In this document: positions 1 through 64,000 of the stretch, one piece after another
Layout of the letters: each line of letters starts with the position of its first letter
Numbering within the stretch: the first letter of the stretch is position 1
Source of the DNA: Candidatus Omnitrophota bacterium
GTDB taxonomy: Bacteria; Omnitrophota; Gorgyraeia; Zapsychrales; Fredricksoniimonadaceae
Direction of reading: 5' to 3'
Assembly: GCA_903944345.1 (NCBI GenBank)
Contig: CAJARJ010000019.1
Location: forward strand, 7,480 to 71,479
Length of the DNA stretch: 64,000 bases
Program-made: the position numbers and the translations under genes
The notes under the pieces: model-generated
Told to the model about the DNA's origin: nothing
Databases searched by the model: none
Seen by the model: the letters and a program-made list of their open reading frames with translations, nothing else

Positions 1-361
1 GGGCTTTGTTAAAACGATGAATTTCATCAATAAACAGAATTGTCCTCATCCCGGAGGAAGAAAGACGATTCCTGGCTGCTACGATAATACGACGCAACTC
101 CTCCACATTCGACATAACTGCATTTATGCTTTCAAACCGGGCTTTGGTGCGGGCACTAATGCAAAATGCCAGAGTTGTTTTGCCAACCCCGGGAGGGCCA
201 TAAAAAATCAGCGAGCTTATACGATCAGCCTCTATCGAACGAATCAGGAGCTTGCCCGGGCCAAGAATATGTTCCTGGCCATAATACTCTTCAAGCGTTC
301 GCGGGCGCATCCTGGCCGACAAAGGACTGTGCCGGGTGTCGGTGGTTTCGAAAAAATCCAT
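1..361 (-). CDS. rarA: Replication-associated recombination protein A (RarA/MgsA AAA+ ATPase), 5' part only; gene runs off the window start
   Basis: Minus-strand translation from ATG at 361 reads MDFFETTDTRHSPLSARMRPRTLEEYYGQEHILGPGKLLIRSIEADRISSLIFYGPPGVGKTTLAFCISARTKARFESINAVMSNVEELRRIIVAARNRLSSSGMRTILFIDEIHRFNKA. Walker A GPPGVGKTT and the FIDEIHRFNK motif are typical of RarA. Not in the ORF track because it has no in-window stop. An alternative start is MRPRTLEEY at 310. Confidence 0.85.
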   Translation of the reverse strand, partial: MDFFETTDTRHSPLSARMRPRTLEEYYGQEHILGPGKLLIRSIEADRISSLIFYGPPGVGKTTLAFCISARTKARFESINAVMSNVEELRRIIVAARNRLSSSGMRTILFIDEIHRFNKA

Positions 362-383
362 ATTCGTTTCTTCTGCTTTTGTT

Positions 384-414
384 AAAAAAAAACCGCGCGA
401 TAGAAACCGCGCGG
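384..414 (-). terminator. Rho-independent terminator downstream of pheT
   Basis: On the minus strand: CCGCGCGG-uuucuau-CGCGCGG followed by a U9 run (plus-strand A9 at 384-392). 7-bp GC-only stem. Confidence 0.7.
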
Positions 415-567
415 AAAAGATCCACTTATGCCGTTGGAAGCCCGTGTATCGAACCTGATAAACAGGTGGAGTCAAGCTCGCGGTCCAGAGACACACAAAG
501 ACAACAGACTCCCGTAATATTGTATTGGTTCAATATTACAAACCTCCTGACGCGCACAGCAGACAAA

Positions 568-2589
568 CTACCTTCTTTTAATATGAAAAATCTCGGTTAA
601 ACGGGCCGCTATCTTTTCATTCAAGGTATTGACTTCCTCATCCGTCAAAGTCCGCTCTTTTGACTGATAGACTAATGAAAAGACATATCCCCTGAAGCCC
701 GCATCCATCTTATCACCGGAATACAATTCAACAAAGTTGATTTTTTGCAGCAGCCCCGCCCCCAGGCGCATACACTCACTAGTAATAGCGTCAAAACTAA
801 CATCCCGAACAGCTAGAGAAAGATCCCTGGTCATCGAAGGAAAATCATTAAGCTCAAGAAACTTTCTCAATGGCTCCGCCGTCATAAGAACTCCATCCAG
901 ATCAAGTTCCGCAAAATAAAGCCTGCTCTTCTTAATATCAAAACGGGCAAGAACCTCGTCTCGCACTCGACCAATACGGCCGGCATATTGCCCGTTAATA
1001 CTCAACTGCGCCGACTGCCCCGACTCCAGAGCATCATCCTGTTGCGCGGAAAATACCACACCGGAAACTCCCAGTTTTCCCAAAACCGACTGCAATGCAC
1101 CTTTCAAATCAAAAAAATCCAACGTTCTTTTTTCGCTGACCCGCCAATCATCTGAATACTTTCCACCCATCAACAAAGACAAGGACCACATCTCCCTCCC
1201 CGGAAGATAGCGTTTCCCCAACTCAAAAAGACGCAAATCTTTCTGGCCGCGATTAATATTTCCGGACGCGACGGACAACATTCCGACCAGCGCCGTTGGT
1301 TTCATCACTTCCTGTTCGGTCGACATCGGATTCTTCAAGGAAATCAGCGGACCGGTGTAATTTGCCTTCTCGAGTGCAGTTCTACCCGTAAGCGCATAAG
1401 TAATAATTTCATTAAAACCAAGCCCCACCAGCGTTTCATTAGTGCTACGTATAACGCCTTCTTCTTTCTTGTTCACTGAAATATTGGTCGACGGAACCTG
1501 AGGAATCGTCATCGGCAAATTATCATAACCAATGATCCGGGCAATCTCCTCAATCACATCCTGCTTGATTTGAATATCATTACGGAAATGCGGAGGAATA
1601 ACTGTCAGGTGCCGCTCTTCCTGCGGAACCATACAGCCGAGTCTTTTCAATATTCGGCGAGACCTGGTGAGATCCAGATCTGCCCCTATTAAATTCGAAA
1701 TGTCGTCAGAGCATACAACGATTTCCCGGCGAGAAATTTCCGGCTTTTGTGCCACGAAATCCCTGCGCGCATAAAGGGTTCCGCCTGCCTCGGATAAAAC
1801 AAGATCCGTCGCTCGGGCCGAAGCCGTCTCAATTGTTCTCCATGCCGTTCCCCGTTCAAATCGATAACAGGAATCACTGGTCAATGCCAGCTTGCGTGAA
1901 GCCCGGCGGATAACGCCAAGCTCGAAAGAGGCCGCTTCCAACAAAATATTTTTTGTCGCTGAAGTCACCGCCGTATCCATCCCCCCCATAATTCCGGCAA
2001 TGGCCACGGGCCTGCGCTCATCAGCAACCACCAAAATGCTTTCATCCAGTTTTCTTTCCACTCCATCCAAAGTAACTATTTTCTCTCCGGCTCTGGCCCG
2101 ACGCACAATGATCTTTTTTCCCTCGAGACGATCCAGATCAAAAGCATGTAGCGGCTGTCCATACTCGAAAAGTACAAAGTTGGTAACATCCACCACGTTG
2201 GAAAGTTGCTTCAGGCCCAGAGACTGCAAAAATTCTGAATGTTCTGCCGAGAAAGGCTTTACCTTCACTCCGGTGACAATAGTTCCTATATAGCGCCCAC
2301 AGTCTGTAGGATTCTCTATCGAAATATCTATCTCGCCTTTGTCGTCCTGATCCGAAACATCCGGAAGCACCAGGTCACGATCCACAATAGCCGAAATTTC
2401 CCGTGCCAGACCGAGCACGCTCAAGCAATCCGGACGGTTGGGAGTAACTTCTATCTCAAAAACAATATCCTCTCCAACCCGTTCAACGTGTTCTACCTCA
2501 AGCCCTGCCATGGTCATGCGCGTTGACAATTCTTCCGGCGTCAATCCGTGATCAATGTATTTTTTTAACCAGTTCAAACTTAATTTCAT
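568..2589 (-). CDS. pheT: Phenylalanine--tRNA ligase beta subunit
   Basis: 673-aa ORF starting MKLSLNWLKKYIDHGLTPEEL, a typical PheT N-terminus. Ends ...EKIAARLTEIFHIKRR. Directly downstream of pheS in the conserved thrS-infC-rpmI-rplT-pheST cluster. Confidence 0.93.
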   Translation of the reverse strand: MKLSLNWLKKYIDHGLTPEELSTRMTMAGLEVEHVERVGEDIVFEIEVTPNRPDCLSVLGLAREISAIVDRDLVLPDVSDQDDKGEIDISIENPTDCGRYIGTIVTGVKVKPFSAEHSEFLQSLGLKQLSNVVDVTNFVLFEYGQPLHAFDLDRLEGKKIIVRRARAGEKIVTLDGVERKLDESILVVADERRPVAIAGIMGGMDTAVTSATKNILLEAASFELGVIRRASRKLALTSDSCYRFERGTAWRTIETASARATDLVLSEAGGTLYARRDFVAQKPEISRREIVVCSDDISNLIGADLDLTRSRRILKRLGCMVPQEERHLTVIPPHFRNDIQIKQDVIEEIARIIGYDNLPMTIPQVPSTNISVNKKEEGVIRSTNETLVGLGFNEIITYALTGRTALEKANYTGPLISLKNPMSTEQEVMKPTALVGMLSVASGNINRGQKDLRLFELGKRYLPGREMWSLSLLMGGKYSDDWRVSEKRTLDFFDLKGALQSVLGKLGVSGVVFSAQQDDALESGQSAQLSINGQYAGRIGRVRDEVLARFDIKKSRLYFAELDLDGVLMTAEPLRKFLELNDFPSMTRDLSLAVRDVSFDAITSECMRLGAGLLQKINFVELYSGDKMDAGFRGYVFSLVYQSKERTLTDEEVNTLNEKIAARLTEIFHIKRR

Positions 2590-2632
2590 ATTTTTATCCC
2601 GCTCGTCTTGCTCTAAAGAGCGCAGCCCAAAA

Positions 2633-3646
2633 CTAGTACTGCTTCAAAAACCTCACATCATTTTCCACAAATGTCCGAATGTCTCCAATACCGTGTTTCA
2701 GCATCGCTATGCGTTCGACCCCCATGCCAAACGCCAGTCCGCAATACTCTCCGGCAGGATACCCTGCCGCCTCGAAAACTTTAGGATGAACCATGCCACA
2801 ACCAAGAATTTCCAGCCACTTCCCGGCACGCCCTTTAAAAATATTGGACTGAATATCCACCTCGGCCGATGGCTCAGTAAAAGGAAAAAAATGAGGACGA
2901 AATCGCATCACCACGTCTTCACCGAAATATTTCTGACAGAAAGTCGTCAGCAGGCCCTTAAGGTCAGAAAAAGTGACCTGCTTGCCTACAAGAAGACCCT
3001 CAATTTGATGAAACATGAACGAATGACTGGCATCCAAGGCGTCGGGGCGATAAACCTTTCCCGGAATAATAACGGCCAAAGGCGGCTTGAATTTCTGCAT
3101 AACCCGAACTTGTCCCGGAGAAGTATGGCTGCGCAGCAATAAATTTCTCCCAGGCGTCAGCGGGTCAGCCTCATCCAGATAAAAAGTATCAAAAGAATCT
3201 CTCGACGGATGATCAAGCGGAATGTTCAGAGCAGAAAAATTATAAAACTCTCTTTCTATCTCCGGGCCTCTCTGGATGACAAAACCCATGCGCTCGAACA
3301 CATCACAAATTTCATCCATCGTCTGATGAATCAGATGACGTGTTCCCAACGGAGAAACTATCCCGGGAAGAGTGACATCAATTGCATTGCTTTGCTTGTT
3401 CTGTTGCCCAAGAAATATTTTTCGTTCGGCTATCAGCTCTTCTGCCAACTGCCTGATTTCATTGGCCTCTTTTCCAATCAACTTCTTTTCTTCCGGCAAA
3501 GCAGTCGCAAGTCCGACGTACATCTGGGCAACAATTCCTTTCTTGCCTAAAAAACCAAGACGCACTGTCTCCAGCATTTTGTCATCAGCAGCTTCAGCTG
3601 TCGCCCGACGTAGATCTATTTTTATTTTCTCAATATCCAACGGCAT
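2633..3646 (-). CDS. pheS: Phenylalanine--tRNA ligase alpha subunit
   Basis: 337 aa; class II aaRS motifs including FRPHFFPFTEPSAEVDI and GCGMVHPKV; position upstream of pheT. Confidence 0.93.
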   Translation of the reverse strand: MPLDIEKIKIDLRRATAEAADDKMLETVRLGFLGKKGIVAQMYVGLATALPEEKKLIGKEANEIRQLAEELIAERKIFLGQQNKQSNAIDVTLPGIVSPLGTRHLIHQTMDEICDVFERMGFVIQRGPEIEREFYNFSALNIPLDHPSRDSFDTFYLDEADPLTPGRNLLLRSHTSPGQVRVMQKFKPPLAVIIPGKVYRPDALDASHSFMFHQIEGLLVGKQVTFSDLKGLLTTFCQKYFGEDVVMRFRPHFFPFTEPSAEVDIQSNIFKGRAGKWLEILGCGMVHPKVFEAAGYPAGEYCGLAFGMGVERIAMLKHGIGDIRTFVENDVRFLKQY

Positions 3647-3664
3647 ATATTTTGATACCCTCAG

Positions 3665-3700
3665 TTAAATAAAAAGGGATCTTGTTGCCAAGACCCCTTT
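3665..3700 (-). terminator. Putative intrinsic terminator after rplT
   Basis: Minus-strand hairpin AAGGGGTCTTG-gcaa-CAAGATCCCTT (one mismatch) followed by UUUUAUUU, between the rplT stop and the pheS start. Confidence 0.4.
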
Positions 3701-3724
3701 AGGAAAAAACCTGAAGTGCTTTTT

Positions 3725-4108
3725 TCAGTTCTTCTTCATCCGCGTAATCGTCGCGGGTAAGGCCTTATCAGCGATCTGAACAATTTGCGTAAAAGTTTTA
3801 GGATCATTTAACGCAATTTCGGATAGCATTTTACGATCCAGCGTAATTTTAGCTTCTTTCAATCCCCGAATCAGGCGGCTGTAAATAATTCCATTGTCTT
3901 TACAGGCGGCATTGATACGCACAATCCACAAGCTGCGAAAATCCCGTGCGCGGGCCTTACGATGTTTTGTAGAATAACGAAGAGCTCGAATAACTGTCTT
4001 AATCGCTTGCACATAACGATTTTTGCGTTGTCCGAAGTACCCTTTCGTAATCTTGAATATACGTTTGCGTCCGCGTTTACGAGCTACTGACGCTTTAATT
4101 CTAACCAT
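3725..4108 (-). CDS. rplT: 50S ribosomal protein L20
   Basis: 127 aa, very basic; RALRYSTKHRKARARDFRSLWIVRINAACKDNGI matches the L20 core; overlaps rpmI by 8 nt as usual. Confidence 0.92.
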   Translation of the reverse strand: MVRIKASVARKRGRKRIFKITKGYFGQRKNRYVQAIKTVIRALRYSTKHRKARARDFRSLWIVRINAACKDNGIIYSRLIRGLKEAKITLDRKMLSEIALNDPKTFTQIVQIADKALPATITRMKKN

Positions 4109-4298
4109 AGGGCATCATTCTCCTTACTTTCTTCGCATCCGTCGCGACCAAATAGCTGCTTCTACGCAACTTGCGTTTGCGTTTTGCGGTCTTCTTCGAA
4201 AGAATATGTCCGCGATTTGCTCTGCGCTTTTTAACTTTGCCTGACTTGGTGATCTTGAAACGCTTGACCACCCCTTTTTTCGTTTTTAACTTCGGCAT
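4101..4298 (-). CDS. rpmI: 50S ribosomal protein L35
   Basis: 65 aa, MPKLKTKKGVVKRFKITKSGKVKKRRANRGHILSKKTAKRKR, the L35 signature. Confidence 0.92.
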   Translation of the reverse strand: MPKLKTKKGVVKRFKITKSGKVKKRRANRGHILSKKTAKRKRKLRRSSYLVATDAKKVRRMMPYG

Positions 4299-4313
4299 AT
4301 GACCCTCTGATTG

Positions 4314-4847
4314 TTACATCTTTTCTGACTTTGGCGCCAGAACCAGGAACATGATGCGGCCTTCCATCATCACGTCTTTTTCGATCTGCGCTATGTCAGA
4401 AAGTTCGCTGACAAATTTATCCAACAACTTCTTGGCCTGATCCCGAAAAGCCATTTCACGTCCGGAGAAAAACAGATTAACCCGAACCTTATCTTTCTTT
4501 TCCAAGAATGCGCGCGACTGGTTAATTTTAGTTTCCAAATCGTGCTCATCAATATGTGGCTTAATACGAACTTGTTTAAGATGAGAAATATGTGCGTTCT
4601 TTCGAGCCTTTCTCTCTTTTTTTTCCTGCTCGTATTTATACTTACTGTAATCCATTATCCGGCAGACAGGCGGCTTGGCTGTCGGAGCAACTTCAACCAG
4701 ATCAAGCCCAACTTCTTCTGCCATCTGTATTGCCCGGAAAACCGGAAGAACGCCCAACTGTTCAGAATTCGCCCCGATGACTCGCACCTCAGGGATACGG
4801 ATCTGCTCATTGACTCGAATTCGTTTCTGGATGATACAAACCTCCAC
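4314..4847 (-). CDS. infC: Translation initiation factor IF-3
   Basis: 177 aa; IRIPEVRVIGANSEQLGVLPVFRAIQMAEEVGLDLVEVAP and the C-terminal KFVSELSDIAQIEKDVMMEGRIMFLVLAPK are typical IF-3; sits between thrS and rpmI. The true start may be a non-ATG codon slightly upstream. Confidence 0.9.
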   Translation of the reverse strand: MEVCIIQKRIRVNEQIRIPEVRVIGANSEQLGVLPVFRAIQMAEEVGLDLVEVAPTAKPPVCRIMDYSKYKYEQEKKERKARKNAHISHLKQVRIKPHIDEHDLETKINQSRAFLEKKDKVRVNLFFSGREMAFRDQAKKLLDKFVSELSDIAQIEKDVMMEGRIMFLVLAPKSEKM

Positions 4848-4892
4848 TGATTTCTTGTTATGCCTTAAAACGGCAGTTATTATCTTAAAAAA

Positions 4893-6632
4893 CTAAATTT
4901 TGTCAACGATATCTTTCTTGGCCAGTACTGAGAAATCTGTAAGTGACATTGCCCCAAGATCTGTTTCCGGACGTTTTCGAACAGAAACCATACCAGAAGA
5001 AACCTCTTTATCCCCGACAATAAGCATATATGGAATTCTCTGCATGCGCCCTTCACGAATACGTTTACCAAGAGATTCATTACGTGCGTCCACCTCCACA
5101 CGAAAACCTTCTGCTCGCAACGCATCTGCAACATTCCTGGAAAAAGCGTCATGATCACTTTTGATCGGGATAACAAGCGCCTGAACGGGCGACAACCACA
5201 ATGGAAAATTTCCGGAATAATGCTCAATTAATGTTCCAAAAAAACGCTCAACACTACCAAAAAGAGCCCGGTGAATCATTATCGGGCGTTCTTCTTTTCC
5301 ATCCGCATTTGTAAACTTGAGATTAAAACGCTCCGGCAAAGCAAAATCGCACTGAATAGTCGAACACTGCCATCTGCGATTGAGCGCATCTTTAAGTTTA
5401 AGATCAATCTTGGGGCCATAAAAGGCTCCGTCGCCTTCATTGATCTTGAAAACAATTTTCTTTTTTTCCAGAGCACCGCGTAAAGCATTGGTTGCCAGAT
5501 CCCAATCCTCCTGCTTTCCGATAAATTTTTCCGGACGGGTGCTGAGTTCAATTTCATAATCTTTGAAACCGAAAGCAGAAAGTAATTCAAACGCAAGATC
5601 GATCACCTTCTCAATTTCATCCTGCACCTGGTCCCGGCGACAAAAAATATGAGCATCATCCTGAGTAAATCCTCGCACCCTTAGCAAACCGTGTAAAACC
5701 CCGGCTTTCTCATAACGATAAACAGTTCCTAATTCAAAAAATTTTAACGGCAGCTCGCGATAGGAGTGCAACTTTTTTCCGTATATCAACATGTGCCCTG
5801 GACAATTCATGGGCTTAACAGCATATTCTTCGCCATCAAGTTTAAAATAGTACATATTGTCGCGGTAATGCTCTGCATGACCAGAAATTTCCCACAATTT
5901 TCCTCTCAGAAAATTTGGCGTCATGACAAGATCATATCCGCGTTTAAGATGCAGGTCTCTGGTAAAATCCTCTAGGATTTTACGCATTAATGCACCCTTG
6001 GGATGATAGAAAACCAATCCGGCGCCTGCTTCTTCCTGATAAATATGAAACAAATCAAGCTCTGTCCCCAGTTTACGATGATCTCGCTTGTCTGCTTCGA
6101 GAAGAGTCTGCAGGTGGGCGGCTAGCTCTTCTTTAGAAAAGAAACTTGTACCGTAAATTCGCTGCAACATGGGCTGTTTTTCGTCACCATGCCAATATGC
6201 CCCAGCCACGGAGAGTAGCTTAAAAGCCTTGATCTGGCCCGTCGATCTAACATGCGGACCTTTGCATAAATCAACAAATTCACGAGCGCCTGTCACAAAA
6301 AGCGAAATCTTTTCATCAGGTATCCCGGCAATTAACTCAACCTTATAGGTTTCATTTTTTTGACGAAAAAAATCCAGCGCCTCTTGTTTGCTGACGAGTT
6401 CCTGAACAATGGGAAGATTTCGATCTATGATCTTTTGCATGGACTGTTCAATTCGCACAAGATCCTGATCAGTAAAAGATTCTTTCTTCTCAAAATCATA
6501 ATAGAATCCGCTTTCTATAGCAGGACCTATGGTGACCTTGACATCAGGCCACAACTCTTTGACCGCCTGGGCCATGATGTGGGAACAACTGTGACGGAGC
6601 TTGTCAATCTCGCGGGAATAATCCATATGCAC
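4893..6632 (-). CDS. thrS: Threonine--tRNA ligase (begins in the N2/editing domain; no N-terminal TGS domain)
   Basis: 579 aa; editing-domain HSCSHIM motif, class II catalytic core (HRDHRKLGTELDLFH, PMNCPGHMLIY), C-terminal anticodon-binding domain. Confidence 0.92.
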   Translation of the reverse strand: MHMDYSREIDKLRHSCSHIMAQAVKELWPDVKVTIGPAIESGFYYDFEKKESFTDQDLVRIEQSMQKIIDRNLPIVQELVSKQEALDFFRQKNETYKVELIAGIPDEKISLFVTGAREFVDLCKGPHVRSTGQIKAFKLLSVAGAYWHGDEKQPMLQRIYGTSFFSKEELAAHLQTLLEADKRDHRKLGTELDLFHIYQEEAGAGLVFYHPKGALMRKILEDFTRDLHLKRGYDLVMTPNFLRGKLWEISGHAEHYRDNMYYFKLDGEEYAVKPMNCPGHMLIYGKKLHSYRELPLKFFELGTVYRYEKAGVLHGLLRVRGFTQDDAHIFCRRDQVQDEIEKVIDLAFELLSAFGFKDYEIELSTRPEKFIGKQEDWDLATNALRGALEKKKIVFKINEGDGAFYGPKIDLKLKDALNRRWQCSTIQCDFALPERFNLKFTNADGKEERPIMIHRALFGSVERFFGTLIEHYSGNFPLWLSPVQALVIPIKSDHDAFSRNVADALRAEGFRVEVDARNESLGKRIREGRMQRIPYMLIVGDKEVSSGMVSVRKRPETDLGAMSLTDFSVLAKKDIVDKI

Positions 6633-6657
6633 GGGACTCGGTGCTTTCTGAAAAAAA

Positions 6658-6734
6658 TGGTGGACCCAAGAGGACTCGAACCTCTGACCTCTTCCATGTC
6701 AAGGAAGCGCTCTAACCAACTGAGCTATGGGTCC
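6658..6734 (-). tRNA. tRNA-Val (anticodon GAC), CCA encoded
   Basis: Reverse complement GGACCCATAGCTCAGTTGGTTAGAGCGCTTCCTTGACATGGAAGAGGTCAGAGGTTCGAGTCCTCTTGGGTCCACCA. Fully paired 7-bp acceptor; anticodon stem CTTCC/GGAAG with loop TTGACAT; T-loop TTCGAGT. Confidence 0.93.
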
Positions 6735-6848
6735 CAAAAATACCTTGCGACCTGTAAAAGAAGTCTAAAAAAATGATTATACCTTTTCTGCTAGCTGCCG
6801 ACAAGAAAAATCTGGCACATATCCGGATTTCATAAAAATGTTCGAATA

Positions 6849-6931
6849 TGGGCAAGGAGGGAATCGAACCCTCAAGACCTTACGGTCAAAGGATTTTAAG
6901 TCCTTCGTGTATACCATTCCACCACTTGCCC
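6849..6931 (-). tRNA. tRNA-Leu (anticodon TAA), long variable arm, CCA not encoded
   Basis: Reverse complement GGGCAAGTGGTGGAATGGTATACACGAAGGACTTAAAATCCTTTGACCGTAAGGTCTTGAGGGTTCGATTCCCTCCTTGCCCA. Acceptor GGGCAAG/CTTGCCC; anticodon loop CTTAAAA; 15-nt variable arm. Confidence 0.9.
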
Positions 6932-6954
6932 GCAAGGCATTTATTCTATATATC

Positions 6955-7028
6955 TGGAGGCGTGGACCGGATTCGAACCGGTGGTAACGGTTTTGCAGAC
7001 CGTGGCCTTACCACTTGGCGACCACGCC
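6955..7028 (-). tRNA. tRNA-Cys (anticodon GCA), CCA encoded
   Basis: Reverse complement GGCGTGGTCGCCAAGTGGTAAGGCCACGGTCTGCAAAACCGTTACCACCGGTTCGAATCCGGTCCACGCCTCCA. Anticodon stem ACGGT/ACCGT with loop CTGCAAA; T-loop TTCGAAT. Confidence 0.93.
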
Positions 7029-7044
7029 AAAAATATTTTTTCCT

Positions 7045-7581
7045 TTACTCCAAAGATTTAATCGCTGCAAGAATTTCATTAATCTCAGCCAATGCGCCTG
7101 CACCTGTGTCGCCACAAGCAAGTCGACCTTCTTTGGGATTAATAAAATTCATTCCGATCTTTTTTAACTCCGATATATTTCGCTGCACGATTGCATTGCT
7201 ATACATGCCCGTGTTCATCGCCGGCGCAATTAAAAGAGGCGCGTTAATGGTAATAGCTACACAGGTCACGGGATCATCTGCCAGCCCCGCCGCAAGTTTA
7301 CCAATAATATTCGCTGTCGCCGGAGCAATAACCATGACCTGCGCCCATTGGGCAAGAGAAATATGCGCCATATCCCACTGCCCGTCTCTGGCAAACATAT
7401 CTCTACAAACAGGACGCTGTGTCAAGACTTCAAACGTCAAAGGTGTGACAAACTTTTCAGCACACGCCGTCATGACTACAGATACTTCGTAGTGATTGTC
7501 CTGCAAGCGTCGAACCAGATCACAAGCCTTATAAGCGGCAATGCTTCCGGATACGCCCAGAAGAAGATTCTTTTTTTTCAT
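7045..7581 (-). CDS. coaC: Phosphopantothenoylcysteine decarboxylase-type flavoprotein (CoaC domain only, not fused to CoaB)
   Basis: From ATG at 7581: MKKKNLLLGVSGSIAAYKACDLVRRLQDNHYEVSVVMTACAEKFVTPLTFEVL..., the flavoprotein (Dfp N-domain/EpiD-like) fold with the GVSGSIAAYK FMN-binding motif and PAMNTGMY motif. The ORF-track start at 7632 is probably too long. Confidence 0.8.
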   Translation of the reverse strand: MKKKNLLLGVSGSIAAYKACDLVRRLQDNHYEVSVVMTACAEKFVTPLTFEVLTQRPVCRDMFARDGQWDMAHISLAQWAQVMVIAPATANIIGKLAAGLADDPVTCVAITINAPLLIAPAMNTGMYSNAIVQRNISELKKIGMNFINPKEGRLACGDTGAGALAEINEILAAIKSLE

Positions 7582-7585
7582 AATA

Positions 7586-7810
7586 TCAGAGCTGGACAGG
7601 CGCAAACTTCTCGGCCACCCTGTCAAGAACAACCTTGCCCAATCTAACTTCCCTTAGCGCGGTCGTTACCAGCTTTTCATTCGCCGCAGCTTCTACCAGT
7701 TTGGGAGCTCCATTTGCCAGATCCAAAGCACGCTTCGAAACCAAAGACACCAAACTATAAGAGTTATAGTCGGCTTTGGGCAGTAATTCTTCCAGGGGCA
7801 TATAAACCAT
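7586..7810 (-). CDS. rpoZ: DNA-directed RNA polymerase subunit omega
   Basis: MVYMPLEELLPKADYNSYSLVSLVSKRALDLANGAPKLV..., the RpoZ signature; classic gmk-rpoZ adjacency. Start ambiguous (ATG at 7810 or 7801; the track's 7828 is TTG). Confidence 0.82.
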   Translation of the reverse strand: MVYMPLEELLPKADYNSYSLVSLVSKRALDLANGAPKLVEAAANEKLVTTALREVRLGKVVLDRVAEKFAPVQL

Positions 7811-7878
7811 TAGCTTGACCTCTTTCAAGAAACGTTAACGAAAATAGTGTTTCTATATAACACACCTGCGGAAAAAAG

Positions 7879-8490
7879 TCAACGACGGTTGCTCTCGGGT
7901 GCTATTTCTCGAGCAATAATTACACTCAATTCGGCATACGCACGCTCAAGGTCATCATTCACAATAATATAATTATAATGCTTTGCGCACTCCAATTCCT
8001 CGGCGGCCGCTTTCATTCGAATCTCTATGGACTTCGCATCATCTGTCTTACGGGCAATCAAGCGTTCCCGCAAAACTTCGAGTGTCGGTGTTCTAACAAA
8101 AATTTTTAATGCTGAAGGTATTTTCTGTTCCACCTGACTCGCACCTTGAACATCAATACACAACAACAGGCTCTTTCCCTGTCCGAGAATTTCCCTGGTG
8201 CTTTTCATCATGGTTCCATAATAATTGTTATATATTTTCGCCCACTCAAGAAACTGTCCGGATTTAATTTTATATTCGAACATCTTTTGCGAAAGAAAAA
8301 CATAGTCCTGCCCGTTGACCTCTTTCCCCCTTGGTAAACGCGTCGTCGCCGATATAGAACGAAGTATCCGACCATTAAATTTTTTGTCTTTCAGCAAACA
8401 ATCATGCAGGGTCGTTTTACCGGCACCAGACGGGCCGGAAAGAACTATTACCCGGCCCTTTGCCACTGTTTTAACCTCTTCTATCAACAT
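7879..8490 (-). CDS. gmk: Guanylate kinase
   Basis: 203 aa; P-loop GPSGAGKTTL; guanylate-kinase core. Confidence 0.93.
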   Translation of the reverse strand: MLIEEVKTVAKGRVIVLSGPSGAGKTTLHDCLLKDKKFNGRILRSISATTRLPRGKEVNGQDYVFLSQKMFEYKIKSGQFLEWAKIYNNYYGTMMKSTREILGQGKSLLLCIDVQGASQVEQKIPSALKIFVRTPTLEVLRERLIARKTDDAKSIEIRMKAAAEELECAKHYNYIIVNDDLERAYAELSVIIAREIAPESNRR

Positions 8491-8513
8491 AAAAGGACAT
8501 CTTCCTTAAGGCC

Positions 8514-9335
8514 TTACTCAATATTATTGGCCTGTTCGCGAATTTTTTCAATCTTACTCTTTAAGGCAATTACCGCATTGGTCACCAAGTCATCCTGTAA
8601 CTTTGATCCCAGCGTATTTGTTTCACGCTGCATTTCCTGAGCAATAAAATCAAGCTTCTTTCCCGCTTGCTTGCCATCTTTTAATAGCAAGCGCATTTCT
8701 TCAATATAATGATGAAACCTTGCGACCTCTTCGTTAACATCTATACTTTTCTGAAAAGATGAAAATTCTTCCGGCTTAAGGTTTTTCTGCCTGTTACGCA
8801 AAATCTCCAAAGACCGTTTCTCTATGGATTTAAGACGGTCGGTCATTTTCTTTAGTTTATCACTAATGTCGACAACCAAGCTTTTACCCTCACGGGCACG
8901 CATCACTTCTAAACTTTTTACCGCCGACTTGAGTGCTCGTTCTATGGCTGGCCACAATATTGAGGGATCAACAACCGCATCTCGAACATCAACAACACCC
9001 GGCATGCGAATTAGATCTGCCAGTGTCAGATTATTGGTCAACCTATACTTCTTTTCTATGCTCTTGGCATGCTTGAGATATTCATGTATTAATTCTTCGT
9101 TAAAAACGGCCTGTTGACCTGGTCGATCTTGAATTTTTAAAGAAACTGTAACTCGTCCACGTATAAGAACTTTAGATAAAACATCTCTTATTTTTCCCTC
9201 AACAACACCGAAGCCGACGGGCAAATAAAACGCGAGATCAAAAAAACGATGATTCACACTTTTGACCTCGATGGTTCCCTTGATTTTTCCGAACGCAAAC
9301 TGCGCGACACCAAAACCAGTCATTCCCCTAATCAT
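8514..9335 (-). CDS. yicC: YicC family stress-induced protein
   Basis: 273 aa beginning MIRGMTGFG, the hallmark YicC N-terminus, with a helical C-terminal part; usual position upstream of gmk. Confidence 0.8.
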   Translation of the reverse strand: MIRGMTGFGVAQFAFGKIKGTIEVKSVNHRFFDLAFYLPVGFGVVEGKIRDVLSKVLIRGRVTVSLKIQDRPGQQAVFNEELIHEYLKHAKSIEKKYRLTNNLTLADLIRMPGVVDVRDAVVDPSILWPAIERALKSAVKSLEVMRAREGKSLVVDISDKLKKMTDRLKSIEKRSLEILRNRQKNLKPEEFSSFQKSIDVNEEVARFHHYIEEMRLLLKDGKQAGKKLDFIAQEMQRETNTLGSKLQDDLVTNAVIALKSKIEKIREQANNIE

Positions 9336-9547
9336 GATGCGTCCCTTCTTACAATTAATCCTTGTTCTTTAGCCCGAATTTTTCTTTAATGAGGGAATCC
9401 AGATAACCCCCCAACCTTTTCTCATTTTCGTGACTGAAAAACTGCCTTCAACCATTTTCCTCTGTTAGGCTAAGCATTCTTCCCTGAGCGCTAGCAGTCC
9501 ACCTTTAAAGCATTCCTTGATCCTTTTAAAATATGGCAATAAACGTT

Positions 9548-10411
9548 TTATTTACGTAAAATCGAAAGAATACGATCAAGATCATCCAAAGAATAGTACT
9601 CTACCAACAATCGCCCCTTATTGCCCCGCCTATTTTCGACAATAACCTTCGTTCCCAATACTCTGCGCAATTCTTCTTCAAGCGAATCAATTTCCGGGTC
9701 TTTGGACTTTGTTTTATTTTTGTCCTCAGTCTGGACATTTCTGGTTGCCAGCGCTTTTGCTCTTGCTTCCATTTCTCTTACAGAAAATCCCTTTTTTACC
9801 GCCTCCAAAAAAAGCATTTTTCGAGCATTTGGATCCTCTATGACTAAAAGTGCCCGAGCATGTCCCTCAGAAAGAGCTCCATCCGATACCGCCGCACGCA
9901 TATCTTCAGGAAGCTTCAGTAAGCGCAACAAATTAGATATTGTTGCACGGTCTTTCCCGACAGACTTGGCAACATCTTCCTGAGAATACCCAAATTCTTC
10001 ATTAAGACGCTTATAGCTTTCTGCCTTCTCAATCGGATTTAATTCTTCTCTCTGGACATTTTCGACCAACGCTAAAACCAACGCTTCCTTGTCATTCACA
10101 TCCCGTATCATAACTGGTATTTTTTCTAAACCTAGCTTTCGTGCAGCTTTAACTCGTCGCTCTCCGGCTATAACTTCATAACCGTCCCCCGCTCTACGAA
10201 CAAGTATTGGCTGCAATATACCTTTGTCCTTAATTGATGCGGCCAACTCCTCCAATGCACTCTCCGCATAATGCTGTCGCGGCTGAAACCGATTATCTTT
10301 TACCAAATTTAAAGATACTTCTTGTCTTGCCAAAATTTCGAGTGATGAATTACTTTCTTTCTGATCTTGTTGTATCAACGCCGACAGACCCTTTCCTAAA
10401 GCCATGAGCAA
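9548..10411 (-). CDS. parB: Chromosome partitioning protein ParB/Spo0J
   Basis: 287 aa; ParB box GLEKIPVMIRDVNDKEALVLALVENVQREELNPIEKAESYKRL; HTH; downstream of parA. Confidence 0.92.
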   Translation of the reverse strand: MLMALGKGLSALIQQDQKESNSSLEILARQEVSLNLVKDNRFQPRQHYAESALEELAASIKDKGILQPILVRRAGDGYEVIAGERRVKAARKLGLEKIPVMIRDVNDKEALVLALVENVQREELNPIEKAESYKRLNEEFGYSQEDVAKSVGKDRATISNLLRLLKLPEDMRAAVSDGALSEGHARALLVIEDPNARKMLFLEAVKKGFSVREMEARAKALATRNVQTEDKNKTKSKDPEIDSLEEELRRVLGTKVIVENRRGNKGRLLVEYYSLDDLDRILSILRK

Positions 10412-10450
10412 CTTCCTTTCAAATATCGTAACATTCTGTAATTAAAAGAC

Positions 10451-11221
10451 TTATGATTGCAAAGAAAGACCGCAGCACTCTTTGGCTAAATCGGCATATT
10501 TTCTAGCCCCTACCGATTCTCTATCATATAAACAAATAGGTTTACCATGACTTGGGGCTTCACTTAATCGAATGTTTCTCGGAATAACTGTTTTATAAAC
10601 TTTATCTTTAAAATAGTTTTTGATTTCATTTATAACTTCTACTGTCAAGTTAGTTCTAAAATCAGCCATTGTCATTAAAACACCCTCAACTGTTAACGCT
10701 GGATTTAACCCCTCTCTAATTAATGCTATCGTATTAAGTAATTGTGATACTCCCTCCAATGCATAAAACTCGCATTGTATCGGAATAATTATTGAGTCGG
10801 CAGCTACTAAAGAATTTAAAGTCAGCAGCCCCAAAGATGGTGGAGAATCAATTAAAATATAATCAAAAAGACTTTTTACTTCATTTAAAGCTTTCTTAAG
10901 CTTTGTCTCTCTTGACAACACTCCAACCAGTTCAATTTCTGCACCAGTTAAGTGAATATTACATGGAATTAGATAGAGCCCCTTTACAACTGTGGGTAAA
11001 ATTGCTTGTTTGGCCGGAATTTTTCCTAAAATTACTTCATAGATAGATTCTTTTATTTCATTCTTATTAACGCCTACCCCACTCGTTGAATTCCCTTGCG
11101 GATCCATATCAATCAATAATACTTTTTTACCCAGCTCAGCCAACGCAGCCGATAGATTAACCGCCGTCGTTGTTTTTCCAGTTCCACCCTTTTGATTGCA
11201 TATCGCTATTATTTTCGGCAT
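10451..11221 (-). CDS. parA: Chromosome partitioning ATPase ParA/Soj
   Basis: 256 aa; deviant Walker A KGGTGKTTTAVNLSAALAELGKKVLLIDMDPQGN. Confidence 0.93.
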   Translation of the reverse strand: MPKIIAICNQKGGTGKTTTAVNLSAALAELGKKVLLIDMDPQGNSTSGVGVNKNEIKESIYEVILGKIPAKQAILPTVVKGLYLIPCNIHLTGAEIELVGVLSRETKLKKALNEVKSLFDYILIDSPPSLGLLTLNSLVAADSIIIPIQCEFYALEGVSQLLNTIALIREGLNPALTVEGVLMTMADFRTNLTVEVINEIKNYFKDKVYKTVIPRNIRLSEAPSHGKPICLYDRESVGARKYADLAKECCGLSLQS

Positions 11222-11973
11222 AATTTAAGTAGTCCTAAAAGTTATATGAGACAATTTAATACCGCAGCTTGTCTTTAATTATTACCTCTTCGAAATCATA
11301 GCCTCTACACTTGACTTTTGGGCTATCGAAGAAACTTATACAGGATTTTAAATTGTATAATTTTTATAACATCAAAATGAATTTTAAACAATCTATATTA
11401 TTTAAGAAAAATTAATGGTCTAGACTTTTTTCGCTGCTCAGATTGCAATTGGCGACTTTCGTTAGCACCAAATCTCTATTGAAAATGCTATAACATTAAG
11501 CCAACATAAATCCTATTTCATATATTCACTTTTTTGGCAGTACGCCCTTCATCAGGAGGATCTTGCCATTAGCAATCCGATCAATGTTCTACCTTCCTAA
11601 TGCGGCGGGCACATTGTTGACTTTTCTTTGACATTCGCAGCTAAATCAAATTATACATACTTTTATAACAAACTTATTTTATCGTGCAAGATGAGTGTTT
11701 TTGACGATTACGCATTTGCCCATATGCATGCTGATATCGGCCAGCAAACGTGTTTAAAGTCTGTTGAGTTTACCCGCCAAAAATTGCATTTCTGCTTGAT
11801 GGCGTCGATCTGCCGGTATATTTCGCGAGCTTGTCCTTATGAAGCTTACTAAAACATCAGTTGAATATATTCAATAAATAGTTCAATTAGAACAATATCG
11901 GCTAGACAGTAAACTTTAAAATCAGGATATAGAAATAACGACTTATTCTGCAGAAAATTTTCGAAAGGAAGGA

Positions 11974-12159
11974 TTACTTTAAGAAAACCTTGATCTTCGC
12001 TGGCTTAGCCCCACTCATTCCAAAAAGCCCTTTTTGCTCTTCACAAACCACTTTAATGGTTATCATTTCACGTGAAACATTCAGCTTATTCAAGGCAGCC
12101 TGAATGGCATCCTCAATGTTAGTTCCTTCAAACTCGAATGATGCCAAACTTTTTTTCAT
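11974..12159 (-). CDS. Jag/KhpB N-terminal domain protein (61 aa; KH and R3H domains absent)
   Basis: MKKSLASFEFEGTNIEDAIQAALNKLNVSREMITIKVVCEEQKGLFGMSGAKPAKIKVFLK resembles the Jag_N domain; lies immediately downstream of yidC, where jag normally sits. Confidence 0.6.
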   Translation of the reverse strand: MKKSLASFEFEGTNIEDAIQAALNKLNVSREMITIKVVCEEQKGLFGMSGAKPAKIKVFLK

Positions 12160-12164
12160 ATAAA

Positions 12165-13775
12165 CTACTTTGCTAACAATGAAGCCATACTACTTCTGGA
12201 AATATGCCACTGCGTAATTGCAGATAATAGATAAAAGACAACAAAATACACATTCAATCCGCTAGAAAAATTATAAAAAATGAAGCCTATCATAACAGGA
12301 AATACAGTTGCCATCATTTTTTGCTGTGCCGCCTGTTCAGGCGAAACATCCATATTCTGATTGGACATTTTCTGCTGAAACATCATGATAAAAACCATGA
12401 CGATTGGCAATAAATTAAAATAGCTACCCAAAAAAGGGATTTCAAATGGTAGTTTAAATAAATGATCCGGCTGAGACAGATCTTTCATCCAAAGAAAAGA
12501 CTCTCCCCTAAAGTAAAAAGACCGCCATAGTACTTGATATAGCCCAACAAAAATGGGCATTTGCAAAATCATCGGCAAACAACCACCTAAAGGATTAACT
12601 CCATGCTGTTTATAGAGAGCAAGAATTTCTTGGTTTACTTTCTCAGGATTATTCTTAAATTTTTCTTGAACCTGCTTGATTTTAGGTTGAATAGCCTGCA
12701 TTTTCCTCATAGATAGCAGGCTTTTCATTGTCAATGGAAACATTGCTCCATACACTACAAGACTTACCAAAATAATACAAAGCCCCCAAACAGGAATTAA
12801 ACTGTACGTTGCACCAAGCAACCAATAAATTAATTTCGATATGGCATCTAGCCAGGCCCAATCACTAAAAACTAAAATTTTTTGGAAATCTTTTCCTGCT
12901 TTATTAAGCAAATCAAGTTTCTGTGGGCCCAAATAGATATTGAAATCGTAAGTCTTAGTCTGATCTGGAAGAAAATCAAAATCGTTAAGGCTAAAACCTA
13001 AGGCCAAACGATCTGAATTCAATGCAGTTATATTAAAATTTCTCAGAGATGTTTGTGGCTGAAGAATCATGGCAAAGTATCTATCCCGGAGCCCAAGAAA
13101 GGAAACATCAACATCTTGTTTTGAAAAATCCCACTTTTCAGAAAAATTAGAAAGGTTATTCTTCCTATAAGATTTCTTGCTCTCAAGAATTAAATACTCA
13201 AGCAATGTTCGATCAGTTCCATTAATATTTTTGTCCAGTCTGGACGAATCAAAAATTGCCGCAGCTACTTTATAGGGAAACTGTCTTTTGGATCCTGCCG
13301 TATTTCTAATCTTCAAAGAACCAATAACGTTGAAATTATCAACTATTTTAAAAGTTTTGTAAACAACCCAATCATCCCAATCAATTTTATATTCAATAGA
13401 ATTCTGATTCTTGGATGATACTGTAAAAAACTTAGTATTAAATGAGTCTACAGCCAAAATATCATATAAAGGAAATGAATATGCGAATTTCGTCAACTCA
13501 GCATTACTGACTTTGGCTCCAAGAGTGGAGAATGTTAACTTAAGCCCGCTATGGGAAATAGCATCCTCGCTCCCCTGCAATTGATCGCTGTCAGAAATTA
13601 TTGGTTGTGAAAAAGCTTTAGCTTGCGTATTAATACTTGGAGCATCATCAAGTGAGCTTTGTTCCTGTGAAAATGGGGCGAAGGCAAAATCTTTTGGTTT
13701 TGGACCCCAAAAGGTTTGAAAAACAAAAACAACAATAAGTGATAGCGCAACAGCTAAAAATAGACGTTTTTCCAT
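12165..13775 (-). CDS. yidC: Membrane protein insertase YidC
   Basis: 536 aa; conserved C-terminal 60-kDa insertase core (MRKMQAIQPKIKQVQEKFKNNPEKVNQEILALYKQHGVNPLGGCLPMILQMPIFVGLY). Confidence 0.93.
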   Translation of the reverse strand: MEKRLFLAVALSLIVVFVFQTFWGPKPKDFAFAPFSQEQSSLDDAPSINTQAKAFSQPIISDSDQLQGSEDAISHSGLKLTFSTLGAKVSNAELTKFAYSFPLYDILAVDSFNTKFFTVSSKNQNSIEYKIDWDDWVVYKTFKIVDNFNVIGSLKIRNTAGSKRQFPYKVAAAIFDSSRLDKNINGTDRTLLEYLILESKKSYRKNNLSNFSEKWDFSKQDVDVSFLGLRDRYFAMILQPQTSLRNFNITALNSDRLALGFSLNDFDFLPDQTKTYDFNIYLGPQKLDLLNKAGKDFQKILVFSDWAWLDAISKLIYWLLGATYSLIPVWGLCIILVSLVVYGAMFPLTMKSLLSMRKMQAIQPKIKQVQEKFKNNPEKVNQEILALYKQHGVNPLGGCLPMILQMPIFVGLYQVLWRSFYFRGESFLWMKDLSQPDHLFKLPFEIPFLGSYFNLLPIVMVFIMMFQQKMSNQNMDVSPEQAAQQKMMATVFPVMIGFIFYNFSSGLNVYFVVFYLLSAITQWHISRSSMASLLAK

Positions 13776-13778
13776 AGA

Positions 13779-13988
13779 TTACCTTAAAGGATCAAAGCCC
13801 CCTGGATGAAATGGATGACACTTTATGATTCTTCGAAAAGTTAAAGAGAGGCCATTCCATGAGCCATACTGCTGTATAGCCTGAAGGGCATAGTTGGAGC
13901 AGGTTGGAGAAAACCGGCAATTTGCGGGTAATAACGGTCTTAACGCAAACTGATAAGCTCGTACAAGCAAAATCAATAAATGTTTCAT
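13779..13988 (-). CDS. yidD: Membrane protein insertion efficiency factor YidD
   Basis: 69 aa; LVRAYQFALRPLLPANCRFSPTCSNYALQAIQQYG...CHPFHPGGFDP matches the YidD family. Confidence 0.9.
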   Translation of the reverse strand: MKHLLILLVRAYQFALRPLLPANCRFSPTCSNYALQAIQQYGSWNGLSLTFRRIIKCHPFHPGGFDPLR

Positions 13989-14024
13989 GTGCCTACGCCA
14001 AGATACGCAAGTGTAGTCAAAGTA

Positions 14025-14162
14025 TCACTTTGATAAACGCTTACGACCTTTTGCCCGACGAGCACTTAACACTTTACGACCATCAGCCGTAGAGGAGCGC
14101 TTACGAAAACCGTGAACTCGTTTGCCTTTGAGATTTGTGGGAGTCTTAAGATTTAATTTCAT
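14025..14162 (-). CDS. rpmH: 50S ribosomal protein L34
   Basis: From the internal ATG: [45 protein letters not shown] (45 aa), the L34 signature. The longer 66-aa reading in the ORF track is an over-extension. Confidence 0.9.
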
Positions 14163-14470
14163 AATGTGGGAAATTATAACATATGATTTTCCTAAGTCAA
14201 GTATTGAAATCAAATGGCTATGCAAATCATTTGGGCGAACTAAAGAAGTATTGAATCTAATAAGAACAAATAAAGCTCAACAAAAATTAAAGCTCCATAA
14301 TAAACCAAAAAGTACCTTATATTTTACTTCATTAAAACAAACTATCCTATAAGAAGTGTACTAAGATTGTCTGATCGTTGCGTGAACTAAGATTTAAAAA
14401 AGAGGTATCCCAAACATAATGTTGTTGATAAATCAAAACTGATCCGCTCTTCCCGCTGGGTTAAAATAGG

Positions 14471-14498
14471 TTGCGCCTCAAGCTTTCTTTGATATAAT
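14471..14498 (+). promoter_or_regulatory. Candidate sigma70 promoter for dnaA
   Basis: -35 TTGCGC (14471-14476), 16-nt spacer, perfect -10 TATAAT (14493-14498), about 160 nt upstream of the dnaA ATG. Confidence 0.45.
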
Positions 14499-14564
14499 GC
14501 CTAAACTGAATCAAACTTCGAGCTAAGTCTATCAAGTTTTACGGTATAAAAAGTTAATAACAAC

Positions 14565-14573
14565 TGTGGATAA
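14565..14573 (-). promoter_or_regulatory. Consensus DnaA box (TTATCCACA on the minus strand)
   Basis: Plus strand reads TGTGGATAA at 14565-14573 in the rpmH-dnaA intergenic region; a 1-mismatch box TGTTGATAA lies at 14423-14431. Confidence 0.7.
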
Positions 14574-14659
14574 CCTGTTATTAAAATATTAATAAAGACC
14601 TAAGTCGATATGCTGAAATGATTTACATCTCTCTTCTTCATGCACAACCCTAAATCACT

Positions 14660-16009
14660 ATGACGACATTGCAACAATACTGGAACAACGCACAAACCTT
14701 TGTTCAAGACGAGATCGGGGTCTCTTCTTATCAAACATGGTTCTCTAATCTCAATGTAAATTGTCAAAACGATAAAATCATTCTCGAAACCCCGGATGAA
14801 TTCTTCAAAACATGGATTATTGATCATTACGCCGATATCATTCAGAATGCCCTAAAGAAAACCGGTCTTACCAATTGTGACTTCGAAATAGTTGTTTCCT
14901 CTGCATCAGCAAAACAACCTGAAGCGGCCATGCCAGCCGTTATTTCTGTCCAAACCGCTTCTGTTTCATATCCAAAAAATAGAACTTCAAACATACAATC
15001 GCGATTTTCTTTCGAAAATTTTGTTATGGGTTCATCAAATAAAATGGCATTTCGCGCAAGCCAGGCTGTTGCAGAAAATCCTTCAAAAGCTTACAATCCA
15101 TTGTTTATTTATGGGCAATCGGGCATGGGTAAAACTCATCTTATGCATGCGATCGCTAACCAAATTTCTATCAAGTATCCTGCTCAACATTGTCTTTATA
15201 TAACATCTGAGCAGTTTACCAATGAACTAATTGAAGCTATAAAAAACCGTTCCGCATCACAATTTAAACAAAAGTATCGAAATATCGATGTTCTCCTTAT
15301 TGATGATATTCAATTTATCGCCGGAAAAGAATCTACTCAGGAAGAATTTTTCCATACATTTAATGAATTACATAATTCCCACAAACAAATTGTTATGACC
15401 TGTGATCGACCTGCCAAAGAAGTTGCAAAACTGGAAGATCGCCTGGTCACTCGCTTTAGTTGGGGTTTAGCTGTCGATATCCAGCCTCCAGATTTTGAAA
15501 CACGTGTTGCCATCCTAAGAAAAAAAATAGAAGTTGAATCAATAAAAGTTCCAATACCAGATGATGTTATTTTTTTTATTGCGGAACAAATTAAAACAAA
15601 TATTCGAGAACTGGAAGGTGCTCTTATTAGAGTATTGGCAACTTCATTACTGGAAGAAAATCTGATTACTCTTGAATTAACAAGAAATACTCTAAAAGAC
15701 ATGGTCAAAGAAACAACAAAAACAATCAGTCTGGAAATGATTATTCTGACTGTAGCTGACTATTATAAAGTCAATATTTCAGACTTAAAATCAACTCGTC
15801 GAAATCAAACTATTGTTGTTCCCAGACAAATAGGAATGTATTTGTCCAGAAAGCTGACTAAACACTCTTTACCCGAAATAGGAAATGCTTTTGGGGGACG
15901 AGATCATACAACAGTTTTACATTCATGTAAAAAAATTGATGCCGATATTAATGAACAGGCCAGTTTACGTTATGCTATTGAAAAGTTATCAGATATTCTT
16001 AAACGTTAA
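14660..16009 (+). CDS. dnaA: Chromosomal replication initiator protein DnaA
   Basis: 449 aa; AAA+ Walker A GQSGMGKTHLMHAIAN; C-terminal DNA-binding domain (TTVLHSCKKI). Confidence 0.95.
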   Translation: MTTLQQYWNNAQTFVQDEIGVSSYQTWFSNLNVNCQNDKIILETPDEFFKTWIIDHYADIIQNALKKTGLTNCDFEIVVSSASAKQPEAAMPAVISVQTASVSYPKNRTSNIQSRFSFENFVMGSSNKMAFRASQAVAENPSKAYNPLFIYGQSGMGKTHLMHAIANQISIKYPAQHCLYITSEQFTNELIEAIKNRSASQFKQKYRNIDVLLIDDIQFIAGKESTQEEFFHTFNELHNSHKQIVMTCDRPAKEVAKLEDRLVTRFSWGLAVDIQPPDFETRVAILRKKIEVESIKVPIPDDVIFFIAEQIKTNIRELEGALIRVLATSLLEENLITLELTRNTLKDMVKETTKTISLEMIILTVADYYKVNISDLKSTRRNQTIVVPRQIGMYLSRKLTKHSLPEIGNAFGGRDHTTVLHSCKKIDADINEQASLRYAIEKLSDILKR

Positions 16010-16027
16010 TAACAACTAGTTTATATG

Positions 16028-16036
16028 TTATCCACA
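16028..16036 (+). promoter_or_regulatory. Consensus DnaA box TTATCCACA
   Basis: Perfect 9-mer 19 nt after the dnaA stop, followed by a very AT-rich stretch (16060-16145) before dnaN. Confidence 0.7.
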
Positions 16037-16160
16037 AAAAAAATTGCTATAAACTATTGATTTTAAATAACTTTTATTCCTTATTGATCTTATTAAGGTT
16101 ACCTACTTATACAGATACTATTTATTTCTATTAATTAAGATTTAAAGAAGGAGAGAAAAA

Positions 16161-17245
16161 ATGCGAATTAAAATACTAAAAGATGATTTATTACAAGGCA
16201 TACAAACGGTTCAAAATATCGTTGCTTCAAAGGCAACTTTACCTATTTTATCGAATATGCTACTAGAAACAAAAAAAGATTCTTTAAAGTTAAATACTAC
16301 TGATTTAGATATCGGAATATCCTGTGAAATACCTGTTAATATTATTGAAGATGGGGCGATTACTATTCCCGCCAAAAGATTTCATGATATTATTCGCGAG
16401 TTGCCAGCAGGAGATTTGACAATTTCTGTCAAAAAGAACAATCAGATTGAAATAGAAGGACTTAATTGTCGAATTAAATTAATGGGACTTCCTAAAGAAG
16501 AGTTTCCACAGTTCCCGGAATTTAAGGATAAGGAGGCTGTAAGAATTAAACAGTCTGATTTGAAAGAAATGTTCAGGTTAACAGCTTTTGCTGTTTCACA
16601 TGAAGAATCACGTTATGTATTAAACGGTATTATGCTGGAAATATCAAATAATACAATACGGATGGTTGCGACAGATGGAAAAAGATTAGCAAAAGCAGAA
16701 AGAAATTTAAATCTTCCGGTTACAAAAGATGTGGCTGTGATTTTACCGGTCAAGGCTGTTCAGGAAGTTAATAGAAATTTGAAGGATGATGGCGATGTTA
16801 TTATGGTCTCAGCGGTGAATCAGGTTCTTTTTGATATCAGCGGGGTGTTGATTGCAACACGCATAATTGAGGGAGATTTTCCTAATTATAGTCAGGTTAT
16901 TCCCAAAACAAACGTTCCAAAAATTACTTTGAATACTAATGATTTTCTTTCGGCTATACGCAGGGCAAATTTGTTAGCTACACCAGATTTTCAGGCGGTT
17001 AAATTTGAGGTATTTAAAGAAAAACTGGTAGTTTCGAAATCTACACCCGATATTGGAGAGTCCAGAGAAGAGTTGGCCATTCAGTATAGCGGCACAGAAA
17101 TGGTTGTGGGTTTTAATCCACAATATATGATAGATGTGCTTAAAAACATAAATGATGAAAAGATTGAACTTGAAATCCTTGGGCCAGACAAGCCTTGCGT
17201 AATTCGTAAAGAAAATTATTTATATTTGGCTCTGCCTATGAGATT

Positions 17246-17249
<4 letters not shown>
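16161..17249 (+). CDS. dnaN: DNA polymerase III beta sliding clamp
   Basis: 362 aa; MRIKILKDDLLQGIQTVQNIV...PILSNMLLE, the typical DnaN N-terminus; RBS AAGGAGAG 8 nt upstream. Confidence 0.95.
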
Positions 17250-19980
<2,731 letters not shown>

Positions 19981-20013
19981 ACAGAGATAAATGCTTAGAA
20001 AGGCATTGGCGGT

Positions 20014-22479
20014 ATGAAGGATTTTACAAAAAAAGAGCGAATTGTTCCGATTCCCATCGAAGAGGAAATGAAAAGTTCCTACATTTCCTATTCTATGAGC
20101 GTTATTGTCGGCCGGGCTTTGCCGGATGTGCGTGACGGCCTCAAGCCGGTGCATCGCCGCATATTGTATGCGATGAAAGAGCTGCATCTTGAACATAACA
20201 AGTCGTACAAAAAGAGCGCGCGTATCGTGGGTGAAGTTTTGGGTAAATATCATCCGCACGGGGATTCTGCTGTTTATGACACCATGGTCAGAATGGTGCA
20301 AAGTTTTTCGCTTCGCTATCCACTGGTTGATGGTCAGGGAAACTTTGGATCCATAGATGGAGATTCTGCGGCGGCTATGCGGTACACTGAAGCCAGGATG
20401 GCTCCTATTGCTGAGCCGCTCTTAGCCGATATCGACAAGAACACGGTTGACTATACCCCCAATTTCGATTCAACATTAGAAGAGCCGTTGATTCTTCCCG
20501 CCGCATTACCCAATCTTCTTGTGAATGGTTCGAGTGGTATCGCGGTCGGCATGGCGACTAATATGGCGCCGCATAACCTTAACGAGATTGTCGACGGAAT
20601 AAGCATTCTTCTGGACAATCCTGAGGTCGAAATTGCGGATCTGATGAAGTGTGTGAAGGGGCCGGATTTCCCTACAGGGGGGATTATCTGTGGTCGCGAG
20701 GGCATAAAAGATGCGTTTATGACCGGACGCGGTAAGGTGACTTTACGCGGCAAGGTTGGGATTGAGAAACAGAAGAACGGCAAAGATTTCATTATTATCA
20801 CCGAAATTCCTTACCAGGTGAACAAGTCGAATCTGGTATCTGCAATTGCGGATCAGGTGCAGAATAAGAGTGTTGATGGTATTACGGATATTCGGGATGA
20901 GTCTGATAAAGACGGAATTCGGGTTGTGATCGAACTGCGACGGGATGTTGAGGCGCAAATTATCCTGAATTATCTGTACAAGCATACGCAACTGGAAGTT
21001 ACTTTTGGTGTCATTAATCTTGCACTGGTCAACAATAGTCCGCGTGTCCTTAATTTGAAGCAGCTTATGTCTTATTATATCGATCACCGTCGTTTGGTGA
21101 TTCGTCGCAGGACACAATATGAGCTGGATAAAGCTTTGCGACGCGCACATATTCTGGAAGGATTGCGGATTGCCCTCGAAAATATTGATGAGATAATACG
21201 TGTTATTCGCAAATCATCCTCCACTCTGGAAGCCAAAACGGCCCTGATGAAAAAATTTGGGCTGACGGAAATCCAGGCGCAGGCTATTCTGGAAATGCAG
21301 CTGCAAAAGTTGACTGGTCTTGAGAGAGACAAGATCGAGCAGGAATATAATGAGCTGCTTAAGGCGATCGATGAGTACCGACAGATACTCGCTGATCCTA
21401 AAAGAGTCGATGCCATCATTCGTAATGATCTGGCAGCGTTAAAGGATCGTTTTGGAGACGAGCGCCGGACGGAGATTGCGGGCAAGGCAGATGAGATTGA
21501 GATAGAAGATTTGATTGTCGACGAGGACATGGCCATCACCGTGACCAATACTGGTTATATCAAGCGTACGCCGGTTGATGCCTATCGCAAGCAGAAGCGC
21601 GGTGGCAAAGGTGTTACGGGTATGACGACCAAGGAAGAGGATTTTGTTGAAAGACTTTTTGTCGCTTCGGCCAAGGATTATCTTTTGATTTTTTCCAATA
21701 AGGGGATTATCCGTTGGTTGAAGGTGTATGAAATTCCGATGGCCTCCCGTCAAGCCAAGGGAAAAGCTATTGTTAATCTTTTGTCTTTTTCCAGTGACGA
21801 GTCGATCAGTGCGATTGTGGCGGTCAAAGAATTCAATGACGAGCAGTCTTTGATCATGGCGACTTTTCGTGGAACGGTGAAGAAAACAAAACTTTCTGCT
21901 TACAGCAATCCCCGTAAGGGAGGAATTATTGGCATTACCCTAGATAAGGGGGATGCCTTGATCGGTGTGGCGCTTGCCGACGGCAAGCAGCATGTTCTTT
22001 TGGCTACAAGAAAAGGGCAATCGCTACGTTTTCTGGAAACGCAAATCCGTGACACCGGACGCTCTGCTATGGGGGTGCGAGGAATCGCTTTGGACAAAGA
22101 TGACGAAGTTGTGGGGATGATCGTGTTTCCCGCAGATGTGGATAAAACAGGGAATACTCTTTTGACTTGTTCGACACTTGGTTTTGCCAAGAGATCCAAA
22201 TTCGAAGATTACCGGACGCAAACGCGCGGCGGCAAGGGGATTATTAATCTCAAGTGTACGCCCAGAAATGGAGTTGTTGCCGGAATCCTTGTGGTGCATG
22301 AAGATGACGAGATTATGACGGTAACTAAACAAGGCTCAATTATTCGTTGTAAGCCGGCAGATGTTCGAATGACGGGACGCAGTGCGGTTGGGGTTAAGCT
22401 TGTTTCTTTGGAGGAAGCGGATGCCGTTGCTTCTATTGCGAACGTGATTGCCCGGGATGAAGTAGAGGTAACAGAGTAG
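20014..22479 (+). CDS. gyrA: DNA gyrase subunit A
   Basis: 821 aa; active-site region [14 protein letters not shown]-like region [19 protein letters not shown]-terminal beta-pinwheel repeats. Confidence 0.96.
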
Positions 22480-22494
22480 GCGTTTCAATTTTAC

Positions 22495-22522
22495 TTGACG
22501 ATTAGAAAGCCTTAAATATAAT
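22495..22522 (+). promoter_or_regulatory. Candidate sigma70 promoter for tRNA-Glu
   Basis: -35 TTGACG (22495-22500), 16-nt spacer, -10 TATAAT (22517-22522), about 30 nt upstream of the tRNA 5' end. Confidence 0.5.
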
Positions 22523-22552
22523 ATAGCGCTACTTTGAATAAAAGTAGTTTTC

Positions 22553-22629
22553 GACCCCATCGTCTAGTCTGGTCAGGACACAAGCTTTTCAAGCTTGGAA
22601 CGCGGGTTCAAATCCCGCTGGGGTCGCCA
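22553..22629 (+). tRNA. tRNA-Glu (anticodon TTC), CCA encoded
   Basis: GACCCCATCGTCTAGTCTGGTCAGGACACAAGCTTTTCAAGCTTGGAACGCGGGTTCAAATCCCGCTGGGGTCGCCA. Acceptor GACCCCA/TGGGGTC; anticodon loop TTTTCAA; T-loop TTCAAAT. Confidence 0.92.
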
Positions 22630-22744
22630 TAATTTTTTCTCATCCGCTGATTCCGAGTGTTCAAAGCTTTCCCTTTCCAAGTCCGGCAAAAAGATTAAAT
22701 ATTAGGATATAAAGTCATAAAAAAGGTTATAGTAGGATTACTAT

Positions 22745-23740
22745 ATGTCTAAGAAAGTTGTCAAAATAGCTGTTAGTGGTGCGGCAGGTCAAATAGGCTA
22801 CTCGCTGTTGTTTCGTCTGGCAGCGGCCCAATTATTCGCAATGGACTGCCGTATTGAGTTAAGCCTGCTGGAACTTGAACCAGCAATGTCTGCCCTTAAA
22901 GGCGTTGTTATGGAGCTGGAGGATTGCGCTTTTCCGCAGTTAGCCAGTATCAAAATTTCATCCGATCCATATGAAGCTTTTGCGGATGCCGACTGGGCAC
23001 TTTTGGTGGGTGCCGCTCCACGGAAAGCCGGAATGGAGAGAGCGGATTTGTTAAAGATTAATGCGTCTATCTTCTTGCAACAGGGCCGGGCATTAGCTGC
23101 AGCCGCACGCAAGGACTGTCGAGTGCTTGTGGTCGGGAATCCTTGTAATACCAATGCTTTTATTGTTAAAGAAAGCGCAGTTGGCTTAGATCCAAAAAAT
23201 ATTTTTGCCATGATGATGCTTGACCAGAACCGGGCGGCAGCACAAATAGCTCGTAGGGCGGCAGTGGACGTTACCGAGATCAGGCGGATTGGAATATGGG
23301 GGAATCATTCAACAACACAGTTTCCAGATTTTTATCATGCCACTATTTCCGGCCGAAATGTTCGCGATGTTATTGCCGATGACAGGTGGCTCCAGACTTT
23401 TTTTATTGAGACTGTTCAGAATCGCGGGGCAGACATAATCAAGTCCAGAGGCATGTCTTCAGCTGCTTCAGCTGCTAATGCCGTTGTCGACACGATGGCT
23501 GCAATCCTCACGCCAACCCTTGAGAATGATTTTTTTTCTGTCGCACAGATATCATGCGGTGAATATGGCGTGCCGGAGGGATTGATTTTCGGATATCCCG
23601 TATGTTCAAACGGTACCCGACTTATGGTTGTTTCGGGGCTGACGCATGAAATTTTTGCGGAACAGAAGATTAAGGCGACCATACAAGAGCTGGTACAGGA
23701 AAGGGATGCGGTCAAGGATGTTCTTAAAAAACAGCACTAG
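22745..23740 (+). CDS. mdh: Malate dehydrogenase (NAD-dependent, cytosolic/LDH-like type 2 family)
   Basis: 331 aa; N-terminal Rossmann VKIAVSGAAGQIGYSLLFRLAA, characteristic of type-2 MDH; catalytic IWGNHS. Confidence 0.88.
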   Translation: MSKKVVKIAVSGAAGQIGYSLLFRLAAAQLFAMDCRIELSLLELEPAMSALKGVVMELEDCAFPQLASIKISSDPYEAFADADWALLVGAAPRKAGMERADLLKINASIFLQQGRALAAAARKDCRVLVVGNPCNTNAFIVKESAVGLDPKNIFAMMMLDQNRAAAQIARRAAVDVTEIRRIGIWGNHSTTQFPDFYHATISGRNVRDVIADDRWLQTFFIETVQNRGADIIKSRGMSSAASAANAVVDTMAAILTPTLENDFFSVAQISCGEYGVPEGLIFGYPVCSNGTRLMVVSGLTHEIFAEQKIKATIQELVQERDAVKDVLKKQH

Positions 23741-23812
23741 TTTTTTGAATGCCTGCTTGTTTTCCCGTAGTTAAAAGATATAATCTGATTATCTTAAATA
23801 AACGGAGGAGTT

Positions 23813-24775
23813 ATGATGGATTTCACCAGGACTAGAGCGGTAATTTTTACCGGCTTGATAGTATTGTTATCAACCGGATGTGATGCGTTTGTTTCCAAGC
23901 CAAAAACAACCAGCAAAAGTAGTTCGCGTTCAGCGGCAACAGATGCCAAGAAGGTTGATGTTGCGGCGATCAAATCAGAATCTGCAGCCAAGATGCTTAC
24001 CGAGCCGTTACCGGCTGGCGTTGTTGCCAAAGTCGGAGAATGGACGCTAACTCTTGAGGAATTTGAGGGGCGACTGAAAGGTGTCAAACAGGTTGTTCCG
24101 GATTTTGATGCGCGCGAGCCAGGCGCAAAAGAGGCCGTTCTCGATGAGCTTTTGCGTCAGCAATTGTTGGTTTACGAAGGTCGCCGTCAGAAGGTTGATC
24201 AGACGCAAGATATACGCAATGCGGTGAAAGATTTCGAGAACACCCTAATTGTTAGGGAGTTTGCCGAAAGCTTGGTGAAGGGCGTTCTGGCGACCGAGCA
24301 GGACGCGCGCGAATATTATGATGCTAACCCAGATGTGTTTATAGTTCCGGTTGAGAAAAGGGTTCGTGAAATTGTTTTGTTGACGGAAGCCGAAGCCAAG
24401 AGCGTTCTGGTTGAGCTTTTGCAGGGGGCGGACTTTGCACAGATAGCCAAAGACCGATCTAAAGGTAAATCGGCAGTTCTGGAAGGCGATTTGGGTTATT
24501 TAACGGAACCCCCTTTTGAGCTTATGAAAAAAGAGATCGATCCGCTGAAGAAGGGGGAGATATCCCGTGTTTTTAGCGGACCAGAAGGGTATTATCTGGT
24601 CAAGGTAGAAGATGTGCGTGGCGGAAACAAGCAACCATATGCTGAGATTGAAACGGATTTGGTTAAATGGCTTACCGGACAGAAACAGCAGCAGGCGGTT
24701 ATGGAGGTCATAGCCAAAACGGCTGAGACCGTCAAGGTTCAGGTGAATGCCGAATTACTTAAGGGCGACAAGTAA
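23813..24775 (+). CDS. Parvulin-type peptidyl-prolyl isomerase lipoprotein (SurA/PrsA-like)
   Basis: 320 aa; lipobox LLSTGC at residues 19-23; SurA-like chaperone N-region; PpiC domain DFAQIAKDRSKGKSAVLEGDLGYLTEPPFELMKK...GPEGYYLVKVEDV. Confidence 0.75.
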   Translation: MMDFTRTRAVIFTGLIVLLSTGCDAFVSKPKTTSKSSSRSAATDAKKVDVAAIKSESAAKMLTEPLPAGVVAKVGEWTLTLEEFEGRLKGVKQVVPDFDAREPGAKEAVLDELLRQQLLVYEGRRQKVDQTQDIRNAVKDFENTLIVREFAESLVKGVLATEQDAREYYDANPDVFIVPVEKRVREIVLLTEAEAKSVLVELLQGADFAQIAKDRSKGKSAVLEGDLGYLTEPPFELMKKEIDPLKKGEISRVFSGPEGYYLVKVEDVRGGNKQPYAEIETDLVKWLTGQKQQQAVMEVIAKTAETVKVQVNAELLKGDK

Positions 24776-24789
24776 CCGGGAGACAAGAT

Positions 24790-25701
24790 ATGGATCTTTT
24801 CGAAAACAAAAAGCAGTTGATCATGATTGCCGCCGCTGTTGTGATCGGCATTGTGGCTTCTGTCATGGTTGCTGGTTTTGTTTCGACGCGCATTAACGAG
24901 GAAACACAAATTTTGGCAGATCGATATCAACAGGCACAGAAGCAGAGAGAGCAGCAATATAACGAGCAAATGGCGGGAATGAATCAGAAAATTGCCGCAA
25001 TGGATCAAAATTACAAAAAAGCCATTGAGGAGTCCAGTCGGGCGGCCGACAAGCGACTGGCAGATGCTGTCGCAGCTGCTAAAGCCGCAGCTGCAGCTGA
25101 ATCAGCCAGAAAGGCGACCGAAGATGCTCAAAAGAATCCGCCCAAAAAGCCAAAACCTTCTCTGGCATTACGTACTCCTGCCGGGAAAAGGGCGATCACA
25201 TTAAAGATAGAGTCTATTGGCGCGGTTGGGGGGTTAATTAATCCGGGAGATTACGTTGACATTATTGCGCACTTGAATCTTCCCGCTGAGCCCGTTGCTG
25301 ACAAACAAAAAAAAGTTGTTACGGCCATGATTTTTCAGAGGGTGCAGATATTGGCTGTGAATACAAATCTTGATCAGATGGGGGAGTACGATGCTCAGCA
25401 GAAAGATGCTGCGCTGAAAATAACCTTTGCGGTTGACCCTCAGGAAGCTGGCCTTTTATCATTTGCAGAAAAGAACGGAAAATTGGAAATGGCTCTACGA
25501 GGCCCCAATGAAAGCAAGAGTGTGATGCTATCTAGTGCGACCTGGTCGACACTTGCCGAGTATGTTCTGGAAAATAGTGGCGCGGATTTGAAGATTCCCG
25601 ATTCAGAGTGGGGGGAAGAGGCACCTGTGGCTGAAGTGGAAACTGTTGACGTTGTTGAAGCTAAACCGTACATTCCGGTCTATCGGGGTGGAAAGGAGTA
25701 G
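24790..25701 (+). CDS. cpaB: Flp pilus assembly protein CpaB/RcpC-like (SAF domain) with an Ala/Lys-rich insert
   Basis: 303 aa; N-terminal TM (IMIAAAVVIGIVASVMVAGFV); SAF-like RAITLKIESIGAVGGLINPGDYVDIIA and QRVQILAVNT motifs; immediately upstream of the secretin. Confidence 0.72.
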   Translation: MDLFENKKQLIMIAAAVVIGIVASVMVAGFVSTRINEETQILADRYQQAQKQREQQYNEQMAGMNQKIAAMDQNYKKAIEESSRAADKRLADAVAAAKAAAAAESARKATEDAQKNPPKKPKPSLALRTPAGKRAITLKIESIGAVGGLINPGDYVDIIAHLNLPAEPVADKQKKVVTAMIFQRVQILAVNTNLDQMGEYDAQQKDAALKITFAVDPQEAGLLSFAEKNGKLEMALRGPNESKSVMLSSATWSTLAEYVLENSGADLKIPDSEWGEEAPVAEVETVDVVEAKPYIPVYRGGKE

Positions 25702-25704
25702 GGA

Positions 25705-27378
25705 ATGTTGGCGTCAATAAATAGAAAATCGGTTGTTTTTGACCGCTCACTCAGGCTTGTTTTGATTCTTTGCCTTTTATCGTTTACTTCTGTCACGGTT
25801 CATGGGGCGGGAAATTTTGATCAGGTTCAGATTCTTAAAGGTGACATGGTCAAGATAGACACCAAAGCGCTAACTAAAGTGTCGATTACGGATCCTGAAA
25901 TTGCAGATATTAGTGGAGCCTCCGCAGAAGGCATCACTGTTATTGGAAAAGAAACAGGCCAGACTGTGTTATTTATCTGGGACGGCGATGTCAAGACAAC
26001 TACGATTGTTCAGGTAGTTCCTGAAAATACTGCATACCTTAAGAGTCGCGCCGAAAGCCTTTTGTTTAGTGCCAACATTCATGAGGTGATAGTTTCAGAA
26101 AGTCCTTATGAAGGTCGGATTGTTTTGACCGGAGAGTTGACGGCCGAAAAAAGAAACATTATGGAGAAGGCGCTTGAGCCATTATTTGGTAAGTATTTGA
26201 ATTTGGTAGGTGATGCGGTCAGTGAGGATATGATACAGATCGATATGCAGGTTACGGATTTATCGACAACTTTGACTAAAGAGCTGGGGGTTGATTGGTT
26301 TTCCGGTACGCAGTCAGGTGATGGAGCCACAGGGAAAGTAACTGGAACTATTGGTGATGGTCTAAATCCCATGGCGGTCGAGGTTCCTCCTGATCAAGCC
26401 GGAACATTTAATGATATGTTCAAGATAGGAAACTTCTATCGTTCAACTGATAGTGCGTTAATAGCCAAAATTAATGCCTTAATTATAGAAGGTCGGGCTC
26501 GCGTTTTGTCCAAGCCGAGGCTTGTTGTCATGAGCGGGAAGCAGGCAACGTTTCTTGTTGGTGGAGAAATCCCGATCAGAACGACAACAACTAATGCCAG
26601 TGGTGGGTCAACGCAGGAAAATGTCGAATACAAAGAGTATGGGGTGAGCTTGATGATGACCCCAACGATTCGTAACGACAAAGTCGACTTGTTGATGAAT
26701 GTTGAAATTAGTGATATTGATGCGGCCAATTCGAGCGGAGATGATGTAGCTTTTACGACTCGCACCGCCCAAACGCAGCTTTTTTTGGATGATCGACAGA
26801 CTATCGTTCTGGCCGGCCTGATACGCAAGCAGGATGGGGTTACCGTCCGAAAAGTTCCTTTGTTGGGAAGTATTCCAGTTCTGGGGATGCTTTTTCGTAG
26901 CAAAAAGACTCCTGCTAATGTCGGGGACAGTGAACTAGTTATCTCCCTGACACCGACGATTATTGCATCAGCCAATAAGAATAAAGGGGCGCGCGCCTTT
27001 CAGGCAAAAAAAGGTGGTTCTGCGAATTTTGAGCGGGATCTGTCTTCTTCATACGTTTCGGTGTCTCAAGCGTTGGCCCCGTATGCCAGACAGGTTCAGG
27101 AAAAGATATCTGCATTTATTGTTTTTCCTTATGAGGCGCGTAGAAATGGCTGGGAGGGTGTCGTAAAATTGGCTCTCATTATCAAACGCGACGGCTCCTT
27201 GAGGGATGCTTTTATTCAGGAATCTTCGGGATATGAAATTTTTGATTTGGATGCTCTTAATACAGCGCGGGGGCTTTCCCCATATTTTCCAATCCCGGAT
27301 GATATTCGCAGTGACGAAGTTTCGGTAACAATACCAATAGCCTATAGATTTGATTCTGTTAATCAAAAAGTTCAATAA
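25705..27378 (+). CDS. cpaC: Tad-type secretin (CpaC/RcpA) with a C-terminal TonB-C-like domain
   Basis: 557 aa; signal peptide; secretin C-domain (LVVMSGKQATFLVGGEIPIRTTTTNASGG...VPLLGSIPVLGMLFRSKKT...SELVISLTPTII); then an extra ~100 aa FIVFPYEARRNGWEGVVKLALIIKRDGSLRDAFIQESSGYEIFDLDALNTARGLSPYFPIP matching the TonB C-terminal fold consensus. Confidence 0.88.
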   Translation: MLASINRKSVVFDRSLRLVLILCLLSFTSVTVHGAGNFDQVQILKGDMVKIDTKALTKVSITDPEIADISGASAEGITVIGKETGQTVLFIWDGDVKTTTIVQVVPENTAYLKSRAESLLFSANIHEVIVSESPYEGRIVLTGELTAEKRNIMEKALEPLFGKYLNLVGDAVSEDMIQIDMQVTDLSTTLTKELGVDWFSGTQSGDGATGKVTGTIGDGLNPMAVEVPPDQAGTFNDMFKIGNFYRSTDSALIAKINALIIEGRARVLSKPRLVVMSGKQATFLVGGEIPIRTTTTNASGGSTQENVEYKEYGVSLMMTPTIRNDKVDLLMNVEISDIDAANSSGDDVAFTTRTAQTQLFLDDRQTIVLAGLIRKQDGVTVRKVPLLGSIPVLGMLFRSKKTPANVGDSELVISLTPTIIASANKNKGARAFQAKKGGSANFERDLSSSYVSVSQALAPYARQVQEKISAFIVFPYEARRNGWEGVVKLALIIKRDGSLRDAFIQESSGYEIFDLDALNTARGLSPYFPIPDDIRSDEVSVTIPIAYRFDSVNQKVQ

Positions 27379-27396
27379 ATAATTGTTTCAGAAATT

Positions 27397-29571
27397 ATGG
27401 CAGCTAAAACGATAACAGTATTTAGTAATAAAGGCGGCGTCGGGAAGACATTTCTCTGCGTTAATAGTGCCTGTTCGCTGGCTTTGTCTGGTAAAAAAGT
27501 TCTTCTGATTGATCTGGATTTCCAGGCAGGACAGGATATGGCGCGCATGCTGAATCTTGTTCCGCGCAGCTCTATTGTTGAATCTTTTTCTCAGTTGGAG
27601 AATCAGGAAGATCCTGCGGTCATCAAGAAATTCGTCATGACTCACGCCATTGGCGTAGATTTTATTTCTGCAGTTTTAAGTTATCGGGAAATGGGGCAGA
27701 TTACTCCAGATAATATACGACCGTTTCTGAGAAAGGCTCAGCAGCTTTACGATTTCATCATTATTGATGTTGGAAAATCATTTACCGAAGTCCTGCTTTC
27801 AGTGTTGGACATGTCCAATCTTATTTTGCTTGCCGTTACTCCTGATATTTTAGCGGTATACCAGATCAAATGGGGCCTAGAGTTGTTGCAAAGCCAGCAT
27901 TTTCCGATGAAAATGATTAAAGCCGTTTTAAATCGTTCGGAAAGTCAAGGCGGAGTTGTGTGGCAGGAAGTTAAGGCGGCGTTAGGTTGCGATATTCTTG
28001 CCAGAATCCCATCAGACGGAAAAGTTGTCGGAAGTGCTCTTAATCGTGGAATTCCATGTGTGGTCGACAGTCCGCGGGCGCGTGTTTCTATGGCATTTTC
28101 GGATCTGGCAGAAATGCTGTGCAACGAAAACAATTATGTGCAGACCACGGAAGTCCTAAGGGTTCGCATAGTCGATGATAAAAAGCAGGATAATTTCTGG
28201 GAAAAGTTTGGTATTACGGAAAAAGCTTCCGGTTCACCAATAAAATATTCAAGCCAAAAAGATGAAGACGAAGGGGTTCGGCTTAAAAAAAGGATTCATG
28301 CAAAACTTGTTGATCGCATGAACCTCAAATCGATAACACCGGAAGCATTGGCAGACCCCGAGCAGGCGGCTAATATTAAGAAACAGGCTGAACGAATTAT
28401 TGTGGATCTCATCACTGAGGAGGCTGGAGCGATTGTTTCTTCTCATCAGGAAAGATCCAAGCTTGTTACCGAAATAGTTAATGAGGCGCTTGGGCTTGGT
28501 CCGTTGGAGGATTTGCTGGCAGATAATGCTATTACGGATATCATGGTTAATAACAAGGATGAGATCTATATTGAGAAATCCGGAAAAATTTTCCTGACCG
28601 GGCGAAAATTTATTTCAGATCAGCAGGTTCGCTCGACAATCGATCGCATTATTGCACCCTTAGGAAGGCGTATTGACGAATCTGTGCCAATGGTGGATGC
28701 TCGTTTGCCGGATGGATCGCGTGTCAATGCTATCATTCCTCCGCTTTCTTTGCGGGGCCCGATGATCACAATTCGTAAGTTTGCCCAGGATCGGTATACG
28801 GTAGAAGATCTTTTACAGCGTTTTCATAGCCTTTCGCGTCCGATGGCGGATTTTATTCAGGCCGCTGTTGTTAGCCGCAAGAATATGCTTGTGTCCGGCG
28901 GGACGGGTTCAGGAAAAACGACCCTCCTTAATATTATTTCAAATAATATTCCGGATGGTGAAAGAATTATTACACTGGAAGATGCGGCCGAGCTCAAGCT
29001 GATCAAGCCGCACTGGGCGCGCCTTGAGTCGAGGCCCCCGAACGTTGAGGGTAAAGGAGCGATTACGATAAGGGATCTTTTTATCAATACCCTGCGTATG
29101 CGGCCAGATCGAATTATTATTGGTGAGTGCCGTGGCCCGGAAGTTCTGGACATGCTACAGGCCATGAATACTGGCCACGATGGATCGCTAACAACCATCC
29201 ATGCGAATTCCACCAGAGATGCCGTAACCCGGCTCAATTCCCTCATTCTTTTAAGTGGAGTAGAGCTACCGTTACAAGCGGTTTATGACATGATTGCGTC
29301 GGCGTTGGATATTATTGTTCAAGTTGCCCGCTTATCGGATGGATCCCGTAAAATTATAGGGATTTCCGAATTAACCGGACGCATTGTGAACGGACTGCCT
29401 GAACTTAAAGATATTTTCGAATTTCGTCATACGGGAATAGATAAAGATGGCCGGGTGATGGGGGATTTTGTGCCAACAGGATATGTACCCGAGTGCTACG
29501 ATGATTTTGTTAAACGCGGGGTTGCTCTCTCTAAAGAAATATTTTCTATAGACCACGTTGTTTCCGCCTGA
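27397..29571 (+). CDS. tadA: Fused TadZ/CpaE-like (MinD/ParA ATPase domain) and TadA/CpaF secretion ATPase
   Basis: 724 aa. N-terminal ~250 aa has the deviant Walker A VFSNKGGVGKTFLCVNSACSLALSGKKVLLIDLD (MinD/ParA/CpaE). A K/E-rich linker follows. C-terminal ~450 aa is a CpaF/VirB11-family ATPase (Walker A LVSGGTGSGKTTLLN, IGECRGPE, His-box TIHANS). Confidence 0.85.
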   Translation: MAAKTITVFSNKGGVGKTFLCVNSACSLALSGKKVLLIDLDFQAGQDMARMLNLVPRSSIVESFSQLENQEDPAVIKKFVMTHAIGVDFISAVLSYREMGQITPDNIRPFLRKAQQLYDFIIIDVGKSFTEVLLSVLDMSNLILLAVTPDILAVYQIKWGLELLQSQHFPMKMIKAVLNRSESQGGVVWQEVKAALGCDILARIPSDGKVVGSALNRGIPCVVDSPRARVSMAFSDLAEMLCNENNYVQTTEVLRVRIVDDKKQDNFWEKFGITEKASGSPIKYSSQKDEDEGVRLKKRIHAKLVDRMNLKSITPEALADPEQAANIKKQAERIIVDLITEEAGAIVSSHQERSKLVTEIVNEALGLGPLEDLLADNAITDIMVNNKDEIYIEKSGKIFLTGRKFISDQQVRSTIDRIIAPLGRRIDESVPMVDARLPDGSRVNAIIPPLSLRGPMITIRKFAQDRYTVEDLLQRFHSLSRPMADFIQAAVVSRKNMLVSGGTGSGKTTLLNIISNNIPDGERIITLEDAAELKLIKPHWARLESRPPNVEGKGAITIRDLFINTLRMRPDRIIIGECRGPEVLDMLQAMNTGHDGSLTTIHANSTRDAVTRLNSLILLSGVELPLQAVYDMIASALDIIVQVARLSDGSRKIIGISELTGRIVNGLPELKDIFEFRHTGIDKDGRVMGDFVPTGYVPECYDDFVKRGVALSKEIFSIDHVVSA

Positions 29572-29574
29572 ATA

Positions 29575-29916
29575 ATGACTGCATATAATATTTCTCGCCA
29601 GACTTTAATTGCAAAACAAGTGCGGTTCGCAGATAGCCCATGGGCGCGCATGAAGGGCTTATTGGGACGCGACTCCTTGAATTCTGATGAGGGATTACTT
29701 ATAACCTGTTGCAATTCAATTCACATGTTTTTTATGCGGTTTTCCATTGATGCTATTTTCTTAGACCGTAATAATAGTGTTGTTGGACTTGTTTGTGCAA
29801 TTCCGCCGTTTTCTTTAAGTCCTGTTTTCTGGAATGCTTCCAAGGTGCTGGAATTGTCAAGTGGCACCATAAAGTTATCAGGTACAGAACTTAACGACAA
29901 GATTGAAATTTCCTGA
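29575..29916 (+). CDS. DUF192 family protein
   Basis: 113 aa; conserved DUF192 core IHMFFMRFSIDAIFLD. Confidence 0.7.
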   Translation: MTAYNISRQTLIAKQVRFADSPWARMKGLLGRDSLNSDEGLLITCCNSIHMFFMRFSIDAIFLDRNNSVVGLVCAIPPFSLSPVFWNASKVLELSSGTIKLSGTELNDKIEIS

Positions 29917-30027
29917 GTATATACTTCCGCGAAAAAGATTACTTAAACCTTTCTCACATATCATAAAAGTGCTAAATTAAAACTGTCCACTCTGGACATT
30001 AATCTCGGTTATCAGGATTGGCAAGAT

Positions 30028-31833
30028 ATGGGAGTAACTTACAAATTAAAATCAGAAGTGGTTGATTTTATAGTAGAGAGCAAGCGGAGTGTCCCCTCGC
30101 TAAGTTGCCGGAAGCTGGTTGATCTTGTTCGGCAGCGTTTCTCGATGGATGTTTCGAAATCTTCGATTAATGCAGTTCTTAAAGAGTCTGACTTGAGCAG
30201 CCCAGTTGGACGCCATCCCAAGGGGGTTCCGCTTAAGAATTTTTTTATTCCCAAAGAGAAAAAAGAAAGCTTATTGCAGCAGGTTCAGCCATTTCTTGTT
30301 CCGGAAACTGTTGAGGTTGAGCCGTTGATGGAATTAAGGGAGGATTTTATCCAGCAGTTACCCCCGGAATTACCGCAAGTTGCGCAAAGCGACCAGCCTT
30401 TGAGGCTGGCGCCGGATATCATGAAGCTTGGCTTAGTAGAAGATGTTGCGCCAGAAGACTTTATATTACCGGAAAAGCCTTCAAATTTGAGCGACCCGGA
30501 GCCGGAACAAATTTGGAACATTTCAGATAATTTGCTATTTGAAAAAGGCGGAGCAATTTTTTTTGCTGCCATGTGGTGGCAACGGGCAAGATCTCCGGTG
30601 ATTGGTCAGGCTGTATGGCGCAGTGGTATTTTTGATGGCGGGCGTTTTCTTGAGACTGACTTTATACAATGGCTGGAAGGTCTCTTTTTGTTTCAAGCGA
30701 TTTTCGAAAAAAAGCAAGAGGACTTCTCGCGCGAAGAAATGCGAACGCTTACGGCGCTTTTTGCACACAAACAAACCGATCTTCCTGTGCCCTTAATAAG
30801 GAAGGAAGCATCAGCCGAGGAAAACAGGCGGTTGGCTTGGGACATTGAATCGGCATTGGCAGAAGCTTTTAGCATGGTTAGTTGTTATGAGCTGATCACC
30901 AGATCGGGTCGCAAAGTGCTGATGAATGCTTTTTTAGCCGGTTTTTTGCAGAATTTGCAGGAGGCAGGAAATTCTAGTCTTCCATTATTTTTTGCAATTG
31001 AGCGGGTTGCAGACCGTTTGGTGAATAATATTGAGCCATTGACGCTGCTGTATGGCGCTGGTCAAGATCCTTTTTCGCCATTGTTTGCTGAATACTGGGA
31101 TTTATTGACCGGAGAAACGCAAGATCCGATAGATAGAGTACTGGTTCATATGGTGGATGGCCGGGTTTTCCCGATGTTTGAACGTTTGGCGGCGATCAGT
31201 CGTTCGGTTGTTTTAATTGGGCCGGATCGGGAACAGGTTCTATCGGGCATTGATTTCGGGATTATTGCTGATGGCACAGCGTTTCACTGTGCTTTTACAG
31301 AAAGGACAGCTTCTTATTGCAAAGGGCTTGCAACTATTGCTGGAAAGAAAATTTATGCTTTTTGGGTGAGAGGGCTAGATCAGTCAGAACAGAAAATAAT
31401 ATTGACCAATATTTCTGCCAGTGCTTGTACTGATAATGAGATTGTGGCCCTTTTGTTCAGGACTTATGCACAGCAGCCGGTAACGGATATTTCGCAAAAG
31501 CTTCATCCATTGGAAAATCGGCCATTTTTAGTGGAGAAGCAAGGGAATTTGACCACAATTTTTTATACTCTTTATGAGTATCTGCATCGGGAGCTTGTAG
31601 CCAGTGTATTTCCCGTTCTTAGTCAGCTGGCACTTGATGAATTCAGAAATAATGTTTACACCTTACCGGCGCATATTATTAATCAGCCGGGGGCCTTGCT
31701 GGTTCGACTGCAAGCTGAACCCGGACATCCTTTTTTTGATGCCTTGGTTGAGGCGGCCAGATGGATTAATGCCCAGGACATTCGCGATCAACAAGGGCGC
31801 AGGCTGTATCTTTCCGTAGCTTCTTCTAAATAA
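30028..31833 (+). CDS. Hypothetical 601-aa protein with an HTH-like N-terminus
   Basis: Long ORF with protein-like composition; N-terminal ~50 aa (VVDFIVESKRSVPSLSCRKLVDLVRQRFSMDVSKSSINAVLKE) resembles a DNA-binding HTH; remainder unrecognised. Preceded by the palindrome TGTCCACTCTGGACA (29984-29998). Confidence 0.55.
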   Translation: MGVTYKLKSEVVDFIVESKRSVPSLSCRKLVDLVRQRFSMDVSKSSINAVLKESDLSSPVGRHPKGVPLKNFFIPKEKKESLLQQVQPFLVPETVEVEPLMELREDFIQQLPPELPQVAQSDQPLRLAPDIMKLGLVEDVAPEDFILPEKPSNLSDPEPEQIWNISDNLLFEKGGAIFFAAMWWQRARSPVIGQAVWRSGIFDGGRFLETDFIQWLEGLFLFQAIFEKKQEDFSREEMRTLTALFAHKQTDLPVPLIRKEASAEENRRLAWDIESALAEAFSMVSCYELITRSGRKVLMNAFLAGFLQNLQEAGNSSLPLFFAIERVADRLVNNIEPLTLLYGAGQDPFSPLFAEYWDLLTGETQDPIDRVLVHMVDGRVFPMFERLAAISRSVVLIGPDREQVLSGIDFGIIADGTAFHCAFTERTASYCKGLATIAGKKIYAFWVRGLDQSEQKIILTNISASACTDNEIVALLFRTYAQQPVTDISQKLHPLENRPFLVEKQGNLTTIFYTLYEYLHRELVASVFPVLSQLALDEFRNNVYTLPAHIINQPGALLVRLQAEPGHPFFDALVEAARWINAQDIRDQQGRRLYLSVASSK

Positions 31834-31898
31834 AGCACGTTCAGTGGGTTGACGGGAAAAGCTGATATGCTATACTTCAAATGTCTTTAAGAGATAAG

Positions 31899-31930
31899 AG
31901 ATCCTAAAAGCATTAAACAGGATCTTTTTC
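31899..31930 (+). terminator. Putative intrinsic terminator after the 601-aa gene
   Basis: AGATCCT-(13-nt loop)-AGGATCT followed by TTTTTCGCTCTTTT; a second small hairpin CCGCC-ttag-GGCGG at 31944-31957. Confidence 0.45.
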
Positions 31931-32111
31931 GCTCTTTTAGGTTCCGCCTTAGGGCGGTACATGATCGCTTGGCTGTTATTAAAAGGTCAAGCGGCCTTTT
32001 TCGGAGTGATCCGCAAAAGGATATAAGCCCGGACATAGGGGCCGTTTCCGTTTCGTGTCTGTTTGGAACGAAACCCGGGCGTAACTTCTTTCAAACGCAG
32101 GTGACGCAACG

Positions 32112-32264
32112 ATGAGATGGGTAACAAACCGCAATGCTCAAAATCTTATTGAATATACCCTTGTCGTTGCCGTTGTTTCGGCTGCAGTTGTGGCCATGAG
32201 CACCTACGTGTTTCGCGCTGTTCAGGCGGCACAGAAAGAAATTATAAGGGAAGCCCAGGAATAG
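32112..32264 (+). CDS. flp: Flp-family pilin (50 aa)
   Basis: MRWVTNRNAQNLIEYTLVVAVVSAAVVAMSTYVFRAVQAAQKEIIREAQE: short basic leader, then EY at the Flp processing position and a hydrophobic helix. Below the ORF-track length cutoff. Confidence 0.7.
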   Translation: MRWVTNRNAQNLIEYTLVVAVVSAAVVAMSTYVFRAVQAAQKEIIREAQE

Positions 32265-32296
32265 TTTGTTCTCATCCGGATTTTTAAGGAGGATGT

Positions 32297-32503
32297 ATGA
32301 AGTTAAGGAATAAAAGAGGTCAAGGAACACTCGAGTATGTGATCTTGGTCACAGCAGTAATCGTTGTAGTTATTTATTTTCTTATGGGAACAGGTCAGGG
32401 GTCATTCCAGAACACAATGAATGGTGCATTAAACGAGGCCACTGAAGGAATGTCCACGATGTCCGGTCGTTTTGATGCGGCGTTTGCTCCTCCGGCCCCT
32501 TGA
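32297..32503 (+). CDS. flp: Flp-family pilin
   Basis: MKLRNKRGQGTLEYVILVTAVIVVVIYFLMG...; RBS AAGGAGG upstream. Confidence 0.85.
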   Translation: MKLRNKRGQGTLEYVILVTAVIVVVIYFLMGTGQGSFQNTMNGALNEATEGMSTMSGRFDAAFAPPAP

Positions 32504-32554
32504 GGTTGTGAAGAGTTGACAGAAAGAACAGAATGGCTCAACTGGAGGTAAATC

Positions 32555-32947
32555 ATGTTAAAGGTGTTAAGAAATAAAAAGGCTCAGAATACGGCGGAAT
32601 ACGCCATTCTGATCGCTTTGGTTGTTGGCGCTGTGGTCGCCATGCAGTCTTACGTTCAGCGCGGACTGCAGGCTAGAACACGAGGAACTTCATTGTATAT
32701 GAGAGACGAGATCTCAAATGCGATGAAAGCGGCCGATGCCAGTATGGCCGCCAGTATCGGTAATACCGGGCAGTACAATCCGTATTATCTGGATCAGCAG
32801 TATGAAACGACTCGCGATAGTGAAGAGACTGCAACTGCGGCTCCTTCCAATATCGTGTTGACGGGAACGTCAAATAAGTCTCGTGCTGCCGCCGGATATG
32901 ATGCGACTCTATATAATGGGGATGTAGGCGCAACGGGTCAGGATTAA
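32555..32947 (+). CDS. flp: Flp-family pilin with extended C-terminal domain
   Basis: MLKVLRNKKAQNTAEYAILIALVVGAVVAMQSYVQRGL...; paralog of the gene at 33522. Confidence 0.85.
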   Translation: MLKVLRNKKAQNTAEYAILIALVVGAVVAMQSYVQRGLQARTRGTSLYMRDEISNAMKAADASMAASIGNTGQYNPYYLDQQYETTRDSEETATAAPSNIVLTGTSNKSRAAAGYDATLYNGDVGATGQD

Positions 32948-32976
32948 AAAGCAGGTATTAAACAGGAGAGAAAATA

Positions 32977-33303
32977 ATGAGTATAAGAACAAAAAACAAT
33001 AAGGGACAAACGACCCTGGAGTATATCATCCTGATCGTTATTATCATTGCCGCCCTGTTGACTATACAAGGGTATCTCAAACGCGGCATTCAGGGGCGTC
33101 TGCGCAGTTCAGCGGACGATATTGGTGAGCAGTATGAATCGACAGCCACTAATCATACAAGAACAACGCGAGTTGCCTCTGTTACCAATGAGCGAACGAC
33201 ACAGGCCGGGGAATTCACCGGGTTTATTGGCCAGGAAAACAAGACAGTTGACGAATCTTATAACACGGCTAATGCAGAAATTGTGTACATGCCGGCGCCC
33301 TAA
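32977..33303 (+). CDS. flp: Flp-family pilin with extended C-terminal domain
   Basis: MSIRTKNNKGQTTLEYIILIVIIIAALLTIQGYLKRGIQGRLRSSADDIGEQYE...; paralog of the genes at 33916 and 35058. Confidence 0.85.
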   Translation: MSIRTKNNKGQTTLEYIILIVIIIAALLTIQGYLKRGIQGRLRSSADDIGEQYESTATNHTRTTRVASVTNERTTQAGEFTGFIGQENKTVDESYNTANAEIVYMPAP

Positions 33304-33318
33304 TCAGGAGAGAAACGC

Positions 33319-33501
33319 ATGAAAACAAACAAAGGTCAAAGTACTCTTGAATATGTACTGTTAGTGACAGCAGTTCTGGTGGTCATTATAGGTTGGGTGG
33401 CAGGGCCGGCATCTCCTTTCAAGCAGGCGGTCAACAATACCTTGTATGACGCATCAAATCAAATTGAGTCCATGTCCCAGCGCATTATGGCGGGGAAATA
33501 G
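33319..33501 (+). CDS. flp: Flp-family pilin
   Basis: MKTNKGQSTLEYVLLVTAVLVVIIGWVAGP...; paralog of the gene at 32297. Confidence 0.85.
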   Translation: MKTNKGQSTLEYVLLVTAVLVVIIGWVAGPASPFKQAVNNTLYDASNQIESMSQRIMAGK

Positions 33502-33521
33502 TTGTATAACGAGGAGGATCT

Positions 33522-33887
33522 ATGTTAAAAAGAACTCGCGATCGCAAAGGCCAGAATACGGCGGAATACGCGATCCTGATTGCGCTGGTTGTTGGAGCGG
33601 TTATTGCGATGCAGACTTACGTGCAGCGCGCCTTGAACGGACGGGTTTTTGATACGACCAAATATATGGCCGATAAAACCGCAGAAGTTACAGGAAACGG
33701 GTATCAGTATGAGCCGTATTATACAAATTCGGATTATCAGGTGGATAAAAACACTGGAGAAATCCGTAATCAGTATAATGCCGAGATTGGGATGTATTCG
33801 ACAGCTGAAACATTAAGAGCTGGTAATGAGGTGTCGGATTTTAACCGAGATGGCCTTACGGATTACGGTGACGTAGTTGTTCCGTAA
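33522..33887 (+). CDS. flp: Flp-family pilin with extended C-terminal domain
   Basis: MLKRTRDRKGQNTAEYAILIALVVGAVIAMQTYVQRAL...; paralog of the gene at 32555. Confidence 0.85.
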   Translation: MLKRTRDRKGQNTAEYAILIALVVGAVIAMQTYVQRALNGRVFDTTKYMADKTAEVTGNGYQYEPYYTNSDYQVDKNTGEIRNQYNAEIGMYSTAETLRAGNEVSDFNRDGLTDYGDVVVP

Positions 33888-33915
33888 TTTAATGGAAATT
33901 ATCAGGAGGCATTGC

Positions 33916-34245
33916 ATGAGAATCAATCTAAAAGGAAAAAACGGGCAAACAACCCTTGAGTACGCGATTTTGGTTATGATTATTATTGGCGCTTTGTTGA
34001 CGATTCAGGCCTACATCAAGCGCGGTATTCAGGGGCGGGTCAAAAGTTCGGCGGATGATATCGGCGAGCAATACGATCCGGGTAACACAAATTATGTTAA
34101 GGTAACTAATTCGATATCCAATACCCGCCAGACGTTTAATTCCGGTATTTCACGTTCGGAGTTAACGGCGGCGGATACGGTGGATGTTTCGACCTTCCAG
34201 GAGATAAGTAATCTGGAGTCGGGTGGTTATTGGGGAACACCGTAA
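33916..34245 (+). CDS. flp: Flp-family pilin with extended C-terminal domain
   Basis: From the internal ATG with RBS AGGAGG 6 nt upstream: MRINLKGKNGQTTLEYAILVMIIIGALLTIQAYIKRGIQGRVKSSADDIGEQYD... The track start at 33877 is probably too long. Confidence 0.82.
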   Translation: MRINLKGKNGQTTLEYAILVMIIIGALLTIQAYIKRGIQGRVKSSADDIGEQYDPGNTNYVKVTNSISNTRQTFNSGISRSELTAADTVDVSTFQEISNLESGGYWGTP

Positions 34246-34275
34246 TACGGTTTGGCTTTAGAGCCTTCAGGCTTT

Positions 34276-34318
34276 AAACATCAATGCCGGTTCCGTGACG
34301 GAACCGGCATTGATGTTT
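34276..34318 (+). repeat. Perfect 20-bp inverted repeat with 3-nt loop (hairpin or attenuator) inside the pilin array
   Basis: AAACATCAATGCCGGTTCCG-tga-CGGAACCGGCATTGATGTTT. A smaller hairpin AGCC-ttca-GGCT lies at 34262-34273. Located 30 nt after the stop of the 33916 pilin gene. Confidence 0.8.
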
Positions 34319-34330
34319 AGAAAGAAAAAT

Positions 34331-34681
34331 ATGATTAAGATGTTTCACGGACAACGCGGTCAGAGTGTGGCAACAGAATATGTTGTCATTTTTTTTCTGG
34401 CGATTGCCGCGGTGGCTGCAATGGCCATGTATGTCCGGCGCGCGTTTCAGGGGCGGGTTTATGATGCGAGAATGTATACAATGCAGAAAGCTGCCCAGGC
34501 TTTGGGAGAGTCGGTTCCTTTTGAGTATGAGCCATATTATGCCCAGACGGATAGCAATCTGGCCAAAAGAGCGGATGAAATGACGAGCATTAGTGGTGCT
34601 GAGGTTGTTCTGCGGACGTCTTTCGAAGCTACCACCACGAATAGTCATAGCGTGCAAAGGCAACCGGACAGAGGAATTTAG
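34331..34681 (+). CDS. Flp-like pilin, divergent (start uncertain)
   Basis: MIKMFHGQRGQSVATEYVVIFFLAIAAVAAMAMYVRRAFQGRVYDA...; G-x4-EY motif plus hydrophobic helix. Upstream in-frame ATGs at 34295 and 34313 lie inside the hairpin. Confidence 0.7.
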   Translation: MIKMFHGQRGQSVATEYVVIFFLAIAAVAAMAMYVRRAFQGRVYDARMYTMQKAAQALGESVPFEYEPYYAQTDSNLAKRADEMTSISGAEVVLRTSFEATTTNSHSVQRQPDRGI

Positions 34682-34707
34682 TCGAAATTGCTGTCGGGGG
34701 AAGCGAG

Positions 34708-35061
34708 ATGTTAAAAAAGAAACGTGCCCAGTCACTGGCTGAATACTCGATGTTAACCAGTATTATTGTGGCGGCTATTGTGGTTGTTTATCCGCTGGTC
34801 AAGCGCGGGCACCAGAGTTTGATTAAAGTGGTGGCTGATCAGGTTGGAAGCCAGAGGGATGCTGAGCAGGACTTTTCGCGAGGCTCTTCTTATCTGGCCT
34901 GTTCGGAAACTCGATATAACAGCCGCATTGGTGATGTAGTTCAGGAGGATGGGTACATAGACGGATCGGGAACTGCGCATTTTGCTTATATCCGAACTTA
35001 TGACCAGTCAACCAACAGTTCGAGTATTGAGATTACAAACATGGAGCATGATACGCAATGA
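34708..35061 (+). CDS. Flp-like pilin, divergent
   Basis: MLKKKRAQSLAEYSMLTSIIVAAIVVVYPLVKRGHQ... Confidence 0.72.
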   Translation: MLKKKRAQSLAEYSMLTSIIVAAIVVVYPLVKRGHQSLIKVVADQVGSQRDAEQDFSRGSSYLACSETRYNSRIGDVVQEDGYIDGSGTAHFAYIRTYDQSTNSSSIEITNMEHDTQ

Positions 35062-35390
35062 TCAGGCGCACAAATCAAGACGGACAGACAATTCTTGAGT
35101 ATTCGATCATCATGATTATTGTGATAGCTACTCTTATCACTATGCAGGGCTATATCAAGCGCGGCTTTCAGGGACGCTGGAAATCGGCAGTGGACGATCT
35201 TGGGGAGCAGTATGACCCCCGCGCGGTTTGCAGTACGATTGTTTATTCACAGTCCTCTAATTCAGTTGCCAGTGTTCGCGTGATGGATCATACATCCCAG
35301 AGTGGAATATCGGGCAAGTATACTATACGCAACGATCAGGTGCAGTCTTCAGAGACTAAAACCGGGACAACGGAAGTTCGCCGTCCCTAG
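35058..35390 (+). CDS. flp: Flp-family pilin with extended C-terminal domain
   Basis: MIRRTNQDGQTILEYSIIMIIVIATLITMQGYIKRGFQGRWKSAVDDLGEQYDP...; third member of the KGQTTLEY..KRGIQGR subfamily; ATGA overlap with the preceding gene. Confidence 0.85.
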   Translation: MIRRTNQDGQTILEYSIIMIIVIATLITMQGYIKRGFQGRWKSAVDDLGEQYDPRAVCSTIVYSQSSNSVASVRVMDHTSQSGISGKYTIRNDQVQSSETKTGTTEVRRP

Positions 35391-35402
35391 CGGAAAGATA
35401 TT

Positions 35403-36659
35403 ATGGGGGATGTTCGTAAAAGTTCAGACTGGCGCAAGGCTCAGGCGACCATTGAAATAGCAGCTTTTGGGGCTATTGTTATTTTTATTATTGGATTGAT
35501 TGTTCAGCAAGGATACAGTTCTACCCAACAGCAGAATATACAGCTACAGGCGCTAAGGATAGCGTTGCTAAAGTCTTATGAGAGTTCGCTGCAGGGCAGT
35601 TCGGCCCGTAATTCGGGGAGTTTTATGCTGATTGAGGATCGGCTTTCTCCGGCGGTGGGGAAATATGGCCCGCTGGATCGGCAGGTTTTTATGTCGAGTG
35701 GATCCGGTGTTATGAGCTATTTGTTGTTTCGTCCGATTGATTGGGAAGATTTGCCCAGAGACCTTCCGCTAACGGATGTTAGCGTTAACGGGCAGGATTT
35801 TGTTTTCAGAACAGCTGCTGCCGTCAAGTATACGATTAATCCAGGCTCAATTGTTGCCAATGATAGCATCACCATGCAATCGGGATCTGATCCTGATGCG
35901 GCCAGATTAAGCGAGGAAGGACTATGGGCCTGGCAGAGCATCGTCAAGTATAGCGAAGATTGGACCGGAAGTGCGGACTGTTCCAATATGCGCCGGAATG
36001 CAGCTAAAGAGAAGCCCTGTTCGGCTGCTGTGCAGGACAAGATTCCTTGGAAATGGAAAAAGGTTTCCTGGGGAGAGGCGGCTTCCGAGATTAATCTGGA
36101 TGACGGGGTTTACCCGAGTTACGATATTGATGGCGACCGTAGCGAAGAAACTCTTTACAAGATGAGCGGCAATACGGTATGGGTGATTGATTGGAACGCA
36201 GGTGATGTTGACAACAGTGCGGATGAATGGGAGTTTGCGGACGAAGAAGATATCCCCGGACTCAAAGACACAATGGAAATTGTCTCCATGCCGCTTTATC
36301 CCGGTGATCGTAACACATTGGAGATCAGGGAAAACGGAGCTTCCAGCCGAGCGACCAGCCTCAGCAGTAAAAGCCAGATGGATATTATTACCCGCAAGTT
36401 TGTGATGAATCCGCGCATGATCGGAGGAGGGACGCTTTGCTCAGGCGGCACACCTACCCAAGGATCAGTCGAAGCCTGCTGTCAGGGAGAGGGGTGTTGC
36501 TCTTCAGCTGACAATGCTTATAAAACCTGTTTTCAGTATGTTGACGGTTATGGCAGGAAGGTTCTTTATATTCGTAGCCGCATTCAAGATGAACGAAAGA
36601 GCGGATGGACGACTCCGGTGGTTCCGGCGGATATTGGAGATCGGACGATTTTCAAGTAA
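35403..36659 (+). CDS. TadE-like pseudopilin with a large Cys-containing C-terminal domain
   Basis: 418 aa; N-terminus KAQATIEIAAFGAIVIFIIGLIV resembles the TadE/TadF pseudopilin motif; 8 Cys including the cluster EACCQGEGCC. Confidence 0.65.
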   Translation: MGDVRKSSDWRKAQATIEIAAFGAIVIFIIGLIVQQGYSSTQQQNIQLQALRIALLKSYESSLQGSSARNSGSFMLIEDRLSPAVGKYGPLDRQVFMSSGSGVMSYLLFRPIDWEDLPRDLPLTDVSVNGQDFVFRTAAAVKYTINPGSIVANDSITMQSGSDPDAARLSEEGLWAWQSIVKYSEDWTGSADCSNMRRNAAKEKPCSAAVQDKIPWKWKKVSWGEAASEINLDDGVYPSYDIDGDRSEETLYKMSGNTVWVIDWNAGDVDNSADEWEFADEEDIPGLKDTMEIVSMPLYPGDRNTLEIRENGASSRATSLSSKSQMDIITRKFVMNPRMIGGGTLCSGGTPTQGSVEACCQGEGCCSSADNAYKTCFQYVDGYGRKVLYIRSRIQDERKSGWTTPVVPADIGDRTIFK

Positions 36660-36682
36660 GAGGTTCGTAAAGGGGAGCGGTT

Positions 36683-36925
36683 ATGCTGGATCATATTCCG
36701 AAATCAAACCATTCGTGCGTCGGGCAGAGCACTGTGGAGTTCTGTTTCGGACTTTTTATTGTGTTGTTGCTTTTTTTTGCCCTGGTTCAGGCTGTACGGT
36801 GGGTGGTTCTGGAGAAGATCGAGTTGCGAGTTGATTTTGAACGTTCCTTGCAGACAGGCAGTGGAGCGTATCAGCAGCTGAATCCGCACTTTCATCGATT
36901 GCGGCCTTTGGACATGGAATATTAG
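36683..36925 (+). CDS. TadE-like pseudopilin (80 aa)
   Basis: GQSTVEFCFGLFIVLLLFFALVQ TadE-type N-terminal motif. Confidence 0.65.
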   Translation: MLDHIPKSNHSCVGQSTVEFCFGLFIVLLLFFALVQAVRWVVLEKIELRVDFERSLQTGSGAYQQLNPHFHRLRPLDMEY

Positions 36926-36944
36926 CGGCGGCATTTAACCCCGG

Positions 36945-39773
36945 GTGGTTTGTTTTATGAAAAAAATAATGATGGATAACAGGGGGCAGATGGCGCTGTT
37001 GATGGTTTTGGTTGCTGCCATAGCGCTGGTGTGCCTGGCCATGACTCTGAATCTCACCCGGGTGGCGGCCACAAAAACGTTGACCATGATTGCAGCCCAT
37101 CAGGCATCTTCTTACACAGCTTCGCAAATGGCCAGCTATGCTCAGATGCAGAAAGAAACACAACTCGGAGGAAAGCAGAAAGTTTGTAAGAACACAGGAC
37201 TGCTGTCTTCTTTGTTGACATTTATTATTGTTCTGGTGATTGCGGTGATTGTGACGGTAGCTTCATATGGAACTGCGGGTCCTTCGATGTGGACTGTTGT
37301 TGCTGCGTGGGCAGCTGTAGCTATTTCGGCGGCCTCGGTGGTGTTGCAGGCTACGGTTATTCAGCCCGGATTGACCAAAATGTGGAATAAATTGCAGATG
37401 ACGATAGCAACGACGGAGGATCGTTTTCTGGAGATGGGACTGCAGGTGGCGCTTTCCGGAGCGGTGAGCGATAGTGAGCAAATTCCGGATTATTATGATT
37501 ATAATATGAACGGGGTGATATGGGATGGAGATATAAATTCTGATGAGCAGGATCAGATTTCCCGATTTTCTTATTACTACACGAAACATTTGCTGGATGC
37601 TTCGGCGGAATATGCTTCTTCAGGTGGCGTGGCCGGCATTAATCAGATGAAAACCATTTTAGGGGAGATTCGGGAGTCCTTTGGCCTTGAGATTGATCAT
37701 GGTTGTTGTGCAGACAAGGGGTATCACCCCGCTTTATGTAATCCATGTTGTGTCAGCAAGGAGTTGCGTCCGGGGTCCTGTCACCCGGAGATAGCTGATC
37801 CTGAGCTTTTTCCGGATGTCCCCTCCGAATGTATGGCTGGGGTCATGCCCTACTATCCGTTGAATTACGATCCTCTTTTTTGTAAGCGTATCCCTGATTC
37901 TTCCGTACCTGAGAGTGATCCCAAAAATAATACCATGGCTGCGGTGATGGGGATGGATGATGGAAATATGTCCATGACCAGGGTCTTTCCTAATCAGGCG
38001 TACTCAAGAGAAGCTTTGGACTCGATCAGAAACATGTTTCGTGGTGAGGATAGTGACGGCAAGCTGTTTCCGTTGTTATGGATGAATGCCGACGGCGCTC
38101 CTGAAACGTATAATCTTCGGGCCTCCGATATTACGGAGGCGTCGGCTAATTGTCATTGGTGTTCGGCGGATGGAGGGTTACCCAAGTGTGACAATGCGGG
38201 CAGTAATTATCATTATTGGAGAAATCCGTACACTGGGGCGGCTTTTACCCAGTTGGATCTGGGGGATCCGGTTTGTTCCGGGGACGGTTGCTGCGTTAAC
38301 AGACTTGTTCAGACAAGCGGTTCTTTACATGGCTTGCAAATGGACAAGGTTCAGGGTCTGGAAAGTGTCAGGAATTTCTCCGGACATGAAAGTTTTTTTG
38401 AAGAAGATCCTCCGGATGCAGATTGTCCCGGTAGTAGTGGTTTATGGCGCAAAGGATCAGACTTGTACTGTTCTTCGACCATTCCCTACTATGCCAATTG
38501 TTCCAAAGTTCAGGGCATGAGTTGTCAGGAAGAATATTCCGAAGATTCATGTGAGTGCAGTGAGTCCTTGAGGAAGGATATCTGGCGGGATGATGATCTG
38601 GATGATTTTACCGTCTGGCTGCGACAGGCGGCCACTTTAATTGATAGGTTTATGCAAACCAGCAGTCCGGCCTTGTTTGCCCAGATTGACGATTATTACG
38701 AAGACTTCACCAAACTTGTTGAAGAGTTGAGAGCCAAAAGAGGGCTCATGGAAGGTTGGCGGACGGGCTTTCAGCAGTGGCTGGATCGCACCGATTTCGC
38801 CGAAGGTGGTTTATGGTGCCTTCCAAATGATCCGAACACCTTGGCTATAGATGAGCGTGCCGCAGTGCTGGCTGCAGGACCATATGGTAGTGTTCAGTCT
38901 GTTGTTGCCTGCCTGGATTATAATAAAGATAATGCGGTTAAGCTGCAAACGTGTATTGACAATTCACAGACTTGTGCCAGCGGCCCGCGTCGCCTGGGTC
39001 CGGCCGGAGACCTGGAGTCGAACCAGAAGGCCGCCGTGAATGCCGATATCAAATTCCGCAAACGCTGGGAGTATTTAAGCGGGATTTATAATTTATCGGT
39101 CAGAGTACGCGACAGCCTGACCAGGGCTATTGATACGGTCGATGAATCCAGGTTGAACTCCTTGCTGTCCGCGCTGGAGAGTGTCAAGACGTCCTATGGA
39201 GCAGTCACGGGCAACAATTTTCTTATTTACGGCTGGAAAAGCGGGCAGGGAAAAGGCGGAAAATTGTGGCATGTGGTCAAGGCGGACTTATGGTTACCCA
39301 AGCGTTGTGATGGATTTGACTGTCGGGCTACACGTTTCCCATGGGTAAAAACTTATAAAAAGGGTTCTTTCAAGCGCTGTTACGAGTTATTTTCATATAA
39401 TGGTTGTGTGAAAACACTGGTTAAACGTTATGACGCTTCACCCAGAAGTCTTTATAATGAAAATGCCCAGTTTGGCAGTGGTTTGGCTGTATGGTTTCCT
39501 CGTAACAACAAAAACACAGGAAGCGCGACTATCAACGACGGACTGGATGAGTGTAATCAGGTTGAGTCAGGAGTGCCTTCAGGGGCTTTTATTCTTAGCA
39601 CACAGACCATGAGTTCAGCCCCAGCGGCTTGTCAGAATGCTCTGGCGGGAGCCCTCAGTTCTGCTACAACAGGAAGTGAGCTTTGTGCTGCTTATGAAAT
39701 GGTTGGCAGCGGTTATCAGGTAAGATTTCTGGACTGTAATCAGTGTGGCAGTGTAGATCCACATAATGACTAG
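36945..39773 (+). CDS. TadG-like large pseudopilin / putative pilus tip protein, cysteine-rich (942 aa, ~36 Cys)
   Basis: N-terminus NRGQMALLMVLVAAIALVCLAMTLNLTRVAATKTLTMIAAHQAS matches the TadG N-terminal pattern; remainder is rich in Cys clusters (GCCADKGYHPALCNPCC, CECSES, CNQCG). Confidence 0.7.
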   Translation: MVCFMKKIMMDNRGQMALLMVLVAAIALVCLAMTLNLTRVAATKTLTMIAAHQASSYTASQMASYAQMQKETQLGGKQKVCKNTGLLSSLLTFIIVLVIAVIVTVASYGTAGPSMWTVVAAWAAVAISAASVVLQATVIQPGLTKMWNKLQMTIATTEDRFLEMGLQVALSGAVSDSEQIPDYYDYNMNGVIWDGDINSDEQDQISRFSYYYTKHLLDASAEYASSGGVAGINQMKTILGEIRESFGLEIDHGCCADKGYHPALCNPCCVSKELRPGSCHPEIADPELFPDVPSECMAGVMPYYPLNYDPLFCKRIPDSSVPESDPKNNTMAAVMGMDDGNMSMTRVFPNQAYSREALDSIRNMFRGEDSDGKLFPLLWMNADGAPETYNLRASDITEASANCHWCSADGGLPKCDNAGSNYHYWRNPYTGAAFTQLDLGDPVCSGDGCCVNRLVQTSGSLHGLQMDKVQGLESVRNFSGHESFFEEDPPDADCPGSSGLWRKGSDLYCSSTIPYYANCSKVQGMSCQEEYSEDSCECSESLRKDIWRDDDLDDFTVWLRQAATLIDRFMQTSSPALFAQIDDYYEDFTKLVEELRAKRGLMEGWRTGFQQWLDRTDFAEGGLWCLPNDPNTLAIDERAAVLAAGPYGSVQSVVACLDYNKDNAVKLQTCIDNSQTCASGPRRLGPAGDLESNQKAAVNADIKFRKRWEYLSGIYNLSVRVRDSLTRAIDTVDESRLNSLLSALESVKTSYGAVTGNNFLIYGWKSGQGKGGKLWHVVKADLWLPKRCDGFDCRATRFPWVKTYKKGSFKRCYELFSYNGCVKTLVKRYDASPRSLYNENAQFGSGLAVWFPRNNKNTGSATINDGLDECNQVESGVPSGAFILSTQTMSSAPAACQNALAGALSSATTGSELCAAYEMVGSGYQVRFLDCNQCGSVDPHND

Positions 39774-39793
39774 TCTGAGAGAGGCGGTTTAAA

Positions 39794-40168
39794 TTGTTTA
39801 ACAGACGCGCCTATTCGGTTCTGGAATATCTTGTCATTTTTGTTGTTGTTATTGCCGCTTTGCTGGTTTTGGGGTCGTATATTCATAGTGCCATGCAGGG
39901 GCAATTTCGCACTGCGGGGGCGACAATGGCTGATCTTCGCCAGCATGAAACATCAAGTCAGGACTGCGCCTATGACGATCAGCTTGGGATATGGTATTCT
40001 GTTGCTTGTGTTGATAACGGCTGGGGCACGAATTGCCGTTATGCGGGTGTTGATAATGTCAATATGCGCGCGGAGTGTCGCAGCAACCCCTGTAATGGGC
40101 AATGTCCATTCTCCTGTTGTCAGGAAAATGTGAAACGTAGTTGTGCGATGCCTTGTGCTCCTTCCTGA
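39794..40168 (+). CDS. Pilin-like protein with a Cys-rich C-terminal module (14 Cys in 124 aa)
   Basis: SVLEYLVIFVVVIAALLVLGSYIHSAMQGQF pilin-like N-terminus, then CAYDD...CVDNGWGTNCRYAG...CRSNPCNGQCPFSCCQENVKRSCAMPCAPS. Confidence 0.7.
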   Translation: MFNRRAYSVLEYLVIFVVVIAALLVLGSYIHSAMQGQFRTAGATMADLRQHETSSQDCAYDDQLGIWYSVACVDNGWGTNCRYAGVDNVNMRAECRSNPCNGQCPFSCCQENVKRSCAMPCAPS

Positions 40169-40219
40169 TAAGTGGCATGGATGTTGTCCTGAACAGCAGA
40201 AAAATTTACAAGGAGAAAC

Positions 40220-41065
40220 ATGTTAGCGGTCAGTCTGTTTCTGTTTTTTCTTAGCGTGATGATATCTGTTTATTACGTGATTCCTTTTGTTGTTAGAAGG
40301 ATTATTGAGGTCAACAAGAATCGCGCACGCAATTTTGCCCGGGACATGGATCGAACCATGTTAACCCAGGACATTCAAAAAGTTCGGGTTCTTTTTATTA
40401 TCGGACCTTTTGTTTGTGGAGCCGCCGGTTTTTTTCTGGGTGGAGTGATTGGTGTTCTGGTTGGATCAGCGGTCGGTTTTGTGATCCCCAGAACGTATGC
40501 GTCTATCTTGCAGGGTCAGAGACGGGAACAGTTTGAAAAACAACTGGTGGATGCCCTTATGATCATGTCCAGTTCGTTTCGGGGCGGCTTGAGTCTGGTT
40601 CAGTCTATGGAATCGGTAGTTGATGAAATGCCCGATCCTATCCGCCAGGAATTCGGGCTCGTTCTGGGCGAGAACAAGATTGGAGTTCTTTTGGATGACG
40701 CTTTCAATCGACTTTATAAACGTTTGCCGTCACCGCCATTACAGCAAATGATTAGTGCTATTTTGCTGGCACGCGAGACGGGCGGAAATCTGCCGGCTAT
40801 CTTTTCGCGAATTGTGAGCACTATACGTGAACGTCGAAAGATCGAGGATAATCTTAAAGTTCTGACTTTGCAGGGTAAGCTGCAGGCTTTTGTGATGAGC
40901 GGCTTGCCGGTAGGGTTCTTTTTTCTGGTCAATACAACCAATCCCAATTATTTTAAGATCATGACCAATACCGATACGGGGCGCATGCTGTTGGCGGTTT
41001 GTGCGTTTTTATGGGTTCTTGGAACTTTCATGATCATAAAGATCAGTACTATCAAGGAGGTCTGA
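40220..41065 (+). CDS. tadB: Tad pilus inner-membrane platform protein TadB (GspF-like)
   Basis: 281 aa; T2SS-F domain (LYKRLPSPPLQQMISAILLARETGGNLPAIFSRIVSTIRERRKIEDNLKVLTLQGKLQAFVMSGLP). Confidence 0.85.
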   Translation: MLAVSLFLFFLSVMISVYYVIPFVVRRIIEVNKNRARNFARDMDRTMLTQDIQKVRVLFIIGPFVCGAAGFFLGGVIGVLVGSAVGFVIPRTYASILQGQRREQFEKQLVDALMIMSSSFRGGLSLVQSMESVVDEMPDPIRQEFGLVLGENKIGVLLDDAFNRLYKRLPSPPLQQMISAILLARETGGNLPAIFSRIVSTIRERRKIEDNLKVLTLQGKLQAFVMSGLPVGFFFLVNTTNPNYFKIMTNTDTGRMLLAVCAFLWVLGTFMIIKISTIKEV

Positions 41066-41066
41066 C

Positions 41067-41957
41067 GTGCTTCTTCTGAGTTTGATTCTAATCACACTGT
41101 CGGTAACCATTTTGATTTGTGCCTTTCTTCCTGGTTTAAGCGAGTTCCGGCCACAGCCCAAGATCCAGAATTTTGGACAAATGCCGGATTTCTTTGGAAA
41201 GAAAAAGAAACAGGAAGGCAATGACTTTATAAAAGGTTTGGCGCTCTTTAATCGCCCCCTGATTGGCGGCGAGATGCGTTTGCGGCTGGTGAGGGACTTG
41301 TCTATCGCCCAGTTGAATATGACTCCGGAAGAGTTTATGCTGATTAAAGAAATCATGATAGTTGTATTACTTGTTTTTGTTCCCGGTTTCTTTCCGGGAG
41401 ACATGCTTATCTTTGCTGTTTTAATGTCGGTTGCCTTTGGGTATTTCGCTCCGGAGTTCTGGCTTAAAGGAAAGATCAAGAAGGTCAAAGAGGATTTCGT
41501 GCGTTATTTGCCGGACACGGTTGATCTTTTGGGTTTATGCGTTAATGCAGGGCTGGATTTCATGATGGCGCTTAAATGGGTTTCGGAGAAGTCTTCGCCT
41601 AATGTAGTGGTCAATGAAATGAACAGCTTGTTGCAGGAAATTAGTGTTGGTAAGCCCAGGCGGGAGGCGTTACGTGATGCTGCGCGCAAGTACGAATTGG
41701 CGGATCTTTCTACGTTTTCGCGGACATTGATCCAAGCGGATAAAATGGGGACATCGGTGTCTGAAGCGCTCAATATTCTTTCTGAGGATATGCGTCAGGC
41801 GCGCTATCGTCGCGGAGAAGCCATGGCTCTTAAGGCCCCCATCAAGCTTTTGGTTCCGTTGCTTTTCTGTATCTTTCCGGTAGTCGGGATTCTGGTTGGA
41901 GGACCGATTTTTCTTGATTTTATGACCAATAACCCTATGAAAAAGATGGGGATGTAA
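41067..41957 (+). CDS. tadC: Tad pilus inner-membrane platform protein TadC (GspF-like)
   Basis: 296 aa; T2SS-F domain (YLPDTVDLLGLCVNAGLDFMMALKWV...LSTFSRTLIQADKMGTSVSEALNILSEDMRQARYRRGEAMALKAPIKLLVPLLFCIFPVV). Confidence 0.85.
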   Translation: MLLLSLILITLSVTILICAFLPGLSEFRPQPKIQNFGQMPDFFGKKKKQEGNDFIKGLALFNRPLIGGEMRLRLVRDLSIAQLNMTPEEFMLIKEIMIVVLLVFVPGFFPGDMLIFAVLMSVAFGYFAPEFWLKGKIKKVKEDFVRYLPDTVDLLGLCVNAGLDFMMALKWVSEKSSPNVVVNEMNSLLQEISVGKPRREALRDAARKYELADLSTFSRTLIQADKMGTSVSEALNILSEDMRQARYRRGEAMALKAPIKLLVPLLFCIFPVVGILVGGPIFLDFMTNNPMKKMGM

Positions 41958-41989
41958 TAAAGTCATCATTTTCTATTAGCGAATAAAAA

Positions 41990-42016
41990 TGTCCAGTCTG
42001 AGGCTGGACATTTTTA
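41990..42016. terminator. Strong intrinsic terminator (bidirectional appearance) after tadC
   Basis: AAAAA-TGTCCAG-tctgagg-CTGGACA-TTTTT; 7-bp stem flanked by an A-run and a T-run. Confidence 0.8.
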
Positions 42017-42443
42017 TTAAAGATTGTCCATTCTGGTGTTTGCAGAGCATTTATTTATCCCTAAAGAGTGCCCAATCAAATTAATAAATGCTTACTGGCT
42101 AAGAGGAGTCCTGATTGAAAAGTTAGGTAGATAAAGTGCGAATAGTTTCCTTCCATTTTGGAAATGAGCAAAGGATTGTAGCGTATAAATTCGTCTGGTA
42201 TTGATTCTGTTTATAGGGTTTAATTTACGCCATAACGCGCAGGATAAAGAGAATTTGCAGGGAATTAAAAAACAATTTAAGATCATTTATATTGAGGAAT
42301 GTAACCTGTTGTCAGTAAAAGTGATTTTATTGTAAATAGATTTGCCAGCGAATTGTCTTGCCTATACTATAATGTTATACTTCGTCCATCGATTGACTTG
42401 AGGTATCGAGTCGATATTTTGGGTTTATTGACGGAGTCCCGGT

Positions 42444-45400
42444 ATGGACAAGCAGCTGGATTCAAAGACCGTCGAGTCTTTTTCAACCGTTGCCGCAGCT
42501 GAAGCGCCTATCAGCGTTTATGCCGAGGGTGGCTTCCGGAGTCGTTTTAATTTCTGGATCCGCGCGGTTTCTGTTATTCTCATCTGCATTTTTCTTCCTG
42601 ATCAGATTGGCTGGGCTTTCAATTATAATCCGGCCGTGATTTATCCCCAGAATGCACTTAATTACCAGCCCGCACCGGTTTTAACTTCAGCCGAACGTTC
42701 TTCTGCGCAGATTGCTGGCAGTGTCGGTTTTCTTTTGAATCAGGTAAAAGGTCTTGAGCAAGCGCGCTTTGAGCTGAAGCTTAATCCTGCAAATGCTCTT
42801 CAGCTGGCGAAAGAGCTCAAGCAACCGGTTTTGGCAATCGATAGCCGTAGAAGTTTTAACGAATTGGCCATATCAGAAATTACGCAATGGCTGGCTGAGC
42901 CTCAGGTTCATATCCTTAATTGCGGCGTTTACGCGCTCAAGGATTTGTTGGATTTTGAGGGGATCAGCAAAACACCCGAAGAGCTGTCGGTCATAACCAT
43001 TCTGGCGGATCTTCTAAGCGATGTGCTTCGGACCGGGGACGAGCGTCTGAAAACATCATTGTTTGCCTTGAGCCAGGCTATGGATGCGTTTGGGCTGGAG
43101 TACCAGGCGGTCAAGCTTCGTCCGGAAAATCTCCGGTTGTTGGCCACACCTTTTATTGCTCATTTTAAAGATGAACATTTCGTAACAGTGCTGCGGATAG
43201 AGGGGGACACGGTTTATTTGAACGACATCGGAAACCCCGGTCAGATGTCGATCTCTGAGTTGGCGCAGCGGGCTTCCGGGTTTGCCCTGGCTCGGGAGAT
43301 GAAGTTTTTTGTGAAAGCTGGCTTTGAACGTGTTGCGCAAAACACACAAACATTCGTTTGGGGTGACAAATGGCGTAATAAGTCAGATGAACTGCCCGGG
43401 CTCGTGTCCAATTCTCAGATAGCCATGCAGGTAGGAATACAAGTTGTGGGGGCGCTGGCGGCCGCTTGGATGGGGCCAGGCGGATGGGCGGCGTATGCGA
43501 CGTTTTCCATGAGCATGGCAGCATCTTCTTTCGCGCAGGCGGTTGGACAGGTTTGTCAGATGCGCGGAGGCAGCGGTCAAAGCTGCATGTTGTTAAGTAC
43601 TGCGATTAGCGTTGGACTGACTATGGGGACTTCGGCGCTGCTTTCTGCCGGACAGGCGGCAGGAACCCAGGCTGCGGGTCAGGCTTTGGCTAAAGATGGA
43701 GTCACGAATGCTTCGGCTCAGGTTTCGCAGGAAACGGTCAACAAGGCGGCGTCTGAAGCGGCGGGAGCCATTTCTCGTAGCGGAGAGATTGCGACACAGG
43801 AGGCCATCACCTCGTCTGTGACCAAGGCGTTTGCCAATCAGGGGATTGCTGTCTCGGGCGAGTTGGGGGCCAAAATTAGTGCGGCTGCCGCGGCTAACGT
43901 TACCGCCAAGGTTGCCGAAGCTTCGGCTTCAACTATGGCATCAACATTTGCTGCCGGTTTTGCGCAAGGAGCTATTATTGGTGTCGCCAAAGGGGCGGTG
44001 GAGTACCAGGTTGTCAAGATGATCGACAAGGCTCTGGGGGACGACGATTATATTCTCAAGAGCACAGTGCAGGCCATTGCTTCATCGGTCGCAGGGGCGA
44101 TGGTGGGATCGATTGTTCAGTGGGGAATCAGTAATGCGGTCACCGCTTACAACGAGTCTTCCGCGGCAAATACCGATACAGAAACAGCCGCTGCGTCAAC
44201 AGACACTTCAGCAACATCGACACAGGCGGCGACTACAGCAACAGACTCGGCCATGATTCGCCTGACCAAGCTGGACGGCGGCTTTAATCCGTATGACTTG
44301 GGCAAGAATTCATTAGGAACGGTATTGTCGCGCACATTGATGGATCGTTCGCTTTTGGCCGGAGTTGTCGGGCATTTGGCGGCCATGGGCGTGCGCTATG
44401 CGGTTTCCGGTGGCGCGGTGACCCAGGAAGAAGAGGGAGATTTATCTGTTGTGTTGGGCCAGCTGGGTAATACCTTCGGCCAGATGGCTGGAAACTTTGC
44501 GATGGGCCAGAGTAAAATCGGTTATGACAACCGTACGCCGGAACAAACGGTCAAGGATGCCAAGGACTGGACAGCTTTGTTTAAACAGGCTATCCCTAAA
44601 GCCGTGGTTTCTGCCGGCCTGACTTATGCGCTCCTGGCCATGGAAGAAAGCGTTATCGGAGACGATGACGGGTCTCATTCCTATAAAGAAAAACAGATGG
44701 CGTTTCGCAACACCGCGTTTATGATCTCGGGCGTTATGACTGGCCTGGCTCTGGGGTTAGCGGCGGAGTATGCTCATCAAGATGCTGATTCTCCTGTGGG
44801 TGCGACAACCTCTTCTGTTGTAGAGGATGGCCGGTTAGAGGCTGGTTACAAGACTGGCTATTGGCAGCAGCAAAAAGAATTTCAGATGGATTTCTGGGGT
44901 CTTGGCGCCATGCAGACGCTCACCAACGAGATGGGCGGAACACCGTATTCGTTAAATGCGGGGCTGGCTGCGGGCCAGTTAACCAGCACCATGCAGGGGT
45001 TAACCGGTTTTACGCCTCAAACCGCCTGGCAGATAGACAAGATGTGGCTGGCAACCAAGAAGGCCAATTCGGAGCTTTCAGCAGACAACAGGGAATCAAA
45101 CAGCGTTCTTAAGTTGCGTCACCGTATTGCAATCTTCGATATTATTGATCCTGGCATGATCAATATTGATTATGTTAACTCACAATTCTCGGCCGGAGTT
45201 GTCAGCAATGTTATTGCTACCGGAGAGATTGCAGCCAGCGCGACTTTCGCTCGTGGAAGCATTGACGGGCAGCAGTATTTGACCGATTGGGGTTTCCAGT
45301 GGCGGCCGGCCATAACCAGGGATATTGTCACTCCGGATGGCAAGCCTACCGGGCGGGCATTGGTTTTTATGGGGGCTACAAATGATGTTAACCGTTTGCT

Positions 45401-48400
45401 GGATTTTCGGGGAGTTGAAAATCTTGGGCTGTCGCGGGAAACCGATCCGAAGACCGGCAAAGTTCGGGAGAGCCTGACGGGAACTTATACTAAAGAGTAC
45501 GCGCACGCGACAGGACTTGATAAGGCTATGGCCGGAATCGACGATCTGACCAGAGAGCTTAACAGTGCGGGAGTCAATGGAATTTCTGCCGAAAGATTGC
45601 AGGCGGCGCTGGCTAAGAATGGCCTGAAAGGGGCGGTGGTTTCGAGCGGCCCGGACGGTTCACAGAAGGTTCTGGTTGATGTCGATGGAAAGACGGTAAG
45701 CCTGGATGCCTCTCTTTTACAGCAGGCAGGTCTCATTGCGCCGGCTGGTGTGGATAAGAATGGCAAGTTGCAGTGGAAGTTTAATGCGGGTTCTGCCCCT
45801 GGATCTGTTTTTTCAAACAGAAATGCCAAGGGAACAGTTTTTTCCTTTTCAGGGGCTGAGGTGGTAGCCGATACCAGTTCACCTGTTTATTTCTTGCACA
45901 AGATTGCTGGCTTGCCGGGGGCTCCTGTTGATTGGGCGCGTTCGACCCAGCCGGAAAATGTATGGAAGAATTACACAGTTGATCTGGGTGCCCGTAACGC
46001 GGCCATGACCAATAATCCAGGCACGACATTCTCCGCACAGCAAATAAATCAGCCCGGTGGAGCCAGTCAGTCTGTGTTTAGCCTGGAGCTTGATTATGCC
46101 GGTAACAGTGGAAATCCGTTGCAAATGGCCAGCGGATACAGAGGTATCAAGAAGAACCGGGCCGGAGAGGCTGATCGCAAGACACTTTCATTTGACCTGA
46201 CCGCCCAGGCTAATCCTGATGGTTCTGCTGTTTTTGGCGAAAGAAGAAATCTTTCTATTGCCGGACTGGTGATCGAGCCCGGCAACAAGAGCGTTATGGA
46301 TCTTGCTTTTACGTCTATGAATAATGTCGGAGGCAACAACCTTCGATATAACGTAACCGGTGTCAATACGGTGACCGGAGAGGTTTTTGATCTGGCCCGT
46401 TTCAAAAAAGCTTTTGAAGCCGGAATCAGAAAGCAGGAACAGATTGGCCTGCTAGATTTGTTTCTGCCGCAAATGTCCGGAAAAACGGCGGCGGCGTGGC
46501 TTTCGGTGATGGCCACATCCCAGGCTTTGGGGCAGTTGACGCCGGGGATTACGGCTCCGGTTTTAATGAATATGGGAATAAGGCAGAAGGGGTCGGCTCT
46601 GCCGGAAGCGTCCCTCGTTTCCTCTATAGACGGAAAGATTAATCCCTTACAGTTGAATACCTATACAGCCGACGGACAGGTCAAGGATGTGTTGCGTGTC
46701 ACGGCGCGCAATACGCCGCTTCTTCAGCTTGCCGCGGGAGGCGGAGCGAATAACTTTCTGGGGAATGTGCACAATGTTTCGAGAACTTTTCTGAACAACC
46801 ATTTGCCGATGGGTTCGGCGGATCGCTTTGGCTATTATTATGCCGCAGGGACTCCTTCCGTCGGCAAAGGTGGAGGGAAAGTCACCCAGTATGATTCCCA
46901 GTTGTTGCCGATGTTTAGCGGTGATGAAGTTGGGTTGGAAGGCTGGCTGAGAGAAGGGACGGTGGCCAGGATCAGCGACGGCAAGAAAAAGGGATCGTAT
47001 AAGGGCAAGATCCTCTCAGACTTTTTTCTGGTTAATCCGCTGGATCCGGCGGCCGGAGAATTGGTGCGCCTTGTCGGAGAGATCGGTATTACCCGCGCCG
47101 GGCATGGCCAGACATTAACGGCTGAAGAAGGAAAAACGATCAAAAATTTTGCCTTGCAGCAGGCCCCCGAGGGCATAGTGGCTGTTATTGACAATAACGG
47201 CCTGTCACCGTTTCTGGAACGCGCGGTGCTGGCTTATCCGCACAAGGGAGCTTTCAGTCCCGAACAAGGCGGACAGGTGGGAGATATTACCCTGACCACC
47301 AATCAGACGGGACACGCTTTGTCCAAATATCCCAAGTTGGGTTTTGTGTTTCATGACAAGGCTGGTTGGCAGTTGTTGCCGGAACAAAGCAGTTCTTCAA
47401 CAACAAAAGATCGTTACCGTCGCGGCGACGGGGCCATTATGGAGCGGTTGTTCAAGCGGACGATTCGTATTTTTGGCAGGCAGACTATAACTCAGAAAGA
47501 TGGCAGCGTGACGGGATCAACTATCGATCCGGCGATTTCCAAGCGCAAGGTTTCGGATACGGGTTGGGTGCAGATGGGCGAAAGAATGATCGCGCCGCCG
47601 CCAGCTCCGAAGCCAGTGGCTAGGGCGGCTGGGGGAAGTGGAGACGGATCGCAGAAGGTGGGGGCGGAGATCGAATATACCGAACAGTCTTTGGATACAG
47701 CGGCTCGAGAACAAGTAGCAAAGGCGAAAAAAGATCAAGGAATTGATGTTCCGCCAACTGAGCAGGAGGTTGCTGCGGCGAAAAAGAGCATTCTGGCAGA
47801 ATTAAACTCTTCTGAGTCTGTCGAGGGAGGGGGAACAAAAGGTGAATGGATGCGCTTTAGGCTGCAACAGTCCGCGGCAAGAAAATCAGCGGCAGCCTTT
47901 GAGCAAGGCGGAGAAGATAATGAAGCGCTTCTTGCTGAACAGGAAGCTGCCAGCGAGGCGGGGTCAGGGGTCTTTTCCGGGCTTGATAAACCTGTGACCG
48001 AGAAAAGCCTTGAACGAAAAGTTAAAGCGCAGCAAACAAATGACAATACAGTCCACCTAAAGCCAGATCAGGGAGCGATGGGGTCGTATCTTACGGGGGC
48101 TGTTGGAGCGCCCAAGGCCGAGGAGCTTTATCCTGAAGTAAAGGGTTCAGGGGAACAAACGGCCAAGACGGGGTCTCAGTGGAAAAAAGCAAAAACCGAG
48201 CAGGTTTCTTTGGCGATCGAAGCTAATGGTGTGGTGACCCCAGGGGCCATAACCTTTGAAGCAACAACCTATCTCGGACGTAAAGGGGCAGCGGGGCAAG
48301 CCGCGGAACAAATCAATGTATGTGTTCAGACTAATTGCAAGGCTGTCGAGACACCCTATCAGGCCGCATATGACGCAAAAACAGGTCAATGGCTTTTGAC

Positions 48401-51400
48401 AGGAGTTGATGGCAAGGGAGTTTACGGAATCTCTACTCCTTTGGGAGGGGTGAAGCCTCAGGAGGGAAACTCGACACAGGTTGCCGGTAATGGTCTTGAT
48501 GGTCGCGTGACATTAAGAAGATTTGTTGGTCTTGATGCCAATGGCCAAGCTATTTATATGATGACGCTGGACTCTCAAACTCCTGGACCCAACAGCAATA
48601 TTCAGATTGCGGAAACAGGCAAACAAGCGGTTCCTGATGGTATGCAGGTTAATAATAATCAAGTTAGCTTACAGGCCCCCGCGGTTGGGGTTGGAAACGG
48701 TTTTATTACATTCAAGGAAGATCGCAAGACCGGGCAGGTGACTTTTCAGGATAACAATATGTATTATGCCGTGGATATGGCCAAGAATCAGAACGGCATT
48801 GAGTTGTGGCACAATGATTCGCGGACCCCGGGGGGACAGGTCTTGACTCTTGATCCGCAATATAATGTTGATGGATCGGGCCAATACAATGCGGTTTTGA
48901 AGCAGGGCTCCCAGTTGACAATAGCCGACGGAAGTTATGGAAAGGTTATCGGCAGCTCTTCTGTTGATGGTGAGGGAATGGATTTTCGTCAAGGTATTTT
49001 TGCCGGGGGCAATCTGCATTTTGTTAATAATCTCAAGAGCGGCATTATGAGCTTGTCGGCTGACCCCAACCAGTTTTATATCGATAAAACGGGTGACGGG
49101 ATGGTATTGAATCGTAATGGTCAGTCGATCAACGGAGCTCTTTGGCAGACGAGCAAGAGCGGAGCATCATCTTGGCTGAGTTTTGACAGAGCAGAGTTTG
49201 GCTCGAAAACAGATCCTTCCCTATTCGGAACTCCGGTCAGATTAGGGGTTCCTGATCAGGAAGGCAAGGCCATTGCGGTTAATTCTCCGGAGTTGATCAA
49301 AGTTCAATCTTCGGAAAGTGTGGCAGAGCTGTCCGCGAAAGCAACATATGATGCGGCGCACGCTGAAGTTCAGAAATTGCAAGCGCAATTAAGCCAGCCG
49401 GGGTCGATATTATTCGAGGGAGATGTTCCTGTTGCAAGAGAGGCTGTTGCCGCGCAGTTGGCCAATGCGTTGACAAAAGAAGGCAGCGCTCGAAAGGCTT
49501 ATGCTGTGGCGGCAGAGCAAAGATCAGCAAAAGAAGCAAATGCCAGCGGAAAAGGCGCGGAGACAGAATTTATTAATCAAACCATGGGCGAGAAGGCGCA
49601 AGATCCTGCCGCCCAGGAAACAGCGAGGCTTTATAAGGATGAGGGTAGCGATCAGGTCTGGGCAACCGGAGAGTTGTCTTTTGTTCTCGGAGAGCTCAAT
49701 ACAACAACTCCTGCAGCATGGGGAGTTTTCCGTGGGCAAATGACAGACCAAGAAATAGCAGACAAGACAGGTTTGCAGATCACCCCAGAATTTTCTGCAG
49801 AACGTAAGGCTTTTGAGGACGAACTTGCTAAAAATGGAGAGGTTTCTCAAGAAGACTTTGCCAGAATCGCCCCGCACTGGTCTGAGATATTCAAAGATGA
49901 AACACAAAGAAGAAAACTTGCTTCGGCTGATTCGCATCTTGATCAGTTTGTCAATAACGGCAATGTTACGCCGCTAACGTATATGAACAGCGATTCTTTA
50001 TATACATATGTTAGCGGGAAGTCTTCTGTTGAGGGAATAAAAGACGCCACGGCGGTATATGATAAAAGCGGCCAATTGACGGGTTATACCGACAGAGATG
50101 GTCGCATGGTGACGTTTACAAACGCCATTCCTTTGATCAAGCTGGTTGATCCCACAGGAGAGAAGGTTTACAGCCAGACCGTTCTTTACGGAGGAAGCTT
50201 TAAAGGCGGGGAGAATCGTCAGCTGCTCGAGGGTGCGGTTGCCGGTCAGATGGATTATTTGACGGGATCCGGTTTGAGCAAAGCGCCGCTGGAACAACAG
50301 TTTATTCAACTAAAAGATGGGAAAAGGTTTATTACCCAGATCAAATGGTCAGAACTTGGCATGGATGAAGCTGGGCCCGACCGTCCTTTGGGCTTGGCGG
50401 TAAATGTCAATAATCTTAGTCTTGGTTTGCAAAATCAGTTGCAGGGTAATCTTTCCGGCATCAGCCCTGTCAGCTTGAGCGATCAAGCCAAGGGCATGCT
50501 GGCATATAGAGACAAAGAAGGTCATGAGCGGATTGTCGCATTTCCTGCTATGGAGCGGGGGTCAAATACGGATATCATGTCAACGAACATCATGGCGTTT
50601 AATCCGGGGGATGTTCTCTCTATTAATCATTTTGCTCCCAAATTTGTTAATTTATCGGCAAAAGATGCGCCCTATGATCAGGCTCAGCAGGTTATCAGTA
50701 TTCCTGAAAGTCAACTGAAAGCGGTGAATATAGGGCAAGATTTTTCTTTTCAGGCAGCTCCGCCGAATCTATCAGGAGCCAAATCTGGGACAGTCAACCA
50801 AGGAGCCAATGAAGCCTCTGCGACTTCTGATTCTGTCGAATCGCGTCGGACTCAGATGCAGGGGCAGGACCTGGCTTCGGTTTACGCGATTGATTCCAAA
50901 GGAACCGTAACCGCTGGTCCAGATACAACGCAAGCTATCGAGTTTAACACGGGAGAGAAGCTGATTGGCCGCGTTGGCTTTCAGATAGGAACAATAAATC
51001 AGGGTGGTGTGCCGGTTTTAAGCAAAGAAATACAGTTTGCCGGGCAAGCTCCGGGGTCTGTGGTCGGCTGGAAGGGAACCGATGCAGAGCTGAAGAGTAT
51101 CACGGGAGAGCGGATTGCGCAATTCAAAACACCTGACGGGAAAACAAATGTAACTCCATATATTGGCGGATGGGTTTATAAAGGAGAAGGGCACGTCGAT
51201 TTTTTTGCTGACCGTGGACGAGCTCAGACGGAAATAAGTCAGGGAAAGAGTGTATTAAGAGTAGTTGAGAGTGTTCCGGGGTATCTCATGGTTGTGCCGG
51301 TACAGTATTCTTTTGATTTATCGAAACCAAAGATTGCAGGTAAGGAATTTGTTATTGATGCCAAAACCGGACAAAAGCTTACACAGAGCGTCGGTCAGGT

Positions 51401-54400
51401 TGGTACAGATCACGGTCTTTTTTATGTGACCACGGATAAATTTATTAAGGAATATGAAGGTTTTACTTTTTTTGAAGGACAATCGCTACCCGCTATCAGG
51501 CGTTGGCTTATGAAGGATAATGGGATTGTGGCGGATATCAGAACTCTTTTGGGCAAGCCAAGAGCAGGAATGGATTATCAGGATGCGTATGATTACAGTA
51601 CATTTTCAACCTGGAAAGGGTTGAAAGGTTTGGCTGCGGGGTATGGGGTTGCGCAGTATCTTGGATGGACCGCGGTTTCTGCAGGCATCGGGGGGGCGGT
51701 GGGAGGCTATGCTAACGACTGGGATCGAGCGGCTATATTTGAGGGGACTTTGAACGGAGGAGTGGATGGTGCGGCATTGGGAGGGGTTGTTGGGATCGGG
51801 GGTGGAGTGTTACAGGCTGCCGCAAAAGCAGGCTATGTTCAGAAGCTGCAATCGTTGAGTCCGGCGGTTAAGATGGGAGCCTCTTCGGTTGGCTGGGGGT
51901 CTTATGGTGTTGGTCAGGGGATGTTTAGTAATTATATGGCCGGCAAAGATATTACCGATGGCAACTGGAAAGAGTGGACCAGTCGGTTTGTGATTGGTGC
52001 CGCAACAGGTGCGGCCGGACGCGGGTTATCGGCAACCAGGTCGCCGGCATTGAATGCCGTGGCAGGAAATGTTTATACGAAGAGTCTGGTGACCACTGTT
52101 GCAGGAGGAGCAGCAGCCCGGAGTTTCGAGGAAGGCGGCAAGGGCAATTCGGCCGGAACCTTTTTGTTTGATGTTGGCTCGGGAGTTGTTGGAGCGTTCG
52201 CAATCTCCGGTGCGGGGGTATGGGGCAGATCTATTCTGGGCCAGACAGCAGGGAAAACGGTTTCTGCGCCAGCCTCCTCTGTTTGGTATGACTCTTGGGC
52301 CGCAAGTAGCAATCTCTTTAAGTCCTCTGTCGGCAAGACGACGGCAAAGTCTGTTTCATTAGCTGAGCGCGGAGCCGCGGCTGTTCGTCCCTATACCGCT
52401 CCAGTTGGAAACTTTTTTGATGCCAATCCTGCAGTAAGACAATTTGTAATGCCCTTTTCCGGAAAAAACTACAATACAGCGCTGGGTGAAATACGCGGGC
52501 TTGCCGGGGCAGGAAAGATGTCTTATCTTGAGTATTCCGCAAAAGTTTCGAAGCTCGCAGCCTCCGGAGTTCTTGGCGGATCGACTTGGGGAGGCGTGGC
52601 CGGGTATGCGTTGTCATATGGCAATCCCAATGAGCTCACATCTGAACAACGGATGGGTTATGCGGCTTATGGCGCTTTTGCGGGGGGCGCGTTGGCTCTT
52701 CTGGTTGCCGCTCGTCCGGCTATGCAGAACTGGTCACGAACAACCCCTGAGGGGCGCACTCTGGAGAAGGTGGATATTACAAATTTTACTCCGAATATGG
52801 CCGGACGCATGGCTTTAACGGGGGCAACCGATTTTGCCTTGATGATGCCGGCTTGGAATATTGTGACTGTTCCGGTACACGCTGCGGCAGAAAAACTTCT
52901 TGGAAAGAGCGAAAACTGGAAGGAAGCCTGGAAAAGTTCTGATATCAGATTTCGTACGGGGATGGACGGATCTTTAATAGATCCCACAGACCTGTTAGCT
53001 CGCAAGGCTCCTGGCGATATGTTAAGCGGTGCCCAGATGGGCGTTATGCTGGGACCGACCATGGGGCTTTTACAAAAGCCATTAAGCGCCGTGACCAGAA
53101 ATGAGAACGGTTTCTGGGGCAAGTTCTGGAAAGGTGAAAATCTGGCCGGAAAATTAACACCTTTTGCCGGACATTCGATGCCCAGAACCATTGCGACTTT
53201 GTCTTTTGTCGAGGTAGGAACCGAGCAGGCCATGCATGCCTTTGGACAGGGACGCATTGACCGGTGGGGTCAAGAGGGCATGGCAAAGGTCGAAAAATTA
53301 ATGGCGCTTGATCAGGTGTCGCGAGAGTTGGAATTGCAGCGTTTGGGAGATTCGGGATTAAAGACTTTTTTTGATACAGGAGATTTCTCCGCGGACGCGG
53401 TCAGGAATTATGGTATCAGTTACGCTGAAGGGCAGGTTGCCGCATTAGCCTCGAATGTTGCGTTTGCTTCGCTTTTCTTCAAGCCGACGGCCAGTCCTCG
53501 TCCGGTTGATTATCGTGCCCAGCGTATAGCCGCGGCGAAGGAATTGCGCGCTGCAAGAAAAGAGGTTGAGACGGCAGAAACGGCATGGAGGGCGGCCCCG
53601 ACTGATTCACAAAAGATAACGGCACATGCTGCTGCCATCGGCAAGGTAGAGAGGGCCAAACAGAAAATCTTCAGGGCTAACGCCAGCGAAGCCGCCGTTG
53701 AATTATCTAAATTTCGAACGGGCACCGGGGACGAGGGAAAAGCGGATGGGAAAACAAAAAATGTAGAGGCGATAGAGACCAAGTATAACAAAAGTATTAA
53801 TCTTGCAGAGGCCAGTGCCCGGCGGGCGAGCTGGGCGCAAACGGTTTCGACCTTGGCCGAGAACGGGGTTGTCAAATTTGATATTGATCTGCAAAGTCAG
53901 GCCGACAAGGCTCTGGCGGAAGTTAACAACCGGCAAGCGGAATATAGTCAGAATGCTTCGCCGGAGAATAAGGCGCAGGTTGACAATGCTTTAATAAATT
54001 TTTCGAAGCTTCAGAAGCAAATCAATAGAGCCGAATATGAGGCAAAGGAGATTGTTCTGAAAGCACGGATTAAAAAAGGTGAAGGAGCTGCCCCTTCAGC
54101 GTTGAAGAAGGATGCGCAGAAAGCTCAAGTGGAACTGGCTTTGTTGCCCCTAGAGAGGCTGCTCGCCCCGCGCATCGCCGTCGTTGATCAGCGAATTGCT
54201 ACTAAAAGAGCGCAGAGGGACGGGCTGGTTCGTGAAGGAATAGAGGCAGCCGAACGGGAAACGTCACCTGATAATAAGACGGCTGAAACAAGCGGAAGTA
54301 CCCGTGTTGAACCTCCCGAGAGCGTTGAGACGCCCGCTCAAGCAGCGCTCAGACAAGAGCGAATTCAGGCATTGGATCACGAGATAGCCGTGCAGGAGGG

Positions 54401-57400
54401 AGTTCGTGATCGTTTGGTAACAATGATGGAAAAATGGATCGCGCCTCTTGTTGAAAGTCGTAAACAGGCCGGCGAGACCAGCCCTACCGGTGGCATCAAC
54501 TCAAAGATTGTACGTGAGGCCGTTGAAGATCATCTGGCGAATGATCCACTGGAAAGGTCTCAACTAGAGACAAGCGCCGGGAGGCTGGAAGGTTCCAGCG
54601 GCAAGAAAGTTGAAGCAGGATCCAAAGAATATGGCGAAGCGGTTGAGGCCGCGCAGATTCTGGCGCGGCATAATTTGAGGACAGTCGAGAGACAAAGGGA
54701 CTCCCGCAGCGAAGAGTGGGTCGCAGATGAGCAGCTGCAGCGGGCGCAAAGGGAACTTGCCGAGGTAGAAAAGGAGCTTGGTTCCGCCACAGCTTCTTCT
54801 GCAGACACCAGGGTTGACACGAAAGATTCCGTGCCGCAAACCGCGGATACCGATGTTGTCAAGGCTTTGCAGCAAAGGAAGGCTGACCTGAACACCGAAA
54901 TTTCCCGATTGGAGGCATTTCTTCAAGAAAATTCCTCGTCAGCACAACCAAAAGAGATCGCTCAATTAAAGAGAGAACACAGGCAGGCTGTCGCTGCTGC
55001 CGAGGTAGCCGATAAGCACCGGGCTTTGCACGAGAGTGGTCAGACAGCGGAAAAGGTTTTGAAATCACAGGAGGCCGGCGGCAAAAGATGGTATGCCTCA
55101 GCAGAAGGGTTTGTCAGGAGGCACAAGGCTTTATTGACCCTGGAACAGCGCAAGCTGGCTTCCAAAGAATTGGAGTTGGCGCAAGCAAAGCAGAAGCTTG
55201 AAAATAGCTTGCAGGCACCCGAGCAAGCCGAAACTAAAGAAAAGATCGAGGCTCTGGAGAAAGATGTTTTTAATCTCCAAAAGTTGATGCTGGCTCACGA
55301 GTCCAGACTTGGTTGGGCCGAATTTTTTGCGGGAGCCAGGGCAAAGGGACAAATTAATCCATTAGAGTTTTTAAGCCTCAAGGGAAAAATAGAACGAATT
55401 GAGCATGATCCCAGTTATTCCAGAGAGCAGGCCGAAGATCTGGCGAGCAAAAAGCAGGAACTGGATAAGTTCGAGGCGACAGTAAAGGCTTTGGAGGCTG
55501 CGAAAGAGTCCTATGAAAAGGGGGAGAATGTCGATGCTGCTGCCAGTCTGCAGAAAGCGGCGGAAAATGATCCTGGATTAAGGGAGGTTTTTCCGGAATT
55601 ATTCAAGACAAGCAAGCCATCCGCTCCCGAACAGTCCGAAGCGGTTGAACAGCCAAAGCCGGCAGAGGCGGAAGCTTCCAGACAGCAAGCTACGCCAGCC
55701 CAACAGCAGCAGGCCCGTCCACAGGGAGATTTGGCAGCCAGGCAAAAAGAACAGGCGGCTCAGCTGGAAGCAATGCGTCAGCGGCAAGCTTCCAGTTCCG
55801 GAAAAACGTCGGTTGCCGCAGAAAAGCCGACGGCGGAGAAACCCGAAGCCCCGGCAAAAGTTGAGCTGTCCGAAAGTGTATCTGAATCTGTCAGAGCGGA
55901 AGGTCAGTCGAAGGAAACAATTGAGCTTCCTGAAAATATTCCATGGTCACAAGTCCAGCAGAATGTTCTTGAACGGATGGCACAAGTTGCTGGCCTTAAA
56001 GAAGGTTCGACATTGGAAGGAAGCAAAGACAGGCTGGACAAGGATATAGCCGGGCATACACAATCGGTGGGGACTCATTATGATCTTGCTCTCAGGCAGT
56101 ATGAAGTCGAGATAGCTGGCAATAAAGCACTGACTACGGGTGAAAGAAAAGCTCGCTTGGACCTTGTCAGAAGCGAGCTGGCGTTTCAGCGCGAGCATAT
56201 GCTTCGTCTGTTTCAGGCAGAACGAACGCCTTTGGAGGAGGCGCGATTTGAAGCATCCGAGTACAAGCTTGATGTGCAGGCCGCGAAATGGGAGCTGAAC
56301 AGGCCGCAGGATATTCATTTGAGCGGGGAGGGACACCTCTCTGCCTTCGATCAAATGCGGGATGAAGCCAGGACGGAGTTGGACAAGATTGATGTGCCCG
56401 ACTTGTCGGCACTGTTAGAGCACCGGGCCGCCCCCAGGGTTATTACCAGAAGAATGGTTGGAGCAAAAGGACTGGACTGGAAGAAATTCGTGGATGCTCT
56501 GCCCCAAGAAGGTGTTGAGCGCGATGCTCATCAAACTGATCAGGTCACGCTAACAAAAGATTTTGATAGAACCAAGACGGGCGGCTACCTTAAAGGCAAA
56601 GATGCCGCAGAGGTTGTTTTGAATAGAAGTCTTGATCCGAAAGAGGTTGAAGTTAAAGTTGAACAGACATTAAACCGCTTAAGAGAAGTGAAGGAACGGG
56701 TTGCGGCCATGAGAGTGGTCGGTGACATGGTTCGTGAAATGGCCGATGCCCGTGAGCTGAAAGGGACAGCGCTGTATCTTGTGAAAGCCGCCGAAGCCAC
56801 CGCAGTCCGGATTGATCTGAGAAAAAGATACGACAATCTGTTTCTTGAATTGAGGGATGATTACCGCATTCCTTTGAAGGATTTGACGCCAGAACAGCAG
56901 TTGGCGGTGGTAAAGTTCAATAAATATGTTTTTGGTGAATCCGGTGATTATCTGACACCAAAAGAATTCGTTGGGAGGGTGAGGGATGTACAAGAATCAG
57001 TTTTGTCCATTTTGCAGGACCAAGCTAAGGGGTTCGGGGAAGGTGCGGAAAATATAGTTGGCGAATTAAGCAGGATTGAAGCAAGAATTCAAGAGGTTGG
57101 AAACGAAATTGATTTGGCCTATTCCCTGGCGGTTTTGTCGCACGCAAGGACGGATAAGTCGGCGACTCCGGCGATAGAAGATCTTTTGCGTCAGGTGGAA
57201 CACTCCAAAGATGTGCCGATTGATCAGCAAACAATAGACAACATCAAGGAGCAGGCGGGGAGCATTCTTCCTTCTGCCAAAGAGGTAGCTGTTTCGACAG
57301 AGAAAGAGCCCTTTGCCAAACGAGCTCTCGACTATCTTGGCCAGGGTTCGCAACAGCAGAAAGACCAGGCGATTTTTGCCGTAACCAAACGGCTGACAAC

Positions 57401-60400
57401 GCTGGAGAAAACGGTCGAGACAGCCCAGGAACGTTCCCGTTTGCGCCGAGACCTGGAGCCTTTGCGTCGGGCGGTTACGGTCTTGCAGACCCAGGAATAT
57501 ATCCGGCACGATATATTTAGAAAGCTTGAGGCTGCGCGCACGAATAATTCAACTCGGGAACAGGAGATTGACCTGATTGAACGTGAAGCTAAGCGCATGA
57601 CGTATATTGACACGGATGTTTTTCGCTCCCTTGAAATGGGTCGTCCGGGGGAGCGCGCTTTTATGGATTATCTGATGTTGACGGAGTTGTTTAGAAATCC
57701 CGAGATCAAGACCCCGAAAGAGTTGGAAGCAGCATTGAAAAAGAAACTTAGTGGCGATGAGAATCTCAAACCGGATAGGATTGAGCAGGAATTGACACAA
57801 GGGGACAATCAAAATCGCCTGCAGATCACGTTAGATGTATTCAACCAGCATAAAAACACTGCTCCGATTAAAGCCCTCAATCAGATGCTAAAAGATTTGA
57901 ACAGAACGCATACTTCGGTGACAGATGGTTTCAGATCCGCCTTGAGCAGACGGGAGGGGTTGAGCCCGGAGGGTGAAGCGGGCAATATCGTAGATAAGAG
58001 GATTCGAGAAGCTCAGGAACAGATAGAGAGTATGTTGGAAATTATGTATGCCAAAGATTTTGAACTCGACAGAGGGGCCGAGATTACCGAGACGCTGCGA
58101 ACAGATAATAGTGGTGTAACCGAAATGAAACGCCGCTTTGTGATGGCGGAAGGTATTGCCCAGCAGGCTATTGGCTTGCCCGGAACGGTGGTGGTCAAGG
58201 GTACGGGAGGTGGTAAAACGCTTATTCAGCTCATGGGAGTGGAGTTAAGTCATATTGTCAGTGGACGCCAGGGGGCCACCACGACCATCATCACGCCTGA
58301 ACCGGCTAATATGATTGATTACATGAAAAGAGTCAATGAATTGTATGGTAAGGCAAAAGGACAGGGGGAGACAGATCACAAGACCAGATATTTTGCCGTT
58401 TCTGAAGGCAAGGTTTATCGTTTTGATGGAGAAAATGGTGTCAATAAGGATGGCTGGAAGCTTGTCACCAGAGGTGGCAAGCCTGTGGAGGCGCGGGAAT
58501 TCGAAATGACAGACAAGAAGGAGGGAGAATCTGCGGTTGTTATGATGACCTCCCGCGATGCTTATGATATGCGGATTCAGCCCGATTCCAAGGGGTATGA
58601 GTTCTTGAAATCTATGAAAGAGGGAAAGAACGAAGTTATTATGGATGATATTCAGGAAATGACCCGCGGTTCGGGGCTTGTTCTGGGTGGAGCTTATTCT
58701 GTAAAGGAACTGATTGCCAATGGCGGGCGGGCGGAAGCTGATGAAATTAGGGGGGCGGCCCAGATGGCTGCGCAGGTTTATAATTTAACAAAAAACTATT
58801 TATCCGAACGTTCCCTGAGTACTGCATTTGAGCGGGTGGATGCTCAACTGGTTGACCATATCAAGTCGCAGGTTTTTGGAAATGGGGTCGGTCGGCTTCC
58901 TTATTCCGAAACGTCCGAGAAACGCGTTTATGAGTTTATTGATGCGGCCTGGCGGCATTTCCGTCGGGTCAAAGGCAGCGATTATCATGAAGTTGTTGTG
59001 GATGAGAAAACAAAAAGCACGGCTTATGTTGTCAGGGTCAAGGATGTCCGCGGCGAAAGAGGAGTAGAGTTGACCTGGGAAGGCGAAAATCATCAGGGCC
59101 CCAGAACCCAGAGATTTGAGAAAGAAGAGGATTTCTACAGTTTTCTGAAGCAGAACGCCGAAGCCATGACTTTGGGGTATTCCAAGGGGTTTGTTCTGGC
59201 TGATCGGTCAGTGGCCACCAAGGATCATATTTTTCATGATCCGGCAGACGCGGCCATTTGTTCAGTTGCGGTGGGAGCTGACCTGCGGGTTACTGCTGAT
59301 TATCTGGTGCGGCCCAAGAAAGCCTTGTCGGCTGATATTTTCAAGGTTGCCTCTCTGGTCGGGGCGGAACGGATAACGTTTTATAGCGCGTCTCCGGATC
59401 TTGATGCTATCAAGGAGATGGGGCTGGATGTCACCTTTTCTCGGGATGGAGGAATGCGTCAACGGGGCGATCTGGTTCTGGTGGGCAGAGCTCCGGAACT
59501 AAAACAGGGGCAGTTGGAATTTCGTTATGGCCGCGGCCGCGAGATGCTGACGGAAGCGGTGCAACAGATTGTGCGTGATATTCGTGCGGACCCGTTTACT
59601 GTCCAAAGAAGAGCGGGCGAACGCGTAGTTGCCGTCAAGGTAGGGGTTCTGGTTCTGGATCGCGCGGATTATGCCCATGAGGCCAGGGAGGCGGCTCTTG
59701 CCGCCACACGGCATGATCCTTACCAGCATGTGGTTGAAGTGACTTTTACAGGAGACCGGAAACAAAGCATAATTGCCGCGCAGGCCAGGTTGCAGGAAGT
59801 GGCTGCCGGGTATTTTACGAAAGACATGTTTGAACGCGTTGGCCCCAAGGATCAAACCTGGGAGCAGTTCGTGGAAGACTGTCTTGGTAAGAATATAATT
59901 TTGCGTGATCCGGACAAGGTGGATCCGAACACGCGCGCGAACACGGAAACGCTGCAAGACTTTGTGACGGCTGGCAAGATTCGTTTTACTACCGATGCCG
60001 CCACGCATCCCAAAGTGTCCCGGGAGATCCAGACCATTATTGAGAAGTCTTCAAAGCAGAAGATCATTGTTGTCCTTCCCAAATTTGAAGCCGGTTCGAA
60101 TCTGCTGGAGTTTTTCTCTGACAAAGGAGAGCGGATCCTTTTTGGCGCTTCTATCCGTCATGTCGGGCGCATGGAAGACAGCACGTTTTACCTTCAGCTG
60201 GTCGGACGCGGAACTGATAATTACAAAGAAACAGAGACCAATCGCGCTTACTTGTTGGGTGGTAAAATGACCACTTATGTGGACACCGCACGTATGTCGG
60301 CCACGCAGCGGGAGGCGTTTAGGGCGGCAGAGAATAAGGAAGAGAAGCTCTGGGAGCTGGCGCATACCTATGAGCGTGAGCTGGGCGTGCAGGCCGCTCA

Positions 60401-63400
60401 CCGGGCCAGATATTCCCTGTTGGATCTAAAGCTCGATGGTTATGGCCTCGAAACCAAATTAAGCGATACCGAACGTAATCAGCAGGCTCATTACGACAAG
60501 ATCATTCTGGAAAAAGGAGAAATGTATCGCGGCTTTTCCAGTTTCTATCTTCCGGAAAGAAATACGCAGTCTGTTCGCTGGTCTGTGCTTGACCGGATGG
60601 ATCTGGCAGAAGAAGGAGTTTCTTACAGAGCCTGGCAGGACTCGTTTCGCCCCTTCCGGGAAACACAGTCGGGCACACAGCTTGTGCGGGAACTGGTTTC
60701 CCAGCAGGCCGTGTCTTCCGAGGATCTGGACCGGTTGATGTTCACCCGCGATCAGAGCGGGCGTATTACAGACTCTCCTGTTTTCGAGATCGGGCGTAAC
60801 GGCGGCTTGACCGGTAATACGACGATGGTTGGAACCGTGGCCATGCGTATTTTACAGGATGAGCATCATGGCGGTCAGCCAGCCACCCGCAACGATCTGG
60901 AGGGCATACTCAACCGGGCGCGCCAGGAAGTGACCAGCTACATTTCTGCCGGAGCCAAGCTGGAGCAGGGAACAGATGGCGAGCTCATGTGGGTCAAGCG
61001 GGATGACGAGGGTCTTTATATGGACGTTATTCCGGCCGGAACAAAAAGATATAAGGTGAACGCTGCCGATACGCAGGAGTTTCAGGTGGTGGAGCGTTAT
61101 AATTACAATCCTGCCGGTCAGGGAGCGTATTGGGCAAAAAGTTTCCTGGCTTTGCCCTCGGGCGCTCCAGCCCAGGGACTGACGGTGCACGGAACAATAA
61201 TTCCTGACGGAGCGCAGGTGGACCAGAGTGGACAGTATGTCTTGACACAGAATTTTTCTCATCCTGACCAGCCGAATGTTCTGGCTTTGCTGGTGAACGG
61301 GCAGATGATCGTCAAGGAAAAAGGAGAGCTCTCCAAAGAGGATGTGGAGGCGGCCGGAGGAGATTGGGAGCAGATCAAAGAAAAGTTGACCCAGGCCAAA
61401 GAGCGGCTGGCCGACATTAAAGAGGATACGATCATATTTGATTCTGCTGTGACGGCAGAAAAAGCGCAGGCACTGCTTTTGGATATGTCCGCAACACAAC
61501 CGCTTCGGCGAGTGATTCAAGCGGCTGTTGAAGGTTATTATCAGCTAAATGCGCATTTGCCCCGCGAACGGCTGGCGGCGATTGTTGGGGAGAATAACGT
61601 TGGTGTTTTGGAAACCGCTTTGCAGCAAGCGGGTCTTGTTGATGCGGCGGGAACTGTGCAGGAGAAGAAAAAAGTAGTACTTGAAAAAGACGAACCTGCG
61701 CAGTCATGGACGGCCCTGATGCCCTCCCGGATGCCTTCCAGAGTAAACACGGCAGAAGATGAGAAAGACAGGGCACAGAAAGCTGAAAAGAGAGCCCGCG
61801 ATCTGGCTGTAGCTTTAAACTTGCCCAGGAGCTACCACGAGCATGCTTTGGCCATTCTGGAAAGCCTGAGAGATTCTTTGGAAATAGATATTCCTTTGCG
61901 GCAGTTTGTTTCGGGCACAGAGCGCCTGCAAGCTCCGGATGGAATTGTGCGTTTGTCGGCTGAAACTATGGACAGACGCGTTATTGACGTCTCTCTTCAG
62001 AGTCAGACGGCTCGCCGTGAAGGACAGCTGCGTCAGCAGGCTGGCGAGCGGGGAGACTTGGATGCTGTTCGGGCGCACACCAGAAATATCAACCGGTCGC
62101 TTGCCGGAATTCTGAAGTATCGCGCCGGACTTTCTTTGGCCCCTACGGTGACGAAAGAAATCTTCAAGGATATCAAGGATGCGGCTGTTAATAAAGATGC
62201 ATTGATTCAGGCATTGAGAGCTGCCGGGTATATTGATGACAAAGGCTTTTTAAAAGATGACAGTTTCTTTGCTGTGAAAACTGCGGCAGATCTGAATATT
62301 GGCCTTGATCTGAAAGATGAAGACAAGGACAAGGTCTTTGAGGCGCTGGTCAAGGCGGAAACAATCCGTATTAATATTGATCGTGGTTTGTCACGTTCAG
62401 AATATACGCTGGAAGATTTTGACGGAAAACAGGAGAAGGCACAGGCTTTACTGGATCAAATTCGCAGGGATTCCAGTATTAGCGCTCCGACTCCGCAAGA
62501 CGGCCATCCCGCTGAAGATCCGGTAGCGGCGCTTAATCAGTTGTTGTCTGACCAGACAGGATCTGCGTTCTTGCCCCAAAAGGATTCTGTCACTCCTCTG
62601 GAAGTCCGCCGGGCCATCAAGGCTAAATATGAAAAACTGGCTCCCGAGGATCGCGATCTGGGCCAGGATAAAGATGAGCTGACCATTCGTCTTTTGCGTA
62701 CGCTGGGGAGCAAAGTTCGTGATGTAAAAGGTGATCTTGTCCCCTTGTCCCAAATTCGTCAGCTGGAAATGGATTTTTCCCTGCTGGATGACGGCCAGGC
62801 GGCGCAGGCCACAAATTCTTCGATCAAGCTGGGCCTTGATGCGTTTCTCACCGCGCTGGCGGACAATAACAAGTCCGGTTTCCGTTTTGTTCGTCACGAA
62901 GGTATGCACGTCTGGGATCGCAATCTCTCCCGGCATAAACTGGAGGCCCGGCGAATTGCGGGCAAAGTGGATGTCATCCCCCGTTCGGCACGCATACGGT
63001 TTGAGGATTATAAAGTTTTTCAGACAGACACTCTGCGTGCCAGATTGAATGAAAACAAGGTTGGAATTTTGAGTGATCCTTTTGCTTTTATCAGGGACAT
63101 GGAAACGCTGGGCTATGTCAGGAAAGAAAAGGATCATTACATTAAGACCGACAAGTTCTACCAGGAAACCAACGGAATGGTTTTTAAGAAACTTCCCGGG
63201 TATGACACGCAGGAACAGCGCAAGTTTGTTTTTGAGCTTCTTAATAATGGAGAAGAAATCGGTATATATGACAAGGATTTTGCTCTTGGCGAAGTCTTTA
63301 CCCAGAGAAAGGAAGGCAGGGATTATCTGCAGGAATTGTCCCGGGCCATGGAGCAGGGAGATATGCAGGAGGTTCGGCGGATGTCTGCCATTGTGGAAGA

Positions 63401-64000
63401 CAATTTCCAGCGCTCGCGTGAAATGGCTTATCGTTTTTATGGCGGGTATCAGAAATTCTTGTCACAGTTGAAGGGGGAAACAAGGCAGGCCGACTGGAAA
63501 GTGGAAGCGGAAACAGGTTCAGGAGAAAATATTCTGCTTGTTCCGGTTACGGAGCACGCATCTTTGCGGATTCCGGTTGGAAACAAGACACTCGAAGATA
63601 TAAATTCGCCGGCGAATCGGGAGAATCTCCAAACACTTGTACAAAACGAGCTTGTGGAACTGGAGCATTTAACGGCGGAAATGGATGCCTATTTGCAGTT
63701 GGCCAAGAAGCATGCCACAGATCGCTTCCTGTACACTGTTTTAAACCGGGCCAGGTTGTCAAAGAATCTTGACCAAACCGTTCCGGTGGCCGGGGAAAAA
63801 GACGCTTCATCGACCTTTAAACTGCGGATCGTTGCCGGTATTTTAAGTTCGGATTTTATGAAAAAGGAAGCCGCTACCAAGGATGGAAAAGCGGTAACGA
63901 TTTATTCCAACCCGAAAACCGGCTGGCGTATGCATGTGGATCAGAAGACCGGATTGATTCACAGGTTTGACAGAACGCCAGGGGTTTCCGAGGATGCCGT
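42444..64000 (+). CDS. Giant multidomain protein, N-terminal >=7,185 aa (ORF still open at the window end)
   Basis: ATG at 42444 preceded by GGAG (42433-42436) and an in-frame TGA at 42429. The codon frame with starts at positions congruent to 0 mod 3 is open to 64000: hand-checked at 47400, 49980, 54960, 60000, 63960, with protein-like sequence throughout. The ORF track shows no plus-strand ORF in this frame because there is no in-window stop. Recognisable parts: TM helix FWIRAVSVILICIFL; C39-like Cys/His motifs (NCGVYAL ... HFVTVLRIEGDTVYLNDIGNPG); Gly/Ala-rich hydrophobic modules; ~1,400-aa coiled coil; SecA-like ATPase (KGTGGGKT, VIMDDIQEMTRGSGLVLGG, LVGRGTD..LLGG). Confidence 0.85.
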   Translation, partial: MDKQLDSKTVESFSTVAAAEAPISVYAEGGFRSRFNFWIRAVSVILICIFLPDQIGWAFNYNPAVIYPQNALNYQPAPVLTSAERSSAQIAGSVGFLLNQVKGLEQARFELKLNPANALQLAKELKQPVLAIDSRRSFNELAISEITQWLAEPQVHILNCGVYALKDLLDFEGISKTPEELSVITILADLLSDVLRTGDERLKTSLFALSQAMDAFGLEYQAVKLRPENLRLLATPFIAHFKDEHFVTVLRIEGDTVYLNDIGNPGQMSISELAQRASGFALAREMKFFVKAGFERVAQNTQTFVWGDKWRNKSDELPGLVSNSQIAMQVGIQVVGALAAAWMGPGGWAAYATFSMSMAASSFAQAVGQVCQMRGGSGQSCMLLSTAISVGLTMGTSALLSAGQAAGTQAAGQALAKDGVTNASAQVSQETVNKAASEAAGAISRSGEIATQEAITSSVTKAFANQGIAVSGELGAKISAAAAANVTAKVAEASASTMASTFAAGFAQGAIIGVAKGAVEYQVVKMIDKALGDDDYILKSTVQAIASSVAGAMVGSIVQWGISNAVTAYNESSAANTDTETAAASTDTSATSTQAATTATDSAMIRLTKLDGGFNPYDLGKNSLGTVLSRTLMDRSLLAGVVGHLAAMGVRYAVSGGAVTQEEEGDLSVVLGQLGNTFGQMAGNFAMGQSKIGYDNRTPEQTVKDAKDWTALFKQAIPKAVVSAGLTYALLAMEESVIGDDDGSHSYKEKQMAFRNTAFMISGVMTGLALGLAAEYAHQDADSPVGATTSSVVEDGRLEAGYKTGYWQQQKEFQMDFWGLGAMQTLTNEMGGTPYSLNAGLAAGQLTSTMQGLTGFTPQTAWQIDKMWLATKKANSELSADNRESNSVLKLRHRIAIFDIIDPGMINIDYVNSQFSAGVVSNVIATGEIAASATFARGSIDGQQYLTDWGFQWRPAITRDIVTPDGKPTGRALVFMGATNDVNRLLDFRGVENLGLSRETDPKTGKVRESLTGTYTKEYAHATGLDKAMAGIDDLTRELNSAGVNGISAERLQAALAKNGLKGAVVSSGPDGSQKVLVDVDGKTVSLDASLLQQAGLIAPAGVDKNGKLQWKFNAGSAPGSVFSNRNAKGTVFSFSGAEVVADTSSPVYFLHKIAGLPGAPVDWARSTQPENVWKNYTVDLGARNAAMTNNPGTTFSAQQINQPGGASQSVFSLELDYAGNSGNPLQMASGYRGIKKNRAGEADRKTLSFDLTAQANPDGSAVFGERRNLSIAGLVIEPGNKSVMDLAFTSMNNVGGNNLRYNVTGVNTVTGEVFDLARFKKAFEAGIRKQEQIGLLDLFLPQMSGKTAAAWLSVMATSQALGQLTPGITAPVLMNMGIRQKGSALPEASLVSSIDGKINPLQLNTYTADGQVKDVLRVTARNTPLLQLAAGGGANNFLGNVHNVSRTFLNNHLPMGSADRFGYYYAAGTPSVGKGGGKVTQYDSQLLPMFSGDEVGLEGWLREGTVARISDGKKKGSYKGKILSDFFLVNPLDPAAGELVRLVGEIGITRAGHGQTLTAEEGKTIKNFALQQAPEGIVAVIDNNGLSPFLERAVLAYPHKGAFSPEQGGQVGDITLTTNQTGHALSKYPKLGFVFHDKAGWQLLPEQSSSSTTKDRYRRGDGAIMERLFKRTIRIFGRQTITQKDGSVTGSTIDPAISKRKVSDTGWVQMGERMIAPPPAPKPVARAAGGSGDGSQKVGAEIEYTEQSLDTAAREQVAKAKKDQGIDVPPTEQEVAAAKKSILAELNSSESVEGGGTKGEWMRFRLQQSAARKSAAAFEQGGEDNEALLAEQEAASEAGSGVFSGLDKPVTEKSLERKVKAQQTNDNTVHLKPDQGAMGSYLTGAVGAPKAEELYPEVKGSGEQTAKTGSQWKKAKTEQVSLAIEANGVVTPGAITFEATTYLGRKGAAGQAAEQINVCVQTNCKAVETPYQAAYDAKTGQWLLTGVDGKGVYGISTPLGGVKPQEGNSTQVAGNGLDGRVTLRRFVGLDANGQAIYMMTLDSQTPGPNSNIQIAETGKQAVPDGMQVNNNQVSLQAPAVGVGNGFITFKEDRKTGQVTFQDNNMYYAVDMAKNQNGIELWHNDSRTPGGQVLTLDPQYNVDGSGQYNAVLKQGSQLTIADGSYGKVIGSSSVDGEGMDFRQGIFAGGNLHFVNNLKSGIMSLSADPNQFYIDKTGDGMVLNRNGQSINGALWQTSKSGASSWLSFDRAEFGSKTDPSLFGTPVRLGVPDQEGKAIAVNSPELIKVQSSESVAELSAKATYDAAHAEVQKLQAQLSQPGSILFEGDVPVAREAVAAQLANALTKEGSARKAYAVAAEQRSAKEANASGKGAETEFINQTMGEKAQDPAAQETARLYKDEGSDQVWATGELSFVLGELNTTTPAAWGVFRGQMTDQEIADKTGLQITPEFSAERKAFEDELAKNGEVSQEDFARIAPHWSEIFKDETQRRKLASADSHLDQFVNNGNVTPLTYMNSDSLYTYVSGKSSVEGIKDATAVYDKSGQLTGYTDRDGRMVTFTNAIPLIKLVDPTGEKVYSQTVLYGGSFKGGENRQLLEGAVAGQMDYLTGSGLSKAPLEQQFIQLKDGKRFITQIKWSELGMDEAGPDRPLGLAVNVNNLSLGLQNQLQGNLSGISPVSLSDQAKGMLAYRDKEGHERIVAFPAMERGSNTDIMSTNIMAFNPGDVLSINHFAPKFVNLSAKDAPYDQAQQVISIPESQLKAVNIGQDFSFQAAPPNLSGAKSGTVNQGANEASATSDSVESRRTQMQGQDLASVYAIDSKGTVTAGPDTTQAIEFNTGEKLIGRVGFQIGTINQGGVPVLSKEIQFAGQAPGSVVGWKGTDAELKSITGERIAQFKTPDGKTNVTPYIGGWVYKGEGHVDFFADRGRAQTEISQGKSVLRVVESVPGYLMVVPVQYSFDLSKPKIAGKEFVIDAKTGQKLTQSVGQVGTDHGLFYVTTDKFIKEYEGFTFFEGQSLPAIRRWLMKDNGIVADIRTLLGKPRAGMDYQDAYDYSTFSTWKGLKGLAAGYGVAQYLGWTAVSAGIGGAVGGYANDWDRAAIFEGTLNGGVDGAALGGVVGIGGGVLQAAAKAGYVQKLQSLSPAVKMGASSVGWGSYGVGQGMFSNYMAGKDITDGNWKEWTSRFVIGAATGAAGRGLSATRSPALNAVAGNVYTKSLVTTVAGGAAARSFEEGGKGNSAGTFLFDVGSGVVGAFAISGAGVWGRSILGQTAGKTVSAPASSVWYDSWAASSNLFKSSVGKTTAKSVSLAERGAAAVRPYTAPVGNFFDANPAVRQFVMPFSGKNYNTALGEIRGLAGAGKMSYLEYSAKVSKLAASGVLGGSTWGGVAGYALSYGNPNELTSEQRMGYAAYGAFAGGALALLVAARPAMQNWSRTTPEGRTLEKVDITNFTPNMAGRMALTGATDFALMMPAWNIVTVPVHAAAEKLLGKSENWKEAWKSSDIRFRTGMDGSLIDPTDLLARKAPGDMLSGAQMGVMLGPTMGLLQKPLSAVTRNENGFWGKFWKGENLAGKLTPFAGHSMPRTIATLSFVEVGTEQAMHAFGQGRIDRWGQEGMAKVEKLMALDQVSRELELQRLGDSGLKTFFDTGDFSADAVRNYGISYAEGQVAALASNVAFASLFFKPTASPRPVDYRAQRIAAAKELRAARKEVETAETAWRAAPTDSQKITAHAAAIGKVERAKQKIFRANASEAAVELSKFRTGTGDEGKADGKTKNVEAIETKYNKSINLAEASARRASWAQTVSTLAENGVVKFDIDLQSQADKALAEVNNRQAEYSQNASPENKAQVDNALINFSKLQKQINRAEYEAKEIVLKARIKKGEGAAPSALKKDAQKAQVELALLPLERLLAPRIAVVDQRIATKRAQRDGLVREGIEAAERETSPDNKTAETSGSTRVEPPESVETPAQAALRQERIQALDHEIAVQEGVRDRLVTMMEKWIAPLVESRKQAGETSPTGGINSKIVREAVEDHLANDPLERSQLETSAGRLEGSSGKKVEAGSKEYGEAVEAAQILARHNLRTVERQRDSRSEEWVADEQLQRAQRELAEVEKELGSATASSADTRVDTKDSVPQTADTDVVKALQQRKADLNTEISRLEAFLQENSSSAQPKEIAQLKREHRQAVAAAEVADKHRALHESGQTAEKVLKSQEAGGKRWYASAEGFVRRHKALLTLEQRKLASKELELAQAKQKLENSLQAPEQAETKEKIEALEKDVFNLQKLMLAHESRLGWAEFFAGARAKGQINPLEFLSLKGKIERIEHDPSYSREQAEDLASKKQELDKFEATVKALEAAKESYEKGENVDAAASLQKAAENDPGLREVFPELFKTSKPSAPEQSEAVEQPKPAEAEASRQQATPAQQQQARPQGDLAARQKEQAAQLEAMRQRQASSSGKTSVAAEKPTAEKPEAPAKVELSESVSESVRAEGQSKETIELPENIPWSQVQQNVLERMAQVAGLKEGSTLEGSKDRLDKDIAGHTQSVGTHYDLALRQYEVEIAGNKALTTGERKARLDLVRSELAFQREHMLRLFQAERTPLEEARFEASEYKLDVQAAKWELNRPQDIHLSGEGHLSAFDQMRDEARTELDKIDVPDLSALLEHRAAPRVITRRMVGAKGLDWKKFVDALPQEGVERDAHQTDQVTLTKDFDRTKTGGYLKGKDAAEVVLNRSLDPKEVEVKVEQTLNRLREVKERVAAMRVVGDMVREMADARELKGTALYLVKAAEATAVRIDLRKRYDNLFLELRDDYRIPLKDLTPEQQLAVVKFNKYVFGESGDYLTPKEFVGRVRDVQESVLSILQDQAKGFGEGAENIVGELSRIEARIQEVGNEIDLAYSLAVLSHARTDKSATPAIEDLLRQVEHSKDVPIDQQTIDNIKEQAGSILPSAKEVAVSTEKEPFAKRALDYLGQGSQQQKDQAIFAVTKRLTTLEKTVETAQERSRLRRDLEPLRRAVTVLQTQEYIRHDIFRKLEAARTNNSTREQEIDLIEREAKRMTYIDTDVFRSLEMGRPGERAFMDYLMLTELFRNPEIKTPKELEAALKKKLSGDENLKPDRIEQELTQGDNQNRLQITLDVFNQHKNTAPIKALNQMLKDLNRTHTSVTDGFRSALSRREGLSPEGEAGNIVDKRIREAQEQIESMLEIMYAKDFELDRGAEITETLRTDNSGVTEMKRRFVMAEGIAQQAIGLPGTVVVKGTGGGKTLIQLMGVELSHIVSGRQGATTTIITPEPANMIDYMKRVNELYGKAKGQGETDHKTRYFAVSEGKVYRFDGENGVNKDGWKLVTRGGKPVEAREFEMTDKKEGESAVVMMTSRDAYDMRIQPDSKGYEFLKSMKEGKNEVIMDDIQEMTRGSGLVLGGAYSVKELIANGGRAEADEIRGAAQMAAQVYNLTKNYLSERSLSTAFERVDAQLVDHIKSQVFGNGVGRLPYSETSEKRVYEFIDAAWRHFRRVKGSDYHEVVVDEKTKSTAYVVRVKDVRGERGVELTWEGENHQGPRTQRFEKEEDFYSFLKQNAEAMTLGYSKGFVLADRSVATKDHIFHDPADAAICSVAVGADLRVTADYLVRPKKALSADIFKVASLVGAERITFYSASPDLDAIKEMGLDVTFSRDGGMRQRGDLVLVGRAPELKQGQLEFRYGRGREMLTEAVQQIVRDIRADPFTVQRRAGERVVAVKVGVLVLDRADYAHEAREAALAATRHDPYQHVVEVTFTGDRKQSIIAAQARLQEVAAGYFTKDMFERVGPKDQTWEQFVEDCLGKNIILRDPDKVDPNTRANTETLQDFVTAGKIRFTTDAATHPKVSREIQTIIEKSSKQKIIVVLPKFEAGSNLLEFFSDKGERILFGASIRHVGRMEDSTFYLQLVGRGTDNYKETETNRAYLLGGKMTTYVDTARMSATQREAFRAAENKEEKLWELAHTYERELGVQAAHRARYSLLDLKLDGYGLETKLSDTERNQQAHYDKIILEKGEMYRGFSSFYLPERNTQSVRWSVLDRMDLAEEGVSYRAWQDSFRPFRETQSGTQLVRELVSQQAVSSEDLDRLMFTRDQSGRITDSPVFEIGRNGGLTGNTTMVGTVAMRILQDEHHGGQPATRNDLEGILNRARQEVTSYISAGAKLEQGTDGELMWVKRDDEGLYMDVIPAGTKRYKVNAADTQEFQVVERYNYNPAGQGAYWAKSFLALPSGAPAQGLTVHGTIIPDGAQVDQSGQYVLTQNFSHPDQPNVLALLVNGQMIVKEKGELSKEDVEAAGGDWEQIKEKLTQAKERLADIKEDTIIFDSAVTAEKAQALLLDMSATQPLRRVIQAAVEGYYQLNAHLPRERLAAIVGENNVGVLETALQQAGLVDAAGTVQEKKKVVLEKDEPAQSWTALMPSRMPSRVNTAEDEKDRAQKAEKRARDLAVALNLPRSYHEHALAILESLRDSLEIDIPLRQFVSGTERLQAPDGIVRLSAETMDRRVIDVSLQSQTARREGQLRQQAGERGDLDAVRAHTRNINRSLAGILKYRAGLSLAPTVTKEIFKDIKDAAVNKDALIQALRAAGYIDDKGFLKDDSFFAVKTAADLNIGLDLKDEDKDKVFEALVKAETIRINIDRGLSRSEYTLEDFDGKQEKAQALLDQIRRDSSISAPTPQDGHPAEDPVAALNQLLSDQTGSAFLPQKDSVTPLEVRRAIKAKYEKLAPEDRDLGQDKDELTIRLLRTLGSKVRDVKGDLVPLSQIRQLEMDFSLLDDGQAAQATNSSIKLGLDAFLTALADNNKSGFRFVRHEGMHVWDRNLSRHKLEARRIAGKVDVIPRSARIRFEDYKVFQTDTLRARLNENKVGILSDPFAFIRDMETLGYVRKEKDHYIKTDKFYQETNGMVFKKLPGYDTQEQRKFVFELLNNGEEIGIYDKDFALGEVFTQRKEGRDYLQELSRAMEQGDMQEVRRMSAIVEDNFQRSREMAYRFYGGYQKFLSQLKGETRQADWKVEAETGSGENILLVPVTEHASLRIPVGNKTLEDINSPANRENLQTLVQNELVELEHLTAEMDAYLQLAKKHATDRFLYTVLNRARLSKNLDQTVPVAGEKDASSTFKLRIVAGILSSDFMKKEAATKDGKAVTIYSNPKTGWRMHVDQKTGLIHRFDRTPGVSEDA

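Follow-up and report, generated by a model that had tools for sequence, protein, structure and literature searches.

The locus described here raises the question of why a set of three pilin genes is present twice in a row: whether the two sets descend from one unit, how old the copy is, and what a bacterium could gain from it. The two sets form the core of a ten-gene array of Flp-type (type IVc/Tad) prepilin genes, which sits within a complete Tad pilus locus in an uncultured bacterium, most likely one of the Omnitrophota. In the window, which is the whole 64-kb stretch of DNA that was analysed, the best relatives of the TadZ-TadA protein are found in Omnitrophota MAGs (51-64%), and the named homologues of two of the pilin types, B and C, come from Omnitrophica/Omnitrophota. 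The closest genome matches, L005 and L006, were left out because their contigs end before the pilin array.

The initial annotation had singled out six genes, arranged as two three-pilin cassettes, and a further gene at 35058. These seven were read correctly. However, p0, D, E, and the ORF at 36683 were missed, and the cassettes are not an isolated six-gene feature. They are part of an array with its own internal logic, in which ten Flp/class-III-signal prepilin genes follow one another at 32112-35390 in the order p0, A1 B1 C1, A2 B2 C2, D, E, and C3. The genes of the locus are as follows.

24790..29571, + strand: Tad machinery upstream of the array (Pfam), made up of the next three entries
24790-25701, + strand: RcpC/CpaB (Pfam)
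25705-27378, + strand: secretin fused to TonB_C (Pfam, Secretin+T2SS-T3SS_pil_N)
27397-29571, + strand: TadZ-like ParA domain fused to TadA ATPase (Pfam, ParA/AAA_31+T2SSE)
32112..32264, + strand: p0, 50-aa Flp-like prepilin, mature ~41 aa; the most conserved array member
32297..32503, + strand: A1, 68-aa short prepilin of cassette 1; AGGAGG Shine-Dalgarno; orthologues in L165, L167, L168, and L170
32555..32947, + strand: B1, 130-aa long prepilin of cassette 1; Q-Y-x-P-Y-Y motif
32977..33303, + strand: C1, 108-aa long prepilin of cassette 1; SADDIGEQY motif
33319..33501, + strand: A2, 60-aa short prepilin of cassette 2; starts 15 nt past the C1 stop
33522..33887, + strand: B2, 121-aa long prepilin of cassette 2 (YEPYY)
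33916..34245, + strand: C2, 109-aa long prepilin of cassette 2 (SADDIGEQY); AGGAGG before the ATG at 33916
34331..34681, + strand: D, B-like prepilin (YEPYY); Glu at +6, not +5; weak Shine-Dalgarno
34708..35061, + strand: E, divergent C-like prepilin (VADQVGSQ); no Pfam match
35058..35390, + strand: C3, C-type prepilin; its start overlaps the E stop (ATGA)
35403..36659, + strand: 418-aa protein with a TadE-like N-terminus (RKA/QATIEI + hydrophobic helix); candidate minor pseudopilin
36683..36925, + strand: 80-aa TadE-like small pseudopilin (VG/QSTVEF)
36945..39773, + strand: 942-aa protein with a pilin-like N-terminus lacking Glu5 (NRG/QMALLMVLV)
40220..41957, + strand: two T2SSF platform proteins, TadB and TadC (Pfam)

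The six cassette ORFs all lie on the + strand, each with an ATG start and a Shine-Dalgarno sequence. For D, the start codon could be at 34313, 34331, or 34340; its protein is 35% identical to B2 (E 9e-20) and keeps the YEPYY motif. The TadA ATPase, the TadB/C platform, an RcpA-type secretin, RcpC, and TadZ are all encoded, as judged by Pfam. No Peptidase_A24 match to an A24 prepilin peptidase (TadV/CpaA) was found among the scanned ORFs of the window, and this gene may lie outside. The large pilin-like proteins of 418 and 942 aa are encoded by separate single-copy genes. The first has no Pfam or NCBIfam match, and the position of its gene is kept in relatives, as a gap of ~1.6 kb ahead of the 80-aa gene. 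The second has no Pfam match and is a candidate TadG-like large minor pilin. Adjoining the Tad locus is a giant gene that runs to at least 7,185 codons (7,963-aa protein).

The identification of the array genes as pilin genes is borne out by the leader, the processing site, the helix, the Class_IIIsignal matches of A1 and A2, and the surrounding Tad locus. A prepilin signature is present in all ten ORFs: a basic leader of 6-10 aa, G/A at -1, Q+1, E+5, Y+6, and a hydrophobic helix. The exception is D, whose Glu at +6 is also seen in its orthologues. With a Class_IIIsignal (PF04021) cut-off of 23.7 bits, A1 (35.3) and A2 (24.8) pass and C1 (23.6) falls just under. The match of p0 to Flp_Fap (PF04964; E 5.7e-4, 20.1 bits) is under the Pfam cut-off of 32.2, as are the profile scores of B1, B2, and C2. 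Pfam gave no match for D, E, and C3, and no NCBIfam family scored above its cut-off for the array pilins. The mature products of p0 (41 aa) and A1/A2 (60 and 54 aa) have the size (~40-60 aa) and the helix-only form of small Tad pilins, and B1, B2, C1, and C2, at 98-120 aa mature, do not. Since B and C are twice the size of the classical helix-only Tad major pilins (40-60 aa mature), they could be minor pilins or pseudopilins.

The AF2 model of B1 places a helix at 3-68 and a beta hairpin at 85-110 (pLDDT 74, moderate confidence in the C-terminal part), and that of C1 a helix at 13-52 and four short strands (pLDDT 62, low confidence in the C-terminal part). A Foldseek search of the B1 model against the PDB returned nothing below E = 1. 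The B and C alignment profiles, when compared with PDB sequences, gave only an insignificant match to the Geopilin N-terminus and a chance match to avidin. For the B family 329 homologues were found, and for the C family 1,490 clusters (50% identity clusters) at E<=1e-10. The identity of p0 to its counterparts is 55-73% in most single-cassette relatives and 47-51% in three, compared with 30-57% for the other array genes.

The two cassettes are paralogous gene by gene and in the same order. In an all-against-all blastp of the ten pilin-like ORFs, the reciprocal best pairs were A1-A2 (41% identity over 59 aa, E 8e-13), B1-B2 (43% over 123 aa, E 1e-26), and C1-C2 (61% over 75 aa, E 4e-29), and the peptides that the initial annotation had set side by side are correct. 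C3, which had been put forward as a third copy of the third type, is indeed 40-44% identical to C1 and C2. The units lie head to tail and are collinear, with a gap of 15 nt between C1 and A2. When the two 1-kb units were compared as nucleotides, there were three collinear matches, with each gene pair matching once, at the 5' end: 32317-32358 / 33333-33374 for A1/A2 (76%), 32578-32663 / 33546-33630 for B1/B2 (84%), and 32998-33137 / 33937-34076 for C1/C2 (71%). Neither the intergenic DNA nor the 3' halves aligned in this comparison. As the alignable sequence is mostly hydrophobic N-terminal helix, the similarity could be thought a by-product of signal or anchor sequences and not a sign of common descent of a three-gene unit. 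There is practically no chance of this. The best match of each gene is its positional counterpart and not any pilin, there are type-specific motifs outside the helix (YxPYY in B, KRGIQGR..SADDIGEQY in C), and the collinear DNA matches and the A-B-C order, which recurs in dozens of contigs, refute it together with the positional best matches.

A comparison of copy number across related genomes revealed both single and doubled A-B-C units. The canonical single-cassette array, p0-A-B-C-D-E-C3, is present in 11-12 other contigs, and an extra A-B-C unit in the window and in five or more related contigs. All six cassette genes are found in L165, L167, and L168. The first two also have the full ten-gene array, and L168 has the same genes up to C2, where the contig ends. 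L170 and L172, which are short contigs cut inside cassette 2, contain partial arrays. In the trees D, E, and C3 each form their own orthologue clade, and the C3 clade covers all canonical arrays. It appears that p0-A-B-C followed by D-E-C3 is the ancestral array in this lineage and that D, E, and C3 are older derivatives of the B-like and C-like types. In this array p0 is a 50-aa Flp with only a helix, A a short pilin of 60-70 aa, B a pilin of ~120-130 aa with the Q-Y-x-P-Y-Y motif, and C one of ~108 aa with SADDIGEQY. In the clade of the window, another A-B-C triad follows immediately behind the first, and the same triad has been duplicated independently in other lineages, with mosaic (gene-conversion-like) patterns. 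In such duplicated B and C genes elsewhere, the 5' halves are near-identical at synonymous sites and the 3' halves saturated. The C pair of L123 has a pS of 0.00 in the 5' half and 0.61 in the 3' half, and the B pair of L122 has 0.11 and 0.69, respectively, which indicates that recombination acts within the pilin family.

The initial annotation had explained the conserved N-termini and diverged C-terminal halves as duplication followed by diversification of the exposed part. The contrast itself is real (dN 0.24-0.34 in the N-terminal and 0.72-0.81 in the C-terminal halves). However, the lineage-specific and fairly recent event that such wording suggests does not fit the data: all three pairs are saturated at synonymous sites, in the N-terminal and the C-terminal half alike (pS 0.72-0.88), and each cassette has separate orthologues in related contigs. 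Because of this saturation, dN/dS between the paralogs, which had been proposed as a check by halves, gives an uninformative ratio (dS undefined or >2) and says nothing on positive selection. Selection was judged instead on close orthologues. Between the window and L170 the dN/dS of the C-terminal halves is 0.19-0.29, which is purifying and lends no support to diversifying selection on the exposed part. Between the window and L168, pN is 0.23-0.32 and pS 0.65-0.91 for both cassettes. Thus, the second triad is an old copy, and purifying selection maintains both triads.

Neighbor-joining trees, the only kind built and from 58-114 columns, included the single-copy relatives. In these, the paralogs were exclusive sisters in 4% (B1+B2), 0% (C1+C2), and 3% (A1+A2) of bootstrap replicates, and the orthologue clades received 71% (B1), 74% (B2), 86% (A2), 61% (C2), and 82% (C1). 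Since the paralogs are almost never exclusive sisters, either the copy predates several splits from single-cassette lineages or one cassette is lateral. In the latter case the second cassette would have been inserted by recombination from a different Omnitrophota lineage, with the 5' pilin sequence as the homology, and the triads would be xenologues. The rarity of exclusive sisters (0-4%) is in keeping with this, and so is the grouping of the clades of B1 and C1 with genes from the single-cassette contigs L122, L141, and L157 (54% and 34%), and of A2 and B2 with genes of L110 and L116 (47% and 17%), two contigs that p0, D, E, and C3 likewise place nearest to the window. The mosaic, recombination-like patterns in L123 and L122 point in the same direction. 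However, the bootstraps are weak and the alignments short, the same topology would result from an old duplication after which several lineages lost one copy, and there are no mobile-element genes, repeats, or composition shift flanking the cassette. Lateral origin is thus a tentative possibility.

The recombination within the pilin family in L123 and L122 could also bring to mind a store for antigenic or phase variation, in which the extra copies would be silent or alternative cassettes that are moved by recombination into an expression site, as with pilE/pilS. For the window this is highly improbable. Every copy is complete, with start codon, Shine-Dalgarno, leader, and stop, the 5' halves are also synonymously saturated, and both cassettes are stable across related genomes; these features largely refute such a store. 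A test for concerted evolution in the window's clade also speaks against it, as paralog identity within genomes (0.61-0.72) is no higher than paralog identity across genomes (0.63-0.68).

The old, maintained doubling can next be considered with regard to its possible expression. Three elements were found around the first seven genes.

31849..31876, + strand: sigma-70-like promoter, TTGACG, 16 nt, TG-n-TATACT; ~235 nt upstream of p0
32021..32080, + strand: structured leader element with an ATATAA box, P1 (GCCCGG / CCGGGC), and inner hairpin P2 (GTTTCGT / ACGAAAC)
34275..34319, + strand: perfect palindrome with 22-nt arms and a 1-nt spacer, between C2 and D; candidate terminator/attenuator

The first is the best-scoring promoter-like site in 29.5-37 kb (10/12 matches, with the TG), as a consensus match only. 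An alignment shows the box 'TGCTATACTT' of the promoter region to be common to L110, L116, L156, and L086. The leader element ends 31 nt before the p0 ATG. RNAalifold predicted no pairs on the MAFFT leader alignment, which was out of register, and the arms were then curated by hand. They are complementary in 18/19 of the hand-curated leaders, with many changes on both sides; P2 failed in L168. A loose structural descriptor of the leader is non-specific genome-wide (568 matches vs 569 in shuffled DNA) and only its positional enrichment is informative, with 14 loci upstream of p0 against about 0.4 expected. No riboswitch or leader family was found by Rfam in the whole window or in a permissive search of 31.7-35.5 kb. 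The only local match was that of the palindrome at 34275-34319 to a plant miRNA model, far under the threshold. Thus, the leader RNA structure predicted before p0 is conserved and unannotated.

Between 32264 and 34239 there is no promoter-like site on the + strand and no strong terminator. From p0 to C2, neighboring genes are separated by just 15-51 nt, and the Shine-Dalgarno sequences are AGGAGG/GGAGG for A1 to C2 and weak for D and E. The C2-D junction folds at -44.7 kcal/mol. A strong hairpin after the last C gene is found in 10/15 relatives (L165, L110, L116, L086, L106, L107, L134, L138, L156, and L119), mostly followed by a T-run; the window hairpin has no clean U-tract. The conserved position of the hairpin points to p0 and the triads as a first transcription unit of their own, and it is from the spacing, the Shine-Dalgarno strength, and this hairpin that we infer co-transcription and abundance.

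The triads are probably sets of co-expressed pilus subunits that share an assembly helix and differ in their exposed C-terminal parts. The seven genes from p0 to C2 would be transcribed together from one promoter with a structured leader, and six of them (A1 to C2) would be translated from strong ribosome-binding sites. This first unit would end at the very stable hairpin, so that expression of D, E, C3, the TadE/F/G-like proteins, and TadB/C is likely lower. A prepilin peptidase would cut the basic leader of 6-10 residues after G/A, and the conserved N-terminal helix with Glu5 could then pack into the filament. The C-terminal parts, for which a small beta unit is predicted in B and C, would be exposed. 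As these parts differ between the triads, one machine would receive two co-expressed subunit sets with different surfaces, which could plausibly serve attachment to different partner or prey surfaces.

By analogy, the A-B-C triads could instead be minor-pilin sets that form heterotrimeric priming, adapter, or tip complexes, with two interchangeable tips widening the range of surfaces or prey. The Kil Tad pilus of Myxococcus, with four KilL/M/N triads and the Flp adapters KilK/KilO in such a role, is a precedent (PMC12075869). The three-gene unit has a fixed order and has been duplicated as a unit in several lineages, and B and C are larger than classical Flp pilins, with a predicted beta element. 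As p0 surpasses the other genes in both conservation and likeness to Flp, it could be the sole major pilin. In addition, Omnitrophota are likely predatory or epibiotic, and the TadZ-TadA fusion is shared with Bdellovibrio. Yet TadE/F/G-like tip candidates are encoded separately downstream (35403, 36683, and 36945), and A, B, and C, at 60-130 aa, are not large, have no extra distal domain like KilN, and all keep the Glu5 that is typical of subunits within the filament. None of the ten ORFs matches TadE (Pfam PF07811) even at E<=1, and their sizes are 50-130 aa where ~150-190 aa would be expected. This role is therefore somewhat doubtful. Further-reaching, and unlikely, is a proposal in which the A-B-C triad would be the repeat block of a new heteropolymeric Tad-like filament. 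One helix-only subunit and two beta-headed 'long Flp' subunits would be combined with p0 as core or adapter, whole-triad duplication with subsequent recombination limited to the 3' halves would yield new surfaces for different hosts or prey, and there would be control by an undescribed leader RNA and functional coupling to the adjacent giant protein.

Omnitrophota are widespread, uncultured, and ultra-small bacteria that are thought to be predators or parasites. Genomic clues to how they attach to hosts come mainly from their Tad pili and giant proteins, and earlier studies tracked the machinery genes (TadB/C, RcpA) and did not dissect the pilins (PMC10066038; bioRxiv 10.64898/2026.06.07.730766). 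The duplication alone is an ordinary paralog expansion, a real gene-family expansion of a known kind. Its setting is what matters. The pilin complement is unusually large, with seven genes as standard and ten here, and is arranged in triads of fixed gene order, copies of which have arisen repeatedly. Two of its pilin families are large and uncharacterised, the C type alone having ~1,490 clusters at 50% identity, and the conserved hairpin possibly divides the array into two units of expression. Should the triads be subunits that determine the surface, the number of copies and the variation of the C-terminal parts could be a readable marker of host range in the phylum. The proteins p0, A, B, and C are concrete targets for proteomics and cryo-EM on enrichment cultures.

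Several known systems resemble parts of this locus. The PilA1-6 pilins of Haloferax volcanii are archaeal class III signal-peptide pilins, paralogs that share a hydrophobic domain and use one assembly machine. Here, too, A1 and A2 match Class_IIIsignal, the N-terminal domains are near-identical and the C-termini divergent, and there is one machine. The differences are the bacterial Tad machine with an outer-membrane secretin and the repeated ordered triads. Neisseria pilE/pilS is a gene-conversion system with conserved 5' and variable 3' pilin segments and recombination tracts. The 5'/3' pattern in L123 and L122 is similar, but the window copies are all complete, expressed-type genes with no signal of recent conversion.

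The Flp/Tad (type IVc) pili, such as those of Aggregatibacter flp-1/flp-2-tad and Caulobacter pilA-cpa, have the same G/XXXXEY processing motif with Glu5 (PMC11067988, PMC6668835). As in these, p0 and A are tiny helical pilins, RcpC, an RcpA-type secretin, TadZ, TadA, TadB/C, and TadE/F/G-like proteins are present, and a hairpin separates pilin genes from machinery genes. However, there are ten pilin-like genes here and not one or two, and the array lies between tadA and tadB and not at the head of the locus. B and C are 98-120 aa mature, with a predicted small beta element and no Pfam match beyond a weak one to the signal peptide. TadZ is fused to TadA and the secretin to TonB_C, and no TadV was found nearby.

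The Kil system of Myxococcus xanthus is likewise a Tad machine in a predator-type host. It has three-gene pilin modules in several paralogous copies, with conserved N-terminal helices, variable exposed parts, and small Flp-like proteins alongside (PMC12075869). Its triads are homologous to TadE/F/G and include a large KilN with a distal domain; they are spread over separate loci, and their expression is weak. The triads here are small and Flp-like and follow one another in tandem within a single putative operon whose ribosome-binding sites are strong, and the TadE/F/G-like genes are additional and single copy. The flp1-flp4 genes of Bdellovibrio bacteriovorus, an obligate predator, also encode multiple Flp pilins alongside a fused tadZA arrangement (PMC5430801; bioRxiv 10.64898/2026.07.08.737194), and the TadB/C proteins of Omnitrophota group with Bdellovibrionales (PMC10066038). 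That flp set was described in 2017 as the largest type IVb complement known (PMC5430801). It consists of four genes, two in an operon and two elsewhere (PMC5430801; bioRxiv 10.64898/2026.07.08.737194), whereas here seven to ten genes of three distinct length classes are present in one array.

The window holds two consecutive cassettes of one short (A) and two long (B, C) prepilin genes, A1 (32297), B1 (32555), and C1 (32977) followed by A2 (33319), B2 (33522), and C2 (33916). All six open reading frames of the initial annotation are present as described, each with an ATG and a Shine-Dalgarno sequence. The genes had been called pairwise paralogous in the same order, and this was borne out: among all pilin-like ORFs at 32.1-35.4 kb, the best match of each gene is its positional counterpart. 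The protein matches are A1-A2 (E 8e-13, 41% over 59 aa), B1-B2 (E 1e-26, 43% over 123 aa), and C1-C2 (E 4e-29, 61% over 75 aa). In a nucleotide comparison the two 1-kb units align in just three segments, which are collinear and fall at the 5' ends of the A, B, and C pairs (76%, 84%, and 71% identity, respectively). The 3' halves and spacers of the units gave no nucleotide alignment. Since collinear DNA similarity is present, the observation of paralogous cassettes stands. The feature is real, was correctly recognized as paralogous pilin cassettes, and falls within a known category, the expansion of Tad/Flp pilins. The extent first given to the array did not hold: instead of six or seven members there are ten. 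The feature is also older and more conserved than first proposed, and belongs to a larger system. The members outside the two cassettes are:

32112-32264, + strand, p0, 50 aa, upstream of A1 and missed by the initial annotation
34331-34681, + strand, D, after C2, also missed, B-like with the YEPYY motif retained
34708-35061, + strand, E, also missed, C-like and divergent
35058-35390, + strand, C3, the third C copy, which had already been noticed

All ten pilins have a basic leader of 6-10 residues with G/A at -1. The mature N-terminus has Q at +1, Glu at +5 (or at +6 in D), and Tyr at +6, and every member has a hydrophobic helix. In Pfam, A1 and A2 are above the Class_IIIsignal threshold, C1 is at it, p0 matches Flp_Fap below threshold, and the remaining pilins gave weak matches or none. 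The shift of the conserved Glu in D is due to a one-residue insertion (QSVATEY, QGTASEY, QSMISEY, and QATLPEY) and is kept across orthologues in the window and in the related contigs L165, L167, and L086.

A complete Tad locus, encoded on the + strand, surrounds the array. The locus begins with RcpC/CpaB, a secretin, a fused TadZ-like ParA and TadA ATPase, a DUF192 protein, and a 601-aa protein. After the ten pilins come 418-aa and 80-aa proteins with TadE-like N-termini, a 942-aa protein, and two T2SSF platform proteins. The 942-aa protein has a pilin-like N-terminus without Glu5 and is probably TadG-like. A prepilin peptidase gene was not found within the 64-kb window. Features of the locus and its surroundings are:

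1-22700, housekeeping region with pheT, pheS, rplT, infC, thrS, gmk, yicC, parB, parA, yidC, dnaA, dnaN, gyrB, and gyrA
415-568, - strand, 6S RNA
6661-7028 (- strand) and 22553-22626 (+ strand), tRNA genes, four in all
25705-27378, + strand, RcpA-type secretin with a C-terminal TonB_C domain
27397-29571, + strand, TadZ-like ParA/MinD and TadA ATPase fused in a single 724-aa protein
30028-31833, + strand, 601-aa protein between the DUF192 gene and the pilin array
about 42444-63998, + strand, giant ORF directly 3' of tadC, with at least 7,185 codons before it runs past the window edge

The fused TadZ-TadA protein aligns over its full length with proteins from Bdellovibrionales and many other phyla. 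Among species-representative genomes, Omnitrophota MAGs encode its nearest relatives (51-64%), and Bdellovibrionales and others come next (about 40%). For the B and C pilins, homologues with a named source belong to Omnitrophica/Omnitrophota. Pfam and NCBIfam gave no match for the 601-aa protein. In L167 a 638-aa counterpart is found at the same position. Judged by where it lies, the protein may be an accessory factor or regulator specific to the locus. On the source contig the giant ORF is annotated as a protein of 7,963 aa. Pfam matched it only in a Peptidase_C39-like segment (residues 201-282) and left about 7,000 residues without a match. The GC skew reverses sign within 14-18 kb (near 16 kb), and G+C falls to 35-36% at 10-18 kb. 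The sign change and the upstream parA, parB, yidC, dnaA, dnaN, gyrB, and gyrA place the Tad locus near the replication origin.

A profile of the C-type pilin was used to scan metagenome contigs for related arrays, whose pilins were called and typed by a motif-based caller and blastp. The recurrent layout is p0-A-B-C-D-E-C3, a gap of about 1.6 kb, and an 80-aa gene. It is found in L106, L107, L110, L116, L134, L138, L156, L119, L114, L157, and L141, and also in L088, where D was not called. The window has one additional A-B-C unit ahead of D. The comparison of copy number suggested by the initial annotation thus gives one unit in many contigs and two in the window clade. Contigs with closer B1 relatives share the window layout. 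L165 and L167 (an NCBI MAG labeled Elusimicrobia) have the identical ten-gene layout, L168 has the array up to C2, where the contig stops, and L170 and L172 have partial arrays. Across these genomes the six cassette genes fall into six separate orthologue groups (NJ bootstraps of 61-86%) with type-specific C-terminal features, including the ends GYD.T.YN..VGA.GQD in B1, Y.P in C1, and YWG in C2. D-E-C3 look like an older B-C-C derivative. L086, with the order p0-A-B-C-hairpin-A-D-E-C3, has a lone extra A-type gene (8315-8587) between the post-C hairpin and D. This extra gene is a hint that an A gene once headed D-E-C3 as a complete cassette.

The N-termini had been described as conserved and the C-terminal halves as diverged, and dN between the window paralogues agrees (0.24-0.34 versus 0.72-0.81). 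The suggested dN/dS comparison between paralogues is uninformative on positive selection, with pS (Nei-Gojobori) of 0.72-0.88 in N- and C-terminal halves alike, so synonymous sites are saturated everywhere. The conserved N-termini are thus a result of protein-level constraint and not of recent gene conversion. Paralogue identity within a genome is not above the cross-genome value, so the window clade shows no concerted evolution. When single-cassette genomes are included in the trees, just 0-4% of bootstrap replicates join the paralogues as exclusive sisters. B1 and C1 lean to genes of L122, L141, and L157, and A2 and B2 to those of L110 and L116, with weak support (17-54%); L110 and L116 are also nearest by p0, D, E, and C3. 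The second triad is possibly an old copy that was then lost in several lineages. It is also possible that one cassette was gained by recombination from another lineage.

The divergence of the exposed part had been read as diversification, and pervasive diversifying selection is unsupported. In B1, residues 50-62 and 117-127, where the changes against L170 cluster, are candidate patches of local positive selection. Against L170 (93% nucleotide identity), dN/dS is 0.19-0.29 in the C-terminal halves and 0-0.3 in the N-terminal halves. Against L168, the C-terminal halves of both cassettes have pN of 0.23-0.32 and pS of 0.65-0.91, and the evolutionary rates of the two cassettes are similar. The low dN/dS, with pN below pS in both cassettes, indicates that both copies are functional and constrained. 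Conservation of p0 far exceeds that of its neighbors: its identity across distant arrays is typically 55-73%, versus 30-57% for other array genes. Between the window and L168, pS is 0.22-0.32 in p0 and two to three times higher in the pilin genes next to it (0.56-0.91). The conservation of p0 could stem from a recent exchange, or from strong constraint at the codon or mRNA level on a major pilin with high expression.

Younger triad duplications, independent of that in the window, are present in L123 and L122. In L123 (703-kb contig, Ga0209824_10000001; 7098-9379), p0-A-B-C-A-B-C is followed by three further genes typed B, C, and C3. Identity between its two units is 90-99% in A, in the spacers, and at the 5' ends of B and C. 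In the C pair, pS is 0.00 over the first 52 codons, and the remainder has pS of 0.61 and pN of 0.48. The B pair has pS of 0.34 (5') versus 0.73 (3'), and L122 (12-1458) has a like pattern (0.11 versus 0.69), so that the 3' halves approach saturation. Such heterogeneity cannot arise from a single duplication with point mutation. It indicates mosaics, formed by gene conversion of the 5' halves or by exchange of 3' halves within the pilin family. With the window, the triad behaves as a module copied at least three times. In the younger copies recombination splits a homogenized 5' part from a divergent 3' part, and the window represents the old end state.

Expression of the array appears to be organized in two units. 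The relevant elements are:

31849-31876, + strand, best promoter-like site of the region, with an extended -10 box common to several relatives
32021-32080, + strand, conserved structured element in the approximately 225-nt leader of the pilin operon, upstream of p0
34275-34319, + strand, perfect palindrome with 22-nt arms, immediately 3' of C2

The intergenic gaps from p0 to C2 are 15-51 nt, and no + strand promoter-like site or strong terminator was found between these genes. Ribosome-binding sites are of AGGAGG/GGAGG type from A1 to C2 and weak in D and E. The C2-D junction has a folding energy of -44.7 kcal/mol, and 10 of 15 relatives examined have a strong hairpin at the equivalent position after the last C gene, mostly followed by a T-run. 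A first unit of p0 and the triads would probably be strongly expressed. Read-through would give a second unit of D, E, C3, the TadE/F/G-like proteins, and TadB/C.

The leader element has equivalents in L165, L168, L110, L105, L106, L107, L138, L156, and L134, and further in L089, L095, L126, L119, L091, L098, L159, and L088. Its parts are two sequence boxes, ATA(T/A/G)A and a GAATTC-like one that is degenerate in the window, and two paired elements, the outer helix P1 (GCCCGG/CCGGGC in the window) and the inner hairpin P2 (window arms GTTTCGT/ACGAAAC). The P2 arms vary in nearly every lineage with complementarity kept, and inner P1 positions alternate among GC, TA, and CG. In 15 of 19 leaders, 31-38 nt separate the end of the element from the p0 start codon. 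A loose descriptor found 14 loci upstream of p0 versus about 0.4 expected, and Rfam has no family for the element. It is a candidate new cis-regulatory RNA. Together with the mosaic evolution of the younger triads, this leader is among the more unusual by-products of the analysis.

The best-supported role for the triads is to encode putative co-expressed pilus subunits. A, B, and C of both triads would share an assembly helix and differ between triads in their C-terminal surfaces, so that the doubled triad could give one machine two surface sets. The main alternative is that they are minor pilins with a tip or adapter role, by analogy with the paralogous minor-pilin tip triads of Kil, the Myxococcus Tad pilus. 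However, A, B, and C are small, all keep Glu5, and have strong ribosome-binding sites, and TadE/F/G-like genes exist separately. Tad loci and neighboring giant genes are known features of Omnitrophota, and earlier work has reported that giant genes are linked there to Tad or secretion genes. The C-type family is large and comprises 1,490 clusters at 50% identity (E<=1e-10). AF2 models from family alignments predict a helix (3-68) and a beta hairpin (85-110) in B1 (pLDDT 74), and a helix (13-52) and four short strands in C1 (pLDDT 62). Fold and profile searches found no solved relative. The Tad pilin of Caulobacter is described as helix-only (PMC11067988). With their predicted beta elements, for which C-terminal model confidence is limited, the B and C pilins appear to depart from it.

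Follow-up and report, generated by a model that had tools for sequence, protein, structure and literature searches.

Omnitrophota are abundant, uncultured, ultra-small bacteria thought to be predators or parasites. The structure most likely to attach them to a host is their Tad pilus, and the subject here is the proteins that may form the end of that pilus that meets another cell. In a 64,000-nucleotide stretch of an Omnitrophota genome (here referred to as "the window"), an earlier note had pointed to three cysteine-rich pseudopilins and read them as elaborate tip or adhesin subunits, perhaps matched to a specific host or prey surface. A tip or adhesin role is also our best reading of these proteins. 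However, the set comprises four genes (A418, B80, C938, and D124) rather than three, because the small gene B80 had been missed, and one of its members departs from a simple pseudopilin. The idea of a Tad tip is already known; what is new here is an undescribed, phylum-specific protein family.

A four-gene block within a conserved Tad operon

The open reading frames (ORFs) at 35403 (418 amino acids [aa]), 36945 (942 aa), and 39794 (124 aa) are real and lie exactly where the earlier note had placed them, and one tightly packed Tad operon encloses all ORFs of the set. On the forward strand, the operon runs from cpaB/rcpC (24790-25701) through a secretin fused to TonB_C (25705-27378), a TadZ-TadA fusion ATPase (27397-29571), and DUF192 (29575-29916), each recognized by a Pfam match, to ten Flp-type pilin genes, the block A418-B80-C938-D124, and the genes for the platform proteins TadB (40220-41065; Pfam T2SSF, E 2e-16) and TadC (41067-41957; Pfam T2SSF, E 2e-15). 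TadC is the last gene of the operon and is directly followed by a terminator-like hairpin and T-run. A Rotamase_2 PPIase gene (23813-24775) is located upstream of cpaB. Also on the forward strand is a gene for a 601-aa protein (30028-31833) that has neither a hydrophobic segment nor a domain match and is found in every locus with coverage of that position. A promoter-like site was seen at 31849-31876, before the first Flp gene; the promoter and terminator scan was otherwise uninformative.

Within the block, gaps of 20 to 51 nt separate the four genes. Using a 9-sequence alignment of the C938 family (the C family) as the query, we found 10 other Omnitrophota loci that repeat the gene order, with protein identities of 25 to 40%. 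The order of the machine genes from cpaB to DUF192 is repeated in loci L001 and L002 and on the contig carrying P0004.

All four proteins have prepilin-like N termini, with a basic leader, G or A at position -1, mostly Q at +1, and a hydrophobic helix of ~20 residues, and the pattern of leader and transmembrane (TM)-like helix is kept in their orthologues. G or A at -1 is common to all 14 pilin-like proteins of the locus, and Q at +1 to every one of them except D124. The N-terminal helices that had been assigned to TadE/TadG or Flp types are indeed prepilin-like, but the Pfam TadE and Tad models are unmatched for A418, C938, and D124. Glu at +5 (Glu5) is present in A418 (QATIE), B80 (QSTVE), D124 (YSVLE), and their orthologues and is absent from C938. 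All 152 C-family sequences that were scored have I, V, L, M, or A at +5, and none has Glu.

By its ORF, leader, and helix, A418 (35403-36659, forward strand; 418 aa) is a TadE/F-type prepilin-like protein. Its leader ends in RKA before QATIE, and a single TM-like helix at residues 16 to 34 is followed by an ectodomain of ~380 aa. Orthologues of 418 to 796 aa occupy the same position in 10 other loci. No Pfam match was found in 14 members of the family and no NCBIfam match for A418, and hhalign comparison of the family with two annotated TadE proteins was not significant (P 0.13-0.16). B80 (36683-36925, forward strand; 80 aa), with a leader ending in VG before QSTVEF, is a small TadE-like minor pilin whose gene is always between A and C and whose family conserves the N terminus QSTIEFTF. 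It scores E 5.7e-4 and 20.4 bits against Pfam TadE (PF07811), below the 22.9-bit cutoff. In a pooled alignment of 10 B and 8 D orthologues, three members match TadE and two weakly match Flp1_like. D124 (39794-40168, forward strand; 124 aa) is a Flp-type prepilin with a leader ending in RRA before YSVLEY; it has no Pfam or NCBIfam match and shares an RGxxGRWK-type motif with the pilin p110. Its orthologues were taken by position in related loci because a word-index search gave near-identical copies only. The ten Flp/class III-signal pilin paralogues (32112-35390, forward strand; weak Pfam Class_IIIsignal matches) include three small proteins (50, 68, and 60 aa), probably fiber subunits or adapters, and seven of 108 to 130 aa; together they contain 2 Cys in 986 residues.

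Cysteines and architecture of the C family

Measured against the 22 other proteins of the window, with the giant ORF left out (0.82% Cys), the description of the proteins as Cys-dense applies strongly to C938 (3.7%; P 3.6e-13) and D124 (8.1%; P 9e-8), whereas enrichment in A418 is marginal (1.9%; P 0.02). The motifs quoted for them are all present: EACCQGEGCC in A418, GCCADKGYHPALCNPCC, SCECSES, and CNQCG in the 942-aa ORF, and CRSNPCNGQCPFSCCQENVKRSCAMPCAPS in D124. The Cys counts were right for A418 (8) and for the 942-aa ORF (given as ~36), but D124 has 10 Cys, not 14, all of them within the last 67 residues. The 942-aa ORF runs from a GTG at 36945 to 39773 and encodes 36 Cys; from the likely ATG start (36957-39773, forward strand), the protein has 938 aa and 35 Cys.

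These residues are conserved. Among 160 representatives of the C family, no residue is better conserved than Cys, with a mean column identity of 0.73 (0.50 for Trp, the next), and 25 individual Cys are each shared by at least 77% of the representatives. The number of Cys after alpha-1N is even in 125 of 148 members (P 4e-18), and when C77 is left out it becomes odd in 130 of the 148. C77 and C808 are 731 residues apart, yet their presence is perfectly correlated, with double loss in at least five separate lineages. Even parity and the co-loss of C77 and C808 point to structural disulfides and, therefore, to a location outside the cytoplasm. In the A family, four C-terminal Cys are conserved (C346, C359, C366, and C376 in the window protein), and the mature Cys count is even in 11 of 11 orthologues. 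The D orthologues (n = 8) have 6 to 10 mature Cys, always an even number, at ~5 to 6 conserved positions; the window D124 carries an insertion with 4 extra Cys. The Cys of A418, C938, and D124 are thus conserved and show the pattern of disulfide partners, with even counts in all three families and pairwise gain and loss in the C family. The predicted topology is N-in with the ectodomain outside, which together with the disulfide evidence rules out a cytoplasmic location. Neither of the two outcomes that the earlier note had named as refuting its reading, nonconserved Cys or cytoplasmic proteins, was observed.

The C family comprises at least 813 representative clusters, and C938 itself has no match to Pfam, NCBIfam, or PDB folds. 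Its leader ends in RG before Q, and this G10-Q11 pair is invariant or nearly so across the family. An alpha-1 helix (residues 8 to 70) is followed by a hydrophobic hairpin (82 to 132), a helical bundle, a Cys-rich coil (243 to 545), two long helices, and a beta-sheet domain (755 to 925). In 109 of 160 members, residues 1 to 260 contain three hydrophobic segments. The hairpin is uncharged (113 of 157 members have neither K nor R there), so no charged loop would need to cross the membrane upon extraction. With three hydrophobic helices and without Glu5, C938 is not a simple pseudopilin. To our knowledge, there is no precedent for the extraction from the membrane of a subunit with three hydrophobic helices, which raises the mechanistic question of how the assembly machine would handle such a pilin-like protein. 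After a conserved C..LPRSL motif, family members carry a variable, Cys-dense (6.6%) insert of 0 to 524 aa; at this site the window protein has only 20 aa, compared with a family median of 134 aa, and is thus without the hypervariable insert. Among C relatives at 91 to 100% identity, substitutions showed no obvious clustering and hence no sign of diversifying selection.

An AlphaFold2 monomer model of C938 built from a 71-row alignment is confident (pLDDT 82, pTM 0.73; with 20 sequences, the pLDDT had been a mediocre 66). In the confident model, alpha-1 is 63 residues long, C77 sits on a short strand, and C808 lies on strand 806-812 of a C-terminal beta-sheet, so that the protein looks like a pilin-like core around a very large insertion. 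The hairpin is its sole low-confidence part. A Foldseek search of the model against the PDB returned nothing below E 0.26, and TM-scores normalized to query length were below 0.1. In a sequence profile search of the PDB, the only match (E 0.043) was judged to be due to chance. The EGF-like, knottin, or vWA-like folds that had been suggested were likewise not detected; Pfam and NCBIfam scans of A/B/C/D, 52 orthologues, and the largest family members revealed no adhesin, EGF, vWA, knottin, or metal-cluster domain.

Comparison with TadG, which had been recommended, was partly informative. The TadG/"Tad" N-terminal domain (PF13400) matches 0 of 20 C-family members, even at E up to 1, but hhalign of the C N-terminal profile with a Burkholderia TadG-related protein gave P 3.5e-4 (probability 37%). 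That alignment spans 48 columns, starts 9 residues before the PF13400 domain (residues 20-67), and is in register over its first 39 positions; comparison with a Moraxella TadG-like protein gave P 0.043. Membership of C938 in the TadG family is not demonstrable with Pfam and is only suggested by the first of these profile alignments.

A probable tip complex and alternative roles

By analogy with KilLMN of Myxococcus, the most likely interpretation of the block is a TadE/F/G-type tip or priming complex. On balance, we consider it probable that A418, B80, C938, and D124 are the minor-pilin set of the Omnitrophota Tad (type IVc) pilus and contact host or prey as its tip or priming complex. The prepilins would be anchored N-in in the inner membrane, with their ectodomains folding and being locked by disulfides in the periplasm. 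Type IV filaments are built starting at the tip, so the four proteins would assemble first. C938 would cap the tip, since no other subunit is as large and all the others have Glu5, and A418 and B80 (TadE/F-like) and D124 (Flp-like) would dock under it via their alpha-1 helices, linking it to the small Flp fiber subunits. The surface meeting the host or prey cell would be the disulfide-stabilized C scaffold, with its hypervariable Cys-rich insert in most relatives. We infer cleavage by a prepilin peptidase, incorporation into the fiber, this order of subunits, and the host-binding role.

Several observations count against a tip reading: no Peptidase_A24 or other prepilin peptidase gene was found among the ORFs of the 64-kb window, C has three hydrophobic helices, the Pfam TadE and Tad scores are below threshold, substitutions are not clustered, the window C938 is without the insert, and one review assigns TadG to a cytoplasmic-membrane sub-complex and not to the pilins (PMC10191384, Table 1). 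A serious, if unlikely, alternative is that C938, and perhaps A418, is a stationary part of the inner-membrane Tad machine and that only B80 and D124 are true minor pilins. C938 would stay anchored by three TM helices, and the task of its disulfide-rich domain in the periplasm, between the platform, CpaB, and the secretin, would be to help align the pilus or to gate it. This would suit the three hydrophobic segments found in most of the family, the low-confidence hairpin in the model, as expected for a lipid-embedded element, the conserved scaffold with no obvious clustering of close-strain substitutions, and the placement of TadG in that review; moreover, Pfam revealed no recognizable TadD, RcpB, or PilMNOP-like genes at the locus, so that some structural role is unfilled. 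However, the G-Q pair at the prepilin cleavage position, common to nearly all pilins of the locus, would be needless in a stationary protein, and the universal absence of Glu5 matches tip-capping subunits. The hairpin turn lacks positive charge in most members, unlike a cytoplasmic loop, and a hypervariable Cys-rich insert is easier to reconcile with an exposed surface than with part of a machine. Furthermore, KilN, which is homologous by position, is modeled at the pilus tip and is genetically needed for prey contact (PMC12075869).

It is also conceivable, although we think it quite unlikely, that the four proteins are the short pseudopilus tip (compare GspK-I-J) of a type II secretion-like piston pushing a giant protein or other cargo through the secretin. 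A giant ORF (>7,185 aa) bearing a C39 peptidase domain at its N terminus lies downstream of the operon, the same pairing of operon and giant gene (7,270 aa) occurs on the contig carrying P0004, and behind the operon in L001 is a C39-domain gene, truncated by the contig edge, that encodes at least 599 aa. GspK, too, is the largest pseudopilin and lacks Glu5. According to West-Roberts et al. (10.1101/2023.11.21.568195), a "type II secretion-like" locus generally precedes Omnitrophota giant genes, but the giant proteins are proposed there to use their own SecA-like domains. In L002, moreover, nuo genes and no giant gene follow an identical operon, which shows that operon and giant gene need not occur together; the ATPase, CpaB, the platform proteins, and the Flp-type pilins all belong to the Tad type; ten pilin paralogues suggest a real fiber; and the giant gene is apparently a separate unit behind the terminator-like hairpin. 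Very improbable, in our view, is a role of the Cys as ligands of metal or redox cofactors (Zn or Fe-S) or as redox-active thiols in electron transfer or sensing. CxxC, CC, and CxC spacings do occur, no Dsb genes were seen within the 64-kb window, and disulfide formation is less to be expected in the anoxic habitats of many Omnitrophota. However, even parity and pairwise gain and loss, including those of C77 and C808, are a disulfide signature, the Cys of C938 are scattered over ~850 residues of the extracytoplasmic domain, and Fe-S, cytochrome, and zinc-finger Pfam models had no match in the >40 family members scanned.

A bolder proposal, to which we give little weight together with all that follows from it, is that the C family is a type IV pilin that has expanded its alpha-beta loop to ~680 residues and contributes three uncharged hydrophobic helices (alpha-1N and the two of the hairpin) to the filament. 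One C subunit could then stand in for an entire layer of three helices and, on its own, nucleate the three-start Tad fiber. Alternatively or additionally, the tip could display the hairpin for insertion into the membrane of the host or prey, in which case the pilus tip would be a membrane-piercing or anchoring device acting with the adjacent giant "archaeovorin" protein.

Under the preferred reading, that of a tip or priming complex, the probable tip proteins are identified as including a large unannotated family with a conserved disulfide scaffold and a hypervariable Cys-rich insertion site. The C family gives targets for host-range prediction, for antibodies and labeling in enrichment cultures, and for structural work.

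Comparison with known systems

The window locus corresponds to the one described by West-Roberts 2023 (bioRxiv) and Seymour 2023 (Nat Microbiol), with gspD/E/F-like genes, rcpC, the Rotamase_2 PPIase, many small class III-signal genes, and a downstream giant C39-bearing gene. The searched text of these two papers makes no mention of the A/B/C/D proteins, cysteines, TadG, a pseudopilin, or a tip role. A further study reports that the Omnitrophota Tad complex is expressed in a coculture of V. archaeovorus and its host (PMC10066038).

Like the Omnitrophota genes, those for canonical TadE/F/G proteins (PF07811 and PF13400; for example, the Burkholderia pyrrocinia plasmid locus L011) lie inside the tad operon, and their products share the basic leader, G or A, and the hydrophobic helix, with Glu5 in the TadE/F-like members and none in the TadG-like ones. 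Even, non-zero Cys counts are common to both as well. The Burkholderia TadG/TadE/TadE set has 8/4/4 Cys, which, like the disulfides predicted for KilLMN (PMC12075869), contradicts the premise of the earlier note that Tad minor pilins are normally small and Cys-poor. Unlike the canonical proteins, Omnitrophota A, C, and D fall below Pfam thresholds. A418 and C938 are 2 to 3 times larger (418 and 938 aa, versus 147 to 425 aa), and C938 differs from canonical TadG in its Cys load, two extra hydrophobic helices, and the lack of a vWA-type domain. The Omnitrophota minor pilin genes precede tadB/C, whereas the canonical ones follow tadD.

GspK-GspI-GspJ of type II secretion (T2SS) and PilHIJK of type IVa pili (T4aP) resemble the proposed set as minor-pilin complexes that prime assembly at the tip. 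Their largest member, without Glu5, is the cap, in keeping with type IV filament tip complexes at large (PMC10191384), and combines a pilin core with a big inserted domain, as C938 appears to do in its model. C938 differs from these in having no fold match, a Tad/type IVc machinery, a far heavier disulfide load, and a hairpin unique to the C family.

The closest parallel is the Kil system of Myxococcus xanthus, in which KilL/M/N (TadE/F/G-like) form pilus tips required for predation and have numerous predicted disulfides (Herrou et al. 2025, PMC12075869). KilN is a large protein of two long helices and a beta-scaffold for which the PDB holds no homologue, and the short Flp proteins KilK and KilO serve as adapters (PMC12075869). 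The Omnitrophota set has four genes rather than three, with one tip set per locus versus four interchangeable sets in Kil and no T3SS* partner seen; C938 adds an uncharged hydrophobic hairpin and lacks Glu5, unlike KilN, and D124 has a Cys-knotted tail, whereas KilK and KilO are all-helical. Disulfides are predicted in Kil and, in Omnitrophota, suggested by conservation, parity, and co-loss. Both are clusters of TadE/F/G-type minor pilin genes in the Tad system of a cell-attacking bacterium, both comprise one short, one extended, and one very large subunit, and both systems have an extra short Flp-type protein as a possible adapter. C938 is like KilN in its long helices, beta-scaffold, and lack of a PDB homologue, a likeness drawn from the published description of its architecture. 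In gene content and in the secondary-structure layout of C938, the Omnitrophota set agrees with what has been published on KilLMN, and the concept of an adaptable Tad tip would thereby be extended from Myxococcus to a distant phylum.

Four adjacent pilin-like genes in a Tad operon

The window spans a chromosomal origin region (parAB, yidC, dnaA, dnaN, gyrB, and gyrA, the GC skew switching sign close to 16 kb), after which comes one co-directional Tad operon. Its 5' part encodes a SurA-like PPIase, CpaB/RcpC, a secretin with a C-terminal TonB_C domain (25705-27378, + strand), TadZ (ParA/MinD-like) fused to the TadA/CpaF ATPase (27397-29571, +), DUF192, and a 601-aa protein; both fusions are unusual and conserved in related loci. 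The 3' part holds ten pilin paralogues of the Flp/class III-signal type (50-68 aa in three, 108-130 aa in seven; 2 Cys among 986 residues in total), followed by four pilin-like proteins, here called A418, B80, C938, and D124, and by TadB and TadC. Gaps of only 20-51 nt separate A, B, C, D, and tadB.

An earlier note had described three of the four as Cys-rich pseudopilins. Its ORF positions match exactly and every Cys motif that it quoted is present: A418 (35403-36659, 418 aa) has 8 Cys and the C938 ORF (36945-39773, 942 aa from a GTG) has 36, as counted there, but D124 (39794-40168, 124 aa, TTG start) has 10 rather than 14. B80 (36683-36925, 80 aa), which the note did not list, lies between A418 and C938 and is part of the set. 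Because orthologues of the large protein start M..(K/R)GQ, ATG 36957 is the more likely start of C938 and would give 938 aa and 35 Cys; residues are numbered from it. Relative to the other proteins of the window (0.82% Cys), enrichment is strong for C938 (3.7%, P 3.6e-13) and D124 (8.1%, P 9e-8) but only marginal for A418 (1.9%, P 0.02). Apart from a single miscount and a single borderline case, the observation was largely correct.

Several other features accompany the operon. Positions 10000-17000 are AT-rich (35-36% GC versus about 46-52% elsewhere), coincide with yidC, dnaA, and dnaN as well as with the point where the GC skew changes sign, and are probably the replication origin region. 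RNA genes comprise 6S RNA (415-568, -) adjoining pheT, a tRNA-Val, tRNA-Leu, and tRNA-Cys cluster (6658-7028, -), overlapped by a listed ORF (6848-7492) that is probably spurious, and tRNA-Glu (22553-22629, +) between gyrA and mdh. The 601-aa protein (30028-31833, +) has neither a hydrophobic segment nor a match in Pfam or NCBIfam; its conserved N-terminus, MGVxYKL..SCRxL..SKSSVN, is helix-turn-helix-like in appearance, it is found between DUF192 and the pilin genes in related loci covering that position, and it may serve this Tad variant as a regulator or as an assembly factor in the cytoplasm. Within 32555-34245, pilin genes 32555 and 32977, with the 60-aa Flp 33319, are apparently tandem-duplicated as 33522 and 33877, hence the seven mid-size and three small paralogues; loci L001 and L002 and the P0004 contig have five and two, and numbers vary in other loci.

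Directly downstream of the operon, a giant ORF (42444-64000, +) of >7,185 aa continues past the end of the window. A hydrophobic segment lies at its N-terminus and a Peptidase_C39 domain at aa 205-286; it matches the "Archaeovorin"-type giant genes of Omnitrophota and, at just 0.11% Cys, differs sharply from the Cys-rich putative tip proteins. A hairpin and T-run after tadC suggest that it is a separate transcription unit. In an unrelated Tad locus on a Moraxella bovis plasmid (NZ_CP087831.1, 14947-20854), a DUF192 gene again neighbours a TadE-family gene, and a gene for an RHS-repeat toxin comes next. This arrangement points to DUF192 as a recurrent accessory of Tad systems and to repeated linkage between Tad loci and genes for large effectors.

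Conservation of the module and its cysteines

The same gene order recurs in ten further loci (L001-L010) at only 25-40% identity, with tadB and tadC downstream of the module in each and with flanking pilin paralogues devoid of Cys in every locus. Named homologues come from Candidatus Omnitrophica/Omnitrophota MAGs throughout, save one contig (L007) labelled "uncultured Planctomycetales." Orthologues span 418-796 aa with 6-32 Cys for A, 75-117 aa with 0-2 Cys for B, 913-1265 aa with 35-50 Cys for C, and 105-135 aa with 6-10 Cys for D. Between the C and D orthologues, L008 (10577-13537) and L009 (10777-13722) encode an extra protein of ~981 aa with 45-64 Cys, which has a signal-peptide-like hydrophobic N-terminus in L009 and a Big_7 Ig-like domain match in one copy and may be a further factor that is secreted or associated with the tip.

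The N-termini are prepilin-type. A orthologues share (G/A)QAxTELAxFGA, with Glu at position +5 of the mature protein, as well as four conserved Cys near the C-terminus and a conserved FIRSRIxDxxG strand; their mature Cys count is even in 11/11. B orthologues have the classical TadE-type QSTIEFTF and score slightly under the Pfam TadE cut-off. D orthologues are prepilins of the Flp type, have Glu at +5, and share the motif RGxxGRWK..G..QYDP with the neighbouring pilin p110; the small tail that follows carries 6-10 Cys, always an even number, and four extra Cys in D124 derive from an insertion. In the C family, G10-Q11 is invariant or nearly so, and the +5 residue is I, V, L, M, or A in 152/152 scored sequences and never Glu.

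A word-index search returned 19 relatives of C938, and a profile search across 1.84 billion cluster representatives returned 813 at E <=1e-3 (398 at E <=1e-30); the 140 newly returned ones measure 721-1733 aa and have a median Cys count of 46. The family has no Pfam or NCBIfam match, even for its largest members, and no PDB sequence match. In a 160-sequence alignment, Cys is its most conserved residue (mean column identity 0.73, followed by Trp at 0.50 and other residues at 0.10 to 0.45), and 25 Cys are kept in 77% or more of the sequences. Among 148 full-length members, 125 have an even number of Cys beyond the first hydrophobic helix (P 4e-18); omitting C77, which sits just before a hydrophobic hairpin, makes the count odd in 130 of the 148. 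C77 and C808 co-occur perfectly (both in 134 members, neither in 14), with double loss in at least five separate lineages, and other partly conserved Cys also come and go in pairs. Such conservation, even parity, and paired loss are the behaviour of structural disulfides. They also put C77 and the C-terminal domain together on one side of the membrane, the non-cytoplasmic one, so that the ectodomain is extracytoplasmic and disulfide-bonded. The earlier note had named unconserved cysteines or a predicted cytoplasmic location as grounds for rejecting its reading, and neither was found.

Architecture of C938 and its possible role at a pilus tip

The AlphaFold2 model of C938 (71-sequence alignment; pLDDT 82, pTM 0.73) has a long helix (8-70), a short strand with C77 (75-79), a hydrophobic helical hairpin (82-102 and 113-132), which is its sole low-confidence part, a helical bundle (136-242), a Cys-rich, mostly coil region (243-545), two helices of about 60 residues (547-609 and 686-749), and a beta-sheet domain (755-925) whose strand 806-812 contains C808. 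As modelled, the protein would consist of a very large insertion within a pilin-like core, the latter being an alpha-1 helix and a beta-sheet joined by C77-C808. This confidently predicted fold has no relative in Foldseek searches of the PDB (best E 0.26, query-normalised TM-score <0.1) or BFVD (best E 0.14). Three hydrophobic segments occur in 109/160 C members, and the conserved hairpin is essentially uncharged, with Lys/Arg absent in 113/157. A variable insertion site lies C-terminal to a conserved C..LPRSL motif (query position 686); the insert is 0-524 aa in relatives (median 134, 6.6% Cys) and 20 residues in C938, among the smallest family members.

We propose that a prepilin peptidase encoded elsewhere would cleave these proteins after G/A and that C would cap a tip complex with A, B, and D below it. 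This complex would prime polymerisation of the small Flp subunits and then pass the secretin, presenting the disulfide-stabilised, often hypervariable C surface to host or prey. The uncharged hairpin could be extracted with alpha-1N and buried in the filament core, which is feasible in principle but without precedent. The main rival is that C is a stationary three-helix membrane component of the Tad machine, as a review that lists TadG among cytoplasmic-membrane components might imply (PMC10191384); we consider this unlikely. In type IV filaments, a minor-pilin complex primes assembly and the capping subunit lacks Glu5 (PMC10191384), a rule that C938 fits.

It is less probable still that the four proteins form the tip of a pseudopilus used to secrete the adjoining giant protein, a reading made weaker by L002, in which nuo genes follow the same operon. 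That the Cys are metal or redox ligands seems very improbable given their parity and long-range paired loss. The earlier note's interpretation is, overall, partly supported.

Relation to known Tad and Kil systems

Pfam Tad (PF13400) and TadE (PF07811) are below threshold for A, C, and D. The C N-terminal profile aligns with an annotated TadG-related protein of Burkholderia, keeping register with the PF13400 domain there (hhalign P 3.5e-4, probability 37%), which is suggestive, not proof, of kinship to TadG; A versus TadE proteins was not significant by hhalign. Canonical Burkholderia TadG/TadE/TadE carry 8/4/4 Cys, so the earlier premise that Tad minor pilins are Cys-poor does not hold generally.

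The locus has been described as an Omnitrophota Tad complex, expressed in V. archaeovorus during co-culture (PMC10066038), and as "type II secretion-like," preceding giant genes (bioRxiv 10.1101/2023.11.21.568195); in the text that was searched, neither these papers nor a 2026 preprint on Omnitrophota genomes mention the Cys-rich proteins. The closest functional precedent is Myxococcus Kil, whose TadE/F/G-like KilL/M/N form "Tips" that prime the pilus and mediate prey recognition and killing, with numerous predicted disulfides and with short Flp proteins as adapters; KilN is large, combines two long helices with a beta-scaffold, and lacks a homologue in the PDB (PMC12075869). For bacteria that attack others, the concept of TadE/F/G-type tips rich in disulfides was published in 2025. 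The new element here is that a large, unannotated C family, specific to Omnitrophota, has been recognised and characterised; it is unusual in its three hydrophobic helices, C77-C808 tether, and hypervariable Cys-rich insertion site.

Follow-up and report, generated by a model that had tools for sequence, protein, structure and literature searches.

A 7,963-residue Omnitrophota-type giant protein encoded after a Tad-like gene cluster and proposed to act with it

The 64,000-nucleotide stretch of DNA analyzed here (the window) carries, after an origin-proximal Tad-like cluster, an open reading frame for a protein of 7,963 residues. We take this protein to be a giant-ORF product of Omnitrophota and infer that it acts together with the Tad machine, a reading to which we assign a probability of about 80%. 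Omnitrophota are PVC-group, mostly ultra-small, host-dependent bacteria. Giant ORFs occupy a surprisingly large share of their small genomes and are thought to underlie a host-dependent or predatory lifestyle. The giant gene, its parts and the upstream cluster and spacer described below all lie on the plus strand.

From the ATG at 42444, the frame reads through 7,185 sense codons without meeting a stop (translation of 42444–63998) and extends to the end of the window (42444–64000, codons 1–7,185 of 7,963), as the original prediction had claimed; the five peptides it gave as checkpoints are all present in the translation. The closest in-frame stop on the 5′ side is a TGA at 42429–42431. From base composition, ∼367 stops would be expected in a frame this long (log10 P for zero stops = −164), and the runner-up open stretch anywhere in the 64-kb window has 944 codons. 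The frame had also been expected to run past the window. A 7,963-residue gene is called at this position on three public contigs (311,881, 90,408 and 50,481 bp), and the stop therefore lies ∼2.3 kb beyond the window end, at an extrapolated position of ∼66,335, which is only ∼778 codons further. According to the public gene calls, the full gene measures 23.9 kb; the window covers at least 21,555 nt of it, all open. Four publicly available contigs of different sample origin match positions 30220–51065 at 99.995–100% identity. The ORF at 42444 is thus a genuine single gene. It is overlapped by 78 ORFs of 60 residues or more (longest, 229) in the other two frames of its own strand or on the opposite strand, consistent with shadow ORFs; that status had been proposed for about 40 of them and fits, whereas the count itself varies with the length cut-off.

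Codon usage across the gene is of the coding type. Relative synonymous codon usage correlates with that of 12 neighboring genes at r = 0.85, with values of 0.72–0.82 for each third of the ORF; the two off-frames reach only 0.06 and 0.20. The higher GC content noted earlier for this region is real (0.49–0.53 within the ORF versus 0.35–0.48 upstream), and the excess falls largely in GC1 and GC2, reflecting an Ala/Gly-rich amino-acid composition. Horizontal transfer is not favored as its cause, because the codon usage resembles that of the neighbors and the excess sits at the first two codon positions.

The protein is nearly devoid of recognizable domains. In Pfam and NCBIfam searches over the 7,185 residues, peptidase C39 is the sole family above its cut-off; matches to the LGT, RHS_repeat and DUF6360 families of Pfam are sub-threshold and were taken as compositional noise, and no condensation, adenylation, KS, AT or carrier domain of the NRPS/PKS type was matched. 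Searches of the two halves against PDB sequences with phmmer and profiles gave nothing significant. A word-indexed protein search with the last 1,000 residues encoded in the window returned no match, a weak negative given that the identical public protein was not returned either. Self-BLASTP yields the identity match alone and phmmer comparison of 150-residue tiles a single marginal pair, so that neither internal repeats nor tandem homologous domains of the Ig-like, cadherin or RTX adhesin type were detected by these methods.

The cluster upstream of the gene (23813–41957) was identified by Pfam matches, pilin N-termini and synteny. It begins with a Rotamase_2 PPIase, RcpC, a secretin with a TonB_C domain, a ParA/MinD–T2SSE fusion ATPase, a DUF192 protein and an unknown 601-residue protein. 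These are followed by ∼10 Flp-like pilin genes (32112–35390) sharing an N-terminal G-Q-[ST]-T-x-E-Y motif, pseudopilin-like proteins of 418 and 938 residues, a 124-residue protein and two T2SSF (TadB/C-like) genes (40220–41957); one source calls a 281-residue protein ‘tight adherence protein B’. The adjacency to a Tad machine on which the original prediction drew is conserved: the same co-oriented TadB/C-like pair precedes the giant ORF in 55 of the 58 loci with enough upstream DNA, and the gene order p418–p942–p124–T2SSF–T2SSF–giant is kept in relatives. The 486-bp spacer between the Tad genes and the giant gene (41958–42443) contains a terminator-like hairpin at 41982–42018 with A- and U-tract flanks (−21.4 kcal/mol, z = −4.8, with none of 200 shuffles as stable) and promoter-like hexamers at 42342–42420 that are not enriched over shuffles. 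Although synteny is conserved, co-transcription of the giant gene with the Tad genes is doubtful because this strong hairpin and the 486-bp spacer intervene.

The N-terminal module consists of a membrane anchor followed by a C39 peptidase domain. Residues 34–60 (42543–42623) form the only segment with a mean Kyte–Doolittle hydropathy above 1.6. Arg31, Arg33 and Arg39 lie on the N-side of the anchor and an invariant PDQ-x(6)-YNP motif follows it, so that by the positive-inside rule the anchor would be oriented N-in. Its flanks are invariant in nine sequences (F31, S33, F35, F50, P52, Q54, Y61, N62 and P63). The C39 domain (residues ∼140–290, 42861–43313) matches PF03412 with 35.8 bits against a cut-off of 22. 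Conserved residues point to a candidate triad of Cys160 (42921–42923), His245 (43176–43178) and Asp261 (43224–43226); C160 and H245 are invariant among the aligned relatives, and D261 lies at +16 from the histidine. The AF2 model has a pLDDT of 70–89 over residues ∼80–300, and Foldseek superimposes it on 6mpz and 5xe9 with TM-scores of 0.72–0.73 and rmsd values of 2.7–2.9 Å. The predicted model thus confirms the C39 fold, and the giant has what characterizes the family, namely the fold together with the catalytic Cys, His and Asp. The module ends in an FVWGDKW motif (residues 304–310, 43353–43373), whose W306 and G307 are the same in every sequence of alignment A1. Pfam finds no ABC exporter domain in the protein, and the small neighboring proteins bear Flp-type rather than GG-type leaders. 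Cleavage of the giant by its own C39 domain at double-glycine leader-like sites is unsupported, with no such site observed versus 0.6 expected by chance.

Beside its one clear transmembrane segment, the protein has two clusters of uncharged, Gly/Ala-rich segments with Kyte–Doolittle values of 1.2–1.6. The first, moderately hydrophobic cluster (residues 317–780, 43392–44783) was delineated by hydropathy and charge and includes uncharged runs at 317–373, 375–416, 493–515 and 540–570; AF2 models helices here with low confidence, and these segments are candidate additional membrane helices. Overlapping its end is a conserved island (island 1, residues ∼690–955, 44511–45308) with collinear tblastn matches in ∼8 relatives at 23–35% identity and E values down to 1e-12. 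A divergent body of ∼2,300 residues follows (781–3060, 44784–51623); it is rich in Gly, Ser, Thr, Asn and Val, has neither repeats nor a family match, and shows partial matches in one relative only (L018). The second hydrophobic cluster (residues 3061–3490, 51624–52913) is Gly-rich (16% Gly) and Trp-rich with glycine-zipper-like runs, and it is the site of the weak, sub-threshold LGT match, which probably reflects membrane-like composition only. Island 2 (residues ∼3380–3684, 52581–53495), with up to 38% identity and E = 1e-19, is collinear in 8–9 relatives and carries the motifs DFAxMMPAW (52830–52856), GHSMPxT (53169–53183), SGxxMGxTLGPxLAxxQMPLSA and AFYSLxxKP, and has no match in PDB or Pfam. 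Residues 3701–5170 (53544–57953) then form a highly charged (33% DEKR), helix-favoring spacer for which no homologues were found. The two collinear islands are a newly described detail of this giant.

The C-terminal part contains the motifs of an SF2-helicase-like NTPase (residues ∼5174–6000, 57963–60443). Motif I (GTGGGKT, 58200–58220), motif II (MDDIQE, 58641–58658), motif III (SASPD, 59385–59399) and a QLVGRGTD motif (60201–60218) occupy conserved columns of alignments A3 and A4. Among 1.84 billion representative proteins, this module has only four relatives. The N-lobe of one relative scores above the Pfam cut-offs for both DEAD and ResIII and aligns to residues 5249–5546 of the giant with E = 3e-11; the NTPase region of the giant itself matches neither SecA_DEAD, DEAD nor any other Pfam domain at E values up to 10. 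Its top PDB profile match is the XPB helicase, which at E ∼0.1 over motifs I/Ia is not significant. With a mean pLDDT of 43 for the AF2 model, the Foldseek matches are meaningless and the fold is unconfirmed. A word-indexed search with an NTPase tile also found no match, which is again a weak negative, as the identical public protein was missed as well. In relative L086, two ORFs are called over the NTPase region; the contig is error-prone, and the split resembles a frameshift.

Farther along, a conserved module (residues 6769–7175, 62748–63968) aligns with residues 3550–3949 of P0009, the closest relative fragment, at 31.5% identity and E = 1e-44. It includes the only HExxH motif in the protein (HEGMH, 62895–62909), opposite which P0009 has HEVMH. 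P0009 shares its Omnitrophota MAG of origin with L005, one of the closest N-terminal matches. No family match was found for this module, and a metallopeptidase role is a motif-level lead only. The C-terminal supermodule with these SF2-helicase-like NTPase motifs and HExxH, which is shared with very few other proteins and whose fold is putative, is likewise a new detail.

The scaffold of N-terminal module, island 1, ∼2,300-residue divergent body and membrane-like island 2 is collinear with that of relatives. No fewer than 93 species-representative genomes contain the N-terminal module, most of them labeled Omnitrophota and many others ‘uncultured Planctomycetales’; eight protein homologues come mostly from Omnitrophica MAGs, and relatives of the TadB/C pair are likewise found mostly in MAGs labeled Omnitrophota or Omnitrophica. 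In 74 of 80 related loci, the ORF has not closed by the end of the examined DNA, having reached lengths of up to 4,249 residues. Judging from these relatives, the bacterium that carries the gene probably belongs to the phylum Omnitrophota. The original assignment to the Omnitrophota giant-gene type is therefore borne out by the N-terminal C39 domain, the near-absence of other domains and the predominance of relatives in genomes so labeled.

We propose that the giant is anchored in the inner membrane, which it would cross more than once. The Gly/Ser/Thr/Asn-rich stretch flanked by the two hydrophobic clusters would lie on the non-cytoplasmic side, and the ∼4,400-residue charged-helical portion with the NTPase and HExxH modules would be kept in the cytoplasm. 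A cytoplasmic location is proposed for the NTPase portion because ATP is available there. The NTPase could power export or remodeling of the exposed part, a role also proposed by West-Roberts et al. (10.1101/2023.11.21.568195) for the SecA-like domains of larger giants, and the substrate processed by the C39 domain may be either the giant or some partner protein. In concert with the Tad-like machine, the giant might help the bacterium to attach to a host or prey cell or to attack it.

It is unlikely, in our estimation, that the gene instead encodes a polyprotein, translated once and cut by the C39 domain, perhaps with help from the HExxH module, into several separately working proteins. Such a reading would fit the intact, invariant C39 residues and the modular layout, in which divergent linkers separate conserved islands, and it has been raised as a possibility by West-Roberts et al. 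(10.1101/2023.11.21.568195). However, no double-glycine leader-like sites occur along the chain, and the two separate ORF calls covering the NTPase region in one relative, which would suit this reading, have the appearance of a frameshift.

Rather more doubtful is a wholly secreted surface fiber or adhesin, or a cargo that the Tad-like machine exports via the secretin so that it can reach prey. The conserved position beside the Tad-like cluster and the Gly/Ser/Thr/Asn-rich composition of residues 781–3060 are compatible with it, and roles in adhesion and as a ‘coat’ have been proposed in the literature for larger relatives. No adhesin-type repeats or domains are present, however, and the N terminus is an anchor with conserved flanks, not an obviously cleaved signal peptide. 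Moreover, the C-terminal NTPase-type motifs would require cytoplasmic ATP, making export of the whole protein unlikely, and the earlier suggestion of a cargo or surface fiber stays speculative. We know of no Tad system that exports proteins this large, which also counts against this reading.

We hold it to be equally doubtful that C39-headed proteins of ∼8,000 residues constitute a distinct compact lineage of non-adhesin, self-contained membrane machines on which the larger Omnitrophota giants elaborate. Island 2 (with its DFAxMMPAW, QMPLSA and GHSMP motifs) as a membrane-embedded module that has no known relatives, the rare SF2-type NTPase and the HExxH module would then form one unit with the Tad-like apparatus and, if so, the protein would represent an ATP-driven device for translocation or processing of a novel kind.

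A large pore-forming or translocating toxin of the MARTX, Tc or Rhs style, in which the Gly-rich clusters insert into the target membrane and an internal protease frees effectors, is very improbable. The two glycine-zipper-like clusters on either side of a long central region, the internal cysteine protease and a weak RHS/YD repeat match at residues 2539–2559 are reminiscent of such toxins. That match is single and sub-threshold, though, the protease is a C39 domain located N-terminally beside a membrane anchor rather than a MARTX-type CPD, searches of the giant revealed neither RTX, Rhs core or Tc domains nor any known effector domain, and genes for type I or type VI secretion are absent from the neighborhood.

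Finally, an assembly artefact (a chimera, a collapse or several genes joined by sequencing errors) is scarcely credible: metagenome assemblies can mis-join, the ORF stops early in 6 of the 80 related loci, and homologous sequence beyond the stop of locus L071 indicates that breaks, real or erroneous, occur in the family, but the same 7,963-residue product is called on three contigs from different samples and assemblers, four contigs agree at 99.995–100% across 30220–51065, zero stops are found where 367 are expected with coding-type codon usage uniform over all thirds, multi-thousand-codon open frames are shared by 74 of the 80 relatives, and sequencing errors disrupt frames rather than join them.

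The preferred reading, a membrane-anchored giant acting with the Tad-like machine, leaves knowledge of the giant class itself unchanged. The value of this example is that it is comparatively small and non-repetitive and is represented by identical assemblies from several samples. It displays a minimal collinear scaffold of anchor, active-looking C39, variable body, membrane-like module, helical spacer, NTPase and HExxH, and thereby offers concrete, testable pieces (protease, NTPase and topology) for a class that has so far resisted annotation.

Compared with the C39 domains of PCAT1, ComA and LahT (PDB 4ry2, 5xe9 and 6mpz), that of the giant shares the fold (TM-score 0.72–0.73) and keeps the Cys and His, with an Asp 16 residues past the His. 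It differs from them in having no ABC transporter fused to it, in following an N-in anchor, which may place it on the periplasmic instead of the cytoplasmic side, in lacking a double-glycine leader substrate in our searches, and in belonging to a family in which the Gln six residues ahead of the Cys is not kept. The NTPase region resembles SF2 helicase, ResIII and SecA-type motors in having motifs I (TGxGKT), Ia ((I/V)xxP), II (DDxx), III (SA[ST]) and QLxGRGT in the same order, and one of its relatives passes the Pfam DEAD and ResIII cut-offs. In contrast to these motors, the giant itself scores nothing in Pfam, has long inter-motif insertions and contains no recognized nucleic-acid- or preprotein-binding domain, and we regard the fold as a candidate.

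The closest parallels are the published Omnitrophota giants. In these, West-Roberts et al. 2023 (10.1101/2023.11.21.568195) describe an N-terminal C39 domain close to a signal sequence, ahead of which lies a secretion system with over 10 subunits that includes gspD/E/F, rcpC, Rotamase_2 PPIase and class III signal-peptide genes. On the downstream side of the giant, published loci carry PilZ genes, solute-binding proteins and glycoside hydrolases. The size classes of the same authors are >10,000 residues for ‘large’ and ≥30,000 for ‘giant’, and the record is 147,155. At 7,963 residues the present protein falls below both thresholds, and the class-defining proteins exceed it 4- to 18-fold in length. 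The original prediction of a protein among the largest known was therefore overstated, but the ORF does pass the 20-kb threshold of Seymour et al. 2023 (PMC10066038), who report ORFs above that length in most Omnitrophota classes. The protein has one unambiguous transmembrane helix, beside the candidate segments of its two uncharged clusters, compared with numerous transmembrane regions in the published giants, for which topology predictions have been called unreliable (West-Roberts et al. 2023, 10.1101/2023.11.21.568195). A divergent SecA_DEAD helicase domain is present in ‘most’ published giants (West-Roberts/Seymour 2023 class), whereas Pfam does not detect SecA_DEAD here; the SF2-type motifs are conserved, and DEAD/ResIII matches come through a relative. 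Unlike archaeovorin-type giants, the 7,185 residues show no HEAT, glycosyltransferase, methyltransferase, glycosyl hydrolase or NUDIX domain at E values up to 0.1, and unlike dockerin-type giants they have no dockerin or TSP3 match and no internal repeats. Nielsen & Lui 2026 (10.64898/2026.06.07.730766) define a 24-protein architecture cluster by PF03412 and report T2SS/Tad flanks for 13 of 14 giants. The present protein is shorter than the 10,000-residue minimum of that catalogue and is likened to the cluster by architecture rather than sequence, being very long, membrane-targeted and sequence-unique, with C39 as its only Pfam family and Tad/T2SS flanks.

The likenesses to the Omnitrophota giant loci cover the upstream cluster and the giant protein itself. 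Every named upstream component of the West-Roberts 2023 locus is present at 23813–41957, with Rotamase_2 PPIase, RcpC, secretin, T2SSE, Flp-like class III proteins and two T2SSF genes ahead of the giant. The position is origin-proximal, as Seymour et al. 2023 (PMC10066038) report for the Tad locus of V. archaeovorus (Kizina et al. 2022, as cited by West-Roberts et al. and Seymour et al.). The protein itself combines an N-terminal C39 domain adjoining a signal or anchor, almost no other recognizable domains and a candidate helicase-type P-loop motif module in its C-terminal part. It is a good example of the described Omnitrophota class rather than a new kind of thing.

From the ATG at position 42444, one plus-strand reading frame of the window remains open through 7,185 codons to the last full codon, with the nearest in-frame stop on the 5' side at 42429–42431. 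The second-longest open stretch in the window is 944 codons, and ∼367 stops would be expected from base composition over the length of the giant ORF. The RSCU of this ORF correlates with that of twelve neighbouring genes at r = 0.85 (0.72–0.82 for its individual thirds), compared with 0.06 and 0.20 for the off-frames. A further 78 ORFs of at least 60 aa lie across the region, the longest being 229 aa. The original prediction of a single frame running past the window end was essentially right: the five peptides it quoted are all present in the translation, and the higher GC it described relative to the upstream DNA is seen. The GC excess falls mainly in the first and second codon positions, and so reflects an Ala/Gly-rich protein composition.

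We searched for public copies of the locus by exact-sequence look-up with the neighbouring 281-aa protein and found it on at least 14 public contigs; the sequence of the giant is already in public databases. The product is 7,963 aa long on three contigs from different samples (311,881, 90,408 and 50,481 bp), indicating that the giant ends ∼778 codons past the window, near coordinate 66,335. Window positions 30220–51065 are 99.995–100% identical to four of these contigs, and an assembly artefact is very unlikely to be the source of the long frame.

[quoted passage not shown] Peptidase_C39 (Pfam, 35.8 bits, cut-off 22) is the only Pfam/NCBIfam family recognised, there is one unambiguous hydrophobic helix (aa 34–60), and cysteine accounts for 8 of the 7,185 residues. 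An AlphaFold model of the N-terminal part, computed from a nine-sequence alignment, reaches confident scores only at aa ∼80–300, where it resembles the double-glycine peptidase domains 6mpz and 5xe9 (TM-score 0.72–0.73, rmsd 2.7–2.9 Å), with further matches to PCAT1 and the HlyB C39-like domain. Cys160 (LNCGVYAL) and His245 (EHFVTV) are invariant in the N-terminal alignment, and Asp261 follows His245 by 16 residues, as in PCAT1 and ComA. These residues suggest a catalytically competent C39 domain and not a degenerate C39-like one. It is followed by an uncharged, Gly/Ala-rich hydrophobic cluster (aa 317–780), a body of ∼2,300 aa rich in Gly, Ser, Thr, Asn and Val, a second, Gly/Trp-rich cluster (aa 3061–3490), a strongly charged, helix-favouring spacer of ∼1,470 aa and a C-terminal region of mixed composition.

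With aa 1–1,200 as the query we recovered eight homologues, mostly from Omnitrophica MAGs, all carrying PF03412 and all cut off by contig ends. Neither the identical public protein nor its fragments, although present in the collection, were among the matches of the word-indexed protein search, and negatives of that search for the window's own sequences are weak. When one genome per species was scanned with the N-terminal alignment, 93 genomes proved to encode the N-terminal module (membrane anchor, C39 domain and closing motif). Their labels are mostly Candidatus Omnitrophota/Omnitrophica, often 'uncultured Planctomycetales', and in single records Elusimicrobia, Caldithrix or 'bacterium'. The top identities are 39–48%, indicating that the window's species is absent from this set. 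Of the 80 loci retained, 74 have an ORF that runs without a stop to the end of the available DNA, the longest reaching 4,249 aa. In some relatives, conservation extends past the N-terminal module to two collinear islands: island 1 (aa ∼690–955) and island 2 (aa ∼3380–3684; up to 38% identity, E = 1e-19). The latter has motifs rich in Pro, Gly and His within hydrophobic surroundings and gave no match in Pfam or the PDB. In six loci (L008, L019, L070, L071, L078 and L079) the C39-headed ORF ends at 551–2,265 aa, suggesting that the gene is frameshifted, split or a pseudogene in some lineages. In L071, island 2-like sequence goes on ∼8.7 kb past the ORF stop.

Helicase-type motifs were first noticed by reading the giant's sequence: GTGGGKT (aa 5253–5259), MDDIQE (aa 5400–5405), SASPD (aa 5648–5652) and QLVGRGTD (aa ∼5918–5925). 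An exhaustive HMMER search of 1.84 billion representative proteins with aa 5151–6150 returned only four relatives, and the motifs fall in conserved alignment columns. The top relative, P0009 (5,689 aa), is collinear with giant aa 5174–7175 and occupies a whole 17-kb contig of the Omnitrophota MAG GCA_015233145.1. Another contig of this MAG carries L005, a locus among the closest N-terminal matches, so the orthologue there probably spans two or more contigs. The ORF directly 5' of a second relative, P0011, scores above the Pfam cut-offs for DEAD (28.8 versus 26 bits) and ResIII (25.9 versus 22.5) and aligns to giant aa 5249–5546 (E = 3e-11), its P-loop falling on that of the giant. For the giant's own NTPase region Pfam gave no match, a profile-versus-PDB search gave at best the XPB helicase (E ∼0.1), and the AF2 model was too low in quality for use. 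An SF2-like NTPase module is probable here, but not established. The sole HExxH motif, HEGMH (aa 6818–6822), lies in a module that P0009 shares, with HEVMH at the same place; as a sign of metallopeptidase activity this is no more than a lead.

P0009 (locus L085, JADFYI010000025.1) extends ∼1,740 aa beyond the collinear region without reaching a stop before the contig ends, indicating a longer orthologue with additional modules; this extra stretch contains a GNAT acetyltransferase domain (56 bits) together with a weak second P-loop of DEAD-like type. An NTPase-module relative at 1053–6102 of L086 (ERZ25039472 contig_57212) has different neighbours, namely a phage-type integrase and AAA_15/AAA_21 (OLD-like) genes. 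Gene calling splits it into two overlapping ORFs, which suggests that either the contig is error-prone and carries a frameshift, or the module exists here in a shorter, stand-alone form.

Upstream of the giant, and just downstream of dnaA–dnaN–gyrB–gyrA, lies a Tad-like cluster (23813–41957). It begins with a Rotamase_2 PPIase, RcpC, a secretin, a ParA/MinD–T2SSE ATPase and DUF192, and continues with ∼ten Flp-like pilin genes, pseudopilin-like proteins and two T2SSF genes. The 724-aa ATPase (27397–29571, plus strand) fuses an N-terminal ParA/MinD-like AAA_31/CbiA domain (TadZ-like) to T2SSE (TadA/CpaF-like), which are known as separate proteins in classical Tad systems. The RcpA-like secretin (25705–27378, plus strand) unusually combines Secretin and T2SS-T3SS_pil_N with a C-terminal TonB_C domain (63.7 bits); TonB C-terminal domain content adjoins some giants (Nielsen & Lui 2026, bioRxiv 10.64898/2026.06.07.730766). 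The ∼ten small paralogous genes (32112–35390, plus strand), a very large pilin repertoire for a single locus, have Flp/class III-type N-termini with a K/R-rich stretch, G-Q-[ST]-T-x-E-Y and a hydrophobic helix, and the 418-aa and 938-aa proteins downstream have similar pseudopilin-like N-termini. Of the 58 loci with 3.5 kb or more of upstream DNA, 55 have a co-oriented T2SSF (TadB/C-like) pair 5' of the C39-headed ORF, and homologues of the 418-, 942- and 124-aa proteins are usually present in the same order. Directly 3' of the second TadB/C-like gene, a perfect 17-bp hairpin (41982–42018, plus strand; −21.4 kcal/mol, z = −4.8) with A-tract and U-tract flanks looks like a bidirectional intrinsic terminator; a consensus terminator scan did not list it. 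This hairpin and the 486-bp spacer before the giant suggest that the giant and the Tad genes may be transcribed separately.

Window positions ∼10000–16200 are probably the replication origin region: GC falls to 0.35–0.36, GC skew flips sign near 16 kb, and dnaA (14660–16009), dnaN, gyrB and gyrA lie on the plus strand, with yidC, parA and parB on the minus strand. The yidC–dnaA gap is 880 bp, and a ∼940-bp gap (11222–12164) contains no ORF of at least 100 aa. A 6S RNA gene (415–568, minus strand; Rfam RF00013, 58 bits versus a gathering score of 46.4) adjoins pheT/pheS.

The locus comprises a single large gene, with an N-terminal anchor, a C39 fold with conserved catalytic residues and a collinear modular scaffold, in conserved synteny with a Tad-like cluster. 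We infer an inner-membrane anchor for the chain, which probably passes through the membrane again at both hydrophobic clusters. In this topology the divergent body would lie on the non-cytoplasmic side, and the charged-helical, NTPase and HExxH part would remain in the cytoplasm, with access to ATP. The C39 domain may process the giant or a partner protein; no double-glycine leader-like sites were found in the giant chain. The NTPase could power export or remodelling, and the giant might cooperate with the Tad-like machine in contacting host or prey cells.

The arrangement is that reported for Omnitrophota giant genes, in which C39 lies near an N-terminal signal and the gene is preceded by a >10-subunit secretion system with gspD/E/F, rcpC, a Rotamase_2 isomerase and class III signal-peptide genes (West-Roberts et al. 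2023, bioRxiv 10.1101/2023.11.21.568195). Tad/T2SS flanks have been described for 13 of 14 giants, and PF03412 defines an architecture cluster of 24 members (Nielsen & Lui 2026). Most Omnitrophota classes have ORFs >20 kb, and in V. archaeovorus the Tad locus lies at 12–30 kb of the genome (Seymour et al. 2023, PMC10066038). The window locus shares the qualitative features of the published loci, but at 7,963 aa the giant falls under the size thresholds of the 'large' and 'giant' classes and of the 10-kaa catalogue, and it lacks the domain sets of Archaeovorin and the dockerin-type giants. The finding is of interest as biology, but its kind has already been described, and the giant is best filed as a small, domain-poor new example of it.
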